DNA from: a bacterium
Lineage (GTDB): Bacteria > Patescibacteriota > Doudnabacteria > UBA920
NCBI GenBank assembly: GCA_021847435.1
Contig: JAJZRC010000004.1
Span: 1 to 40,217, forward strand
Direction of reading: 5' to 3'
Length of the DNA stretch: 40,217 bases
Part shown: piece by piece, positions 1-40,217 of the stretch
Layout: each line of letters begins with the position of its first letter
How positions within the stretch are numbered: the first letter of the stretch is position 1
The notes under the pieces: generated by a model
The model's database searches: none
What the model saw: only the letters and a program-made list of their open reading frames with translations
Told to the model about the DNA's origin: nothing
Position numbers and translations under genes: made by a program

Positions 1-452
1 TTAAAGCGGCCGTCAGCGACCAGGAAGGGGAAGCGGTTTTGTATTCAGATTTCGATGGTTCCGGTTTGGGTTCTTTGGCAAACCGGGATTTAAGGCACGC
101 AGGAGTAGTAATGAGCAATTCGGAGCAGGTAAAAACAATTACTCTGGATAATTTTTATGAAAAGGAGCAAATATTAAGTATAGATTTTTTAAAGTTGGAC
201 ACTGAAGGGTTTGAGTTTGCGGCGTTAAAGGGGGCCCAAAAGATTATCAAGGCCGGAAAGGTAAAATTTATTCAGTTTGAATTTGGCGGTACCGACATAG
301 ATACCAGAATATTTTTTAGGGATTTTTACTTGCTGTTGAATGAGAAATATAAAATATACAGAATTTTAAAAAACGGCCTTAAAGAAATACCTAAGTACCA
401 TGAATTAGAAGAAATATTTTTAACCACTAATTATTTGGCTGAATTAAAATAA
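1..452 (+). CDS. FkbM-family methyltransferase, 5'-truncated by the window edge
   Basis: Frame is open from base 3 (KAAVSDQEGEAVLY...). Motifs TITLDNF, IDFLKLDTEGFEFAALKGA and IQFEFG are typical of the FkbM family. Confidence 0.85.
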   Translation, partial: KAAVSDQEGEAVLYSDFDGSGLGSLANRDLRHAGVVMSNSEQVKTITLDNFYEKEQILSIDFLKLDTEGFEFAALKGAQKIIKAGKVKFIQFEFGGTDIDTRIFFRDFYLLLNEKYKIYRILKNGLKEIPKYHELEEIFLTTNYLAELK

Positions 453-456
453 GCAA

Positions 457-543
457 ATGCCTAAAGTTTCCGTAAACATCTTGACCAAAAACCGGGCGCC
501 GCTACTGCGGCAGGCGCTTTTGAACCCAGGTTTTCATTTTTGA
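457..543 (+). pseudogene. Duplicated 5' fragment (22 codons) of the downstream GT2 glycosyltransferase
   Basis: 455-523 matches 1491-1559 at 63/69 nt and translates MPKVSVNILTKNRAPLLRQALL, then diverges and stops at 541-543. Confidence 0.85.
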
Positions 544-560
544 TAATTCAGCCATTTTTA

Positions 561-569
561 TGGTATAAT
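561..569 (+). promoter_or_regulatory. Extended -10 promoter (TGGTATAAT), probably giving a leaderless transcript
   Basis: TGnTATAAT ends 6 nt before the ATG at 576; no SD sequence. Confidence 0.55.
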
Positions 570-575
570 TTATCT

Positions 576-854
576 ATGAGAAACGTGATTCCCGAATTCA
601 TCAAGCCCTACTTGTGGTCTTATGACACTGAAAAAATGGATCCGCAAGAGCATTGGCGGCTAATAATCACCAGCGTTCTAAACAGGGGCGACAGGCGGGC
701 TTTGGCTTGGATATTTTCAAATTACGCAAAAGAACAAATTAAACTTGCCGTGCGCGAGCCGCTTAAGGGCGCGTGGGATAAAAAATCTTTAAATTACTGG
801 GCGCTGATATTGGATGAAGCGTATAATCCCGGCGGGGTGGCGGCTTGGAGATAG
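576..854 (+). CDS. DUF6922-like small protein, putative partner/antitoxin of the adjacent nucleotidyltransferase
   Basis: LWSYD...IITSVLNRGD...WIF..Y...I pattern, directly upstream of an AbiEii-type gene. ATG 576 is preferred over TTG 540. Confidence 0.7.
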   Translation: MRNVIPEFIKPYLWSYDTEKMDPQEHWRLIITSVLNRGDRRALAWIFSNYAKEQIKLAVREPLKGAWDKKSLNYWALILDEAYNPGGVAAWR

Positions 855-859
855 CCTGT

Positions 860-1492
860 ATGGTTTTGCATTATGAGATTTTAGATCAAGCCAGGAAAGA
901 GATATTGCCTTTATTCGCGTCCCTTAAGGGAGCTTTCTATTTGGCCGGCGGTACGGCGCTGGCCCTACAGCTCGGCCATCGCGACAGCGTTGATTTTGAT
1001 TTTTTTACACCGGAAGAATTTGAACCGCAAAAACTGCTGGGTGAACTGCGGCGCAATTTTTCAGGCCACGGCCTTGAAATAATTCAGGAAGACAAAAACA
1101 CCCTTTCCCTGCTGGTGGACGGAAATATTAATCTTAGCTTTTTTTTCTATCCTTACCCGCTCATTTCAAAAGCGCTGGGGACGGAATATATGAATATTGC
1201 TTCCGTTGAAGACATTGCGGCAATGAAGTTGGTGGCCATAGTTAACCGTTCGGCGCAAAAAGATTTCGTGGATTTGTACTATATTTTAAACCATTACACC
1301 CTGTCCGGCCTGTTTGATATTGCCCGTAAAAAATTGCCCATGTATTCGGAACAATTGGTTTTAAAAAGTTTGGTCTACTTTGAAGAAACAAAACCGGAGC
1401 CTATAAAATTTATGCCAGGTTTTGAAATTACCTGGCCTCAGCTGCAAAAATTTTTTGTAAAAACGGTAAAAGATTTTTCAGGGGGCCTGTAA
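860..1492 (+). CDS. AbiEii/AbiGii-family nucleotidyltransferase (type IV TA toxin-like)
   Basis: FYLAGGTALALQLGHRDSVDFDFF, IAAMKL.AI..R...KDFVDLY motifs. Confidence 0.85.
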   Translation: MVLHYEILDQARKEILPLFASLKGAFYLAGGTALALQLGHRDSVDFDFFTPEEFEPQKLLGELRRNFSGHGLEIIQEDKNTLSLLVDGNINLSFFFYPYPLISKALGTEYMNIASVEDIAAMKLVAIVNRSAQKDFVDLYYILNHYTLSGLFDIARKKLPMYSEQLVLKSLVYFEETKPEPIKFMPGFEITWPQLQKFFVKTVKDFSGGL

Positions 1493-2239
1493 ATGCCTAA
1501 GGTTTCCGTAAACATCTTGACCAAAAACCGGGCGCCGCTTTTAAAGCAGGCGCTTTTGAGCGTATCCGAGCAGAGCTTTAAGGACTATGAGGTGGTTGTG
1601 GTCAACGATGGCAGCACGGATAATACGGATGAGGTATTACAAGATTTCAAGATTTCAAGATCGAAAGATTTCAAAATTATTAAACACGAAATATCGCAAG
1701 GGATTATTAAAAGCAGGCAGGAGGCGCTTTTGGCTTCAAGCGGGGAGTATGTTGCAGTTTTGGATGACGATGACCGGTGGATTGACGCGGACAAATTGAA
1801 AAAGCAGGTTGAATTTTTAGACAAGCATCCGGAAACGGTATTATGCGGAGGAGGAATAGAAATTACAAAATTACAAGATTATAAGATTGAAAAATTTAGG
1901 CCCAAGACGGATAAGCAAATTAGGAACAGCATGCTGTTTCGGAATAATTTTTTTACTTCTACCGTCATGTTCCGGCGCGCCGCGGCGCTTCATGCCGGAG
2001 GTTTTATAAACGATGGGGATGATTTTGCCGAAGATTATGACTTGTGGTTGCGTTTGGGCAAACTAGGCAAGATGTATAATTTTCAGGAGCCCTTTACCGC
2101 ATACCGCGTTCCTGAGTATAATAAGGCAAGATTTAAGGCATTTTTGGCCAAGCAGTCAAGGCTTATTGCCAGGGAAAAAGGCAATTATCCCGCGTTTTGG
2201 CTTGGCGGCGCCATACTGAGATTAAGGCAAATTCTATGA
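1493..2239 (+). CDS. Glycosyltransferase family 2
   Basis: VVVVNDGSTD, GEYVAVLDDDD and AEDYDLWLR motifs. Confidence 0.92.
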   Translation: MPKVSVNILTKNRAPLLKQALLSVSEQSFKDYEVVVVNDGSTDNTDEVLQDFKISRSKDFKIIKHEISQGIIKSRQEALLASSGEYVAVLDDDDRWIDADKLKKQVEFLDKHPETVLCGGGIEITKLQDYKIEKFRPKTDKQIRNSMLFRNNFFTSTVMFRRAAALHAGGFINDGDDFAEDYDLWLRLGKLGKMYNFQEPFTAYRVPEYNKARFKAFLAKQSRLIAREKGNYPAFWLGGAILRLRQIL

Positions 2240-3543
2240 CAACCGGAAGAAAAAGTTTGAATTTTTGGGCTATTCTGCTGCCGGACGCGCTGTTGTTTTA
2301 CGCCGGGCTCTGGGCGGCAATTTTAATCCGCTATCGCGGCGGCCTTATGCCGGACCAGATGCGTTCGCATTATGAGGCGTTTACGCCGATTTTTGCCATG
2401 TGGCTGGTGGTTTTTTTTATCCACGGGTTGTTTGAGTCCGCCTCTTTCAGGCGCTATTCCAGCCTGGTTTTCAACCTGGTTTCCGCCATGACGGTAAATG
2501 TCCTGCTGGCTATTTTGTACTTTTATTTCCAGCCAGGACTGATTTTAACGCCCAGGAGATTTTTGCTGATTTCGGCCGGCATCTCTTTTTTGCTGGTCCT
2601 GGCCTGGCACTTGCTGGTTAAATATTTTGTCAAAAACCGCCTGGTGGAAGGCGTGTATTTGTTTTCCTTCAACAACGAACTAAAAGAGCTGGAGCAGGCA
2701 ATTGCCGAACAGAGTTATTTGGGCTATAAGATTTTGGGGCATTTAAATGAACAGGCGCTGGAAACTGCGCGGTTTGAAAAAAGCGCAAATATCATTCTGC
2801 CCGACAATTTGCAGGCCAATTCCAAAGTCTCTGCTAAATTTTATGAATTGAGGAATTTGGGGGTAAAATTTTTCAACCACAAGGACTTTTACGAGCAGCT
2901 GCTTAGAAAGGTCTATCTGTCCCAACTGAGCGAACTGTGGTTTTTGGAAAATATCAACTATCAGGAAAAACGCTTTTATAATCTGATTAAAAGGCTTACC
3001 GATATGCTGCTGGGCCTGGCCGGGTTTGTAATTTTTGCGTTGAGTTTGCCATTCTGCGCTTTGCTGATTAAGCTGGCCAGCCCGGGATCCGTCTTCTTCG
3101 TGCAGGAGCGGGTCGGCAAAAAAGGCAGGCTGTTTAAAGTTTATAAGTACCGCACCATGAGCGGCGGGCCCACTAACACCTGGACCGGGGTCAACGATCC
3201 GCGCATAACCAAGGCGGGCAAGTTTTTGCGCAAAAGCCGCATTGACGAGCTGCCGCAGTTCATCAACCTGTTGGCCGGTACCATGAGCCTGGTCGGGCCG
3301 CGGCCGGAACAGCCCCACATTGTGGAGCAGCTAAAAACCCAAATCCCTTTCTATGATGAGCGCCATTTGGTGAAGCCGGGGATTACCGGCTGGGCGCAGC
3401 TGAACATCTACGCGGGCAGCCTGGAGGAAAGCCGGCTAAAGCTCCAATACGATTTGTATTACATCAAACACCGCGGTTTTCTTTTTGACTTGGAGATTAT
3501 CCTAAAAACTATTTATTACATCTTTACCTGGCAGGGGAGATAA
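2236..3543 (+). CDS. Polyprenyl-phosphate sugar phosphotransferase (WcaJ/WbaP-like priming transferase)
   Basis: N-terminal TM helices; KYRTM, DPRITKAGKFLRKSRIDELPQ, MSLVGPRPE, VKPGITGWAQ. ATG 2236 overlaps the GT2 stop (ATGA). Confidence 0.92.
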   Translation: MTTGRKSLNFWAILLPDALLFYAGLWAAILIRYRGGLMPDQMRSHYEAFTPIFAMWLVVFFIHGLFESASFRRYSSLVFNLVSAMTVNVLLAILYFYFQPGLILTPRRFLLISAGISFLLVLAWHLLVKYFVKNRLVEGVYLFSFNNELKELEQAIAEQSYLGYKILGHLNEQALETARFEKSANIILPDNLQANSKVSAKFYELRNLGVKFFNHKDFYEQLLRKVYLSQLSELWFLENINYQEKRFYNLIKRLTDMLLGLAGFVIFALSLPFCALLIKLASPGSVFFVQERVGKKGRLFKVYKYRTMSGGPTNTWTGVNDPRITKAGKFLRKSRIDELPQFINLLAGTMSLVGPRPEQPHIVEQLKTQIPFYDERHLVKPGITGWAQLNIYAGSLEESRLKLQYDLYYIKHRGFLFDLEIILKTIYYIFTWQGR

Positions 3544-3546
3544 AGG

Positions 3547-3762
3547 TAGGACTTACGCACCGCCGCTTTTTGGGCGGGCAGAGCCCACCCCATAAAAAGC
3601 GGCTCCGGCCAATTTCTTCGTTATTTTCCTGCGGTTTTTATCGGCGTAACCCGGCTACGCCTCCAAAAATCCCTGCCTGCCGGCAGGCAGGCTCGGAAAA
3701 TGCCCTCGCCTCGCTGAAGCTCCGGCGAAGCGGGTCGAACTTGGCTCAGTGCGAAAGTCCTA
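3547..3762 (+). mobile_element. MITE family A, copy A1 (216 bp, carries both micro-palindrome inserts)
   Basis: TAGGACTTACGCA...TGCGAAAGTCCTA ends; AAAGG duplicated at 3542-3546 and 3763-3767. Confidence 0.9.
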
Positions 3763-3885
3763 AAAGGGTAAAAATTTTAAATTTTAAATTTCAAAATCCG
3801 AACCACTAAAAATTTGGAGTGTTATGCCAATGTGTGGTATAATGTTTTAGGAATTTTCGTTTTGAAATCAAAATTTTAAAGCAAA

Positions 3886-5640
3886 ATGGACAAACAGCAG
3901 TTAAACCAGTTGCTCAAAGACAACAAGATTATCAGCGCCGACAAATTGGAGGTTTTGGAAAAGGACCGGATGCAGCTGAAATCGCCTTCCCCATGGGAGG
4001 ATTTTTTGGTTGAGAAAAAGGTCATATCCGAGGCAAAACTTTTGGAAATCAAGTCCAAGGCGCTTGGGGTCCCCGTGGCAGACTTAACCAGCCAGCAAAT
4101 CGCCCAGGACGTATTGAACATGGTGCCTGAGCCCATTGCTCACCGCCACCAGGTAATCAGCTTTGCCAAGACCAAAGAGGAGCTCTCTTTAGCCATGACC
4201 GACCCGGAGGACATCCAGACCAAAGAGTTCATCCAGAAAAAAACCGGTCTTGCAATCAAGGCGTATTTAATTGGCAAAACCAGCCTGGAATTTGGCTTGT
4301 CCAAGTACCATTCTTCGTTGGAAAAAGAGATTAAGCACCTGTTTACGCCGGAAGTTAAGCCCGCGTCCCCAAACGCAGAGATCCAATCCAGCCTGGATGA
4401 CGCTTTAAAGAAAATGGCAGAGGAGGTTCCCGTCATTCGCGTGGTGGACACCTTTTTGGAGTACGCGGTATTTGAAAAAGCGTCCGACATCCACATTGAG
4501 CCGCAGGAGAGCTCGGTGGTGGTGCGCTACCGCATTGACGGGGTGCTTCATGATGTCATGACCCTGCCTAAAGTCATCCAGGCGGCCATTGTGGCGCGCA
4601 TTAAGGTGCTTTCCAACCTAAAAATAGACGAACATCGCCTGCCCCAGGACGGCCGGTTCAAAATAGATAAAGACGGTTATAAGTTTTCTTTGCGCGTTTC
4701 CACCATTCCCATTTTCGACGGGGAAAAGGTGGTTATCCGCCTTTTGGACGAATCGGCCAAGGCTTTGAGCCTGGAGGAACTGGGTTTTGAAAAGGATTCC
4801 TTGGACATTATCAGCCGCAACATAAAAAAACCCCATGGCATGCTTTTGGTAACCGGCCCTACGGGAAGCGGGAAGTCCACCACCTTGTATACCGTGCTGT
4901 CCATGCTCAACACCAAATCCGTGAATATTTCAACCATTGAAGACCCGGTGGAATACCGTATTGTCGGGGCAAACCAGATGCAGGTAAACCCTAAAATCGG
5001 CCTGACTTTTGACGTGGGGCTGCGCGCCTTGCTCCGCCAGGATCCGAACATCATTATGATCGGTGAAATCCGCGACCGGGAAACCGCGGAAGAAGCCGTG
5101 CACGCGGCCATGACCGGACACATTGTGTTTTCCACCCTGCACACCAACAGCGCGGCCGCGGCCCTCCCCCGGCTATTGGACATCGGCGTGGAGCCTTACC
5201 TCATTGCCTCAACCGTTAATGCCGTGCTGGCCCAGCGGTTGGTGCGCGGAGTATGCAAGGACTGCCAGGCGGCTTACAAGCTGGAGGAGGCCGCCCTGGA
5301 GAATTTGTCCAAACAATTCCACATGGAGAAACTGCTTCCGGTTTTGCTGAAACAGGGCGCGGTTCCGTCTAAAACCAAGACACTTCAGGATTTAAAATTC
5401 TATAAAGGCCAGGGCTGCGACAAGTGCGGCCATACCGGGTATAAGGGCCGCCTTGGCATCCATGAAATTCTGGAAGTTACGCCCCAGGTTTCGCAGATGA
5501 TTATGGAGCACAAAAGCGCCCAGGAAATCCAGGACCAGGCGGAAAAAGACGGTATGGTGCTAATGTGGCAGGATGGCTTCATTAAGGCGATAAAAGGGAT
5601 TACGACCATCGATGAAATCGTCCGGGTAAGCAAGGAGTAG
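3886..5640 (+). CDS. pilB: Type IV pilus assembly ATPase PilB/GspE
   Basis: ASDIHIEP, Walker A GPTGSGKST, TIEDPVE, LRQDPNIIMIGEIRD, STLHTN and two CxxC Zn motifs. Confidence 0.93.
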   Translation: MDKQQLNQLLKDNKIISADKLEVLEKDRMQLKSPSPWEDFLVEKKVISEAKLLEIKSKALGVPVADLTSQQIAQDVLNMVPEPIAHRHQVISFAKTKEELSLAMTDPEDIQTKEFIQKKTGLAIKAYLIGKTSLEFGLSKYHSSLEKEIKHLFTPEVKPASPNAEIQSSLDDALKKMAEEVPVIRVVDTFLEYAVFEKASDIHIEPQESSVVVRYRIDGVLHDVMTLPKVIQAAIVARIKVLSNLKIDEHRLPQDGRFKIDKDGYKFSLRVSTIPIFDGEKVVIRLLDESAKALSLEELGFEKDSLDIISRNIKKPHGMLLVTGPTGSGKSTTLYTVLSMLNTKSVNISTIEDPVEYRIVGANQMQVNPKIGLTFDVGLRALLRQDPNIIMIGEIRDRETAEEAVHAAMTGHIVFSTLHTNSAAAALPRLLDIGVEPYLIASTVNAVLAQRLVRGVCKDCQAAYKLEEAALENLSKQFHMEKLLPVLLKQGAVPSKTKTLQDLKFYKGQGCDKCGHTGYKGRLGIHEILEVTPQVSQMIMEHKSAQEIQDQAEKDGMVLMWQDGFIKAIKGITTIDEIVRVSKE

Positions 5641-5650
5641 AAAGTGAATT

Positions 5651-5742
5651 ATTCTAATTTAACTAATTTCTAATTATTCTAAATGTTTTAAAAAAACCGG
5701 AAACGTAGACTTAGGTAATTAGTGCAATTAGGTCAATTAGGA
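5651..5742. repeat. Two opposed arrays of ~9-nt degenerate repeats (CTAAT x4, then ATTAG x4)
   Basis: CTAA(T) at 5654, 5663, 5670, 5679; (A)TTAG at 5711, 5718, 5727, 5736. Confidence 0.55.
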
Positions 5743-5751
5743 ATTTTCTAT

Positions 5752-6960
5752 ATGGATTTCGTCTATTCCGCCATCAATAAAGCCGGGCAAAAGGAAACTG
5801 CCACCATACAGGCGCCCAATGTCATTGCCGCCGGACACATGCTCAAGGAGCAGGGGCTGACCGTTACCCGCTTGCAGGAAAGCGGCAAGAAGTCTTTTTT
5901 TAAATCTTTGGAAAATTTTTCCACCATTTCCCTTGATGAAAAAATCAATTTCGTGGAAAATTTAAGCGTAATGCTTAAAGCGGGCATCTCAATCAGCCGC
6001 GGCCTGCAAATCCAGGTCAGGCAGACAAAAAACACGAAATTTAGGAATATTCTAACCGATGTTTATAATCAGGTACAGCAGGGCAAAGGTTTGTCCGAGG
6101 CCCTTGAGAAATACCCGGGTATTTTTTCCAACATTTTTTACAGCATGATCAAGGTCGGGGAAGTGTCCGGCAATTTGGACAAAAGCCTGGAATATTTGAG
6201 CATACAGCTGCACCGCGAGGCGGATCTTAAGAGCAAGACCAAAGGCGCCATGATCTATCCTTCGGTAATTGTGGCTGCCATGCTGATTGTGGGGGTGCTT
6301 ATGTCGATTTTCGTACTCCCCAAATTAACCTCGGTTTTCAAGGAGTTCGGCGGCACCTTGCCGCTGACTACGCGCATAGTCATCGCGTTTGCCGATTTTA
6401 TGAGCGCCCACGCGGTCATGGTCCTGCTGGCGCTTGCCGCTGCCGTGGCTGCCGCGGTATCTTTTTATAAAACCCGCGAGGGCCAAAAGCTTTTTGACAA
6501 CTTTATTCTGCGGTTCATGGTGGTAAATGCCATAGTCAAGAAAATTAATTTAGCCAGGTTTGCCCGCATCTTAAGTTCGCTGTTAAAAAGCGGCATCCCA
6601 ATAGTCCAGGCCCTGGAAGTGGCCAGCAATTCTCTGGACAATATTCCTTACCAAGAGCTGGTGAGGCAGGCAGCGGCAGACGTGAAATTAGGCAAGCCTT
6701 TGACCGAAACTTTAGGAAAAAATGAGAATTTATTTCCGGTTTTGGTCGTTCAAATGATCCAGGTGGGGGAGGAGAGCGGCACTGTGCAGGAAATTTTGGA
6801 GCAATTGGCCGTGCATTACGAGGAAGAGGTGGACAGTACTTTGCGCAACCTGTCTTCGGTTATTGAGCCGCTTCTGCTATTATTTATAGGTGGGGTGGTC
6901 GGCGTTTTAGCCATGGCTCTCATTGCCCCCATTTATAACATTAGTCAAACCATACAATAA
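5752..6960 (+). CDS. pilC: Type IV pilus inner-membrane platform protein PilC/GspF
   Basis: Two T2SSF repeats (GEVSGNL, GEESGT), AMIYP and IEP motifs. ATG 5752 is preferred. Confidence 0.92.
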   Translation: MDFVYSAINKAGQKETATIQAPNVIAAGHMLKEQGLTVTRLQESGKKSFFKSLENFSTISLDEKINFVENLSVMLKAGISISRGLQIQVRQTKNTKFRNILTDVYNQVQQGKGLSEALEKYPGIFSNIFYSMIKVGEVSGNLDKSLEYLSIQLHREADLKSKTKGAMIYPSVIVAAMLIVGVLMSIFVLPKLTSVFKEFGGTLPLTTRIVIAFADFMSAHAVMVLLALAAAVAAAVSFYKTREGQKLFDNFILRFMVVNAIVKKINLARFARILSSLLKSGIPIVQALEVASNSLDNIPYQELVRQAAADVKLGKPLTETLGKNENLFPVLVVQMIQVGEESGTVQEILEQLAVHYEEEVDSTLRNLSSVIEPLLLLFIGGVVGVLAMALIAPIYNISQTIQ

Positions 6961-6974
6961 GCTTGCATCTATTT

Positions 6975-8039
6975 ATGAGCCTGCATTTCATGCCTGAAAA
7001 TTTACCTGCCTTCGGCCTTGATTTAAGCGGAAATTCGTTTAAGGTCATGCAGCTGCACAATAAAGGCAAAAAAATAGCCTTAAAGGGTTATGCAGAGGCG
7101 GTTCTGCCCAAAGGCATGATGGTTAATGATGCCGTTACCGATGCCAAGACTTTTCAGTTTATGCTCAAGCAGGCGCTGAATAAGCCGCAGTTCGGCAAAA
7201 TTGACACGAATTATGCGATTGTCAGCCTGCCGGAGTCCAAATCTTTTGTCCGCGTGGTACAGATACCGTTAATGAGCGAAGCGGAAGCGGAAAGCGCCGT
7301 GCCGTTTGAAGCCGAAAGCTTTATTCCTCTGCCAATTGATCAGGTTTACATGGATTGGCAAAAAATCGGCATAAGCGGGGACAAAATGGATATCTTGATG
7401 ATTGCTTCCCCCAAGGAGTTTGTGGACAAATATCTTGAAGTTCTGGAAAAGGCCGGCATTACTCCGGCGGCTCTGGAAGTGGAATCCCAGAGCTGCCATC
7501 GGGCTTTGATTCCATCTGAATCTCAAGAGACCGTACTTATCATAGATATGAATACCCATCGCACCAGCTTGATTATGGTAGAAAATGGAAGTTTGCAATT
7601 TACTTCCACCATTCCGATCGGCGGAGGCTCTTTTACCGAAAGCATTGCCAGATCGCTCGGGGTATCCAGCATTAAAGCCGAGGAAATCAAGGTAAAGGTA
7701 GGCTTGGCAAACACGGCGGAGTATCCGAACATCCGTACCCAGCTTTTGCCCGCATTGACCAATTTAAGCGCTGAAATCAGGAATATTTTAAAATTCCACA
7801 GCGAACATTCCGAGAAGCAGGTCAGCCGGATAGTTTTGGCCGGGGGGAGTTCCCGGCTTAAGAATTTGGCGGAATTTTTATCCGCCCAATTGCAGGACGC
7901 GGGCGTCCAAAGGGTTGGCTTGGCCGAACCTTGGCAGAATCTCGGCATGGCTCAGCCGCCCATGGACCCGGAAGAGAGTCTTGGCTATGTTACGGCAATC
8001 GGTTTGGCTATGCGCGGGGTTAATTATAAAGTATTTTAA
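6975..8039 (+). CDS. pilM: Type IV pilus assembly protein PilM
   Basis: Actin-like fold motifs FGLDLS, IIDM, LAGGSS, AIGLAMRG; operon context. Exact start is uncertain. Confidence 0.88.
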   Translation: MSLHFMPENLPAFGLDLSGNSFKVMQLHNKGKKIALKGYAEAVLPKGMMVNDAVTDAKTFQFMLKQALNKPQFGKIDTNYAIVSLPESKSFVRVVQIPLMSEAEAESAVPFEAESFIPLPIDQVYMDWQKIGISGDKMDILMIASPKEFVDKYLEVLEKAGITPAALEVESQSCHRALIPSESQETVLIIDMNTHRTSLIMVENGSLQFTSTIPIGGGSFTESIARSLGVSSIKAEEIKVKVGLANTAEYPNIRTQLLPALTNLSAEIRNILKFHSEHSEKQVSRIVLAGGSSRLKNLAEFLSAQLQDAGVQRVGLAEPWQNLGMAQPPMDPEESLGYVTAIGLAMRGVNYKVF

Positions 8040-8047
8040 CTAATGCA

Positions 8048-8602
8048 ATGAGAGTTATTAATTTGCTGCCTAAAAATAAACAGAAAGAGCTGCGGTATGA
8101 GGCCATGTTCCATAGCCTGTTGTCCTTTTTTACCTTGTCCCTTTTGAGTTTTGCCCTGGTATTCGCCGTCCAGTTAGGCGCCAAATTTATTTTAAAAGCC
8201 GAGGCGGAAAGCTATAAGGCCCAAATTGCCGAATTGCAGGGCCAGGTCAATAAAAAGGAAAATGCGGAGACCAAGTCCAAAATCAAGCAGATTAACGATA
8301 CGGTTAGCGATTTCAAGACTCTTGCTTTGAGTTCCCCCAAATATTCCCAAGTTTTAAAAGCTTTCGCCAAACTGCCACCCCCCGGAGTGTCAATCGACAG
8401 CGTGAGCATTGATTTTAACAAAAAAAGCATGATGGTTACCGGCCAGGGAGAAACCCGCGAAGCGATCATTCAAATGTATAACAACATCAAAGCCGACGGT
8501 GCAAATTTTTATAATGTGGATTACCCTTTGGAAAACGTGGTGCTTCCTTCCAAGCAGAGCTTCCACTACACTTTTTATATTCGCGACAGCTTGTTGAAAT
8601 AA
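8048..8602 (+). CDS. PilN-like protein
   Basis: N-terminal INLLP PilM-binding motif, one TM helix and a coiled coil. Confidence 0.78.
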   Translation: MRVINLLPKNKQKELRYEAMFHSLLSFFTLSLLSFALVFAVQLGAKFILKAEAESYKAQIAELQGQVNKKENAETKSKIKQINDTVSDFKTLALSSPKYSQVLKAFAKLPPPGVSIDSVSIDFNKKSMMVTGQGETREAIIQMYNNIKADGANFYNVDYPLENVVLPSKQSFHYTFYIRDSLLK

Positions 8603-8604
8603 TT

Positions 8605-9156
8605 ATGAAAAATTGGTCCGCAAAAAATAAAATCATTGTCTTGGCTCTGGTATGGATTGGGCTTATTTTCGGCATGTTTTGGCGGGCTTTTGAGGTGTTA
8701 GACAATCAGAACCAGACAACATTGGACTCCATGTCCCGGCAGCGCAGGGATCTGGCTGTGCTTAAAGCCGAAAAAGCCAGTTATGAAATGGCTAAACAAG
8801 ATTTGGACAAGCTCAGTCAGCAGCAAATCCAGCCAGGAGACCTGTTCAGCCAGGACGTAACGCTGGTCAGAGAAATCGCCACTTTGCAAAACTGGGCCGA
8901 TCGCCTGGGGGTTAAAGTGCAGCTGGGAGGGATCAGCGGAACCGCGGCCACTGCTTCTAAAGCAAAGACCGTTACCCCTTTGGGGGTGATCCCTTACAGC
9001 ATTAATATTTCAGGCGAGTTCAACCAGGTGTTGAGATATTTTGAGGTTTTGGAAAACTTGAGCTTTGTTTCCAATTTAGGCAGCATGGCAATGAACAAGG
9101 CCGAGAGCGGCTCGGTCAATGCGGGGTTAACCGCGAATTTTTACATAAAAAAATAG
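8605..9156 (+). CDS. PilO-like protein
   Basis: N-terminal TM helix, coiled coil and C-terminal ISGEFNQVLRYFEVLE motif; follows pilN. Confidence 0.7.
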   Translation: MKNWSAKNKIIVLALVWIGLIFGMFWRAFEVLDNQNQTTLDSMSRQRRDLAVLKAEKASYEMAKQDLDKLSQQQIQPGDLFSQDVTLVREIATLQNWADRLGVKVQLGGISGTAATASKAKTVTPLGVIPYSINISGEFNQVLRYFEVLENLSFVSNLGSMAMNKAESGSVNAGLTANFYIKK

Positions 9157-9160
9157 TTTT

Positions 9161-9454
9161 ATGCTGGAAAATTTTGCCAAACTAAATTTAATCGCCCTTA
9201 AGAATTATTTTGGCCGGCTGGGCCAGAATTTATCCTGGCTGTTTTTGATCGTATTTGTCGCGGTGTTAGCAATGGAATTTTTTACGCTGAAAAATTCGTG
9301 GAGAATCGTCAGCGAGTCGCGCATTGAACCGCCGTTTGTCGCCAAAGACAAAGGGGTGAGAATAAATTTTGAGAACTACAATTTTGCGGTAAAAAAGATC
9401 GAGGATGGCAGGATTTATGAACCGCCGGAAAGCGCCATACCCAGCCCGTTTTAA
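9161..9454 (+). CDS. Small single-TM protein at the pilP position, ending PSPF
   Basis: Co-oriented 4 nt after pilO, with one hydrophobic helix. Confidence 0.6.
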   Translation: MLENFAKLNLIALKNYFGRLGQNLSWLFLIVFVAVLAMEFFTLKNSWRIVSESRIEPPFVAKDKGVRINFENYNFAVKKIEDGRIYEPPESAIPSPF

Positions 9455-9460
9455 TTTTTA

Positions 9461-9493
9461 AAAACCGCCCTTCAACCAGCTTAGGGCGGTTTT
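9461..9493 (+). terminator. Intrinsic terminator of the pil operon
   Basis: AAAACCGCCCT...AGGGCGGTTTT hairpin. Confidence 0.7.
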
Positions 9494-9625
9494 ATTATGC
9501 AAGTCCGAATGCTCCGCAGCTCGCGGCGGCGATTAGGCCGTTATAAATTGGGCGGCGGAGCCGCATCTCCTCATAAAGCAGTTGCCCTGATACTCCGCAG
9601 CTTGAGCTGCGCAGTCAACTTCATT
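9492..9625. repeat. Degenerate hairpin element, possibly a distant relative of family B
   Basis: Starts TTATTA; contains AATGCTCCGCAGCT and GATACTCCGCAGCTTGAGCTGCG; shares GCAGTCAACT with B4; ends CTTCATT. Confidence 0.35.
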
Positions 9626-9629
9626 TCGG

Positions 9630-9658
9630 TTGGCATGAATGAGAATTTCAGTTATAAT
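9630..9658 (+). promoter_or_regulatory. Sigma70-type promoter for tRNA-Arg
   Basis: TTGGCA-17 nt-TATAAT. Confidence 0.6.
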
Positions 9659-9724
9659 TTACCAGATGCACGCTGCATACCAAGTTTGCAATCTGTCAGT
9701 GCATCGGCCGGGCTTGTCTGACCG

Positions 9725-9801
9725 GACCTCGTAGCTCATTTGGATAGAGCGCTTGGCTTCGAACCAAGAGGCAGCAGGTTCAAATCCTGCCGAGGTCACC
9801 A
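9725..9801 (+). tRNA. tRNA-Arg(UCG)
   Basis: Acceptor stem GACCTCG/CGAGGTC; anticodon arm CTTGG-CTTCGAA-CCAAG; T loop GTTCAAATC; encoded CCA. Confidence 0.96.
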
Positions 9802-9816
9802 GACGAGCCCGGCCTT

Positions 9817-9990
9817 TTTATTAGCGGCGTAGAGCGAGTAAAAGAGTCCTTAAGGACTCTTTTACGAGCCTGAGCCTGCCTGCCCCTGCCGGCAGGGAGC
9901 TGATACAGGTTCAATACCTCGGAGCTCTGCTCCGAAATGACAGATGTCTTTTGCGGTAATACCTCGTCAGCTTGCTGTGAGGAACCTTTA
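9817..9990. mobile_element. Family B hairpin element, copy B1 (right end interrupted by MITE A2)
   Basis: TTTATT-AGCGGCGTAGAGCG...GAGGAACC-TTTA; the terminal TTTATT is completed at 10208-10213 once A2 is removed. Confidence 0.8.
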
Positions 9991-10206
9991 TAGGACTTAC
10001 GCACCGCCGCTTTTTTAGACTGGCAAAGCCAGTTCCCAAAAAGCGGCTCCGGCCAATTTCTTCGTTATTTTCCTGCGGTTTTTATCGGCGTAACCCGGCT
10101 ACGCCTCCAAAAATCCCTGCCTGCCGGCAGGCAGGCTCGGAAAATGCCCTCGTCTCGCTGAAGCTCCGGCGAAGCGGGTTGAACTTGGCTCAGTGCGTAA
10201 GTCCTA
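9991..10206 (+). mobile_element. MITE family A, copy A2 (216 bp)
   Basis: Perfect TAGGACTTACGCAC/GTGCGTAAGTCCTA ends; CTTTA duplicated at 9986-9990 and 10207-10211. Confidence 0.92.
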
Positions 10207-10208
10207 CT

Positions 10209-10847
10209 TTATTTAAATTTAGCATTTGCATTGAGTGCATTTATAACTTCCCGGTCATTCAGCTGGGGAAAATTTTGGTAGTATGCGCTAATTGAACCTA
10301 AAAAAGTTTTTGGGGAAATAACGGTAATCACGTTATTGGCTAGCCTTTGGATTTTTTTAACCGTTTCTAACGGGGCGATTGGCACAGCCGCAATGATGGC
10401 TTTTGGATTTTCGGCCGCCAGGTCCAGAATGGCGGCTTCCATGGTCATTCCCGTAGCCATGCCGTCATCAACAAGGATGCAAATACGGTTTTGTGCGGCT
10501 ATTCTTTTTTTGCCCCGAAGGTATAATTCTCTGCGCCTACGGCTTTCCGTCATTTCAGCTTGTACGACTTGTTCTAACCACGCGCTGTCTAATGTTGACT
10601 TTACTTCCTGTTTCAGTAAAATTTTTCCAGATTCGCTAATTGCTCCAATTGCATATTCGCTGTTTAAGGGGTGGGGGATTTTGCGGGGGATAATAAGGTC
10701 TAAAGGCGCTTTAAGCCTTTGTGAAATTGTTTTTCCCAAAATCACGCCGCCCCGGGGCAATGCAAAAACCACGAGATTATGCCCGCGGAATTTAAGCAGT
10801 TTTTTGCTAAGTTTTATTGCCGCATCTTCACGGTCTTGAAAATACAT
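10209..10847 (-). CDS. Type I phosphoribosyltransferase-family protein
   Basis: FQDREDAA, ALPRGGV, RKI.HP and the PRPP loop ILVDDGMATGMT. Confidence 0.88.
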   Translation of the reverse strand: MYFQDREDAAIKLSKKLLKFRGHNLVVFALPRGGVILGKTISQRLKAPLDLIIPRKIPHPLNSEYAIGAISESGKILLKQEVKSTLDSAWLEQVVQAEMTESRRRRELYLRGKKRIAAQNRICILVDDGMATGMTMEAAILDLAAENPKAIIAAVPIAPLETVKKIQRLANNVITVISPKTFLGSISAYYQNFPQLNDREVINALNANAKFK

Positions 10848-10873
10848 AGTTTTGGCATGTAAAGGTAAGTTCC

Positions 10874-11461
10874 CTAATTGCGGACGTAATTTGAAGGACC
10901 GCGGTGATTATGAATATTAGTTTTTGGAGGCCAGTTAAGCCCGGCCGGAGTCGGATGCATTTCGTGGATCATTGCCGCCACCGCGTAGGGGTCGGAAATA
11001 TCGCTTAGCCTAATTTCTTTGTGTACCCTGAAAGCGTAAACTTTCAAAGTGCCGGTCTTGAACATTTTTCCCCAAAAGCCCTGGTAAATGTCTATGCTTT
11101 TTACGTCTTCCATTTGAAAAACGTCTTCGTGGCTGAAAATTATTCCGCTGCGGACAATAATGGCATCGCTGCGGATAATATAGTATTCCAAAAACCAGCT
11201 GAGAACGACATATAAAATAATCCACCCGAAGATAAGATTTAAAATCAAGGCGGCAAAAAATTGGTAGTTATCCGCATTTGCCCACCTCAATACGGCCTGG
11301 CCGTTGAGGCCGGACACCCATTGGTAAACAGCGGGCACGCGGTTTAATACCAGGTCCGCAATTGTCATAATAAACCATGCAATTCCGCCTTTGAGCAGCA
11401 AAATAGGGATGCTTTTGTGGACCACATACTGCCCTACATTTTGATTCTCCAGTTCGTTCAT
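10874..11461 (-). CDS. Membrane protein with a bacterial PH (bPH_2-like) domain
   Basis: Two TM helices, then Y.I....IIVRSGII...E......VKSIDIYQGFWGKMFKTGTL. Confidence 0.75.
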   Translation of the reverse strand: MNELENQNVGQYVVHKSIPILLLKGGIAWFIMTIADLVLNRVPAVYQWVSGLNGQAVLRWANADNYQFFAALILNLIFGWIILYVVLSWFLEYYIIRSDAIIVRSGIIFSHEDVFQMEDVKSIDIYQGFWGKMFKTGTLKVYAFRVHKEIRLSDISDPYAVAAMIHEMHPTPAGLNWPPKTNIHNHRGPSNYVRN

Positions 11462-11473
11462 ATATTTGCCGTT

Positions 11474-11647
11474 TTTATTAGCGGCGTAGAGCGAGCAAAA
11501 GAGTCCTTAAGGACTCTTTTACGAGCCTGAGCCTGCCTGCCTGCCGGCAGGGAGCTGATACAGGTTCAATACCTCGGAGCTCTGCTCCGAAATGACAGAT
11601 GTCTCTTGCGGTAATACCTCGCCAGCTTGCCGCGAGGAACCTTTATT
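11474..11647. mobile_element. Family B hairpin element, copy B2
   Basis: Near-identical to B1 and B3; TTTATT at 11474-11479 and 11642-11647. Confidence 0.82.
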
Positions 11648-11672
11648 CAAAAAGCGCCGCGCCAATCCTTAA

Positions 11673-12050
11673 CTAAATTGCGTGGTGATGAGCGCCTCCA
11701 GGGTTTTGGATTTCGTATTCAAACCAAGGAGCCAGCAGGATGGCGGCATAACCTAGCCAATAGGACCAAATGCCAAAGATGCCGGAATTAAGCTGTCGGC
11801 TAAAAATTACGTCCAGGATTATGCCGATAGCAGCCCATAAAAACCCGTAGCCGAAAGCTTGGCCGGCACTGGTTGGTTTCGCGCCCACCGCAAAACTGAA
11901 AGCCAGTACGCCCGCAACCACTGCTAAAATCAAGACAGACCATGTCGAAAGCGGAATATTCAGGCCTACGAGCACCGCAGCTGCCACGAACATAATCAGC
12001 CACAAAAACACCCCAAATCCAAAGCCCTTTGCCCAAGAAAAGTTATTCAT
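11673..12050 (-). CDS. Hypothetical four-TM membrane protein
   Basis: 125-aa ORF with four hydrophobic segments; AAGGA upstream. Confidence 0.75.
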   Translation of the reverse strand: MNNFSWAKGFGFGVFLWLIMFVAAAVLVGLNIPLSTWSVLILAVVAGVLAFSFAVGAKPTSAGQAFGYGFLWAAIGIILDVIFSRQLNSGIFGIWSYWLGYAAILLAPWFEYEIQNPGGAHHHAI

Positions 12051-12139
12051 AAGATTGTTCCTTTATAAGTTTTATTTGCCGACCTTTTATTTACAATGAG
12101 CCCAAATGCGCGGCGCTTTTACTCGCGCGGTTGTTTAGG

Positions 12140-12313
12140 TTTATTAGCGGCGTAGAGCGAGCAAAAGAGTCCTTAAGGACTCTTTTGCGAGCCTGAGCAT
12201 CCCTGCCGGCAGGCAGGGAGCTAATACAGGTTCAACACCTCGGAGCTCTGTACCGAAATGACAGATGTCTCTTGCGGTAATACCTCGTCAGCTTGCTGCG
12301 AGGAACCTTTATT
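12140..12313. mobile_element. Family B hairpin element, copy B3
   Basis: TTTATT at 12140-12145 and 12308-12313; same internal palindromes as B1 and B2. Confidence 0.82.
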
Positions 12314-12338
12314 GCCCTTACTTTAAACAAAAAATATT

Positions 12339-12530
12339 CTATTGTACTTTATTTATATACCCGGGCGGAATTTTTACAATCATTTCGGCATCTTGCGCTT
12401 GTTTTGACAGATGGCGCATTTTTTCGCGCAAGGAATCAATAAGCTGTTTGTTTGACTGGAATTTATCATCAAAAACACGCCGCTGTTGAATGAATAAAAA
12501 AAACGACGGCAAAACCGTCGTCAATTCCAA
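12339..12530 (-). CDS. Hypothetical small protein
   Basis: 63-aa TTG-start ORF 7 nt downstream of the trmB-like gene; no recognisable motif. Confidence 0.3.
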   Translation of the reverse strand: MELTTVLPSFFLFIQQRRVFDDKFQSNKQLIDSLREKMRHLSKQAQDAEMIVKIPPGYINKVQ

Positions 12531-12537
12531 TATGCGG

Positions 12538-13278
12538 CTATCTATGTGAACTCAATTGCCATAGAGAGTCGAAAAGCAGGGCTTGGGTTTGTGATAAATA
12601 CGGGTCAGCCATAATTGCTCCCGAAGGTACTTTACCGGCGAAAGCCATAAAAGCAATTTTATCGGAATAAATAAACTGGCATGCGGATTTTAAAGATAAA
12701 GTTTGAGGAATAAATCGGACGTGGCGCAGCGGACGAGGATATTTTCGCAGCATGGCAACCGCAATGGCGGTCTTAGGGCAAATAATACGGCACTCAAGGA
12801 AATATTCATCCAAATTGCCTAAAAAGTCAAAAATTGCCCGTTTGCCCAGACCTTCCAAAAAATCATCCCAGCAGACAATGGCGCTTAAGTGGTGTTTTGT
12901 TTCTATAATGTCTGCTAGGATGTTTTTTACTTCAGCGGGGCCAGTAAAGCAGCTGACTGTTGTAGCGGCAGATGTTTTGCGTTTAAGCTGATGCAAAATA
13001 GGCAGGGCGGGTTTCAACATCTCTTCCCGTTTTTTGAGCGAAGCCATTAGGCTGTCCGGGTTTTGCGCGACCCAGTATTTTTTCCCCCGCTTGAGATAAT
13101 AGTTCATTAGCCCTTGCCTGTGCATGGCTTGAAGCAGCTCTGTCGCCGTGGTCCGGGGGTAATCAACCCGTTCCGCGATTTCGGAGACTAAAGCTTCGCC
13201 CATTTTCAAAGACGCCAGGTAGATTTTAGCCTGGTTTTTAGGGTAACCGAGCTGTTCAATGATATTTTGGATGCGCAT
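12538..13278 (-). CDS. TrmB-family transcriptional regulator
   Basis: N-terminal wHTH (LGY..NQAKIYLASL..G....EIA.....RTT); C-terminal FIYSDKIAF. Confidence 0.85.
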   Translation of the reverse strand: MRIQNIIEQLGYPKNQAKIYLASLKMGEALVSEIAERVDYPRTTATELLQAMHRQGLMNYYLKRGKKYWVAQNPDSLMASLKKREEMLKPALPILHQLKRKTSAATTVSCFTGPAEVKNILADIIETKHHLSAIVCWDDFLEGLGKRAIFDFLGNLDEYFLECRIICPKTAIAVAMLRKYPRPLRHVRFIPQTLSLKSACQFIYSDKIAFMAFAGKVPSGAIMADPYLSQTQALLFDSLWQLSSHR

Positions 13279-13575
13279 AAATCCCTATTTAAATAATAGC
13301 ATAAAATACCGGCATGAGCTGTTTTTTAATTAAAGAGCTGATAGCCGACCCATATAAAATGCCAAAACAGTTTCCACCAGGCAAGCTGATGGAAACTGTT
13401 TTGGTGGGCTCCCGTGGGGCTTGTCGCCTCGGCTGCCTGCTGGCAGCCTCGTTGTCCGGGGTTGCGGCAATGCTGCGCCAGCTCGCCTTACCGATCGCTC
13501 GATTGCGGCTTTGGCTGCAGCAAAAGCCTGACCTCGCTTTAACCCGTTCGAGCCCCGCAAGCGCAATTTGCAAAT

Positions 13576-13612
13576 AAAAAAACGCATTGCCAAGTAGGAC
13601 AATGTGTTTTTT
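13576..13612 (-). terminator. Bidirectional-looking terminator downstream of tRNA-Lys
   Basis: AAAAAAACGCATTG...CAATGTGTTTTTTT. Confidence 0.6.
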
Positions 13613-13688
13613 TGGTGGGCTGGGTGGGGCTCGAACCCACGCGCTTTCGCTTAAGAGGCGACTGCTCTGCCAGCTGAGCTACCAGCCC
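13613..13688 (-). tRNA. tRNA-Lys(CUU)
   Basis: Minus strand reads GGGCTGG...CCAGCCC-A-CCA; anticodon loop CTCTTAA; T loop GTTCGAGC. Confidence 0.95.
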
Positions 13689-13849
13689 GTTTTTCGCGAA
13701 CACTTCGCAAGGCAAGACTCCAAAAAATTGCATTCAGGCAAATTTCCCGTCTCGCCCTCCGCAGTTTTGGCAAAGGAGGGAGCCGCAGGCCCTATTGTTT
13801 AATCACTTGTGATATTTTATAATAAATTAGCATTTTATTCAAGCCCCCT

Positions 13850-14830
13850 ATGATTTTTCTTTATTTGGGTCCGGATGAATTTTCCAAAGCGCAAAAGGCG
13901 GAGAAGGCCGCGGCCGCATTGGGCAGCCGACCGGTTTTTTTTGGCGAAGGCGAGGAAATTCCCGAGCCGGCCGTTTTAGCAGGCCAGGACTTGTTCTCCC
14001 AAGACAAAGTTTTTGTGCTGAAAAACATGTTTGGAAAATTCCTGGCCGACAATGCCTGGCAGCGGCTCATGGGGACAAGAAACCTGATATTTTTTTTGGA
14101 AGAAAAATTGGATAAGCGGCTGGCCCAGGCCAAAGCCGTACTGAAAGACGAACGCATAGCCAAAGAGGAGTTCGCGTTGCCCCACGGCCAGGAATTGGAC
14201 AACTGGCTGATGGTCCGGGCAGGGGAGCTGGGAGCGAGTCTCGGCCGGGAGGCGGCCGCAGAGCTGGCCCGAAGGCTTGGCCGCGACCTGTCTCGCGAAA
14301 CAAAGGCGGGCGGCAAAATTGTGGCCGTGGATGAAGTTTATAACCTGTGGCAGGCTGGCGCCGAGATCCAAAAACTCGCGGCTTACGCCGCCGGAAAGGC
14401 CATTACCGCAGCCGATGTGGGGGAGTTAGTGCCGGAAAACGGCGAGGTAGACGTTTTTGATCTGACCAATGCCATAGCAGAAAATAAAAAGCAATTGGCG
14501 CTGTCGCTGCTGCATAAATTTTTGGCGCTTCAGACCGGGTCGGAGGAAAAAGCCGCAGCAATCCAGCTGAACGCTTTACTGGCTGAACAGTTTCGGAATG
14601 TTTTAATGGTCCAGGATTTTATGGATGCAAATAAGAGCGAAACTGAAATTTTGGAATTAACCGGATGGAAATCGGGGCGGGTATTCGTAATGAAGAAGAT
14701 TGCAGGCAGGTTTGCCGCTGAAAAGGTCAGGGATTTTTTAGGCAAATTAAAGGCGCTGGACGAGGAGCTGAAAACCGGCTCGGTCCCTCCCAAAGTCCTG
14801 CTGGATCTAATCACGGTACAGCTCTTGTGA
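13850..14830 (+). CDS. holA: DNA polymerase III delta subunit
   Basis: MIFLYLGPDEF, DLFS, LDKR, EIQKLAAY, VFDLTNAI and C-terminal DEELKTG. Confidence 0.82.
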   Translation: MIFLYLGPDEFSKAQKAEKAAAALGSRPVFFGEGEEIPEPAVLAGQDLFSQDKVFVLKNMFGKFLADNAWQRLMGTRNLIFFLEEKLDKRLAQAKAVLKDERIAKEEFALPHGQELDNWLMVRAGELGASLGREAAAELARRLGRDLSRETKAGGKIVAVDEVYNLWQAGAEIQKLAAYAAGKAITAADVGELVPENGEVDVFDLTNAIAENKKQLALSLLHKFLALQTGSEEKAAAIQLNALLAEQFRNVLMVQDFMDANKSETEILELTGWKSGRVFVMKKIAGRFAAEKVRDFLGKLKALDEELKTGSVPPKVLLDLITVQLL

Positions 14831-14892
14831 CTTCGTGATATAATAAGGGCGTATTAATAAAAGCCCGTTCATGGGCCGCAGGAGAAAATAAA

Positions 14893-15693
14893 ATGAGCAA
14901 AAAATTAGCAGCGTCATTAATATCGCTGGTTATGGTGGTTTTAGCGGCACCGTCTTTGGCCGCAACCTCAAGCCAAACTTCCTTAACCGAGCGGCAGAAA
15001 CAGGAGATGGAGCAAAAACGGGAGGCTTTGAAGCAGAAGGCGGAAGCATTAAAGGCGCAGAAAGAACAGTACCGAGAAGCGTATAAGCAGTGCTTGGAAC
15101 AAAATACGAAGGCGCGCGAAGCCTATCGGGAAAGCTTGAAAGAAAATTATCAGGCTTATACTGAAACCGCAAAGCAGGCGCGCGAAGCCTATCGGGAAGG
15201 AGGTAAACAAAATCAGGAGACGTATCTAAAAGAGATTAAGGCTGCCAAGGAGGCGCGCAATGCCGCGGTTAAGGCTGCCCAAGAGAAATACAAGACCGAT
15301 ACCGCAGCCGCCAAAACCGCCCGTGACGGCGCGCTGCAAACAATAAAGGCCAGCATTGCTTCCACAACTCCGGCTACCACGACCTTAGCCCAGATCAGGG
15401 CCGTAAAAGATACATACAATACAGCGGTGAAAAAGTCCCAAAGCGACAGGCGGGCTGCTATAAAAAAAGCCAATGACGACTATAAAGCTGCGGTTAAGGC
15501 GGCTATAGAAAAGCGCAAGAGCGCCAACCAGACAGCGCTTGATACCCGCAATACCGCGCTGAAAAATTCCGCCGACGCGAGGAAGGCGGCTAATCAGACC
15601 GCATTGGCGGCGCGCGGCGGAAAAATCCAAAAATGCGCCCTTAAGCCAGCGGCTGCCGCAACGGGAACAGCAACGAATTCAGCGGGGCAATAA
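14893..15693 (+). CDS. Secreted Ala/Lys-rich long alpha-helical repeat protein
   Basis: Signal peptide (APSLA-A), AGGAG SD, 11/22-residue periodicity and two Cys. Confidence 0.8.
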   Translation: MSKKLAASLISLVMVVLAAPSLAATSSQTSLTERQKQEMEQKREALKQKAEALKAQKEQYREAYKQCLEQNTKAREAYRESLKENYQAYTETAKQAREAYREGGKQNQETYLKEIKAAKEARNAAVKAAQEKYKTDTAAAKTARDGALQTIKASIASTTPATTTLAQIRAVKDTYNTAVKKSQSDRRAAIKKANDDYKAAVKAAIEKRKSANQTALDTRNTALKNSADARKAANQTALAARGGKIQKCALKPAAAATGTATNSAGQ

Positions 15694-15702
15694 AGTTTTT
15701 AT

Positions 15703-15866
15703 TAGGACTTATGCTCTTGCCGCTCTAGACCCGGCGGAGCCGGGTCCGCAAGCGGCTTTGGCCAATTTCTTCGTTATTTTCCTGCGGTTTTTATCGGCGT
15801 AACCCGGCTACGCCTCCAAAAATCCTCGGAAAATGCCTCAAATTTGGCTCAAAAGCGTAAGTCCTA
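15703..15866 (+). mobile_element. MITE family A, copy A3 (164 bp, no inserts)
   Basis: TAGGACTTATGCT...AGCGTAAGTCCTA; TTTAT duplicated at 15698-15702 and 15867-15871. Confidence 0.9.
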
Positions 15867-15875
15867 TTTATGTTA

Positions 15876-15909
15876 AAAAGGCCATACCGGATTGCCGGCG
15901 CGGCCTTTT
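15876..15909. terminator. Terminator-like hairpin
   Basis: AAAAGGCC...GGCCTTTT with an inner CCGG/CCGG stem. Confidence 0.5.
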
Positions 15910-15941
15910 AATTGTGCAATTACATATTAAATTACGTAATT

Positions 15942-15981
15942 AAAAAAACCCCGCCCTGAGCTTGTCGAAGGGCGGGGTTTT
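15942..15981 (-). terminator. typA terminator whose apex is the micro-palindrome CCCTGAGCTTGTCGAAGGG
   Basis: AAAACCCCGCCC...GGGCGGGGTTTT; T7 tract on the minus strand. Confidence 0.7.
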
Positions 15982-15989
15982 GGGAGCAA

Positions 15990-17822
15990 TTATCTTTTTG
16001 CGCGTTTTCTTTCCACCGCGGATAAGATTTTTTTCCTGATGCGGATTGATTTTGGAGTGACTTCAACCAGCTCATCGCCGCCTATGTACTCCAGGGCAAA
16101 ATCCAATTCTACCGGTTTGGGCGGGGTCAGGATGATGGCATCGTCAGAACCCGAGGAGCGCATGTTGGTGAGTTTTTTGGTCTTGCAAACATTCAGTTCC
16201 AAATCAGTATCCAAGGCATTCTGTCCCACCACCATGCCTTCGTAGACTTCCACGGCCGGGCCGATGAAGAGCGTTCCTCTTTCCTGGGCATTATTCAGCC
16301 CGTAAGCGTTGGAAATCCCTGCTTCAGAGGCGATTAGGCTGCCATGATCATTGGCGTGCGCGTCAATTTCGTGCATCGGTTTGTAGGAGTCAAACAGGTT
16401 GTTCAGCACAGCGGTTCCGCGCGCGCGGGTCATGAGCAAATTTTTCAACCCAATCAGTCCGCGGGTAGGGATAAGGTATTCGGCATGCATTTCTCCCTGG
16501 GCGGACGTTTCCATGGTTTGGAGTTCGCCGCCGCGCTTGCCCAATTCCTCAATCATTACCCCTTGGTATTCGGAAGGGATGTCAATGGTGGCGATTTCAT
16601 AGGGCTCAAGTTTTTGGCCGTTTTCTTCATGATAAATTACTTCCGGCTGGCTGACTTGAAGTTCAAAGCCTTCGCGCCTCATTGTTTCTACCAGCACTGC
16701 CAAATGCAGTTCCCCGCGTCCTGAAACCAAAAAGCTGTCCGAGCCCTGTTCCAGCCCTTCGACTTGCAGCGCGACATTGGTTTCCAGCTCTTTTATCAGC
16801 CGTTCGCGCAACTGGCGCGAGGTGACGAATTTGCCTTCCTTTCCGGCAAATGGGGAAGTGTTTACCCCAAAGGTCATTTTGATGGTGGGCGGTTCAATAT
16901 CAACCGGAGGCAGCACTACGGGGTTTTGCGGGTCGGTGAGAGTGTCGCCAATATGGATTTCATCAAAGCCGGCCGCGGCCACGATGTCTCCGGCTTCAGC
17001 TTCTTCCACGTCAACCTGTTTTAATCCCTCGTACATCATCAGCGCGGTGATTTTGGAGGTTTTTTTTTGGCCGTCGGTTTTAACCAAAAGCGCGTTCTGC
17101 GCTTTGCTGATTTTTCCCGAGACTATTTTGCCTACGCCCATTCTGCCTTTGTAGTTGTCGTAAGCCAGAGCCAAAACCTGCATAGCGAAGGGCTTGTCGG
17201 ATTCCACCGCGGGCGAAGGAATATGTTCAATGACAGATTCAAAAAGGGGCGAGACATCGGGAGATTTATGATTCAGAATGGAAGACTTAAGGTTTTCCAA
17301 ATCGGTGTCGGCCAAACCTAAAACCCCGCTGGCGTAAATAATGGGGAAGTCCAGCTGCTGGTCTGTGGCATGCAGTTTTACGAACAAATCAAAAGTTTTA
17401 TTAATCGCGTGTTCCGGGTCAGCGCCTTCTTTGTCTACCTTGTTGATGACGACAATGGCTTTGTGGCCCAGTTCCAAAGCTTTTTTCAGCACGAATTTCG
17501 TCTGGGGCATGGGCCCTTCCTTGGCATCTACCAGCAATAAAACCCCATCGGCCATTTTTAAAGTGCGCTCAACTTCGCCGCCGAAATCCGCGTGCCCCGG
17601 AGTGTCCACAATATTAATTTTTGTTCCATTGTAAACCAGCGAAGCGTTTTTAGCCTTGATGGTAATGCCGCGTTCCCGTTCCAGATCCATGCTGTCCATG
17701 ATTAAATTTGCCCCTTCGTCCTTTACGGAATGGGTTTGTTTGAGCATGGCGTCTACTAAAGTGGTTTTGCCGTGGTCAACGTGGGCGATTATGGCGATGT
17801 TTCGGATATTTTCTCTCTGCAT
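15990..17822 (-). CDS. typA: Translational GTPase TypA/BipA
   Basis: AHVDHGKTT, RGITI, DTPGHADF, NKVD, GRGELHL, KKLTNMR and VEVTPKSIRIRK. Confidence 0.97.
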   Translation of the reverse strand: MQRENIRNIAIIAHVDHGKTTLVDAMLKQTHSVKDEGANLIMDSMDLERERGITIKAKNASLVYNGTKINIVDTPGHADFGGEVERTLKMADGVLLLVDAKEGPMPQTKFVLKKALELGHKAIVVINKVDKEGADPEHAINKTFDLFVKLHATDQQLDFPIIYASGVLGLADTDLENLKSSILNHKSPDVSPLFESVIEHIPSPAVESDKPFAMQVLALAYDNYKGRMGVGKIVSGKISKAQNALLVKTDGQKKTSKITALMMYEGLKQVDVEEAEAGDIVAAAGFDEIHIGDTLTDPQNPVVLPPVDIEPPTIKMTFGVNTSPFAGKEGKFVTSRQLRERLIKELETNVALQVEGLEQGSDSFLVSGRGELHLAVLVETMRREGFELQVSQPEVIYHEENGQKLEPYEIATIDIPSEYQGVMIEELGKRGGELQTMETSAQGEMHAEYLIPTRGLIGLKNLLMTRARGTAVLNNLFDSYKPMHEIDAHANDHGSLIASEAGISNAYGLNNAQERGTLFIGPAVEVYEGMVVGQNALDTDLELNVCKTKKLTNMRSSGSDDAIILTPPKPVELDFALEYIGGDELVEVTPKSIRIRKKILSAVERKRAKR

Positions 17823-17832
17823 ATCATTTTTT

Positions 17833-17927
17833 TAGGACTTACGCACTGAGCCAAGTTCGAGGCATTTTCCGAGGATTTTTGGAGGCGTAGCTCTGCCCGC
17901 CCAAAAAGCGGCGGTGCGTAAGTCCTA
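17833..17927 (-). mobile_element. MITE family A, copy A4 (95 bp, internally deleted), in the typA 5' UTR
   Basis: Perfect 14-bp TIRs; TTTTT on both sides; left arm matches A1. Confidence 0.88.
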
Positions 17928-17971
17928 TTTTTAATAAAAAATGCCCGAAGCTATTTGGGCGCAACAGCATA

Positions 17972-18000
17972 ATCTTACAGGAAATTACGATTTTTGTCAA
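17972..18000 (-). promoter_or_regulatory. typA promoter
   Basis: Minus strand TTGACA-17 nt-TAAGAT; a divergent TGGTATAAT lies at 18006-18014 on +. Confidence 0.65.
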
Positions 18001-18051
18001 TTTTCTGGTATAATGAAACAAAGGATTATTTTAAATCAAATATAGAAAAAT

Positions 18052-19080
18052 ATGACAAATCAAAGAATGCAGGTGGTAGGTTTCTTCGTTCTCTTTGCCA
18101 CGGTTCTGGCTGTCGTCTTAATCATGGTGCTGCCGTTTTTCAAGCTTTTGGCCCTGGCCGCAATTTTAGCCATAATGTTCTCTCCGATCCATCTCAGGGT
18201 ATTGCAACGTTTGGGCTCCAAATCGTTAAGTGCTTTAATTACGGTCCTGTTAATGTTCGCCATTTTGCTCGTTCCTTTATGGCTGTTCGGACAAGTGCTC
18301 TTCAGCGAATTGGTCAGCTTATACGGCAAATTCCGGCAAAACCAGGCGATTTTTGACCAGACCGCTTTAATTAGCAGCTTGCCTGCCGGCCTTCAGGGCT
18401 TGGTGCAGCAATTCAGCCAGGATTTAGCCTCGCGCCTGTCCGGTTTAACCGGCCAGCTGATCCAGAATGCCACAAGCTTGGTAGTGAACGTGTCCGGATT
18501 TTTACTGGCTTTCTTTTTTGTATTTTTCGTTTTTTATTATCTGCTTCGGGATGGGGACAGGATCAAGGCGTATTTTAATTCAGTGTTTCCTTTATCTCAG
18601 GCGCATGAAAGCTTGATTGTCAGCAAGCTGGAGAAGGCGGTTTCCGGGGTGATTAAAGGCTCGTTTTTGGTGGCTTTGTGCCAAGGCGGGGTGGGGCTTA
18701 TAGGCTACATCATTTTTGGCATGCCCCAGCCTGTGCTGTGGGCGGCGTTTACCGTGCTGGCGGCACTGGTTCCAAATGTGGGAACATCCGTGGCTTTGGT
18801 GCCGGCTATTTTGTACCTGTTTTTATCCGGCCATACGGGAGCGGCGGCGGGCCTGGCCATATGGGGGGCTTTTGCCGTGGGCACAATAGATAATTTTGTC
18901 AGTCCCAAGCTGATCGGGCGGAATGCCCAGCTGCATCCCGTGCTGGTATTTTTAGGCGTGATCGGCGGCTTGCAGCTGTTCGGGCTGCTGGGTTTTTTAT
19001 TGGGCCCCGTGATTATGGCAGTATTTATGGAGCTGTTGGATATTTACCGCAGCGATTTAAAAATGTATCTGGAGAAATAA
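18052..19080 (+). CDS. AI-2E family transporter
   Basis: Multi-TM protein; YYLLRDG, IDNFVSPKLIG, LHPVLVFLGVIGGL..FG..GFLLGP. Confidence 0.9.
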   Translation: MTNQRMQVVGFFVLFATVLAVVLIMVLPFFKLLALAAILAIMFSPIHLRVLQRLGSKSLSALITVLLMFAILLVPLWLFGQVLFSELVSLYGKFRQNQAIFDQTALISSLPAGLQGLVQQFSQDLASRLSGLTGQLIQNATSLVVNVSGFLLAFFFVFFVFYYLLRDGDRIKAYFNSVFPLSQAHESLIVSKLEKAVSGVIKGSFLVALCQGGVGLIGYIIFGMPQPVLWAAFTVLAALVPNVGTSVALVPAILYLFLSGHTGAAAGLAIWGAFAVGTIDNFVSPKLIGRNAQLHPVLVFLGVIGGLQLFGLLGFLLGPVIMAVFMELLDIYRSDLKMYLEK

Positions 19081-19139
19081 AATTTTTTTGGTTTGATAAA
19101 AAACATTTTTAGTTTTGAAGCTCGTTTGAGGATTAAACA

Positions 19140-21803
19140 ATGCATTGGTACCAATACACCAAAATTCAACTTGAGTCCGAGTTGAAAACAAATTTGCAAA
19201 CCGGACTGAAAAAGCCGGAAGTTCAAAAACGGCTGCTGGAACACGGTCCGAATTTGCTGCCGGAAGTGCCGCGCCCGGGGTGGCTTAAGATTTTTTTCCG
19301 GCAGTTCCAAAGCCCATTGATATATATTTTGCTTCTCTGCGCGGGGATTGTTTTTTATTTGGGTGAAACGGTTGACGCGATCATAATTTTCGCGGTGCTC
19401 CTTATTAACGCGCTGATCGGGGCGGTACAGGAAGGGCGGGCGGGCAATATGCTGGCCAGTTTGAAAAAGCTGTCATCGGCAGAAGCGGCGGTTTTGCGGG
19501 GCGGCGAGGAAGTTATTGTTTCTGAAGCCGAGGTGGTGCCGGGGGATGTGCTGGTGCTGAAAGAAGGGCAAAAAGTTGTCGCTGACGCAAGAATTATCGC
19601 CATGCATAATTTGAGCGTTGATGAGTCCATGCTGACCGGGGAATCCGCTGCCGTCCATAAAAAAGAAGGCGTTTTGGCGGAAGAGGGTTTGCCGGCCTCG
19701 GGACAGCACAATGTGGTTTTTAAGGGAACCGCCATTCTGTCCGGCGACGGCCAGGCCGTGGTGGTTGCAACCGGCGCCGATACAGAAATGGGCAAAATCA
19801 GCCGTTCGCTTTTGCTCCCCGAAGCGGAAATGCCCCTGCAGAAGAATATCAAAAGGCTGTCCCGGCTTATCATTTACGCGGTTGGCGTGATTTCCGTCCT
19901 GCTGTTTGGTTTGGGGACGCTGGCAGGACAGGAGCCGGGAGAAATGTTCGCATTGGTCGTTTCGCTCGGGGTGTCGATTATCCCCGAGGGCCTGCCATTG
20001 GTGCTGACCTTGATTCTGGCGCATGGCGTGTGGCGGATGAGCAGGAAGAACGCTTTGGTAAAAAAAATGCAGGCAGTGGAAGCTTTGGGCCAGGCCAATG
20101 TGATCGCGGTTGATAAAACAGGCACCATCACCGAAAACCAAATGGTAGTAAAGCGGCTGTACGCGGGCAAGCGAATCTACAGCGTAAGCGGCAACGGCTA
20201 TGAGCCTAAGGGCGGGGTATTTTTTGGGGAGGCGCCGCAGAATGGTTTGGCCGACGTACAGCAGAGCGCTTTGATAGCCGCGATATGCAATAAGGCCAGC
20301 GTGCAATTTTTTCAGGAAAGCGGGACATATAAGGTATCCGGAGATCCCACCGAGGCAGCCATGCTGGTATTTGGTGAGAAATTGGGCATCGCAAGGGAAA
20401 CGCTGCTTAAATCTTATACCGAAACCGCGGAAATTCCGTTTGAATATAAAAATAAATTCCGGGCGGTATTTTATGAACATGAAGACAAAATCTTCTGCGC
20501 CGTTGCAGGCGCCCCCGAAGTGGTTCTTAAACATTCATCGTTTTTTTTGGACAATGGCCTGCATAGGGAAAAGACCGAACAGCAGCAAAAACTGTTTGAA
20601 GAGGCGGTGGAGGAATTTTCCCAAAAAGGCCTGAGAGTGGTGGCTTTCGGTTTTAAAATTTTAGGCAAAAGCCACCCGCTGGATAATATTGATAATCTGG
20701 TGTTCGGCGGCTTGTGGGGGATAGAAGATGCGGTGCGCCCGGAAGCGGCCAAAAGCGTGAAAGCCGCCCAAGCGGCCGGGGTGAGAGTTGTTATGATCAC
20801 CGGCGATTTAAAGGCTACGGCTAAGGCTATTGCTAAAGAGGCCGGCATTTTTCAGGAAGGCGACGAGGTGTTAACCGGAGCAGAGTTAAGCGGGCTGTCC
20901 CAGCCGCAATTGTTGAAAGTCCTGCCTAAGGTTTCGGTTTTTGCCCGTTTTGCCCCGGAAAACAAAATGGCAATTATAAGCGCCTACAAGTCTTTGGGTT
21001 ACACGGTGGCTATGACCGGCGACGGGGTGAACGACGCGCCGTCTTTGGTTACAGCCGATCTCGGCGTGGCCATGGGGCGCGTTGGCACGGAAGTGGCCAA
21101 AGAAGCCGCGGATATTATCCTTTTGGACGATAATTTGGGCAGTATAGTTACGGCTATTAAAGAGGGCAGGGTTATGTACTCCAACATAAAAAAAGCCCTG
21201 CAGTTTTTGTTTTCCACCTCCCTGGGCGAACTTTTAACCGTAGTTTTTAGCCTTTTTTTGTCTTTACCGGTACCTGTGAGCGCAGTGCAGATTTTATGGC
21301 TCAATTTGATTACGGATCCGCTGTCCGGAGCCGCCTTGGCTCTTGAGAAAGAGGACGGCGATGTTTTTAAAAAAAACCAGGGCCGGTTTGCCAAATTCTT
21401 TGTGGACGCTGAAATGTTGGCGCACATGGCATTGATCGGCATGACTATGGCGGCGGGAGGGATTGCGATTTTTAAAATTTACGGTCCCTTAGGTTTTGTT
21501 AAAGCGCAGACCATGGCCTTGACGCTGCTTGCGGTTTTCCAGTGGTATAATTCCCTCAATTGCCGCTTTACCCACAAAAGCATCCTCAACCGCCGTATCT
21601 TCGGGAATAAGTATGTGTGGATGTCGCTGGGTCTGAATTTGGCTTTGCAGGTCTTGGCCGTTCATTCTGTTTGGTTTAACCGCGTGTTAAAGACCCAGCC
21701 TTTGGCTTTGGGCGAGTGGGTACTGGTGCTGGTTCTTGGTTTGTCCGTAATCGCAGTCGATGAAATACGAAAATTGTTTATTAGGCTGAGTCGGAAGTCC
21801 TAA
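19140..21803 (+). CDS. Cation-transporting P-type ATPase (P2, Ca2+-type)
   Basis: LTGES, IPEGLP, DKTGT, MITGD, TGDGVNDAP and QILWLNL. Confidence 0.93.
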   Translation: MHWYQYTKIQLESELKTNLQTGLKKPEVQKRLLEHGPNLLPEVPRPGWLKIFFRQFQSPLIYILLLCAGIVFYLGETVDAIIIFAVLLINALIGAVQEGRAGNMLASLKKLSSAEAAVLRGGEEVIVSEAEVVPGDVLVLKEGQKVVADARIIAMHNLSVDESMLTGESAAVHKKEGVLAEEGLPASGQHNVVFKGTAILSGDGQAVVVATGADTEMGKISRSLLLPEAEMPLQKNIKRLSRLIIYAVGVISVLLFGLGTLAGQEPGEMFALVVSLGVSIIPEGLPLVLTLILAHGVWRMSRKNALVKKMQAVEALGQANVIAVDKTGTITENQMVVKRLYAGKRIYSVSGNGYEPKGGVFFGEAPQNGLADVQQSALIAAICNKASVQFFQESGTYKVSGDPTEAAMLVFGEKLGIARETLLKSYTETAEIPFEYKNKFRAVFYEHEDKIFCAVAGAPEVVLKHSSFFLDNGLHREKTEQQQKLFEEAVEEFSQKGLRVVAFGFKILGKSHPLDNIDNLVFGGLWGIEDAVRPEAAKSVKAAQAAGVRVVMITGDLKATAKAIAKEAGIFQEGDEVLTGAELSGLSQPQLLKVLPKVSVFARFAPENKMAIISAYKSLGYTVAMTGDGVNDAPSLVTADLGVAMGRVGTEVAKEAADIILLDDNLGSIVTAIKEGRVMYSNIKKALQFLFSTSLGELLTVVFSLFLSLPVPVSAVQILWLNLITDPLSGAALALEKEDGDVFKKNQGRFAKFFVDAEMLAHMALIGMTMAAGGIAIFKIYGPLGFVKAQTMALTLLAVFQWYNSLNCRFTHKSILNRRIFGNKYVWMSLGLNLALQVLAVHSVWFNRVLKTQPLALGEWVLVLVLGLSVIAVDEIRKLFIRLSRKS

Positions 21804-21870
21804 TTGTTCTCGTATAAGCCGGAAAGTCTTAATTTTGGCTCTTTTCCGGGCTTTTTGATAATATATATCT

Positions 21871-23352
21871 ATGATTAAAAATCAAAGGAAAGATATCCAT
21901 CACCCCGCTCATATACGGAACTTGCCCCCGACAATACTTACAATCTTTGGGGCTACCGGCGATTTGGCGGCCGATTATTTATTGCCCGCGCTGCTGCATA
22001 TGGAAGAGCACCGGTTGCTTCCGGCAGATTTTAAGCTTGCGTGCGTGGGCAGGCGGGATCTTAATGCCAAAAGCTACTTTGATTTTGTAGTAAAGAAATC
22101 TTCCGTATTAAAAAAAATTCCGCAAGCCGTAAAGAATAGATTTTTCAGCCGGTTGATTTATTACCGCGCTGATTTTGACAGCCCGGCTTCTTTTGCCGGC
22201 CTTTCCCGGCTGCTGTCGCTTCATGACCGCCCGGAATCAGACCGGTGTTACAACCGGCTGTACTACTTTGCTACCAGTCCGCAGTACTTTGCCGGCATCG
22301 CGCGGATGTTGAAGGCGGAAGGGCTGCTGACGGGGTGCGCCGAGCATAAGCGGCAGGTGCGGATTTTGGTGGAAAAACCTTTTGGTTTTAATTTGGCTTC
22401 GGCCCGGGCTTTGAACAGCTTATTGCTGAAAAATTTTTCGGAAGAGCAAATATACCGCATTGACCATTATCAGGGCAAGGAAACGGTTCAGAATTTGATG
22501 GTGGTGCGTTTTGCCAACAGTATTTTTGAGCCGCTTTGGAACAAAGACCATATTGACCATGTGGAGATCAGCGTATTGGAAACCGATACGGCCAAGCTCA
22601 GGGCAGTTTATTATGACCAGACCGGGGCGATCAGGGATTTTGTCCAAAACCATGTTTTGCAGGTTTTGTCGTTGCTTACTATGGATGAGCCATACGAGCT
22701 GACCGCGGAAAATATCCGCAACGAAAAAAACAAAATCCTTAAAGTCCTGCGCCCTTTTACCGCAGGCAGCTTGAAGACAGGTCTGATTAAAGGGCAGTAT
22801 GTTGGTTATGCCCGTGAAGCGGGCGGGGAAAGCCGGACCGAAACTTTTGTGGCCTTAAAAGCTTTTGTGGACACGCCGCGCTGGCAAGGAGTGCCGTTTT
22901 ATTTGCGCACAGGAAAGGCTTTGCACAAAAAAGTCGCCGAAGTTTCGGTACATTTTAAAGAGCCTGCCCGCTGCATTTTTAAAAATTGCGCTGCCAACAT
23001 TTTGACTTTTCGTTTGCAGCCCGACGAGTCGGTGCATTTGCAGCTGAATAACAAGATTCCGGGATTTGGCATTGAGCTGCACCAGGGAGACTACGAGTTC
23101 GGCTATAAGCGCGCGTTTGCCTCGGAAATTCCCGGCGCCTACGAACGGCTGCTTTTAGACTTCATTGAAGGCGACCAGCGCCTGTTTATCCGCAGCGATG
23201 AAATTGAGTCATCCTGGAAGTTTATTGATTCAATTATTGAAAATCCGGAATTTCAAAAAACTCCAGTGCATATTTACAAGCCTAAAACCACCGGGCCGGC
23301 CGAAGCGGAGGCCTTTATTAAAAAAGACCTGCGGGAGTGGTGGACGCGCTAG
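21871..23352 (+). CDS. zwf: Glucose-6-phosphate dehydrogenase
   Basis: IFGATGDLA, EKPFG, YRIDHYQGKE, QNH, RWQGVPFYLRTGK and AYERLL. Confidence 0.96.
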   Translation: MIKNQRKDIHHPAHIRNLPPTILTIFGATGDLAADYLLPALLHMEEHRLLPADFKLACVGRRDLNAKSYFDFVVKKSSVLKKIPQAVKNRFFSRLIYYRADFDSPASFAGLSRLLSLHDRPESDRCYNRLYYFATSPQYFAGIARMLKAEGLLTGCAEHKRQVRILVEKPFGFNLASARALNSLLLKNFSEEQIYRIDHYQGKETVQNLMVVRFANSIFEPLWNKDHIDHVEISVLETDTAKLRAVYYDQTGAIRDFVQNHVLQVLSLLTMDEPYELTAENIRNEKNKILKVLRPFTAGSLKTGLIKGQYVGYAREAGGESRTETFVALKAFVDTPRWQGVPFYLRTGKALHKKVAEVSVHFKEPARCIFKNCAANILTFRLQPDESVHLQLNNKIPGFGIELHQGDYEFGYKRAFASEIPGAYERLLLDFIEGDQRLFIRSDEIESSWKFIDSIIENPEFQKTPVHIYKPKTTGPAEAEAFIKKDLREWWTR

Positions 23353-23358
23353 CGGACA

Positions 23359-23387
23359 CCCTGAGCGAGCGAAGCGAGTCGAACGGG
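23359..23387. repeat. Isolated CCC...GGG micro-palindrome
   Basis: CCCTGAGCGAGCGAAGCGAGTCGAACGGG shares CCCTGAGC and GTCGAA(C)GGG with 15954-15972. Confidence 0.5.
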
Positions 23388-23424
23388 CGGACCAAGTAAA
23401 TTTAGGATTTAAGATGTTGGGCAT

Positions 23425-23697
23425 ATGAATTGGGAACAGGAAATATTGGAAATCCAAAAACGTAATCGCCGCGTGGAAGCGGACAAGGCCTGGGAGACCA
23501 GCTGGGCCAGGAGGATTGCCATCGCGCTTTTTACCTATGCGGTAGCGGCAATCTGGCTGGCATTGATTCGCGAACCGAACATTTTATTAAAAGCCGTGGT
23601 GCCTGTCGCGGGATATGTGCTTTCCACTTTGTCTTTGCGCACCATCCGGAATGTCTGGGTCAAATTTTATGAAAATCAATCAGGAGAAAAAAAATAA
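23425..23697 (+). CDS. Hypothetical two-TM protein
   Basis: RNRRVEADKAWETSW followed by two hydrophobic helices. Confidence 0.75.
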   Translation: MNWEQEILEIQKRNRRVEADKAWETSWARRIAIALFTYAVAAIWLALIREPNILLKAVVPVAGYVLSTLSLRTIRNVWVKFYENQSGEKK

Positions 23698-23902
23698 AAT
23701 TAGAGCAGAGGATAAGCGCAAATATGTCCTGCCGGAACAAAGGGATTTGCAGATTCTGCGCATGATATATCGACTCGAAAAGGCCAGGCTGTCAGATGCT
23801 GATAAAAAATATATCCGGCTGATCAGGACGCAGCTAAAGGCAGATTGGCGCAAACCATTAATTAGGTTTTTGCAAAATCTATTAAAAAAATATGAACTAT
23901 AA
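23669..23902 (+). CDS. Hypothetical small basic protein
   Basis: ATG at 23669; stop overlaps the next ATG (TAATG). Confidence 0.65.
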   Translation: MKINQEKKNKIRAEDKRKYVLPEQRDLQILRMIYRLEKARLSDADKKYIRLIRTQLKADWRKPLIRFLQNLLKKYEL

Positions 23903-24666
23903 TGAAAAAGAGCACTTCCTGGGGCAAGGTGGCCGGCTGGTATAACGAACTTCTGGAGGAGGGCGAAGATACTTACCAGGAAAAAGTCATTAAGCCGAAC
24001 TTGCTGAGGGTTTTAAGCCCCAAGCCAGGGGAAGAAATTTTGGACGCGGGCTGCGGCCAGGGATATTTTTCCAGAATTCTCGGATCTTTCGGGGTAAAAG
24101 TAGTCGGTTTGGATGCGGGTGTGGAACTGGTTAAAATAGCCAAGCAAATGGCCGGCAAAAACGAAACCTATTTGGTAGGCAACGCGGAAAAAATGAGCCA
24201 GCTGGCAAATGCGCGGTTTGACGCGGTCATTTGCGTGCTGGCCTTGCAGAATATGAAGAATCTGCAGGCGGCGCTGGGGGAAATGGCCAGGGTTTTAAAA
24301 CCGGGCGGCCGCGCGGTATTCGTGTTGAACCATCCCGTTTTTAGGATTCCAACCGCTTCGTCATGGGGATTTGACGAATCCAAAAAGACGCAATACCGCA
24401 GAATAGATTCCTATATGTCGGAAATCACCCAGGCTGTGGATATGACTCAGGGAATAAAAGACCCCAGCCGGAAAAAATTTACTTATTCCTTTCATCATCC
24501 TTTGCAGGTTTATTTTAAGGCATTTTACAAGCACAACCTGGCGGTAACGCGTCTGGAAGAATGGAATTCTCATAAGGTTTCTGACAAGGGCCCGCGCAAG
24601 GCGGCCGAAGACCGCGCCCGGAAGGAAACTCCGCTATTTATGTGTTTGGAACTCAAAAAGAATTAA
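23902..24666 (+). CDS. Class I SAM-dependent methyltransferase
   Basis: ILDAGCGQG, FDAVIC and RVLKPGG. Confidence 0.9.
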   Translation: MKKSTSWGKVAGWYNELLEEGEDTYQEKVIKPNLLRVLSPKPGEEILDAGCGQGYFSRILGSFGVKVVGLDAGVELVKIAKQMAGKNETYLVGNAEKMSQLANARFDAVICVLALQNMKNLQAALGEMARVLKPGGRAVFVLNHPVFRIPTASSWGFDESKKTQYRRIDSYMSEITQAVDMTQGIKDPSRKKFTYSFHHPLQVYFKAFYKHNLAVTRLEEWNSHKVSDKGPRKAAEDRARKETPLFMCLELKKN

Positions 24667-24678
24667 GAATCTAGAAAT

Positions 24679-25629
24679 ATGAATCAAGAAAAAAAACAAC
24701 AGTTGGCAATTTTTGGTTTAGGCAAGATGGGCATGCAGATTGCCAAAAGGCTGCACAAGAACGGTTTTGAAGTTTTGGCCTGGAACAGGTCGGGGGAGCC
24801 GAGAGAAAAACTGCAGGAGTTTTTCTCCGAGTCAGGAATTAAGAATCAGGAATCAAGAGTTTTTTCGGAAGCCGATGCGGTTTTAGGCGCAATGACAAAT
24901 CAGCCGCGGGTTTTTTGGCTGATGCTGCCTTCCGATGTGATTGGAGAGTTTTTGGAACAGAAGCTCATGCCTCACCTGAAAGCCGGAGACATCGTGATTG
25001 ACGGAGGTAATACGTTTTATAAGGAAACCGTTCAGCGCGGCCAGATGCTTTCTGAAAAAGGGGTGGTGTTTTACGATTGCGGGACCAGCGGGGGAGTTTG
25101 GGGGGAAGAGAACGGCTTTGCGTTGATGGTCGGCGGGCCCAAAGAACAGTGGAATATCGCGCAGCCGATTTTTAAGGTGTTATCCGGCGGGGAGAATTAC
25201 GGCCTGGTCGGCAAAAACGGGGCCGGACATTTTGTTAAAATGGTGCATAACGGCATTGAGTACGGCATGATGGAAGCGATCGGCGAAGGATATGGCGTAA
25301 TGAAAGCGTCCGATTTGGATTTGGATCTTTTGCAGGTAACCAAAATCTACCAGGAAGGTTCGGTAATCCGTTCCTGGCTGATTGATCTGGTGCGCAATAT
25401 TTTTGAAAAAGAAGACATTGCGGGCACAAAAGGGGAAATAAACATGATGGGCGAAGGGGAGTGGACAGTGCAGGCCGGCCATGAGCTGAATGTGGACGTG
25501 CGGGTTTTGGAAGATGCCGTGAACGTGCGCAAAGAGTCCAAATTGCCGGAAAACCGGAATAAGTTTTCCAATAAAATCGTGGCGCTTTTAAGAAAGCAGT
25601 TCGGCGGGCATAGTATCAGTAAAGAATAA
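24679..25629 (+). CDS. gnd: 6-phosphogluconate dehydrogenase, short (YqeC-like) form
   Basis: GLGKMG, IDGGN, DCGTSGG, GHFVKMVHNGIEYG and LRKQFGGH. Confidence 0.93.
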   Translation: MNQEKKQQLAIFGLGKMGMQIAKRLHKNGFEVLAWNRSGEPREKLQEFFSESGIKNQESRVFSEADAVLGAMTNQPRVFWLMLPSDVIGEFLEQKLMPHLKAGDIVIDGGNTFYKETVQRGQMLSEKGVVFYDCGTSGGVWGEENGFALMVGGPKEQWNIAQPIFKVLSGGENYGLVGKNGAGHFVKMVHNGIEYGMMEAIGEGYGVMKASDLDLDLLQVTKIYQEGSVIRSWLIDLVRNIFEKEDIAGTKGEINMMGEGEWTVQAGHELNVDVRVLEDAVNVRKESKLPENRNKFSNKIVALLRKQFGGHSISKE

Positions 25630-25631
25630 GC

Positions 25632-26792
25632 ATGATCAAAAAAATAGTTATTGGTACTACCGTGCTGTTGTTGATATTGCTGCTATTATCCTTAAAAAGT
25701 AAGGATAATGGCAAAAAATTAACCGGCGCTGAAAACGGCAATAAAGCCGCAGTTTCGGCTACTGACTCAAAGCGAACTTTTTTATTGGGTTTTACTCAAT
25801 GGCCTCCGAGTTTTGACGCAAAAGAAATTGAGTCCATGTACGGTTTTCAGAAACAAAATTCAGATTTATCCGTATATCATCAGGTGGAAGGGGTAGCATG
25901 GCCGGAAGCCTTGGCTGGAGGTAAATACCCTAAAAGACTTGTTGACAACTGGAATTTTGTAAAAAGCCATTTTCCCAAAGGCCGCCCGGTCTATTTGGCG
26001 CTGACCCCGCTAAACGATTCGCGCACGGGCCTGGCCAATTATGCCAACGAAAAAAGCGACCAGGAGGCCTTACCAGCGCCCTGGAGCGGGTATGCTTTAA
26101 ACCAACAGGAAGTCAAAAACGCTTACCTGAATTATGTCGAGGAGGCGGTAAATTTTTTCCAGCCAGAATTTCTAGCGATAGACATAGAAAGCAATGTTTT
26201 GCTTTCAAAAGACCCGAAAAAGTGGAATGAATTTCTGGACCTGCATGAATACATCTATAAAACACTTAAGAAAAAATACCCGGAGCTGGTAATTTTTTCC
26301 ACGGTGCAATATGAGCATCTAAATGCCACGCAGGCGGATGCTTTTGGCAAGGCAAAATTGCAGAAAGCGGAAGTGGAGAAATTGCTAAAAAATAGCGATC
26401 TTTTCGCACTGAGCACATATCCGTATATGAGCAAGATTAAGCCAGTTAGGGAAAGTTATTTTGACTTGGCATTAAGCTTAAATAAACCGATTGCCATTGC
26501 AGAGACGGGCTATGCTTCAAAAGATTTTTCTGTTTATGGCTACAAATTTGAACAGTCGCCCGAGGACCAGCGGCAATACTTTGATGTTCTGTTCAAGGCG
26601 GCGGCAGCGAATAATTTCAAGTTTATTGTCAATTTCGCGGCTTTTGATTACGTGAAATTGCTCCAAAGCCTGCCCAAGCCGGCCCGGGAATTGGCAGGAG
26701 TTTGGGTTTATACCGGCCTGAAAAATTCCGAAGGCGCAGATAAGCCGGCTTTTATGCTTTGGCAAAACGAGCTTGTTAAGCAGCTTGAATAA
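25632..26792 (+). CDS. Exported glycoside-hydrolase-like TIM-barrel protein (clan GH-A like)
   Basis: N-terminal anchor; LAIDIESN and KPIAIAETGY candidate catalytic glutamates; TGL near the C-terminus. Confidence 0.6.
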   Translation: MIKKIVIGTTVLLLILLLLSLKSKDNGKKLTGAENGNKAAVSATDSKRTFLLGFTQWPPSFDAKEIESMYGFQKQNSDLSVYHQVEGVAWPEALAGGKYPKRLVDNWNFVKSHFPKGRPVYLALTPLNDSRTGLANYANEKSDQEALPAPWSGYALNQQEVKNAYLNYVEEAVNFFQPEFLAIDIESNVLLSKDPKKWNEFLDLHEYIYKTLKKKYPELVIFSTVQYEHLNATQADAFGKAKLQKAEVEKLLKNSDLFALSTYPYMSKIKPVRESYFDLALSLNKPIAIAETGYASKDFSVYGYKFEQSPEDQRQYFDVLFKAAAANNFKFIVNFAAFDYVKLLQSLPKPARELAGVWVYTGLKNSEGADKPAFMLWQNELVKQLE

Positions 26793-26793
26793 T

Positions 26794-27405
26794 ATGCCCT
26801 ATTCTTCGTCGGAAAGAAGGATTTTTTATAAATTAAATTCGCCAAGCAAAATCCAGGATTTTGCGAATTCCTTAGAGTTTAACTTTGAGAAAAACGGCGA
26901 AACCTGCCAGAGTCCGCGGCGCGTGTTGAAATCAAAAAAAGCCCACTGCATGGAAGGCGCGCTTTTGGCAGCCGCGATTTTAGAATTCCACGGCCACCCG
27001 CCTTTGGTGATGGATTTAAGGAGCGTTAAGCCCCACGACGATGACCACGTAGTGGCGGTTTTTAAGGCTTATGGCTGCTTTGGCGCCATAAGCAAGACCA
27101 ACCACGGGGTGCTGAGGTACCGCGAGCCGGTTTACCGCACCTTGCGGGAATTGGCCGTATCCTATTTCCACGAATATTTTTTGGACAACGGGCAGAAGAC
27201 TTTACGGGAATATTCAGACTTGTTTAATTTAAGATTTTTCGACAGCATTAATTGGCACACTTCAGATGAAGAGTTGTTTGCCATTCCGAAACATTTGGAC
27301 AAAATTAGACACCGCAAGATTTTAAGCGAGAAACAAATCAAAAATTTAAGAAAAGCGGATGGTGTAGAAATTTTGGCAGGAAAGATTACAGAATACAAAA
27401 AATAA
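26794..27405 (+). CDS. Conserved hypothetical protein, possibly transglutaminase/papain-like
   Basis: SPRRVL....HCMEGALLAA, DDDHVVAVF, GAISKTNH..LRYREPVY. Confidence 0.7.
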   Translation: MPYSSSERRIFYKLNSPSKIQDFANSLEFNFEKNGETCQSPRRVLKSKKAHCMEGALLAAAILEFHGHPPLVMDLRSVKPHDDDHVVAVFKAYGCFGAISKTNHGVLRYREPVYRTLRELAVSYFHEYFLDNGQKTLREYSDLFNLRFFDSINWHTSDEELFAIPKHLDKIRHRKILSEKQIKNLRKADGVEILAGKITEYKK

Positions 27406-27406
27406 A

Positions 27407-28564
27407 TTAACTTTTCAGAATTTTTTCATAATATCCGAGATATTCGGATATTATTTTTTTATTGGAGAAATTAGCTTCAGCGCGCAAAAACCCGACCTCG
27501 CCCATTTTCCGGACAAGGGCGGGGGAGCTTGCCAGCTGCTTTATCTTTTTAGTGAAACCTTTTATGTCGCCAACCCGGACTAAAAATCCGGTTTTTTTGT
27601 TTTCCACGACTTCCGGCACGCCGCCTGTCCGGGAGGCGATTACCGGCTTTTTGTAGACCATTGTTTCTAAAATACCCATGCCAAATGATTCTTTTTCCGA
27701 AGTATACAAGCCAACATCAGCAGCGCTGATGTAATTTTGAATATCCTTTACGGCAGGCATGACTTTGATTCTATTTTGGATTTTCAGCTTTTTGGCCAGG
27801 GGAAGGAAGGGGGTGAAATCCGAGCCGGCGAGAATCAGCAGTTTAATGTTTGGTCCGGTTTTGGCAATAATTTTTAACAAGTCCGGAATTCTTTTTACCG
27901 GCCTTAAATTCGAAATATGAATTGCCAAAAAATCTTCGTTTTTTATTCTTAGGGACTTTCGCACGGCTTGCCGGGTTTTGGTAATAGATTTTGGGGAATA
28001 GGAGTTGTAAATTACCTCAATGGGCGTGGAAATTCTCAGGATTTTTTTAGTATCGTTTTTGAGGCTCTCAGAAACCGCAGTCACGCCGCAGGATCCCTCA
28101 ATGGAATATTTGATTATGGAATCCAAGTTAGGATCGCGGGCCAAAAGGGTAATGTCCGTGCCGTGCAAAGTAGTAATGACTTTTGGGAATCTCTGGCGCA
28201 AACTTTGGGCTACGTTTTTGGCAAGCAGGGCGGCGGTGGCGTGCGGCACCGCATAGTGCACGTGCAGGATATCCAGCCCGAAGTCGTGGTTGACCATGCC
28301 GATTTTTTCCGCCAGCGGCAGGGTATAGTCCGGATAGCGGAACACTTCGTACTCGTTTACTTTAACGCGGTGGTAATGGATATTTTTATTTTTCAGGCCA
28401 ATTCGAAAGGGGCGGTCGTAGGAAATAAAATGCACCTGGTGGCCGAGTCCGGCCAATTCATTGCCCAAATTGGTTGCCACAATGCCGCTCCCGCCGATGG
28501 AAGGATAGCAGACAATGCCAATTTTCAGATTTGGAATTTTAGATTTATGATTTAAAATTTTCAA
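27407..28564 (-). CDS. bshA: N-acetyl-alpha-D-glucosaminyl L-malate synthase (GT4)
   Basis: KIGIVCYPSIGGSGIVATNLG, HVHYAVPHA, TTLHGTDIT, HISNLRPVKR and ESFG. Confidence 0.9.
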   Translation of the reverse strand: MKILNHKSKIPNLKIGIVCYPSIGGSGIVATNLGNELAGLGHQVHFISYDRPFRIGLKNKNIHYHRVKVNEYEVFRYPDYTLPLAEKIGMVNHDFGLDILHVHYAVPHATAALLAKNVAQSLRQRFPKVITTLHGTDITLLARDPNLDSIIKYSIEGSCGVTAVSESLKNDTKKILRISTPIEVIYNSYSPKSITKTRQAVRKSLRIKNEDFLAIHISNLRPVKRIPDLLKIIAKTGPNIKLLILAGSDFTPFLPLAKKLKIQNRIKVMPAVKDIQNYISAADVGLYTSEKESFGMGILETMVYKKPVIASRTGGVPEVVENKKTGFLVRVGDIKGFTKKIKQLASSPALVRKMGEVGFLRAEANFSNKKIISEYLGYYEKILKS

Positions 28565-28576
28565 TTTCAGAAAAAT

Positions 28577-29269
28577 TTAATAATTTCTTGATGATAGGCT
28601 AATATCTTGCAGCGTATTTATTCTTACAGGGTCGTTTGTCCAAAGGCCTTGGGCGCATTTGGCTCCAATAGCGGTTCCAAGGGCTTTGGCGCGGGCCGTA
28701 ACCAGGCTTTCGTAGTCTTTGCTGGCCAGCTGGGAAGCATGGCGGTTGATCATTTCCACCCAAGCTTCATAAGCCTCGGAAGTGTCGATAACCACATCAA
28801 CAGGCGCGGCAAAATCCTGGGTAACGGGGTAGTAGTACAGCGCGGTTATTTTATGTACCGCCATATCTTTCAGTTCGCTCAGGCCGCCGTAGCGCGCGAA
28901 GCGTGCTGCGTCTCTTGTAATTTTTCCGGCCTGGGCGTGGTCGGGGTGCTGATTTTCGTCCGTATGGGGCGCCAAAACCACGTCCGGTTTAAATTGCCGA
29001 ATATGCCTGGCAATTGCAAACGCGTTTTCCGGAGTGTTTTTTATATGGCAGTCACCGCCCATTTCCAAAAATTCAATTTCCGCGCCCATTAATTTTGCGG
29101 CTTCGCGGGATTCTTCAGCGCGGCTCTCCGGAGTGCCCGCAGTGCCGGCTTCTCCTTTAGACAATACCAATAGTTTGATTGTTGCGCCATTCTTTGACTC
29201 TTTGGCCAAAAGGCTGCCGCAGCCGAATTCCAAATCATCGGGGTGCGCGCCGATCGCAAGTATTTTCAT
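28577..29269 (-). CDS. bshB1: PIG-L/LmbE-family deacetylase, BshB1-like
   Basis: AHPDDLE, GEAGT.GT...R..E, HPDH and HASQ; adjacent to bshA. Confidence 0.82.
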   Translation of the reverse strand: MKILAIGAHPDDLEFGCGSLLAKESKNGATIKLLVLSKGEAGTAGTPESRAEESREAAKLMGAEIEFLEMGGDCHIKNTPENAFAIARHIRQFKPDVVLAPHTDENQHPDHAQAGKITRDAARFARYGGLSELKDMAVHKITALYYYPVTQDFAAPVDVVIDTSEAYEAWVEMINRHASQLASKDYESLVTARAKALGTAIGAKCAQGLWTNDPVRINTLQDISLSSRNY

Positions 29270-29283
29270 AGGTTATTAGGTTA

Positions 29284-30063
29284 TTAGGTTAATTCAATCC
29301 AGGCATGTCCCGGGTCGCTGATTTCTTCCCGGTCAACAAATTTTACCCCAGGGGCTGCCTGGGTGTCCATATAGTTTTGTTCGCCAGCCCCCCAAATATA
29401 GTGGGTGCAACCAATTACCGAATTCATCCAGGCAAACCGCTGGTCGCGGCCCGGATTTTTTTGCCATTTTTCGATTTTTTCCGGCAGGGGCATGGAAATA
29501 AATTTTCCACCGCCTTCGTGCAGGCTGGCAGAATTACCTTCGGAAATTTTTGCTCTGACCACTTCGCCCTGGTAGGGGATATCGGCATAGTATTCGCCGC
29601 TCAGCTCCAGGGCCTTTTCCCTAAAGGCCTTATCTGAGGATCTAACCACTTCAATGCCTTCCAGGATTCCGATTTTTTCGTACATATCCAGGCAAAAATC
29701 AGCGGCGGTTGCGGCATTAACCGTTCCAAAAATGTCCATCAGATTTTTATCCATGAAGCGGGGGAGCTGTTTTAATATTTCCGCTTTCCAAGCCTTGGGG
29801 ACGCGCTTTAAATACAAGGGCGAATATTTTTTTTGTACCTTGTTTTCCTGGGTGAAATTTAGCCTGGCTTCGGCTCCCGTGGCGCGATCCTGCATTAACG
29901 TGATGGTTTCCCGGTAGTCCGCATCGCTATCGTGGTAAAAAAAGACAATGCGGCCGCCCAGCTGATTTTGCAGGGCGCGGGCAGTTCGGATTTTAGCGAC
30001 CAGAAAACGTTTGGGAAAAAAACCGCATGGTTGCTGGCCGAAACAGATAACAGGCGTATTCAT
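29284..30063 (-). CDS. Short BshC-like protein (putative amino-acid-adding enzyme)
   Basis: GQQ, K, VFFYHDSDADYRE and YIWGAGEQNY resemble the BshC GQQ / VFW..EDHD..E / YxxGPGExxY motifs; first gene of the bsh operon. Confidence 0.6.
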   Translation of the reverse strand: MNTPVICFGQQPCGFFPKRFLVAKIRTARALQNQLGGRIVFFYHDSDADYRETITLMQDRATGAEARLNFTQENKVQKKYSPLYLKRVPKAWKAEILKQLPRFMDKNLMDIFGTVNAATAADFCLDMYEKIGILEGIEVVRSSDKAFREKALELSGEYYADIPYQGEVVRAKISEGNSASLHEGGGKFISMPLPEKIEKWQKNPGRDQRFAWMNSVIGCTHYIWGAGEQNYMDTQAAPGVKFVDREEISDPGHAWIELT

Positions 30064-30145
30064 ATGGCTATTTTATCATAAGGATATTTTTCCGCCAGAG
30101 GCAAGCTCGCTTCCGACAAAAGCTCTAAAATGCAAAAATTAAAAT

Positions 30146-30196
30146 TGTCAAACCAAAGTAGAAATGTCCTAGCGCGGCCAAAGTGAAAATGTCCTA
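30146..30196 (+). repeat. TGTCAA followed by two 19-bp direct repeats: orphan IS-end-like sequence or regulator site
   Basis: CCAAAGTAGAAATGTCCTA at 30153-30171 and CCAAAGTGAAAATGTCCTA at 30178-30196. Confidence 0.5.
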
Positions 30197-30541
30197 CCTA
30201 CGCTAAAACCGAATTTAATGATAAAGCTTTTCGTTGTTAACTCAGAGGGTATCCGGATTTTTTTGTCCACCGGCCAAGCATCGCCTGATGGCTGACCCAA
30301 GAATGCCCGGCTGCCTTGTAACCATGAACTTTTGTCTAATGGACATCTTTAGATTCGAATATGTTGAAAGCGCCATTGCCGGGGTGCAGAAGGCTCAAGC
30401 CTTTGCTGGACCGATGAAGCCCCAAAGGCAAGCCGGAGTTTTTCTGCATCGGATTCGGGCTGACAGCGGAGTCCTGCCCGGAAGATGGATGTGCGGTGTG
30501 CCCAAGGTAGTGCTGCGCTAAACGGGACAACCGGACGCATG

Positions 30542-30580
30542 GCCGCCTCCCCGCGCGTGTTTTGCGGGGCGGCTTTCTTT
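30542..30580 (+). terminator. Terminator-like hairpin upstream of the csoR promoter
   Basis: GCCGCC..CCGCG...TGCGGGGCGGC followed by TTTCTTT. Confidence 0.45.
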
Positions 30581-30582
30581 GT

Positions 30583-30611
30583 TTGACAAATACCCCCAGG
30601 GGGTATACAAT
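30583..30611 (+). promoter_or_regulatory. Sigma70 promoter with a CsoR operator in the spacer
   Basis: TTGACA-17 nt-TACAAT; perfect palindrome ATACCCCC-A-GGGGGTAT at 30590-30606, the C/G-tract architecture of CsoR/RcnR operators. Confidence 0.88.
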
Positions 30612-30635
30612 AGAATTGCTAATTGCTAATTAAAT

Positions 30636-30902
30636 ATGCAAGAAAATTACAAAAAGAAGCTAATCCATCACCTTCACAGGATTAAAGGCCAAGTAGAGGG
30701 TATTGAAAGGATGGTGGAGGCCCGCAAATATTGCGTTGATATTATGACGCAAAGTTTGGCTGTGGAGAAATCCTTGGAGCGATTTAATGCCGACCTTTTA
30801 GAAAACCATTTAACCGAACACGTATTCCACCAGTTTATGCATGGCCAATCCGCCAAAGCGACAGACGAGATGCTGAAAATTTTTAAATTGAAAAATAAAT
30901 AG
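30636..30902 (+). CDS. csoR: CsoR-family metal-sensing repressor
   Basis: L.RIKGQVEGIERMV....YCVDI..Q..AV and LLENHLTEHV; the second Cys position appears to be His. Confidence 0.9.
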   Translation: MQENYKKKLIHHLHRIKGQVEGIERMVEARKYCVDIMTQSLAVEKSLERFNADLLENHLTEHVFHQFMHGQSAKATDEMLKIFKLKNK

Positions 30903-30908
30903 CGTTTT

Positions 30909-31364
30909 ATGCAAGCGTCTTTCTCCAAAAAAATAATGTCTCAGGCTGGCCTGGTTATTTCCGCCGTTGTTTTGGCGATTGCTTTTTTTGGACCCGCCCA
31001 GGCGCACCATGGCGAGTTTATGGAAGCGCATAACCCAGCATCTTTTTGCCGCGCGCAAGGCTGCGGAGAGCCGATGGGAGACTTGTTTTGTTTCAGCCAG
31101 TGTTTGAGTGTTTTTGCAAGCAACCTGCAAACTTTGCCGGCGAAGACGCCAGTTTTTTTGCCGTATGTTTTGGTTTTTTGTTTGCTTATTTCCATCAATT
31201 ACCTCGCGGCCGGGGGCAGACCATTTTATTTCAAATCGTTTATTCGTAAAAAGCGAGAGGTGTTCGCTCGAAGTTTTTTTGTTCAAATCGGCAGATGGTT
31301 GATTTTGTTCGGCAAGCGGGATCCCGCCGAAGTTTTTGCGTTAATTCAGTTGCGCAACATTTAA
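30909..31364 (+). CDS. Hypothetical exported His/Cys-motif membrane protein
   Basis: Signal peptide AQA-HH, C-x4-C and CFSQC, a TM helix and a basic tail with KRDP. Confidence 0.65.
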   Translation: MQASFSKKIMSQAGLVISAVVLAIAFFGPAQAHHGEFMEAHNPASFCRAQGCGEPMGDLFCFSQCLSVFASNLQTLPAKTPVFLPYVLVFCLLISINYLAAGGRPFYFKSFIRKKREVFARSFFVQIGRWLILFGKRDPAEVFALIQLRNI

Positions 31365-31409
31365 CGATAAACGGCAGTATTCAATTGCGGTTTCAACACA
31401 ATAAAATTT

Positions 31410-32747
31410 ATGCATAAACTCATAATCCCTATAAAAGGGATGCATTGTAAATCTTGTGAACTTCTGATTGAAGACAACTTAAGAAAGCTCCCAGGCGTAA
31501 AAAGGGTCGAGGTGAGCCATATTTCCGGAAAAGCAAAAATATGGTGCGATGACGGCACCCCGCCTGCTAAAAGCATTGGCGCAGCGGTGGAAGACGCGGG
31601 TTATACTTTAGGACAGGAAGATAAAAAGCATTGGTTTTCCAGAAATTCCCAGGATTACCTGAATTTGGTGAATGCGGGTGGAATTTTGCTGGTCCTCTTT
31701 TTCCTAGCCCAAATTTTCGGTTTTTCCGACATGGCTGGAAATTTTCAGCAGAAAAGCATAGCCATGTCTTTGGTGGTGGGCTTGGTGGCAGGAGTTTCTT
31801 CCTGCATGGCTTTGATAGGCGGGTTGGTTCTGGCTTTGTCCGCCAGGCACTCGGAACTCCATCCGGAGGCCAGCCGAATGCAAAAATTTCGTCCCCATTT
31901 GTTTTTTAATCTAGGAAGGGTTCTGGGCTTCGCCGTACTGGGGGGGCTAATCGGCATGGCGGGAGGGGCGCTGCAGCCATCCGCAAAGTTTATGGGCCTG
32001 CTTACGTTGTTAGTCGGCGGCGCGATGCTTGTGATGGGATTGAAGCTTATTGAGATATTTCCCATTTTGCAGAAAGTAAATATAGCTTTGCCAAAATTTG
32101 TTTCCAAGCTTTTTGGGATAAAACGGGAGCAGAAAGAATACAGCCACAAAGGCGCGGTTTTGGGAGGGGCGCTGACTTTCTTTTTGCCTTGCGGTTTTAC
32201 GCAAGCCATGCAGCTTTACGCCGTAAGCACCGGCAGTTTTGTTTCCGGGGCTTTAATAATGTCTCTGTTTGCCTTAGGCACTTCCCCGGGGTTATTGGGC
32301 ATAGGCGGGCTTTCCAGTGCTTTTAAAGGTTCAAAGGCGAAAGTATTTTTTGCAGCGGCGGGATTGGCCGTGATAATTTTGGGGATATTTAATATCTTCA
32401 ACGCGAGCCAATTGGCGTTTTCTTCAGGGCCCGCCCGGAACCAAACAAATAAAACCATTTCTCCGAGCGCGCCTGCCGAAGGAGCGCAGGAAGTACGAAT
32501 GACGCAAGGGGCTTCGGGCTACTCGCCTAATAAGCTGACTGTTAAGAAAGGGATTCCGGTTAGGTGGATAATCAGCTCCACTAACCAGTATTCCTGCGCC
32601 GCCTTTCTCATAATGCCGAAATATGGCATCAACCAAGCGCTTAAAAGCGGAGAAAATATAATTGAATTTACGCCTGAAAAGTCAGGAGAGATTCCTTTTT
32701 CATGTTCAATGGGCATGTATAGAGGCAAGTTCATCGTAACCGATTAA
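31410..32747 (+). CDS. HMA + DsbD_2/TauE-like membrane domain + cupredoxin-like domain protein
   Basis: GMHCKSC, SSCMALIGG, FFLPCGFTQ and C-terminal FSCSMGMY. Confidence 0.88.
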   Translation: MHKLIIPIKGMHCKSCELLIEDNLRKLPGVKRVEVSHISGKAKIWCDDGTPPAKSIGAAVEDAGYTLGQEDKKHWFSRNSQDYLNLVNAGGILLVLFFLAQIFGFSDMAGNFQQKSIAMSLVVGLVAGVSSCMALIGGLVLALSARHSELHPEASRMQKFRPHLFFNLGRVLGFAVLGGLIGMAGGALQPSAKFMGLLTLLVGGAMLVMGLKLIEIFPILQKVNIALPKFVSKLFGIKREQKEYSHKGAVLGGALTFFLPCGFTQAMQLYAVSTGSFVSGALIMSLFALGTSPGLLGIGGLSSAFKGSKAKVFFAAAGLAVIILGIFNIFNASQLAFSSGPARNQTNKTISPSAPAEGAQEVRMTQGASGYSPNKLTVKKGIPVRWIISSTNQYSCAAFLIMPKYGINQALKSGENIIEFTPEKSGEIPFSCSMGMYRGKFIVTD

Positions 32748-32761
32748 TCAACTTCATATTT

Positions 32762-32977
32762 ATGGCTACAACAAAATTTCAACTCGCAAATTTGAACTGT
32801 TCCGCTTGCGGGAAAGTTTCGCAAATGAAAATTAGCAGAATAAAAGACGTAACCCAAGTCAGGATCGAGCAAAACGGCGGCTCCGCGCTGGGGGAATTGG
32901 AAGCCGGCCGGGAAATCCCGATTTTAGAGCTTGAGGAGGCTTTGGCAGGCACGGGCTATAAAGTGCGTTTAGTATAA
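32762..32977 (+). CDS. Small HMA-domain metallochaperone
   Basis: NLNCSAC and ALAGTGY. Confidence 0.8.
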   Translation: MATTKFQLANLNCSACGKVSQMKISRIKDVTQVRIEQNGGSALGELEAGREIPILELEEALAGTGYKVRLV

Positions 32978-33006
32978 CCGGTTGTAATTAAACATTAAAA
33001 AATTTT

Positions 33007-36000
33007 ATGGAAAATATATTTAAACTAAATGTCCAAGGCATGCATTGTGAATCTTGCGAAATCTTGATCAAAAGCGAGCTGAAGGAAATGCCCGGAATTA
33101 CAGAGGTTCGGATTTCCGCAAAAAACGGGCAAGGTTCGGTAAAAACAAATTTAAATTCAGTTACCGCATCTGATATACAGCAGGCTATCAAACGGGCTGG
33201 GTACGAAAGCGTCGTAACAGAAGATCATTCAATGCACGCGGGGAATAAGCAAATGGCAGAAGTGATGGACGGCGGGCAAAAAGCCGGGGTGCCTTTTTCA
33301 ATGAAACTGGAAAATAGAATTGAGGCCCAAGGCCGGGTATTGGAAAACTCGGAAAACGAGCCTTATTTTGAAGGCAAGCTCTCCAATTACAAGAATGCCG
33401 AAATTAATGTGCCGCCCGGTCAAGAGGCAACAAAAAATTATCTGGAACAATTGGTTAAAAGCGCCAACCTTTTTAGGGTTTTTGATCGTTTTGGCGGGGC
33501 GCAGGAAGAAGCTGTTTTGGCTAATTCCGGTTTGAACCGGCATCCGGCTAAAACCGCGGTTATGCCGGGAACCGGCAGCGGCGAGAACCGCAAAATAAAT
33601 TTGTCGCTTTCCGGCATGCATTGCGCCTCCTGCGCCGGGATTATTGAAAGATCTTTGCGGAAAGTGCCTGGCGTCATTCAGGCCAATGTAAATTTTGCCG
33701 CGGAAAAAGCCCAAGTTACTTTTGGCTCCGCGGCAAAAACCGGAGATTTAATTGATGCTGTAAAAAAAGCCGGATACGAAGCCGTTGAAATCGATGTCAA
33801 AGACACCGGGTTTGATGCCAGAAAAAGGCAGGCAGAGATTAGTTCGTATTCCAAAAAGCTTGTATTTAGCGTCATTTTAAGCCTGCCGATGCTATACTTC
33901 ATGTTTTTTGATTTTTTTGCCAGGGTTCCTGGCAAGGCATGGCTTTTGCCTTACGTCGGGATAGCGTCTTTAGTACTCGCTACTCCCGTTCAATTTATTA
34001 TCGGCAAGGGTTTCTATAAGGGCATGTGGTCATCGCTGCGCATGAAGACTTTTAACATGGATAGCCTTATTGCCATTGGCACTTCCACGGCTTATTTTTA
34101 CAGCCTCATAACTTTAATGCTCTATGCGATTGCCAATAAAAGCATCATCGGGTTAAATGGCGGAAAAATTCAAAACCTGTATTTTGAAACCGCCGCTTTT
34201 CTGATTACCTTTGTAATTTTAGGCAAATGGCTTGAAGTAAGGACAAAGGGAAAAACTTCGGACTCAATTAAAAAATTAATGGGGTTGCAGGCCAAAACAG
34301 CCCGAGTTATCCGCAACAGTGCCACTCAGGATATCCCAGTTGACCAAGTTGCGCTAAAAGATATTGTTATTGTGCGCCCGGGTGAAAAAATTCCGATTGA
34401 CGGCCGGATAACAAAAGGATCTTCCGCGGTGGATGAATCAATGCTGACCGGAGAAAGTCTGCCAGTTGAAAAGAAGGCCGGGGACAGCGTCGCCGGCGGG
34501 ACAATCAATAAAACCGGCAGCTTCGAATTTGAAGTAACCAAAATCGGGAATGATACCGTACTCTCCCAAATTATCAGGTTGGTTGAAGAAGCCCAGGGAT
34601 CCAAAGCGCCCATTCAAGATTTTGCGGACAAAGTCTCTTCCTGGTTTGTGCCGGCTGTTATTGGCATTGCGGTTGCCACGTTTCTGATTTGGTATTTTCT
34701 CCTGGGGGCAACCCTGGCTTTTGCCTTAATGGCCTTTACTTCCGTAATTGTAATTGCCTGCCCGTGCGCGCTGGGTCTTGCTACGCCGACTGCCATTATG
34801 GTCGGGACCGGCAAAGGCGCGGAAAACGGGATTTTAGTCAAAGGTGGGGAGCCTTTGGAGGCTGCTTGCAAGCTTGATGCTATCGTGTTTGATAAAACCG
34901 GGACTTTGACATACGGCAAGCCGGAAGTAACGGATGTGCTTGCTTTAACAGGCAAAGACGAAGAGGAAGTCCTGCAGATTGCCGCCAGTCTGGAAAAACT
35001 TTCAGAACACCCCCTTGCCGAGGCCATTTACAGCCATGCCCAGGATGAAGGCGTGAGTTTGTTGGAAGCTTCAAACTTTAAGGCAATCCCGGGGCACGGA
35101 GTGCAAGGCGAGATAGCCGGAACAACCTATTATTTCGGCAACCGAAAAATGATTTCAGATGTTGCGGGGGCGGCGGTGGAGAAGATTGGCAGAAAACAAG
35201 CTAAATTGGAAGAAGCTGGCAAGACAACAATGCTCTTGGCTACCAAAGAGGGCCTGGCCGGGTTGGTTGCGGTGGCGGATACGGTAAAATCGACCACGAA
35301 AACCGCAATCGAAAAACTTCAAAAAATGAAAATAGAAGTTTATATGATTACCGGTGACAATGAGCGTACCGCCCGGGCGATTGCTTCCCAGGTGGGGATC
35401 ACAAACGTGCTGGCGGAAGTGTTGCCGGAAGACAAGGCTAATGAAGTCAAAAAGCTCCAGGCGGAAAACAAGAAAGTGGCCATGGTCGGGGACGGGATTA
35501 ATGACGCTCCTGCTTTGGCCCAGGCGGATTTAGGCATTGCAATGGGCAGCGGAACAGACGTGGCCATGGAAACCGGCGGGGTAATAATTATGAAAAATGA
35601 TTTAAATGACGTGGCAAATGCCATTCAGCTCTCCAGGGAAACCATGGCTAAAATTAAACAGAATATGTTTTTTGCTTTGTTTTATAATGTAATTGGCATT
35701 CCTATTGCTGCCCGCGTTTTCGCGTCTTTCGGTCTTGTGTTGAAACCGGAACTGGCCGGTTTGGCTATGGCTTTAAGCTCCGTGTCAGTAGTTACCAATT
35801 CTTTAACCTTAAGATTCTTTAAGCCCGGTAAAAGAAATTGGGTTTCTTTATTGGCCCCCGCGCTGATGGTTTTGGTGTTTGGGTTTGCTTTCTTTGAATT
35901 CGCCAAATTCAGCAGCCGCATGGCCGAACCGGCGTCCGCGATGGCCGTTCAAGCCGCAAGTCCGGAAATTGCCGGCAAAGCGCGGCGGTTAGTTTCCGCT

Positions 36001-36369
36001 TCGCCGATAATAATCAACTTCGCGGCAGCCGGCCCGAAATTTTTTGTAATCAGCCCAGGCGATTTTATAGATCTGCCCATTCAGGCCGGGCAAAATCGCT
36101 TGGGGAAGGACGGGATGATTATTGGCGCGAGCGAGGCTGAAATGATGATCCGGGAAAAACTGTTTGAAAAACCGGGCGACAGTTTGTCTGATTTTTTCGG
36201 CGTCCCCAATATGAAAATAGTCGGCATATTAAAATCTACGGGAACCTTCCTGGACAATACCCATATTATTAAAGGCGAAACTCAAGTCGCGTCTGCGGCG
36301 GAAGGTTTCGCCAAAATGAACGGCGCAGAATTGAAATTATTAGGACTTACGCTTTTGAGCCAAGTTTGA
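33007..36369 (+). CDS. copA: Cu(I)-translocating P1B-ATPase with a C-terminal extension, 3'-truncated by MITE A5
   Basis: Two HMA domains (GMHCESC, GMHCASC), TGES, CPC, DKTGT, SEHP, GDGIND, YN and MALSS. The last ~9 codons derive from the MITE. Confidence 0.93.
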
Positions 36370-36504
36370 GGCATTTTCCGAGGATTTTTGGAGGCGTAGC
36401 CAGGCTACGCCAATAAAAACCGCAGGAAAATAACGAAAAAATTGGCCAAAGCCGCTTGCTGACCCGGCTTTGCCGGGTCTAAAGCGGCAAGAGCGTAAGT
36501 CCTA
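36341..36504 (-). mobile_element. MITE family A, copy A5 (164 bp), inserted in copA
   Basis: TIRs; ATTAT duplicated at 36336-36340 and 36505-36509; removal restores the frame. Confidence 0.93.
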
Positions 36505-36509
36505 ATTAT

Positions 36510-36778
36510 TCTATGTTATTTCTGCAAACAATATTCCCCAGGTGTTTGCTGGCAATGTCGGGAAAGACAGCTTGTTGCCGGTTGTGCTGGGTTCCAAGAA
36601 GCTTTCTCCTGTATTTGTCGGGGAAAGCGAGGCCGAGGCGATGCGGAAGGAAAAACTGTTCGTAAAAGAAGGAGATACGCTGTCCGGATTCTTTGGCAAT
36701 GATGCGATTATTTCTTCTATTTTGCCGAAAACCAAAACCGAGTTGGACAATTTTCATTTTGTAACGCAGGATTTTATT
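36510..36778 (+). pseudogene. Severed 3' part of copA (second copy of the C-terminal domain)
   Basis: In frame with copA after removing A5 plus one ATTAT; GESEAEAMRKEKLF..GDTLSGFFG repeats [23 protein letters not shown]. Confidence 0.85.
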
Positions 36779-36945
36779 AGCGGCGTAGAGCGAGTAAAAG
36801 AGTCCTTAAGGACTCTTTTACGAGCCTGAGCCTGCCTGCCAGGCAGGGAGCTGATACAGGTTCGAATATCTCGCAGCTCTGCTGCGAAATGCAGTCAACT
36901 CCTTGGGTTCAATGCCTCGGAGTTCTACCCCGAGGCGCCTTTATT
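36773..36945. mobile_element. Family B hairpin element, copy B4 (diverged right half)
   Basis: TTTATT at 36773-36778 and 36940-36945; left half is essentially identical to B1. Confidence 0.8.
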
Positions 36946-37079
36946 CGGGAAAATTATGGAAATTAAAAAAACTTTGATATAATAAATATCCAAGAACATA
37001 AGAAATTAAAAATGGAAATGCCTCGCTCATTGCCGTTTAACAAGCCCGACCAATGGAAGAGCCTGAGAATGGATAATTA

Positions 37080-37273
37080 TAGGACTTACGCATTTGGCCA
37101 AGTTCGAGGCATTCTGCGAGCCTGCCTGCCGGCAGGCAGGGATGTTTCGAGCCGTGGTGAAACTACGGCGAGAAAGACCGCAGTAAAATAACGAAGAAAT
37201 AGGCCAAACTTAAGCGCAGCTGCCCTAAAATTCGGGCTTTGCCCGATTTTGGACAGCAAGTGCGTAAGTCCTA
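37080..37273 (-). mobile_element. MITE family A, diverged copy A6 (194 bp)
   Basis: Perfect 13-bp TIRs; AATTA duplicated at 37075-37079 and 37274-37278; 20-bp palindrome at 37121-37140. Confidence 0.9.
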
Positions 37274-37289
37274 AATTAATCAGAAAAAT

Positions 37290-37772
37290 ATGAAAATAAC
37301 AAACAAAGGTTTAGGGAGCGTGCTTTTGTCGGCATTGTTTTTTCTGTCGGCTGGCAGTGCGTTAGCCGCGACCCTCCAGCCAGGTTATGGCATGATGGGT
37401 ACGGCCACAATTTCAAATGGTAATGCGGTATACCAAACCCAGTCCGCCAGCGGACAAAAAATTCAGGGTTACATGTACAAATTGCAGCAGGGGCAGTTAA
37501 CGGCTGAAGAGCAAAAGGATATGTATGGCTTTATGGCTGCGCCCGCCGGCGTTTCCGGTTCGTTTGCGTTCCCTCCCATGATGGGTTATGCGGCAGCATC
37601 TTCAGCGGGCCAAGGCCAATTTTTTTACCGCTCCGGCTCTATGATGTCCGGCTGGGGAAATAAGGGCGCCTGGTATGCGCTGATGCATATTTTAACCGTA
37701 GTTTTAGTTTGGACAGCGCTGCTGTTGTGCATTGCAGCGCTGTTTAAATACATAAAACACAAACAACATTAA
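37290..37772 (+). CDS. Exported Met/Gly-rich protein with a C-terminal TM anchor
   Basis: Signal peptide (ALA-A), GMMG/PMMG/SMMSG motifs and a C-terminal TM helix, within the copper cluster. Confidence 0.75.
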   Translation: MKITNKGLGSVLLSALFFLSAGSALAATLQPGYGMMGTATISNGNAVYQTQSASGQKIQGYMYKLQQGQLTAEEQKDMYGFMAAPAGVSGSFAFPPMMGYAAASSAGQGQFFYRSGSMMSGWGNKGAWYALMHILTVVLVWTALLLCIAALFKYIKHKQH

Positions 37773-37783
37773 AACCAGTTTGC

Positions 37784-38818
37784 ATGCAAAATGCTTCGTT
37801 TGTCGCCATATTTTTAACCGGATTATTGACCGGCGGACTGACTTGCCTGGCCGTTCAGGGAGGGCTGCTTGCCGCCACCATTGCCCAGCGCGAGGAAGAG
37901 CGTTTAAAGCAGCAGGCCGGCCGCAGCGGGGCGGCTTTGCCGATTGTATGGTTTTTGGCGGCGAAGCTTGCGGCATATATTTTGTTGGGCGTGCTGTTGG
38001 GATGGTTTGGGTCCCTGTTTGATTTGTCCTTGGGCGTGAAATTGGCCATGCAGTTTGCGGTCGTGATTTTTATGATTGGCACAGCCGGCGCGCTTTTGGA
38101 CTTGCATCCTTTTTTCCGCTATTTTGTCATCCAACCCCCAAAGTTTTTAATGCGCATGGTCCGGAATAAGTCCAAGAGCCGGGATGCGTTTGCGCCGGCC
38201 ATTTTGGGCGCGTTTACCGTTTTTATTCCTTGCGGTACCACCCAGGCCATGATGGCTCTGGCCATTGCCAGCGGCAGCCCTTTTCGGGGAGCTGGAATAA
38301 TGTTCTCTTTTGTGCTAGGCACCACCCCGCTGTTTTTCCTGTTAGGCTATTTTGCCGCGCGCCTGGGAGATGCCCGGAGCAGGAAATTTCTTCGCGTTGC
38401 AGCCCTGGCTGTGGCAGTGCTGGCTTTGTTCAACCTTAACAATGCTTTGGCTTTAACGGGCAAGCCTATAACTTTCGGCCAGCTGGCCAAGTCCGCTGCG
38501 TGCATGGTGGCGTACTGCGGTCCTGATGAAGGAACCGCGGCACCGGCCGCAGGTGTTCGGGCCGAAATCACAATCGGGACATACGGTTACTCGCCTAACA
38601 GCATCAGTCTAAAAAAAGACAGCGACGTGACAATAAAATTGTTTAATAAAGACGGCACAAGCTGCGCCCAGGCTTTTACTATCCCGTCCTTGCGGATACA
38701 GAAGCTGGTACCCGTAGGGCAAACCGAGGAAATAACTTTCCATACCCCCTCCGAACCGACCCGGATTGCATTCATGTGCAGCATGGGCATGTATAGGGGA
38801 ATAATTAACGTAAATTAA
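37784..38818 (+). CDS. DsbD_2/TauE-like membrane domain + cupredoxin-like domain protein
   Basis: GGLTCLAVQGGLL, FIPCGTTQ and FMCSMGMY. Confidence 0.87.
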   Translation: MQNASFVAIFLTGLLTGGLTCLAVQGGLLAATIAQREEERLKQQAGRSGAALPIVWFLAAKLAAYILLGVLLGWFGSLFDLSLGVKLAMQFAVVIFMIGTAGALLDLHPFFRYFVIQPPKFLMRMVRNKSKSRDAFAPAILGAFTVFIPCGTTQAMMALAIASGSPFRGAGIMFSFVLGTTPLFFLLGYFAARLGDARSRKFLRVAALAVAVLALFNLNNALALTGKPITFGQLAKSAACMVAYCGPDEGTAAPAAGVRAEITIGTYGYSPNSISLKKDSDVTIKLFNKDGTSCAQAFTIPSLRIQKLVPVGQTEEITFHTPSEPTRIAFMCSMGMYRGIINVN

Positions 38819-38830
38819 TTTTTTAACCGC

Positions 38831-39043
38831 ATGTCGGAAACCATTCAGTTAAAAATTTCGGGTTTGCACTGCACTTCCTGCGCCATGAACATTGACGGTG
38901 ATTTGGAAGACGCCGAAGGCGTGTTTTCGGCGCAAACCAGCTACGCCAAGTCCCAAACTTTGGTGGAGTACGATCCGCAAAAAATTTCGCAGGAAAAAAT
39001 ACGGGAAATAATCAAGAAAGCGGGTTACGAAGCCGAAAATTAA
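38831..39043 (+). CDS. CopZ-like copper chaperone
   Basis: GLHCTSC and IKKAGY; 70 aa. Confidence 0.88.
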   Translation: MSETIQLKISGLHCTSCAMNIDGDLEDAEGVFSAQTSYAKSQTLVEYDPQKISQEKIREIIKKAGYEAEN

Positions 39044-39056
39044 AGAAGGGGTTTTT

Positions 39057-39085
39057 ACCCCTGTATACGCAGGGGTTTTTATTTT
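39057..39085 (+). terminator. Terminator of the copper cluster
   Basis: ACCCCTG-TATACG-CAGGGGT followed by TTTTATTTT. Confidence 0.7.
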
Positions 39086-39140
39086 GGCCTGGACAAAAAT
39101 ATAGACTTGTCGCATAATCCGCTCAGATAGGCAAGGAGGT

Positions 39141-39695
39141 TTGATGGGAAAGAGGAATTTTTGTCTTACCCCGCCGCCGGTTCGCCCCAAAAAGGCAGCG
39201 GCCAAGCGGAAACCTTCCGGCAAACCATGCTACGGCGTGTCCTTTAAGGGCAAGCCGTTTGGCATAACCTACACGCACCAGGGCGAAAACAGGGCCGTTT
39301 CCAACGTCCTGTACCGAAACCGCATGCTGTTTGAAAAACAGGGCCTGGCCTTGTCCGAGGCTAAAAAGCAGATGGCTGCCGTCCGGCTCAATAACCCCGA
39401 CGAATGGAAAGGCAAACTCAAGCCGGCTAAGCCGAAGTTGCTCTGGCAGCCGCTGAGAAACGGCCGCCCCATTGCAGACAGACCCGCTACCCGCGCGGTT
39501 TCCGCTGCCCAGGCTGCGGACAATGCCTGGTTCGCAATGTGCAGGCCGGATCTGCGCGAGGCCACGGAGGAGGACAAGAGGATATACCGCGAGGAGATGG
39601 CCGCGCGTCCGGTATTCGGCCAGGAGCGCCAGCGCCGCCATGGGGCATTGCGCAAACTCAGTCATGTTCAGCAGTCCAGCCTCTTTCCGCACTGA
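39141..39695 (+). CDS. Hypothetical basic protein
   Basis: AAGGAGG upstream of ATG 39144 and a strong terminator immediately downstream; no recognisable family. Confidence 0.55.
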   Translation: MMGKRNFCLTPPPVRPKKAAAKRKPSGKPCYGVSFKGKPFGITYTHQGENRAVSNVLYRNRMLFEKQGLALSEAKKQMAAVRLNNPDEWKGKLKPAKPKLLWQPLRNGRPIADRPATRAVSAAQAADNAWFAMCRPDLREATEEDKRIYREEMAARPVFGQERQRRHGALRKLSHVQQSSLFPH

Positions 39696-39701
39696 TTGCG
39701 G

Positions 39702-39741
39702 GGGCCGCGAATTTCCATGATCGGAAATTCGCGGCCCTTTT
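39702..39741 (+). terminator. Intrinsic terminator
   Basis: 15-bp perfect stem GGGCCGCGAATTTCC/GGAAATTCGCGGCCC followed by TTTT. Confidence 0.75.
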
Positions 39742-39790
39742 GCTTTTTATCGCGCCGCATTTGGGTTATAATTATATCAAGGAGCAATTA

Positions 39791-40087
39791 ATGGCAATAA
39801 TATCAAGTTCAATAATCTATCAGCTTGCTGTTATACTTGGCCTGATCAATCTGGCAACTTTTATGATGGTTGGCTGGGATAAGCGCAGAAGCCTTAAGCA
39901 GGCAGATCGCCTGCCCGAAGCCTTGTTGTTTTTTGCCGCAACAGCTTTCGGGTCTTTGGGAGTTTTTTTGGGCATGTTTGCGTTCCGCCACAAGACCCGC
40001 AAAATTTATTTTCCTTTGGGGATAGGCCTGTTGCTCGGCCAGCAGGCTTGGCTGCTTTACCTGTCTTATTCAAATATAAAATTTTAA
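39791..40087 (+). CDS. DUF1294-family membrane protein
   Basis: INL.TF...GWDK, R.PE..L, G.FLGM..FRHKTRK; AGGAG SD before ATG 39791. Confidence 0.85.
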   Translation: MAIISSSIIYQLAVILGLINLATFMMVGWDKRRSLKQADRLPEALLFFAATAFGSLGVFLGMFAFRHKTRKIYFPLGIGLLLGQQAWLLYLSYSNIKF

Positions 40088-40090
40088 TAC

Positions 40091-40217
40091 TAGGACTTAC
40101 GCTCTTGCCGCTTTAGACCCGGCAAAGCCGGGTCAGCAAGCGGCTTTGGCCAATTTTTTCGTTATTTTCCTGCGGTTTTTATCGGCGTAGCCTGGCTACG
40201 CCTCCAAAAATCCTCGG
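40091..40217 (+). mobile_element. MITE family A, copy A7, truncated by the window end
   Basis: Starts TAGGACTTACGCT; matches the reverse complement of A5 with one difference over 127 nt. Confidence 0.9.

Follow-up and report, generated by a model that had tools for sequence, protein, structure and literature searches.

A 20-bp palindrome as an optional insert in MITE A

The stretch of DNA analyzed here (the window; 40,217 nt, corresponding to contig C16 of a 65-contig assembly of 1,008,292 bp and 47.6% G+C) contains copies of a small repeat element that carry or lack a short palindrome. The palindrome, P (CCTGCCTGCCGGCAGGCAGG), is a perfect 20-bp palindrome found as an optional insert in small repeat elements of this genome; its halves are one 10-mer read on each strand, and it consists of no more than two abutted 10-nt arms. 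Its main host in the window is MITE A, a foldback MITE of 164-216 bp with terminal inverted repeats TAGGACTTACGC../..GCGAAAGTCCTA (ends TAGGACTTACGC...GCGTAAGTCCTA) and 5-bp target duplications, the latter detected in six of six complete window copies. An Rfam search of the window gave no family match except two tRNAs. The copies of A, and the modules P and H within them, are located as follows.

3547..3762, + strand: MITE A1; P and H present; target duplication AAAGG
3672..3691, unstranded: P in A1; exact match
3705..3734, + strand: H, a 30-nt imperfect hairpin module, in A1; second copy at 10149-10178 in A2
9991..10206, + strand: MITE A2; P and H present; inserted in the last bases of B1; target duplication CTTTA
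10116..10135, unstranded: P in A2; exact match
15703..15866, + strand: MITE A3; P site and H site empty; target duplication TTTAT
17833..17927, - strand: MITE A4; internally deleted, 95 nt; P site and H site empty; target duplication TTTTT
36341..36504, - strand: MITE A5; P site and H site empty; target duplication ATTAT
37080..37273, - strand: MITE A6, diverged subfamily; P present, H absent; target duplication AATTA
37121..37140, unstranded: P in A6; same junction, host element oppositely oriented; exact match
40091..40217, + strand: MITE A7, cut by the window end; P site empty

An earlier sequence-only reading of this DNA had placed P at a single ATC/CTC junction of A1, A2, and A6, and this was confirmed, with all three copies exact and reading ..AAAAATC/P/CTCGG.. 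in each. The clean absence of P that it described for A3, A4, A5, and A7 was likewise found, these copies reading AAAAATC/CTCGG with nothing between and with neither duplication nor scar. Filled and empty copies of A are exactly 20 nt apart (AAAAATC-P-CTCGG versus AAAAATC/CTCGG) and the junction slides by one base (G/C), not more. Three exact copies of P were present in the window, where none was expected based on 100 shuffles, together with three 2-mismatch matches located in B elements. As single-stranded DNA, P at 3672..3691 was predicted to fold into an 8-bp stem with a CCGG loop (-8.0 kcal/mol) and H into a hairpin of -6.5 kcal/mol; in the predicted single-strand fold of A1, both appear as side branches of the long foldback.

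Across the 1.0-Mb genome, 11 exact copies of P were detected, including nine in A, one in a B copy (C64), and one in a non-repeat context (C3). The A family was collected by blastn as 70 segments that formed 51 clusters, of which five were dropped as non-A (three matching through P alone and two secondary hits) and 46 were aligned. P was present in 9 of the 40 genome copies in which the P site was covered, H in 6 of 39, and a third optional module of 42 nt, X, in 3 of 45, all three outside the window; seven of the eight possible P/H/X combinations were seen. Thus, although the positions given earlier for H in A1 and A2 were correct, its proposed restriction to these two copies was not, as six copies were found in the genome, all inside A and one in a diverged copy without P. 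To date, H and X are known only as modules internal to A. The earlier picture of a three-tier nest, with hairpin in A and A in element B, is only loosely right, as A2 occupies the last few bases of B1 rather than lying deep inside and has its own duplication.

P does not follow the descent of its host element

Filled and empty sites were sought in public data and in related genomes. Logan contigs of public runs break at every repeat (e.g., 3575/3724 and 9845/10123) and none bridges a P site. The A1 locus of three relatives in which both flanking genes aligned on one contig (G007, G002, and G004) had no A element; the lack of an orthologous chromosomal filled/empty pair is due to the relatives being too distant, with flanking genes 70-77% identical. 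The history of P was read from a maximum-likelihood tree of 31 full A copies with the three modules masked, in which 17 of the 26 inner branches are open (weakly resolved). On this backbone tree, P needs at least seven changes, H five, and X three; with the weak forks collapsed, the P changes are reduced to about four (counted by hand on the tree). Copies with identical backbones were found to carry different modules, as one has both P and X (C19) while the other is bare (C25). These results uphold the claim that the presence of P does not follow A backbone relatedness. The example once offered for it, that A4 shares the left arm of A1 yet lacks the inserts, is sound in that both sites are empty, but A4 is an internally deleted copy. 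In addition, P is identical at 20 of 20 positions in all nine A copies and the A6-type backbone is only about 82% identical to A1; by rough arithmetic, the chance that an unconstrained 20-mer stays unchanged at this divergence is about 0.01 to 0.02.

An alternative is that P has no separate mobility and arose once in an ancestral MITE A, after which subfamily spread, slippage deletion of the palindrome, and short-patch recombination produced the present pattern. At least three species (G000, G002, and G006) have A copies with P, indicating that the P polymorphism is old, and G002 has A copies both with and without P. The short-backbone tree is poorly resolved, as noted above, A2 looks mosaic (its hairpin-1 tip is common to P-less copies and its right half is A1-like), and arm lengths in the B elements change by 4 nt, as slippage would give. 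The within-window pattern of P taken alone could come from subfamily spread plus recombination. However, only 1 nt of microhomology is present at P, which makes repeated identical deletions unlikely, and the copies with identical backbones differ in two modules. The absence of separate mobility is therefore considered improbable and, as a full account, is refuted by the distribution of P outside of A.

P in unrelated contexts, other phyla, and viral contigs

Exact P was detected in 16 of 41 genomes of the same order, at 1-16 copies each and in five of six family labels, while a control pattern (P read backwards) was found 0 times in all 41. Of 97 P sites counted in the order, 80 were examined and resolved into 53 unrelated flank contexts, including other MITE families, spacers, tRNA-like fragments, a topA gene, and the last codons of a sugar-kinase gene. 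In topA, P is in frame and reads LPAGRQ, but the region exceeds that of this genome by only 1 amino acid, which is more in keeping with replacement or compensation than with a clean gain of 20 nt. An unrelated MITE of G002 (ends TGTCATCCCGA...TCGGAATGACA) is represented by copies with P at GGGATTC^CTCG and copies with this site empty, and has a second P site too.

A search of public genomes (one genome per species) revealed P in at least 123 stretches with flanks that were all different, compared with about one occurrence expected by arithmetic for a given 20-mer in this 596-Gb collection. These stretches represent about ten phyla, with the caveat that taxon labels of MAGs may be imprecise, and their titles include many CPR classes, Omnitrophota, Bacteroidota (several cultured isolates), Planctomycetota, Verrucomicrobia, Gamma- and 'delta'-proteobacteria, Bdellovibrionales, Thermodesulfovibrionales, Thermodesulfobacteriota, Chloroflexi, Ignavibacteria, and Elusimicrobia. 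The 7.3-Mb genome of a cultured Chitinophagaceae isolate has 42 copies within one mismatch (29 exact and 13 with one mismatch), and four other public genomes have 6 (in a 4.4-Mb chromosome), 3, 3, and 1. In G043, 9 of 13 one-mismatch copies differ at positions 7 to 13, the central loop letters. P was also found in 40 stretches of viral contigs in IMG/VR; a 29.5-kb viral contig with phage-like structural genes has seven copies within one mismatch, and on phage-like contigs P is positioned in intergenic spacers. Neither the 20-mer nor its inner 18-mer had a match in the searchable literature.

P is thus not confined to the elements of the window with a single ancestral gain, as it is found in a B copy, in a non-repeat context, in 53 unrelated contexts, and in other phyla. 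Together with the tree incongruence, these findings indicate that P is a separately inserting unit. They weigh against an origin without mobility, as do the viral contigs, tRNA fragments, and coding genes that harbor P and the copies nested in another P. The idea that a separate mechanism inserts ultra-short hairpins is in this way supported for P and not for H, which in this genome occurs only inside A.

That P is an artefact (adapter, linker, or assembly chimera) was also considered, as palindromic linkers exist in some library types. P is, however, at the same internal junction in nine copies of one MITE, and this MITE family also carries P in assemblies of other species; unrelated projects yielded P in isolate genomes and in a complete chromosome, and it is in frame within conserved genes. 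The chance of an artefact is regarded as negligible.

Several apparent contexts of P were rejected. Homologous genes of two classes seemed to have P at the same position (L117 and L121), but the similarity was carried by P itself and the pair was dropped; of the two, only L117 is a real coding context. GC-rich flanks often have open frames that run across P, and these are thus not taken as coding evidence. P as an interruption of whole tRNA genes was likewise excluded, as in silico removal of P restored no tRNA in four of four tRNA-like loci; these loci are partial copies located next to intact tRNAs. In G036, the 3.7-kb interval between two copies of P was ruled out as an autonomous element, as it contains housekeeping genes and the two P belong to a pair of inverted MITE copies. 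P half-sites were not found as the ends of any longer element in G000, and no gene with P on both sides was found.

Sites occupied by P

Within the order, 27 of the 53 contexts have GA directly after P on a single side and none has it on both sides, and GAG precedes P in nine half-sites. GAG^GA is the P site in A, in B, and in the G002 MITE. Globally, the GA preference is weak (33 of 324 half-sites from 162 distinct sites, versus a 6.5% background), but the neighboring bases are not random, the first base outward from P being A in only 29 of the 324. Of 123 genome sites, 33 have A..T as the bases on either side of P and a further 33 have G..G or C..C. P also shows a preference for hairpins. 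The flanks pair with each other over at least 5 bp at 25 of the 162 sites, compared with a mean of 6.6 and a maximum of 15 in 200 random re-pairings. P was found at the exact center of another P (L092 and L116) and of other palindromes (L154), in hairpin loops (L083, L093, and L142), and at D-, T-, or anticodon-loop junctions of the partial tRNA copies.

Selection might instead keep P free of changes for a function, either as a palindrome bound by protein (operator or partition type) or as a hairpin acting in termination or stability, with P acquired along with horizontally moving DNA. Consistent with this possibility, all 20 letters are the same across phyla next to differing flanks, GATTTTT comes after P in one A orientation in a terminator-like manner, the P copies of phage-like contigs are in intergenic spacers, and the one-mismatch variants are concentrated in the central loop letters (9/13, G043). 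Counter to this, the flanks of P are not T-rich in general, most copies are inside selfish repeats or tRNA scars, and a binding site does not enter unrelated elements at GAG^GA as a precise block of 20 nt. With only 16 of the 41 relatives carrying it, at 1-16 copies, P is not essential, and a function would still require an insertion mechanism. We consider selection for such a function a quite improbable explanation of P.

Arm variation in the B elements

A CCTG/CAGG hairpin was said to occupy one fixed spot in all four B copies, and this was found to be the case, with arms of 6, 7, 10, or 14 nt.

9875..9898, unstranded: P-type hairpin in B1, decayed and asymmetric; CCTGCCTGCC CCTGCC GGCAGGG
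11532..11552, unstranded: P-type hairpin in B2; arms of 14 and 6-7 nt
12202..12217, unstranded: P-type hairpin in B3; arms of 6 and 10 nt
36831..36847, unstranded: P-type hairpin in B4, without the central CCGG (CCTGCCTGCCAGGCAGG)

The arms have the form CC(TGCC)n and are unequal within one B site. In contigs from three of four public runs, the B2 hairpin has a 3-nt length difference at 11543.

Arms of this type suggest a further alternative, in which P is made afresh at DNA breaks (e.g., after a nuclease cut in a hairpin loop) by addition of CC(TGCC)n to both 3' ends followed by fill-in and joining, which would give a palindrome without duplication. This scheme is consistent with the two halves of P being the same 10-mer, one per strand, with arms of 6, 10, and 14 nt that are unequal at one B site, and with the finding of neither a donor element nor a flanking gene. 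The R hairpins described below, with a constant stem and loops of any sequence, are likewise what would be expected of junctional variation and not of copying. However, the scheme is pure inference, with no candidate gene found, and we know of no bacterial activity that adds CC(TGCC)n to break ends. The 20-mer is also by far the modal form (11 exact versus few variants here and 29 exact in the isolate), and slippage in 4-nt steps is a simpler account of the arm variants. Synthesis of P at breaks is thus viewed as very improbable.

Candidate enzymes for the movement of P

HUH/Y1 enzymes had been named as possible movers of the hairpins. Matches to this family (PF01797) were detected in 30 of the 41 relatives and numbered nine in this genome, most of the latter with the RAYT-like motifs NHFH and YIHNNP, which correspond to subclass 2.4 in a published subclass table (PMC6006769). 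Although Y1 genes are present, none was found to be flanked by P. The four genes with both flanks readable (C14, C41, C51, and C62) have their own, different hairpins; the RAYT-like genes of C57 and C11 are at contig ends with one flank readable, and the gene of C55 is broken. A Y1 match was found in 14 of the 16 P-bearing relatives and in 16 of the 25 without P, and four P-bearing genomes (G027, G028, G042, and G045) have no such match. The isolate with 42 P copies encodes one Y1, of another subclass. A RAYT gene located 340 bp from P in G036 was dismissed as a coincidence, as a tRNA and the hairpins of the RAYT itself lie between. An HUH/Y1 enzyme is regarded as an unlikely mover of P.

Small GIY-YIG genes (PF01541) are encoded at 1-15 per genome. 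When all open reading frames of 255 P loci, most covering only ±150 nt and some being duplicates, were compared by phmmer, a GIY-YIG reading frame was detected beside P at eight distinct places, where fewer than two would be expected by chance (rough estimate). The eight are in G034, G002, G036, a 0.9-Mb WWE3 genome, a Thermodesulfobacteriota MAG, a gammaproteobacterial MAG, a Chitinophagales MAG, and a viral contig. At seven of the eight, P is 17-100 nt upstream of the GIY-YIG start and is usually part of a 5' tRNA fragment, the intact tRNA being located past the gene; no P was found downstream of the gene at L214, L002, and L053. The 0.9-Mb WWE3 genome has a single small GIY-YIG gene, and its start is 20 nt past a P. 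The Ssn nucleases discussed below belong to the subfamily GIY-YIG_unchar_3 (cd10448); NCBIfam analysis of three of the GIY-YIG proteins gave no family name, with matches only to the Pfam GIY-YIG domain. Most P copies are far from GIY-YIG genes, including all 11 of this genome and the 42 of the isolate, and the link is thus considered real but partial. A small GIY-YIG (Ssn-like) single-strand nuclease is put forward as a tentative candidate for the mover of P, about which we remain doubtful; some other kind of enzyme is given about as much weight as the GIY-YIG and HUH/Y1 candidates together.

A wider class of short hairpins

A second mini-hairpin, R (TCCGCC-N3-4-GGCGGA, 15-16 nt), was found in 37 of the 41 relatives at up to 95 copies per genome, compared with 0-2 for its control. 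The 20 copies in this genome include singles and inverted doublets that form 30-bp perfect palindromes. R has a constant 6-bp stem and loops of any sequence, can be present or absent as an insert of B (C36) and of the G002 MITE, and is within 50 nt of P in several phyla. Relatives with two or fewer R copies have three or fewer GIY-YIG matches in nine of nine cases, while 31 of 32 with seven or more R copies have at least four. Contrasts of this kind occur within three families, with general repeat load as a confounder and the relatives being non-independent. Y1 does not follow R, as G038 has 95 R copies and no Y1 match. One may speculate that P and R together represent pan-bacterial 'nano-transposons', bare hairpins of 15-20 nt that are cut from and pasted into single-stranded loops by small GIY-YIG (Ssn-like) nucleases, whose genes would ride at tRNA genes and cross phyla, partly on phages; we hold this broader idea with little confidence.

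Comparison with known short repeats

The small dispersed repeats (SDRs) that Elhai et al. reportedly described in Nostocaceae (cyanobacteria) in 2008, some of which are said to form hairpins and to be nested in other repeats, are, by description, the nearest precedent of P, with REP/RAYT and Ssn/SRM also close. Passages of citing papers describe SDRs as short mobile elements, some of them 20 bp and possibly mobile, with HIP1 as a candidate insertion site of SDR5. SDRs are like P in being dispersed, about 20-27 nt, thought to be mobile, present or absent as a block, and nested in other repeats; P differs from these Nostocaceae repeats in its occurrence in about ten phyla and viral contigs and in being a perfect palindrome.

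Classical prokaryotic MITEs (Correia/NEMIS and ERIC) resemble the host MITE A, which has terminal inverted repeats, 5-bp target duplications, and about 46 loci. P is unlike them, as it is without target duplication (in A and in the G002 MITE) and is 5-10 times shorter. The REP/REPIN-RAYT systems share with P short extragenic many-copy hairpins, a single-strand hairpin logic, and BIME-like mosaic clustering with other motifs, and several RAYT-like proteins are encoded in this genome. However, P is a perfect palindrome with no GTAG-type tag and with flanks that vary over the 53 and 162 contexts; no RAYT gene was found flanked by P in inverted orientation, and P occurs in genomes without a Y1 match. 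Furthermore, REPs are lineage-specific, while P is common to many phyla. The PATEs derived from IS200/IS605 also insert without target duplication. They have a short specific target; for P, GAG^GA is seen in this order only and is weak globally. They also have two different subterminal hairpins, in contrast to the single symmetric 20-nt hairpin of P. The GC clusters of yeast mitochondria and other organelle short palindromic repeats are small GC-rich hairpins, 30-50 nt in length, that have colonized AT-rich spacers and at times genes through a mechanism likewise unknown; they are likened to P by description alone and differ in being organellar and longer.

The Ssn GIY-YIG single-strand nucleases are associated with SRM/NTS hairpin repeats of 20-50 nt that are expanded in genomes with small single-domain GIY-YIG genes (Chenal et al. 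2025, PMC11893778). As set out in the sections of that work on the nuclease and its repeats, SRMs flank the Ssn gene on both sides and have a 5' GTC(A/T)Y tag, nucleotides flanking the palindrome matter for binding and cutting, and SsnA binds and cuts single-stranded DNA, while movement of the repeats is not shown in that account (PMC11893778). Based on those sections, P is like the SRMs in adjoining small GIY-YIG genes at the eight places, and unlike them in being upstream only, at seven of the eight, and in having no GTC(A/T)Y tag next to it.

A model for P and its implications

Overall, we think it probable, with some reservation, that P is a self-contained non-coding hairpin element of 20 nt that is inserted as a block without duplication. 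P would move as a single-stranded hairpin by means of an enzyme supplied in trans. Its targets would be single-stranded or hairpin-prone DNA, as suggested by its presence in the loops of other hairpins, in other repeats, and in tRNA-gene fragments, with an apparent preference for GAG^GA in this order of bacteria. In this genome, P may have entered MITE A at CCGAG^GATTTT, after which P-bearing and P-less copies of A would have multiplied by ordinary transposition, each making a 5-bp duplication. On near-identical A backbones, P would have undergone further gain, loss, or patch conversion. The B elements may carry an older P at their own GAG^GAGCT site, the CC(TGCC)n arms of which have presumably since slipped in 4-nt steps.

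To our knowledge, P is the first such unit with its exact sequence kept over about ten phyla and viral contigs. If truly mobile, P would be among the smallest transposable units in any genome, as it is 20 nt and stem only. A widespread, unrecognized DNA-handling activity that acts on single-stranded hairpins would then be implied, and this activity might yield a sequence-specific tool for single-stranded DNA, as Ssn nucleases have. With dozens of P copies, cultured Bacteroidota provide a tractable system. For annotators, the mobility of P would serve as a warning that 20-nt in-frame palindromes (e.g., in topA) are insertions; for the biology of ultra-small genomes, it would explain their mosaic MITE families.

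Small GIY-YIG genes and R mini-hairpins

A mini-hairpin here called R (TCCGCC-N3-4-GGCGGA), in which a 6-bp stem is constant and the loop sequence is arbitrary, was found in 20 copies in the source genome, all of them outside the window, which holds none, and in up to 95 copies per genome among its relatives. Examples from the source genome, by contig (C), were as follows:
C36:9024-9053, R hairpin
C38:2083-2112, R hairpin
C63:993-1022, R hairpin
C63:43069, R hairpin

When 41 related genomes were compared, the number of small GIY-YIG nuclease genes (PF01541) was found to rise with the number of R hairpins. GIY-YIG matches numbered three or fewer in all nine genomes with at most two R copies, and at least four in 31 of the 32 genomes with at least seven. 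The counts of HUH/Y1 genes (PF01797) did not track R copy number across the same 41 genomes. R was also seen as an optional inserted block in other repeats and in inverted doublets, which form perfect palindromes of 30 bp.

Surroundings of GIY-YIG genes and of the palindrome P

A layout of 5′ tRNA fragment, small GIY-YIG gene, and intact tRNA was repeated across phyla, with the perfect 20-bp palindrome P often positioned at the D-loop or anticodon-loop junction of the fragment. The following features were recorded (L, P-bearing loci; G043, a P-rich cultured Chitinophagaceae isolate):
L214:1479-1800, L257, L182, L053, and L022, tRNA fragment/GIY-YIG/intact tRNA layout
Source genome C50:14345-14370, degenerate P-like 16-mer (CCTGACGGCAGGCAGG), preceding a small, tRNA-adjoining GIY-YIG gene by about 100 nt
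G043 C11:46873-47761, three small GIY-YIG genes in tandem (89 aa, spacing 341 bp)
Source genome C8:1334-1667 plus flanks, GIY-YIG gene carrying a frameshift, with inverted hairpin ends (CGTCAT...ATGACG) on its two sides
L202, L207, L211, and L215 (all G043), and L125, L133, L144, and L273, P within or beside tandem arrays

The hairpin ends around the frameshifted gene are similar to the SRM tag described for the Ssn single-strand nucleases (PMC11893778); the right end holds an inserted R hairpin. Degenerate tandem arrays of 6-9-nt units (e.g., TTCAGCG/TTCTGCG/TTTTGCG and GGTGAGA/GGTTAGA) often enclose or adjoin P, and the sole Y1 gene of G043 (YIEKQEEHH-type motif) is likewise preceded by heptamer repeats.

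Variation within hairpins and palindromes

Perfect palindromes of 30-47 bp were numerous throughout the source genome. One set shares a constant 20-bp core, TCCTTCACGGCCGTGAAGGA, while the outer arms vary by copy in perfect symmetry, as though various palindromes had each received the core at their midpoint. MITE A subfamilies differ by fully compensated changes at the hairpin 1 and hairpin 2 tips (GGGCGGGC..GCCCGTCCC, ACTGGC..GCCAGT, and CCGGC..GCCGG), and in the copy at C28:9303-9581 the hairpin 1 tip is reverse-complemented relative to other copies. At window position 11543, in the CCTG arm of B2, a copy of the second repeat family, 3 nt were missing from the contigs of three of four public runs, a difference that makes the decayed P-type hairpin of B2 polymorphic in length.

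Follow-up and report, generated by a model that had tools for sequence, protein, structure and literature searches.

Within the IS701 group, ISPlag1 of Planktothrix agardhii is known to be accompanied by 197-bp end-bearing sequences, which were described as IS remnants (PMC2464740). For the IS701 family as a whole, De Palmenaer et al. reported a 4-bp target duplication and a size of 1,400–1,550 bp (PMC2266710). The main text of a survey of MITEs in 183,232 genomes, in its available part, mentions neither Patescibacteria or CPR nor IS701, and its supplements may list the present family (PMC11602168). Our literature searches found no description of MITEs in CPR genomes, nor of micro-palindromes of the kind reported below.

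Here we analyzed a 40,217-nt stretch of DNA (the window), which is the entire contig C16 of a CPR-type assembly (GCA_021847435.1, hereafter G000; ~1.0 Mb or 1,008 kb, 65 contigs, 97% complete), so that its last repeat, A7, is cut by the assembly. The original prediction of seven copies of a repeat, six of them complete and flanked by perfect 5-bp duplications, was confirmed exactly in both coordinates and duplications (Table 1). In total, 13 ends in the window lie within one mismatch of an 11-mer core, compared to a mean of 0.63 and a maximum of 4 in 200 base shuffles. It was further predicted that A7 should end near position 40254 and be followed by AATAC. Indeed, contig C3 opens with the missing half, giving an implied end at 40254 followed by AATAC. 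The two halves belong to the same subfamily, overlap by 94 bp and imply a length of 164 bp. The overlap and the duplication, in place of a spanning read, thus suggest that C16 and C3 are adjoined.

Table 1 Positions of repeat copies, their parts and the interrupted gene in the window
Feature	Position	Strand	Description
A1	3547..3762	-	216 bp; A subfamily; 30-bp and 20-bp optional inserts; duplication AAAGG
A1 optional insert	3672..3691	.	20-bp perfect palindrome, without duplication
A1 optional insert	3705..3734	-	30-bp hairpin
A2	9991..10206	-	216 bp; A subfamily; inserts at 10116-10135 and 10149-10178; duplication CTTTA
A3	15703..15866	-	164 bp; T subfamily; duplication TTTAT
A4	17833..17927	+	95 bp; internal deletion, ends intact; duplication TTTTT
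P1B-type ATPase gene	33007..36369	+	stop now within A5; catalytic domains (residues 427-841) intact
A5	36341..36504	+	164 bp; T subfamily; duplication ATTAT
A5 core hairpin	36359..36446	+	four stems with purine-rich GA loops between; covaries across relatives
A5 second hairpin	36451..36488	+	GC-rich, more variable; adjoins right end
Orphaned 3' ATPase piece	36505..36829	+	frame still open
A6	37080..37273	+	194 bp; divergent A sub-lineage; 20-bp insert at 37121-37140; duplication AATTA
A7	40091..40217	-	T subfamily; truncated by contig end; remainder opens contig C3

Across G000, the family comprises about 40–42 copies, namely 29 paired copies, 14 halves at contig ends and 3 decayed ones. The elements are 95–239 bp long, non-coding and multicopy, and they are bounded by 12–14 bp complementary ends, in agreement with the proposed MITE identity. 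Position 13 is matched between the two ends in 29/29 paired copies, with A/A in 22, T/T in 7 and no mixed pair, which extends to the genome the covariation claimed for the window; besides the A and T subfamilies, a G-type decayed MITE is located at C4:5445. A perfect 5-bp duplication flanks 22 of the 28 scorable paired copies, against 1.3% of mismatched flank pairs. For three copies without a duplication (C4, C25 and C60), the exact flank partners sit on other contigs or copies, indicating crossed joins. Furthermore, of the 14 halves at contig ends, 8 can be assigned to one another, as their duplications are identical and their subfamilies agree.

The original prediction also held that such density would be notable in a reduced CPR-like genome and that the family is recently mobile, and each of these claims stood in part. 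The host is of the CPR type, but the seven copies in 40 kb represent a local peak, ~4 times denser than the about 42 copies in 1,008 kb. Copies diverge by 2.6%–4.4%, which is recent in evolutionary terms. Current activity finds no such support, given that the 29 copies comprise 28 distinct sequences with one identical pair, and that the contigs of four runs yielded no empty allele at the A5 and A6 sites; contigs drop rare variants, so this absence is no evidence of fixation. A 2-kb query is matched by 17 of 18 congeneric genomes, many of them at the element. A paired-end pattern with a 100–130-nt gap matched 2 of 401 genomes of the phylum, but this gap is too short for the family and the count is hence little informative. 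The plasmid search gave no whole-element match and the viral contigs no left-end match; a relaxed core pattern yielded 19 matches in viral sequences, three of them real-looking by eye (L098, L099 and L108) and 16 chance-like.

The gene context is as first claimed, with A1, A2, A3 and A7 after stop codons, A4 and A6 in 5' regions and A5 inside a coding sequence. A1 lies 3 nt past the stop of a sugar-transferase gene, A2 has inserted where a family-B repeat ends, 2 nt past the stop of a phosphoribosyltransferase gene, and A3 and A7 lie 9 and 3 nt past the respective stops. A4 is inserted 10 nt upstream of typA/bipA, between this gene and a promoter-like match (18000-17972), and A6 is 16 nt upstream of an open reading frame. 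A5 splits a P1B-type (heavy-metal) ATPase gene ~90 codons short of its normal end. In the congener G009, the orthologous site is empty and reads uninterrupted as AELKLFYV. At least three genes are interrupted in total, the others being, as judged from their translations, a NUDIX-like gene and one resembling a four-helix bundle. The target profile favors AT-rich places, and the sites just past stop codons are such places.

Autonomous elements with the same ends were found in the same genus and the same family. L040 (genome G004, same genus) and L039 (genome G097, same family), which are ~1.1 kb long, score 358 and 334 bits, respectively, on the IS701 model NF049921 (cut-off 250 bits). Identity between the MITEs and autonomous elements reaches 18–20 terminal nucleotides. 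The sequence of the IS ends in G004 is ...ACGCCTTT. Two MITEs of that genome, which contain the same core, show this variant at both termini and have perfect duplications; two T-type copies there are without duplications. The partner transposases retain D74/D75, D158 and E258, share RWKIEEFHR in three proteins and lack the YREK tyrosine. Among the six complete autonomous elements for which both flanks are present, four show 5-bp duplications, two from CPR (L040 and L048) and two from outside CPR (L180 of Methanosarcina and L181 of Gloeocapsa). Against an IS701 mover count the two other complete elements, L039 without a duplication and L073 with a 4-bp repeat, as well as two NF049921-like loci (L072 and L075) without such ends and the 4-bp duplication published for the family (PMC2266710). 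In G000 itself, the sole IS701 trace is a G-type remnant of ~105 bp (C62:3484-3594; 82% over 79 nt), which the family profile search missed and tblastn found. Also on the opposing side, no intact transposase turned up in G000 with NF049921, NF033540, PF13546 and PF01609 (0 matches each), and none of its contig ends shows sequence of the IS type in place of the MITE type. The autonomous elements found include none of the T type, and those of the A type (L039, L071 and L073) belong to other genera or families. The earlier deduction of a DDE-type transposase acting in trans thus agrees with the D-D-E proteins of same-ended IS701 elements in relatives and the lack of an intact one in G000; the mover is identified to the family level, and its action in trans is what these sequences suggest.

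These data enable us to propose that the gene-less MITEs, whose ends and 5-bp duplications match those of 1.1-kb IS701 elements in relatives, were likely moved by an IS701 transposase acting in trans, a reading to which we assign a probability of about 85%. In this putative model, a transposase supplied in trans, of which G000 retains the short remnant, would have cut the MITEs, whose ends share 12–20 bp with the IS701 elements of close relatives, and pasted them into AT-rich sites. The clade with 1.1-kb elements likely did the moving. The A-, T- and G-type ends might represent separate waves, each driven by a different transposase variant; the paired end changes could alternatively stem from correction of the palindrome and not from a preference of the enzyme. 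Copy number would have risen through excision followed by repair from the sister chromosome, a route of copy gain familiar from IS4-superfamily elements in general.

When the interior of the MITEs was compared with five autonomous elements, shared words did not exceed 13 nt. Judged against these five parents, it is a separately conserved, older hairpin riding in the shell rather than a deleted IS. Among the core pairs, 16 of 27 show two-sided changes and 96% of cells pair, a level reached by 0 of 500 shuffles, with the structure derived from the same alignment on which the pairs were counted. One strand folds better in 24/24 copies. In related genomes, the orientation between co-directional genes is 42:8 as counted by a crude ORF caller, such that the mRNA mostly carries the weaker-folding strand; G000 itself shows no significant bias. 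The bias is most readily read as a purging of the better-folding orientation, which would do harm in operons more frequently; it could instead reflect a bias of insertion relative to replication. The core also hosts optional inserts of 20–42 bp, and the 29 paired copies include eight with a 20-bp palindrome and five with a 30-bp hairpin. The palindrome occurs at 19 sites in G000, eight of them in the paired copies, and thus also outside the MITE shell. Cyanobacterial small dispersed repeats are likewise very short palindromes inserted without duplication.

Such a hairpin raises the question of whether it is itself the spreading unit, moved as single-stranded DNA by an HUH (Y1/RAYT-type) transposase, with the IS701-like ends being incidental. 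In relatives, the same core resides in shells bounded by different ends (L117, L129, L133 and L136) or is found where no ends are evident (L118, L134 and L145), its pairing is strand-asymmetric, and G000 has nine Y1_Tnp matches and no match to the TnpB zinc-finger, all of which would fit this mechanism. However, the insertion boundaries in G000 are IS701 ends with 5-bp duplications, which refutes the mechanism for the G000 burst; HUH enzymes are not known to make target duplications. Moreover, all 36 core-pattern matches in G000 lie within copies of the family or their contig-end halves, neither the core nor any optional insert lies closer than 220 nt to the eight Y1 loci examined among the nine, and A4 has lost half of the core yet keeps intact ends and its duplication. 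We therefore give HUH-driven spread very little credence, although an HUH mechanism may apply to the core in its earlier history or to the 20–42-bp inserts. The repeats and duplications might also be taken for artefacts of assembly or binning, considering the 14 copies at contig ends and the few apparently crossed joins; but each of the 28 distinct sequences has its own duplication, and, of the 18 genomes searched in the genus, most contain related copies. In addition, independent contigs extend across both A5 junctions in run X1 (possibly the source sample) and, in run X4 from a different study, across the left A6 junction with no differences. An artefact is thus already refuted, with a negligible residual probability.

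It is likewise improbable that the host keeps the element mainly as a domesticated regulatory structure, such as a terminator, a nuclease site or a small RNA, with mobility as a relic. The position of four of the seven window copies 2–9 nt past stops and the covarying core would suit such a role, as would old copies in one orientation between ribosomal-protein genes in relatives (L129, L132, L133 and L148). A further point in its favor is that the orientation bias in related genomes is strongest in copies without duplications (16:2) or without IS701 ends (14:1). On the other side stand the interrupted genes, the empty A5 site in a congener and the mixed orientation in G000 (12:8, p=0.5, not significant), and the sites past stops are those AT-rich places favored by the target profile. 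None of the copies matched an Rfam 15 model at E<=1, and a terminator scan across A3–A4 returned one site, which lies outside the copies, versus 4.2 in shuffles.

More tentatively, the real replicator might be the strand-specific GA-loop hairpin in a three-tier stack of parasites, repeatedly captured by different IS end-pairs; we regard this as rather doubtful, though worth stating. The hairpin would then be kept by some protein or by host selection, its ends would be swapped to follow the incoming transposase variant, and its GA loops might serve as a landing site for ultra-short mobile palindromes of 20–42 bp. If so, surviving copies in the operons of streamlined CPR genomes would have been sorted to one orientation and partly domesticated.

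These findings have several implications. About 40 copies and at least three gene interruptions in a 1-Mb, host-dependent genome indicate that streamlining in this lineage is compatible with bursts of selfish DNA. The repeats also fragment the assembly, and the duplications offer a means to pair the resulting halves. With an autonomous partner named in the same genus and end variants matched, both mobilization and end specificity become directly testable, and the 1.1-kb IS701 clade constitutes a native transposon for a group poor in genetic tools. Furthermore, the one-strand hairpin family with its precise micro-inserts provides a large natural alignment in which to look for whatever maintains the hairpin and the inserts.

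In summary, the elements belong to an already known class, the IS-dependent MITEs, and ISPlag1 is their named cyanobacterial relative. The ends of the A subfamily are identical to nucleotides 1–13 of the ISPlag1 terminal repeat, with C or T as the first base, in agreement with the similar cyanobacterial termini mentioned in the original prediction; the partner transposases have the C1 signature RWKIEEFHR in common with ISPlag1, and ISPlag1 also has short non-coding derivatives (PMC2464740). Unlike the ISPlag1 remnants as portrayed in the available text, the present interior has no IS homology and is a conserved hairpin, and the host is a 1-Mb CPR bacterium (PMC2464740). The IS701 end consensus ---YACT-Y--YR is fitted in part, with ACT at positions 5–7 and no pyrimidine at position 9, and the partners resemble IS701 in having D-D-E without the YREK tyrosine and in scoring above the cut-off of NF049921 (NCBIfam transpos_IS701_2); in contrast to the IS701 elements in the published part consulted, this clade measures ~1,100 bp, makes 5-bp rather than 4-bp duplications in the MITEs and most complete IS, and extends to Methanosarcina and Gloeocapsa (PMC2266710). 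An imperfect hairpin with conserved mismatches is shared with REP/REPIN sequences (RAYT Y1), but in G000 no Y1 gene examined is hairpin-flanked and the spreading unit is the IS701 shell (PMC3733652, as far as its available text describes them). Like Nezha, Chunjie, the MaeMITEs and QMITE2, the present elements are 95–240 bp long with duplications and ends in common with an intact IS, and they combine stable folds, intergenic bias and occasional gene disruption with tens of copies; as against the available descriptions of those families, the core found here is swapped between shells and accommodates optional, precise inserts (PMC3184786, PMC10969869, PMC2779907).

The assembly G000 comprises 1,008,292 bp in 65 contigs and is 97% complete; its 40,217-bp contig C16 is the entire window. 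The seven family-A MITE copies there (A1–A7) have the positions and lengths originally noted, with six perfect 5-bp duplications, all different. Allowing at most one mismatch to the 11-mer core, the window contains 13 ends, whereas 200 shuffles averaged 0.63. The truncated copy A7 had been predicted to end near 40254 and to be followed by AATAC. Indeed, the left half of a T-subfamily copy opens contig C3 and shares a 94-bp overlap with the end of C16; the joined copy would be 164 bp long (end at 40254), and AATAC comes next. A count over the whole assembly, as originally proposed, gave about 40 family-A copies, including 29 paired copies, 14 contig-end halves (eight matched up by exact duplication and subfamily) and three decayed copies. 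The density remarked on earlier is a local peak: with its seven copies, the window reaches about four times the G000 average. The co-variation of end position 13 noted earlier extends genome-wide, with A/A in 22 copies, T/T in seven and no mixed copy.

Perfect 5-bp duplications flank 22 of the 28 paired copies with both flanks, compared with 1.3% of mismatched flank pairs. The copies on C4, C25 and at C60:58686 lack a duplication, and the exact partners of their flanks are found at other places, pointing to crossed joins or to recombination; among the other non-perfect copies, two are one base off a duplication and one is diverged. The target sites are AT-rich without a fixed sequence. The seven T copies diverge by 2.6% and the 19 main A copies by 4.4%; a single pair is identical. 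Thus, the claim of recent mobility stands only in the sense of a burst that is young in evolutionary terms. For A5 and A6, the empty allele did not appear in contigs of four runs, a comparison that cannot show absence.

The family-A end motif recurs in ISPlag1 of Planktothrix (IS701 group), within its 29-bp repeat (PMC2464740), in agreement with the resemblance to cyanobacterial termini suggested earlier. A class-wide search for the autonomous partner yielded complete 1.1-kb elements with family-A ends in the congeneric G004 and in G097, a genome of the same family; their transposases pass the NF049921 IS701 model and retain D-D-E. Of 146 class genomes, 2 have a match above the cut-off, as do 5 of the 401 phylum genomes, and the partner transposase is also present in records of Ca. 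Doudnabacteria, Kerfeldbacteria and Falkowbacteria. Four of the six complete elements with both flanks, including those of Methanosarcina and Gloeocapsa, carry 5-bp duplications; one has a 4-bp repeat and one has none. Given that the IS701 duplication described in the published text is 4 bp (PMC2266710), the 1.1-kb elements with 5-bp duplications form, judging from their flanks, a clade departing from published IS701. Among the 9 loci listed for the 26 end matches of G004, two MITEs that share the core carry the end variant of the resident IS at both ends together with perfect duplications, and two T-type copies have neither.

Four family searches of G000 revealed no intact transposase. The IS701 trace is a right-end remnant (C62:3484-3594); its 34 codons share 62% identity with the G004 transposase, and its intact G-type end matches a decayed MITE at C4:5445. 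The A, T and G end types may represent separate waves, and the transposase of the A and T waves would have been lost, unassembled or of outside origin. A 1,111-bp contig consisting of the IS alone, in a record titled Bacteroidales (L047), encodes a protein identical to that of the G004 element; it is likely mis-binned, the alternative being transfer between CPR and other bacteria.

A5 interrupts a P1B-type ATPase gene, leaving the catalytic domains upstream and severing a 3′ piece of about 90 codons whose frame is still open. In the congener G009 the corresponding site lacks the element and is read uninterrupted as AELKLFYV, a sequence comparison that confirms A5 as an insertion with duplication. 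Copies at C36:21142 and C63:30348 split reading frames whose translations, as read, resemble a four-helix-bundle protein and a NUDIX hydrolase, respectively, and A4 is positioned between typA/bipA and a promoter-like match. The heavy-metal cluster at 30636-38818, struck by A5, A6 and one family-B copy, includes a CsoR-like repressor and DsbD-like membrane proteins (reading of translations) and the P1B ATPase (Pfam); the runs containing it are mine-drainage and sediment metagenomes.

The MITE interior is made up of two hairpins, an 88-nt core and a smaller GC-rich one, and shares nothing above 13-nt words with five autonomous elements. In 24 copies from G000, relatives and metagenomes, two-sided changes affect 16 of the 27 core pairs and pairing holds in 96% of cells, the structure being derived from the same alignment as counted and the sequences being related; none of 500 shuffles reaches the observed value, and slid controls stay at or below 52%. 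The inter-stem loops are conserved and purine-rich, with GA/GA at the inner loop in 20 of 24 copies, and the left-to-right strand folds better in all 24 with both RNA and DNA parameters. Recognizable IS701 ends are present at 16 of 30 core-pattern loci; the others include loci with different paired ends (L117, L129, L133, L136) or none (L118, L134, L145). IS701 ends also surround unrelated hairpins in other CPR genomes (L002, L010, L060). At G001:C5:29361-29387, two ends are joined with one base between, a 27-bp minimal shell. No Rfam family matched the element.

We propose, with a probability of about 0.85, that an IS701 transposase supplied in trans moves the MITEs. It would bind the paired ends, excise the element and reinsert it into AT-rich DNA through a cut staggered by 5 bp; insertions would fall mostly near gene ends, as AT-rich DNA is located there, and the core would be cargo with its own older history. 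Several core-pattern loci lie between ribosomal-protein genes. Of 93 elements from relatives, 50 are located between co-directional genes, and 42 of these 50 face so that the weaker-folding strand is in the mRNA (p ~1e-6, a significance exaggerated by the non-independence of related elements). The ratio is 12:5 where duplications are intact, 16:2 where they are missing and 14:1 where IS701 ends are missing; elsewhere it is 12:8 in G000 and 10:3 in metagenome loci. The likeliest cause of this orientation pattern would be the purging of one orientation from operons. At L129, L132, L133 and L148 (G116, G134, G135, G120), core-bearing elements occupy ribosomal-protein operon spacers, at two or three per 3 kb and in a single orientation relative to transcription. 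As alternatives to the IS701 reading, a domesticated regulatory element is very unlikely and an artefact extremely improbable; the family-A element is real.

Spread of the hairpin driven by Y1 (HUH) transposases is also very improbable. G000 has nine Y1 matches without TnpB (contigs C11, C14, C41, C51, C55, C57, C62), and neither core nor modules flank any of the eight examined. Optional modules of 30, 20 and 42 bp, present in 5, 8 and 3 of 29 copies, each sit at a CGAGG or CGAAG loop motif without duplication; the 20-bp palindrome occurs at 19 sites in G000, and in L087 at a different core position. Long perfect hairpins precede or follow several Y1 matches (C51, C57, C62). Repeat family B (about 13 copies in G000, about 100-200 bp) has TTTAT at both ends and no terminal inverted repeats, and is assembled from optional hairpin modules, among them the 20-bp palindrome; one guess is a non-autonomous element of the IS200/IS605 type. 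At least two family-A insertions lie in or beside family-B copies (A2, C7:4664). Another short hairpin repeat follows genes at 15908-15981, between A3 and typA, and at about seven other G000 sites. The GC-rich, non-coding segment at 9500-9720, upstream of the tRNA at 9725, contains hairpin-like segments and has no Rfam match.

Locations of optional hairpin modules and family-B copies in G000
Feature	Location	Positions
20-bp module (palindrome)	window	3672-3691, 10116-10135, 37121-37140
30-bp module	window	3705-3734, 10149-10178
42-bp module	contigs C19, C28, C55	
Family B copies	window	9816-9991, 11473-11650, 12140-12313, 36772-36946

Neither the literature searched nor the main text of an extensive MITE survey (PMC11602168) yielded a description of such MITEs in CPR genomes. 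MITEs with ends common to an IS are well known, as the sources consulted describe (PMC3184786, PMC10969869, PMC2779907, PMC3542288); what is new here is an autonomous partner within the genus whose end variants match, the confirmation of the A7 prediction, an empty orthologous site and the gene interruptions.
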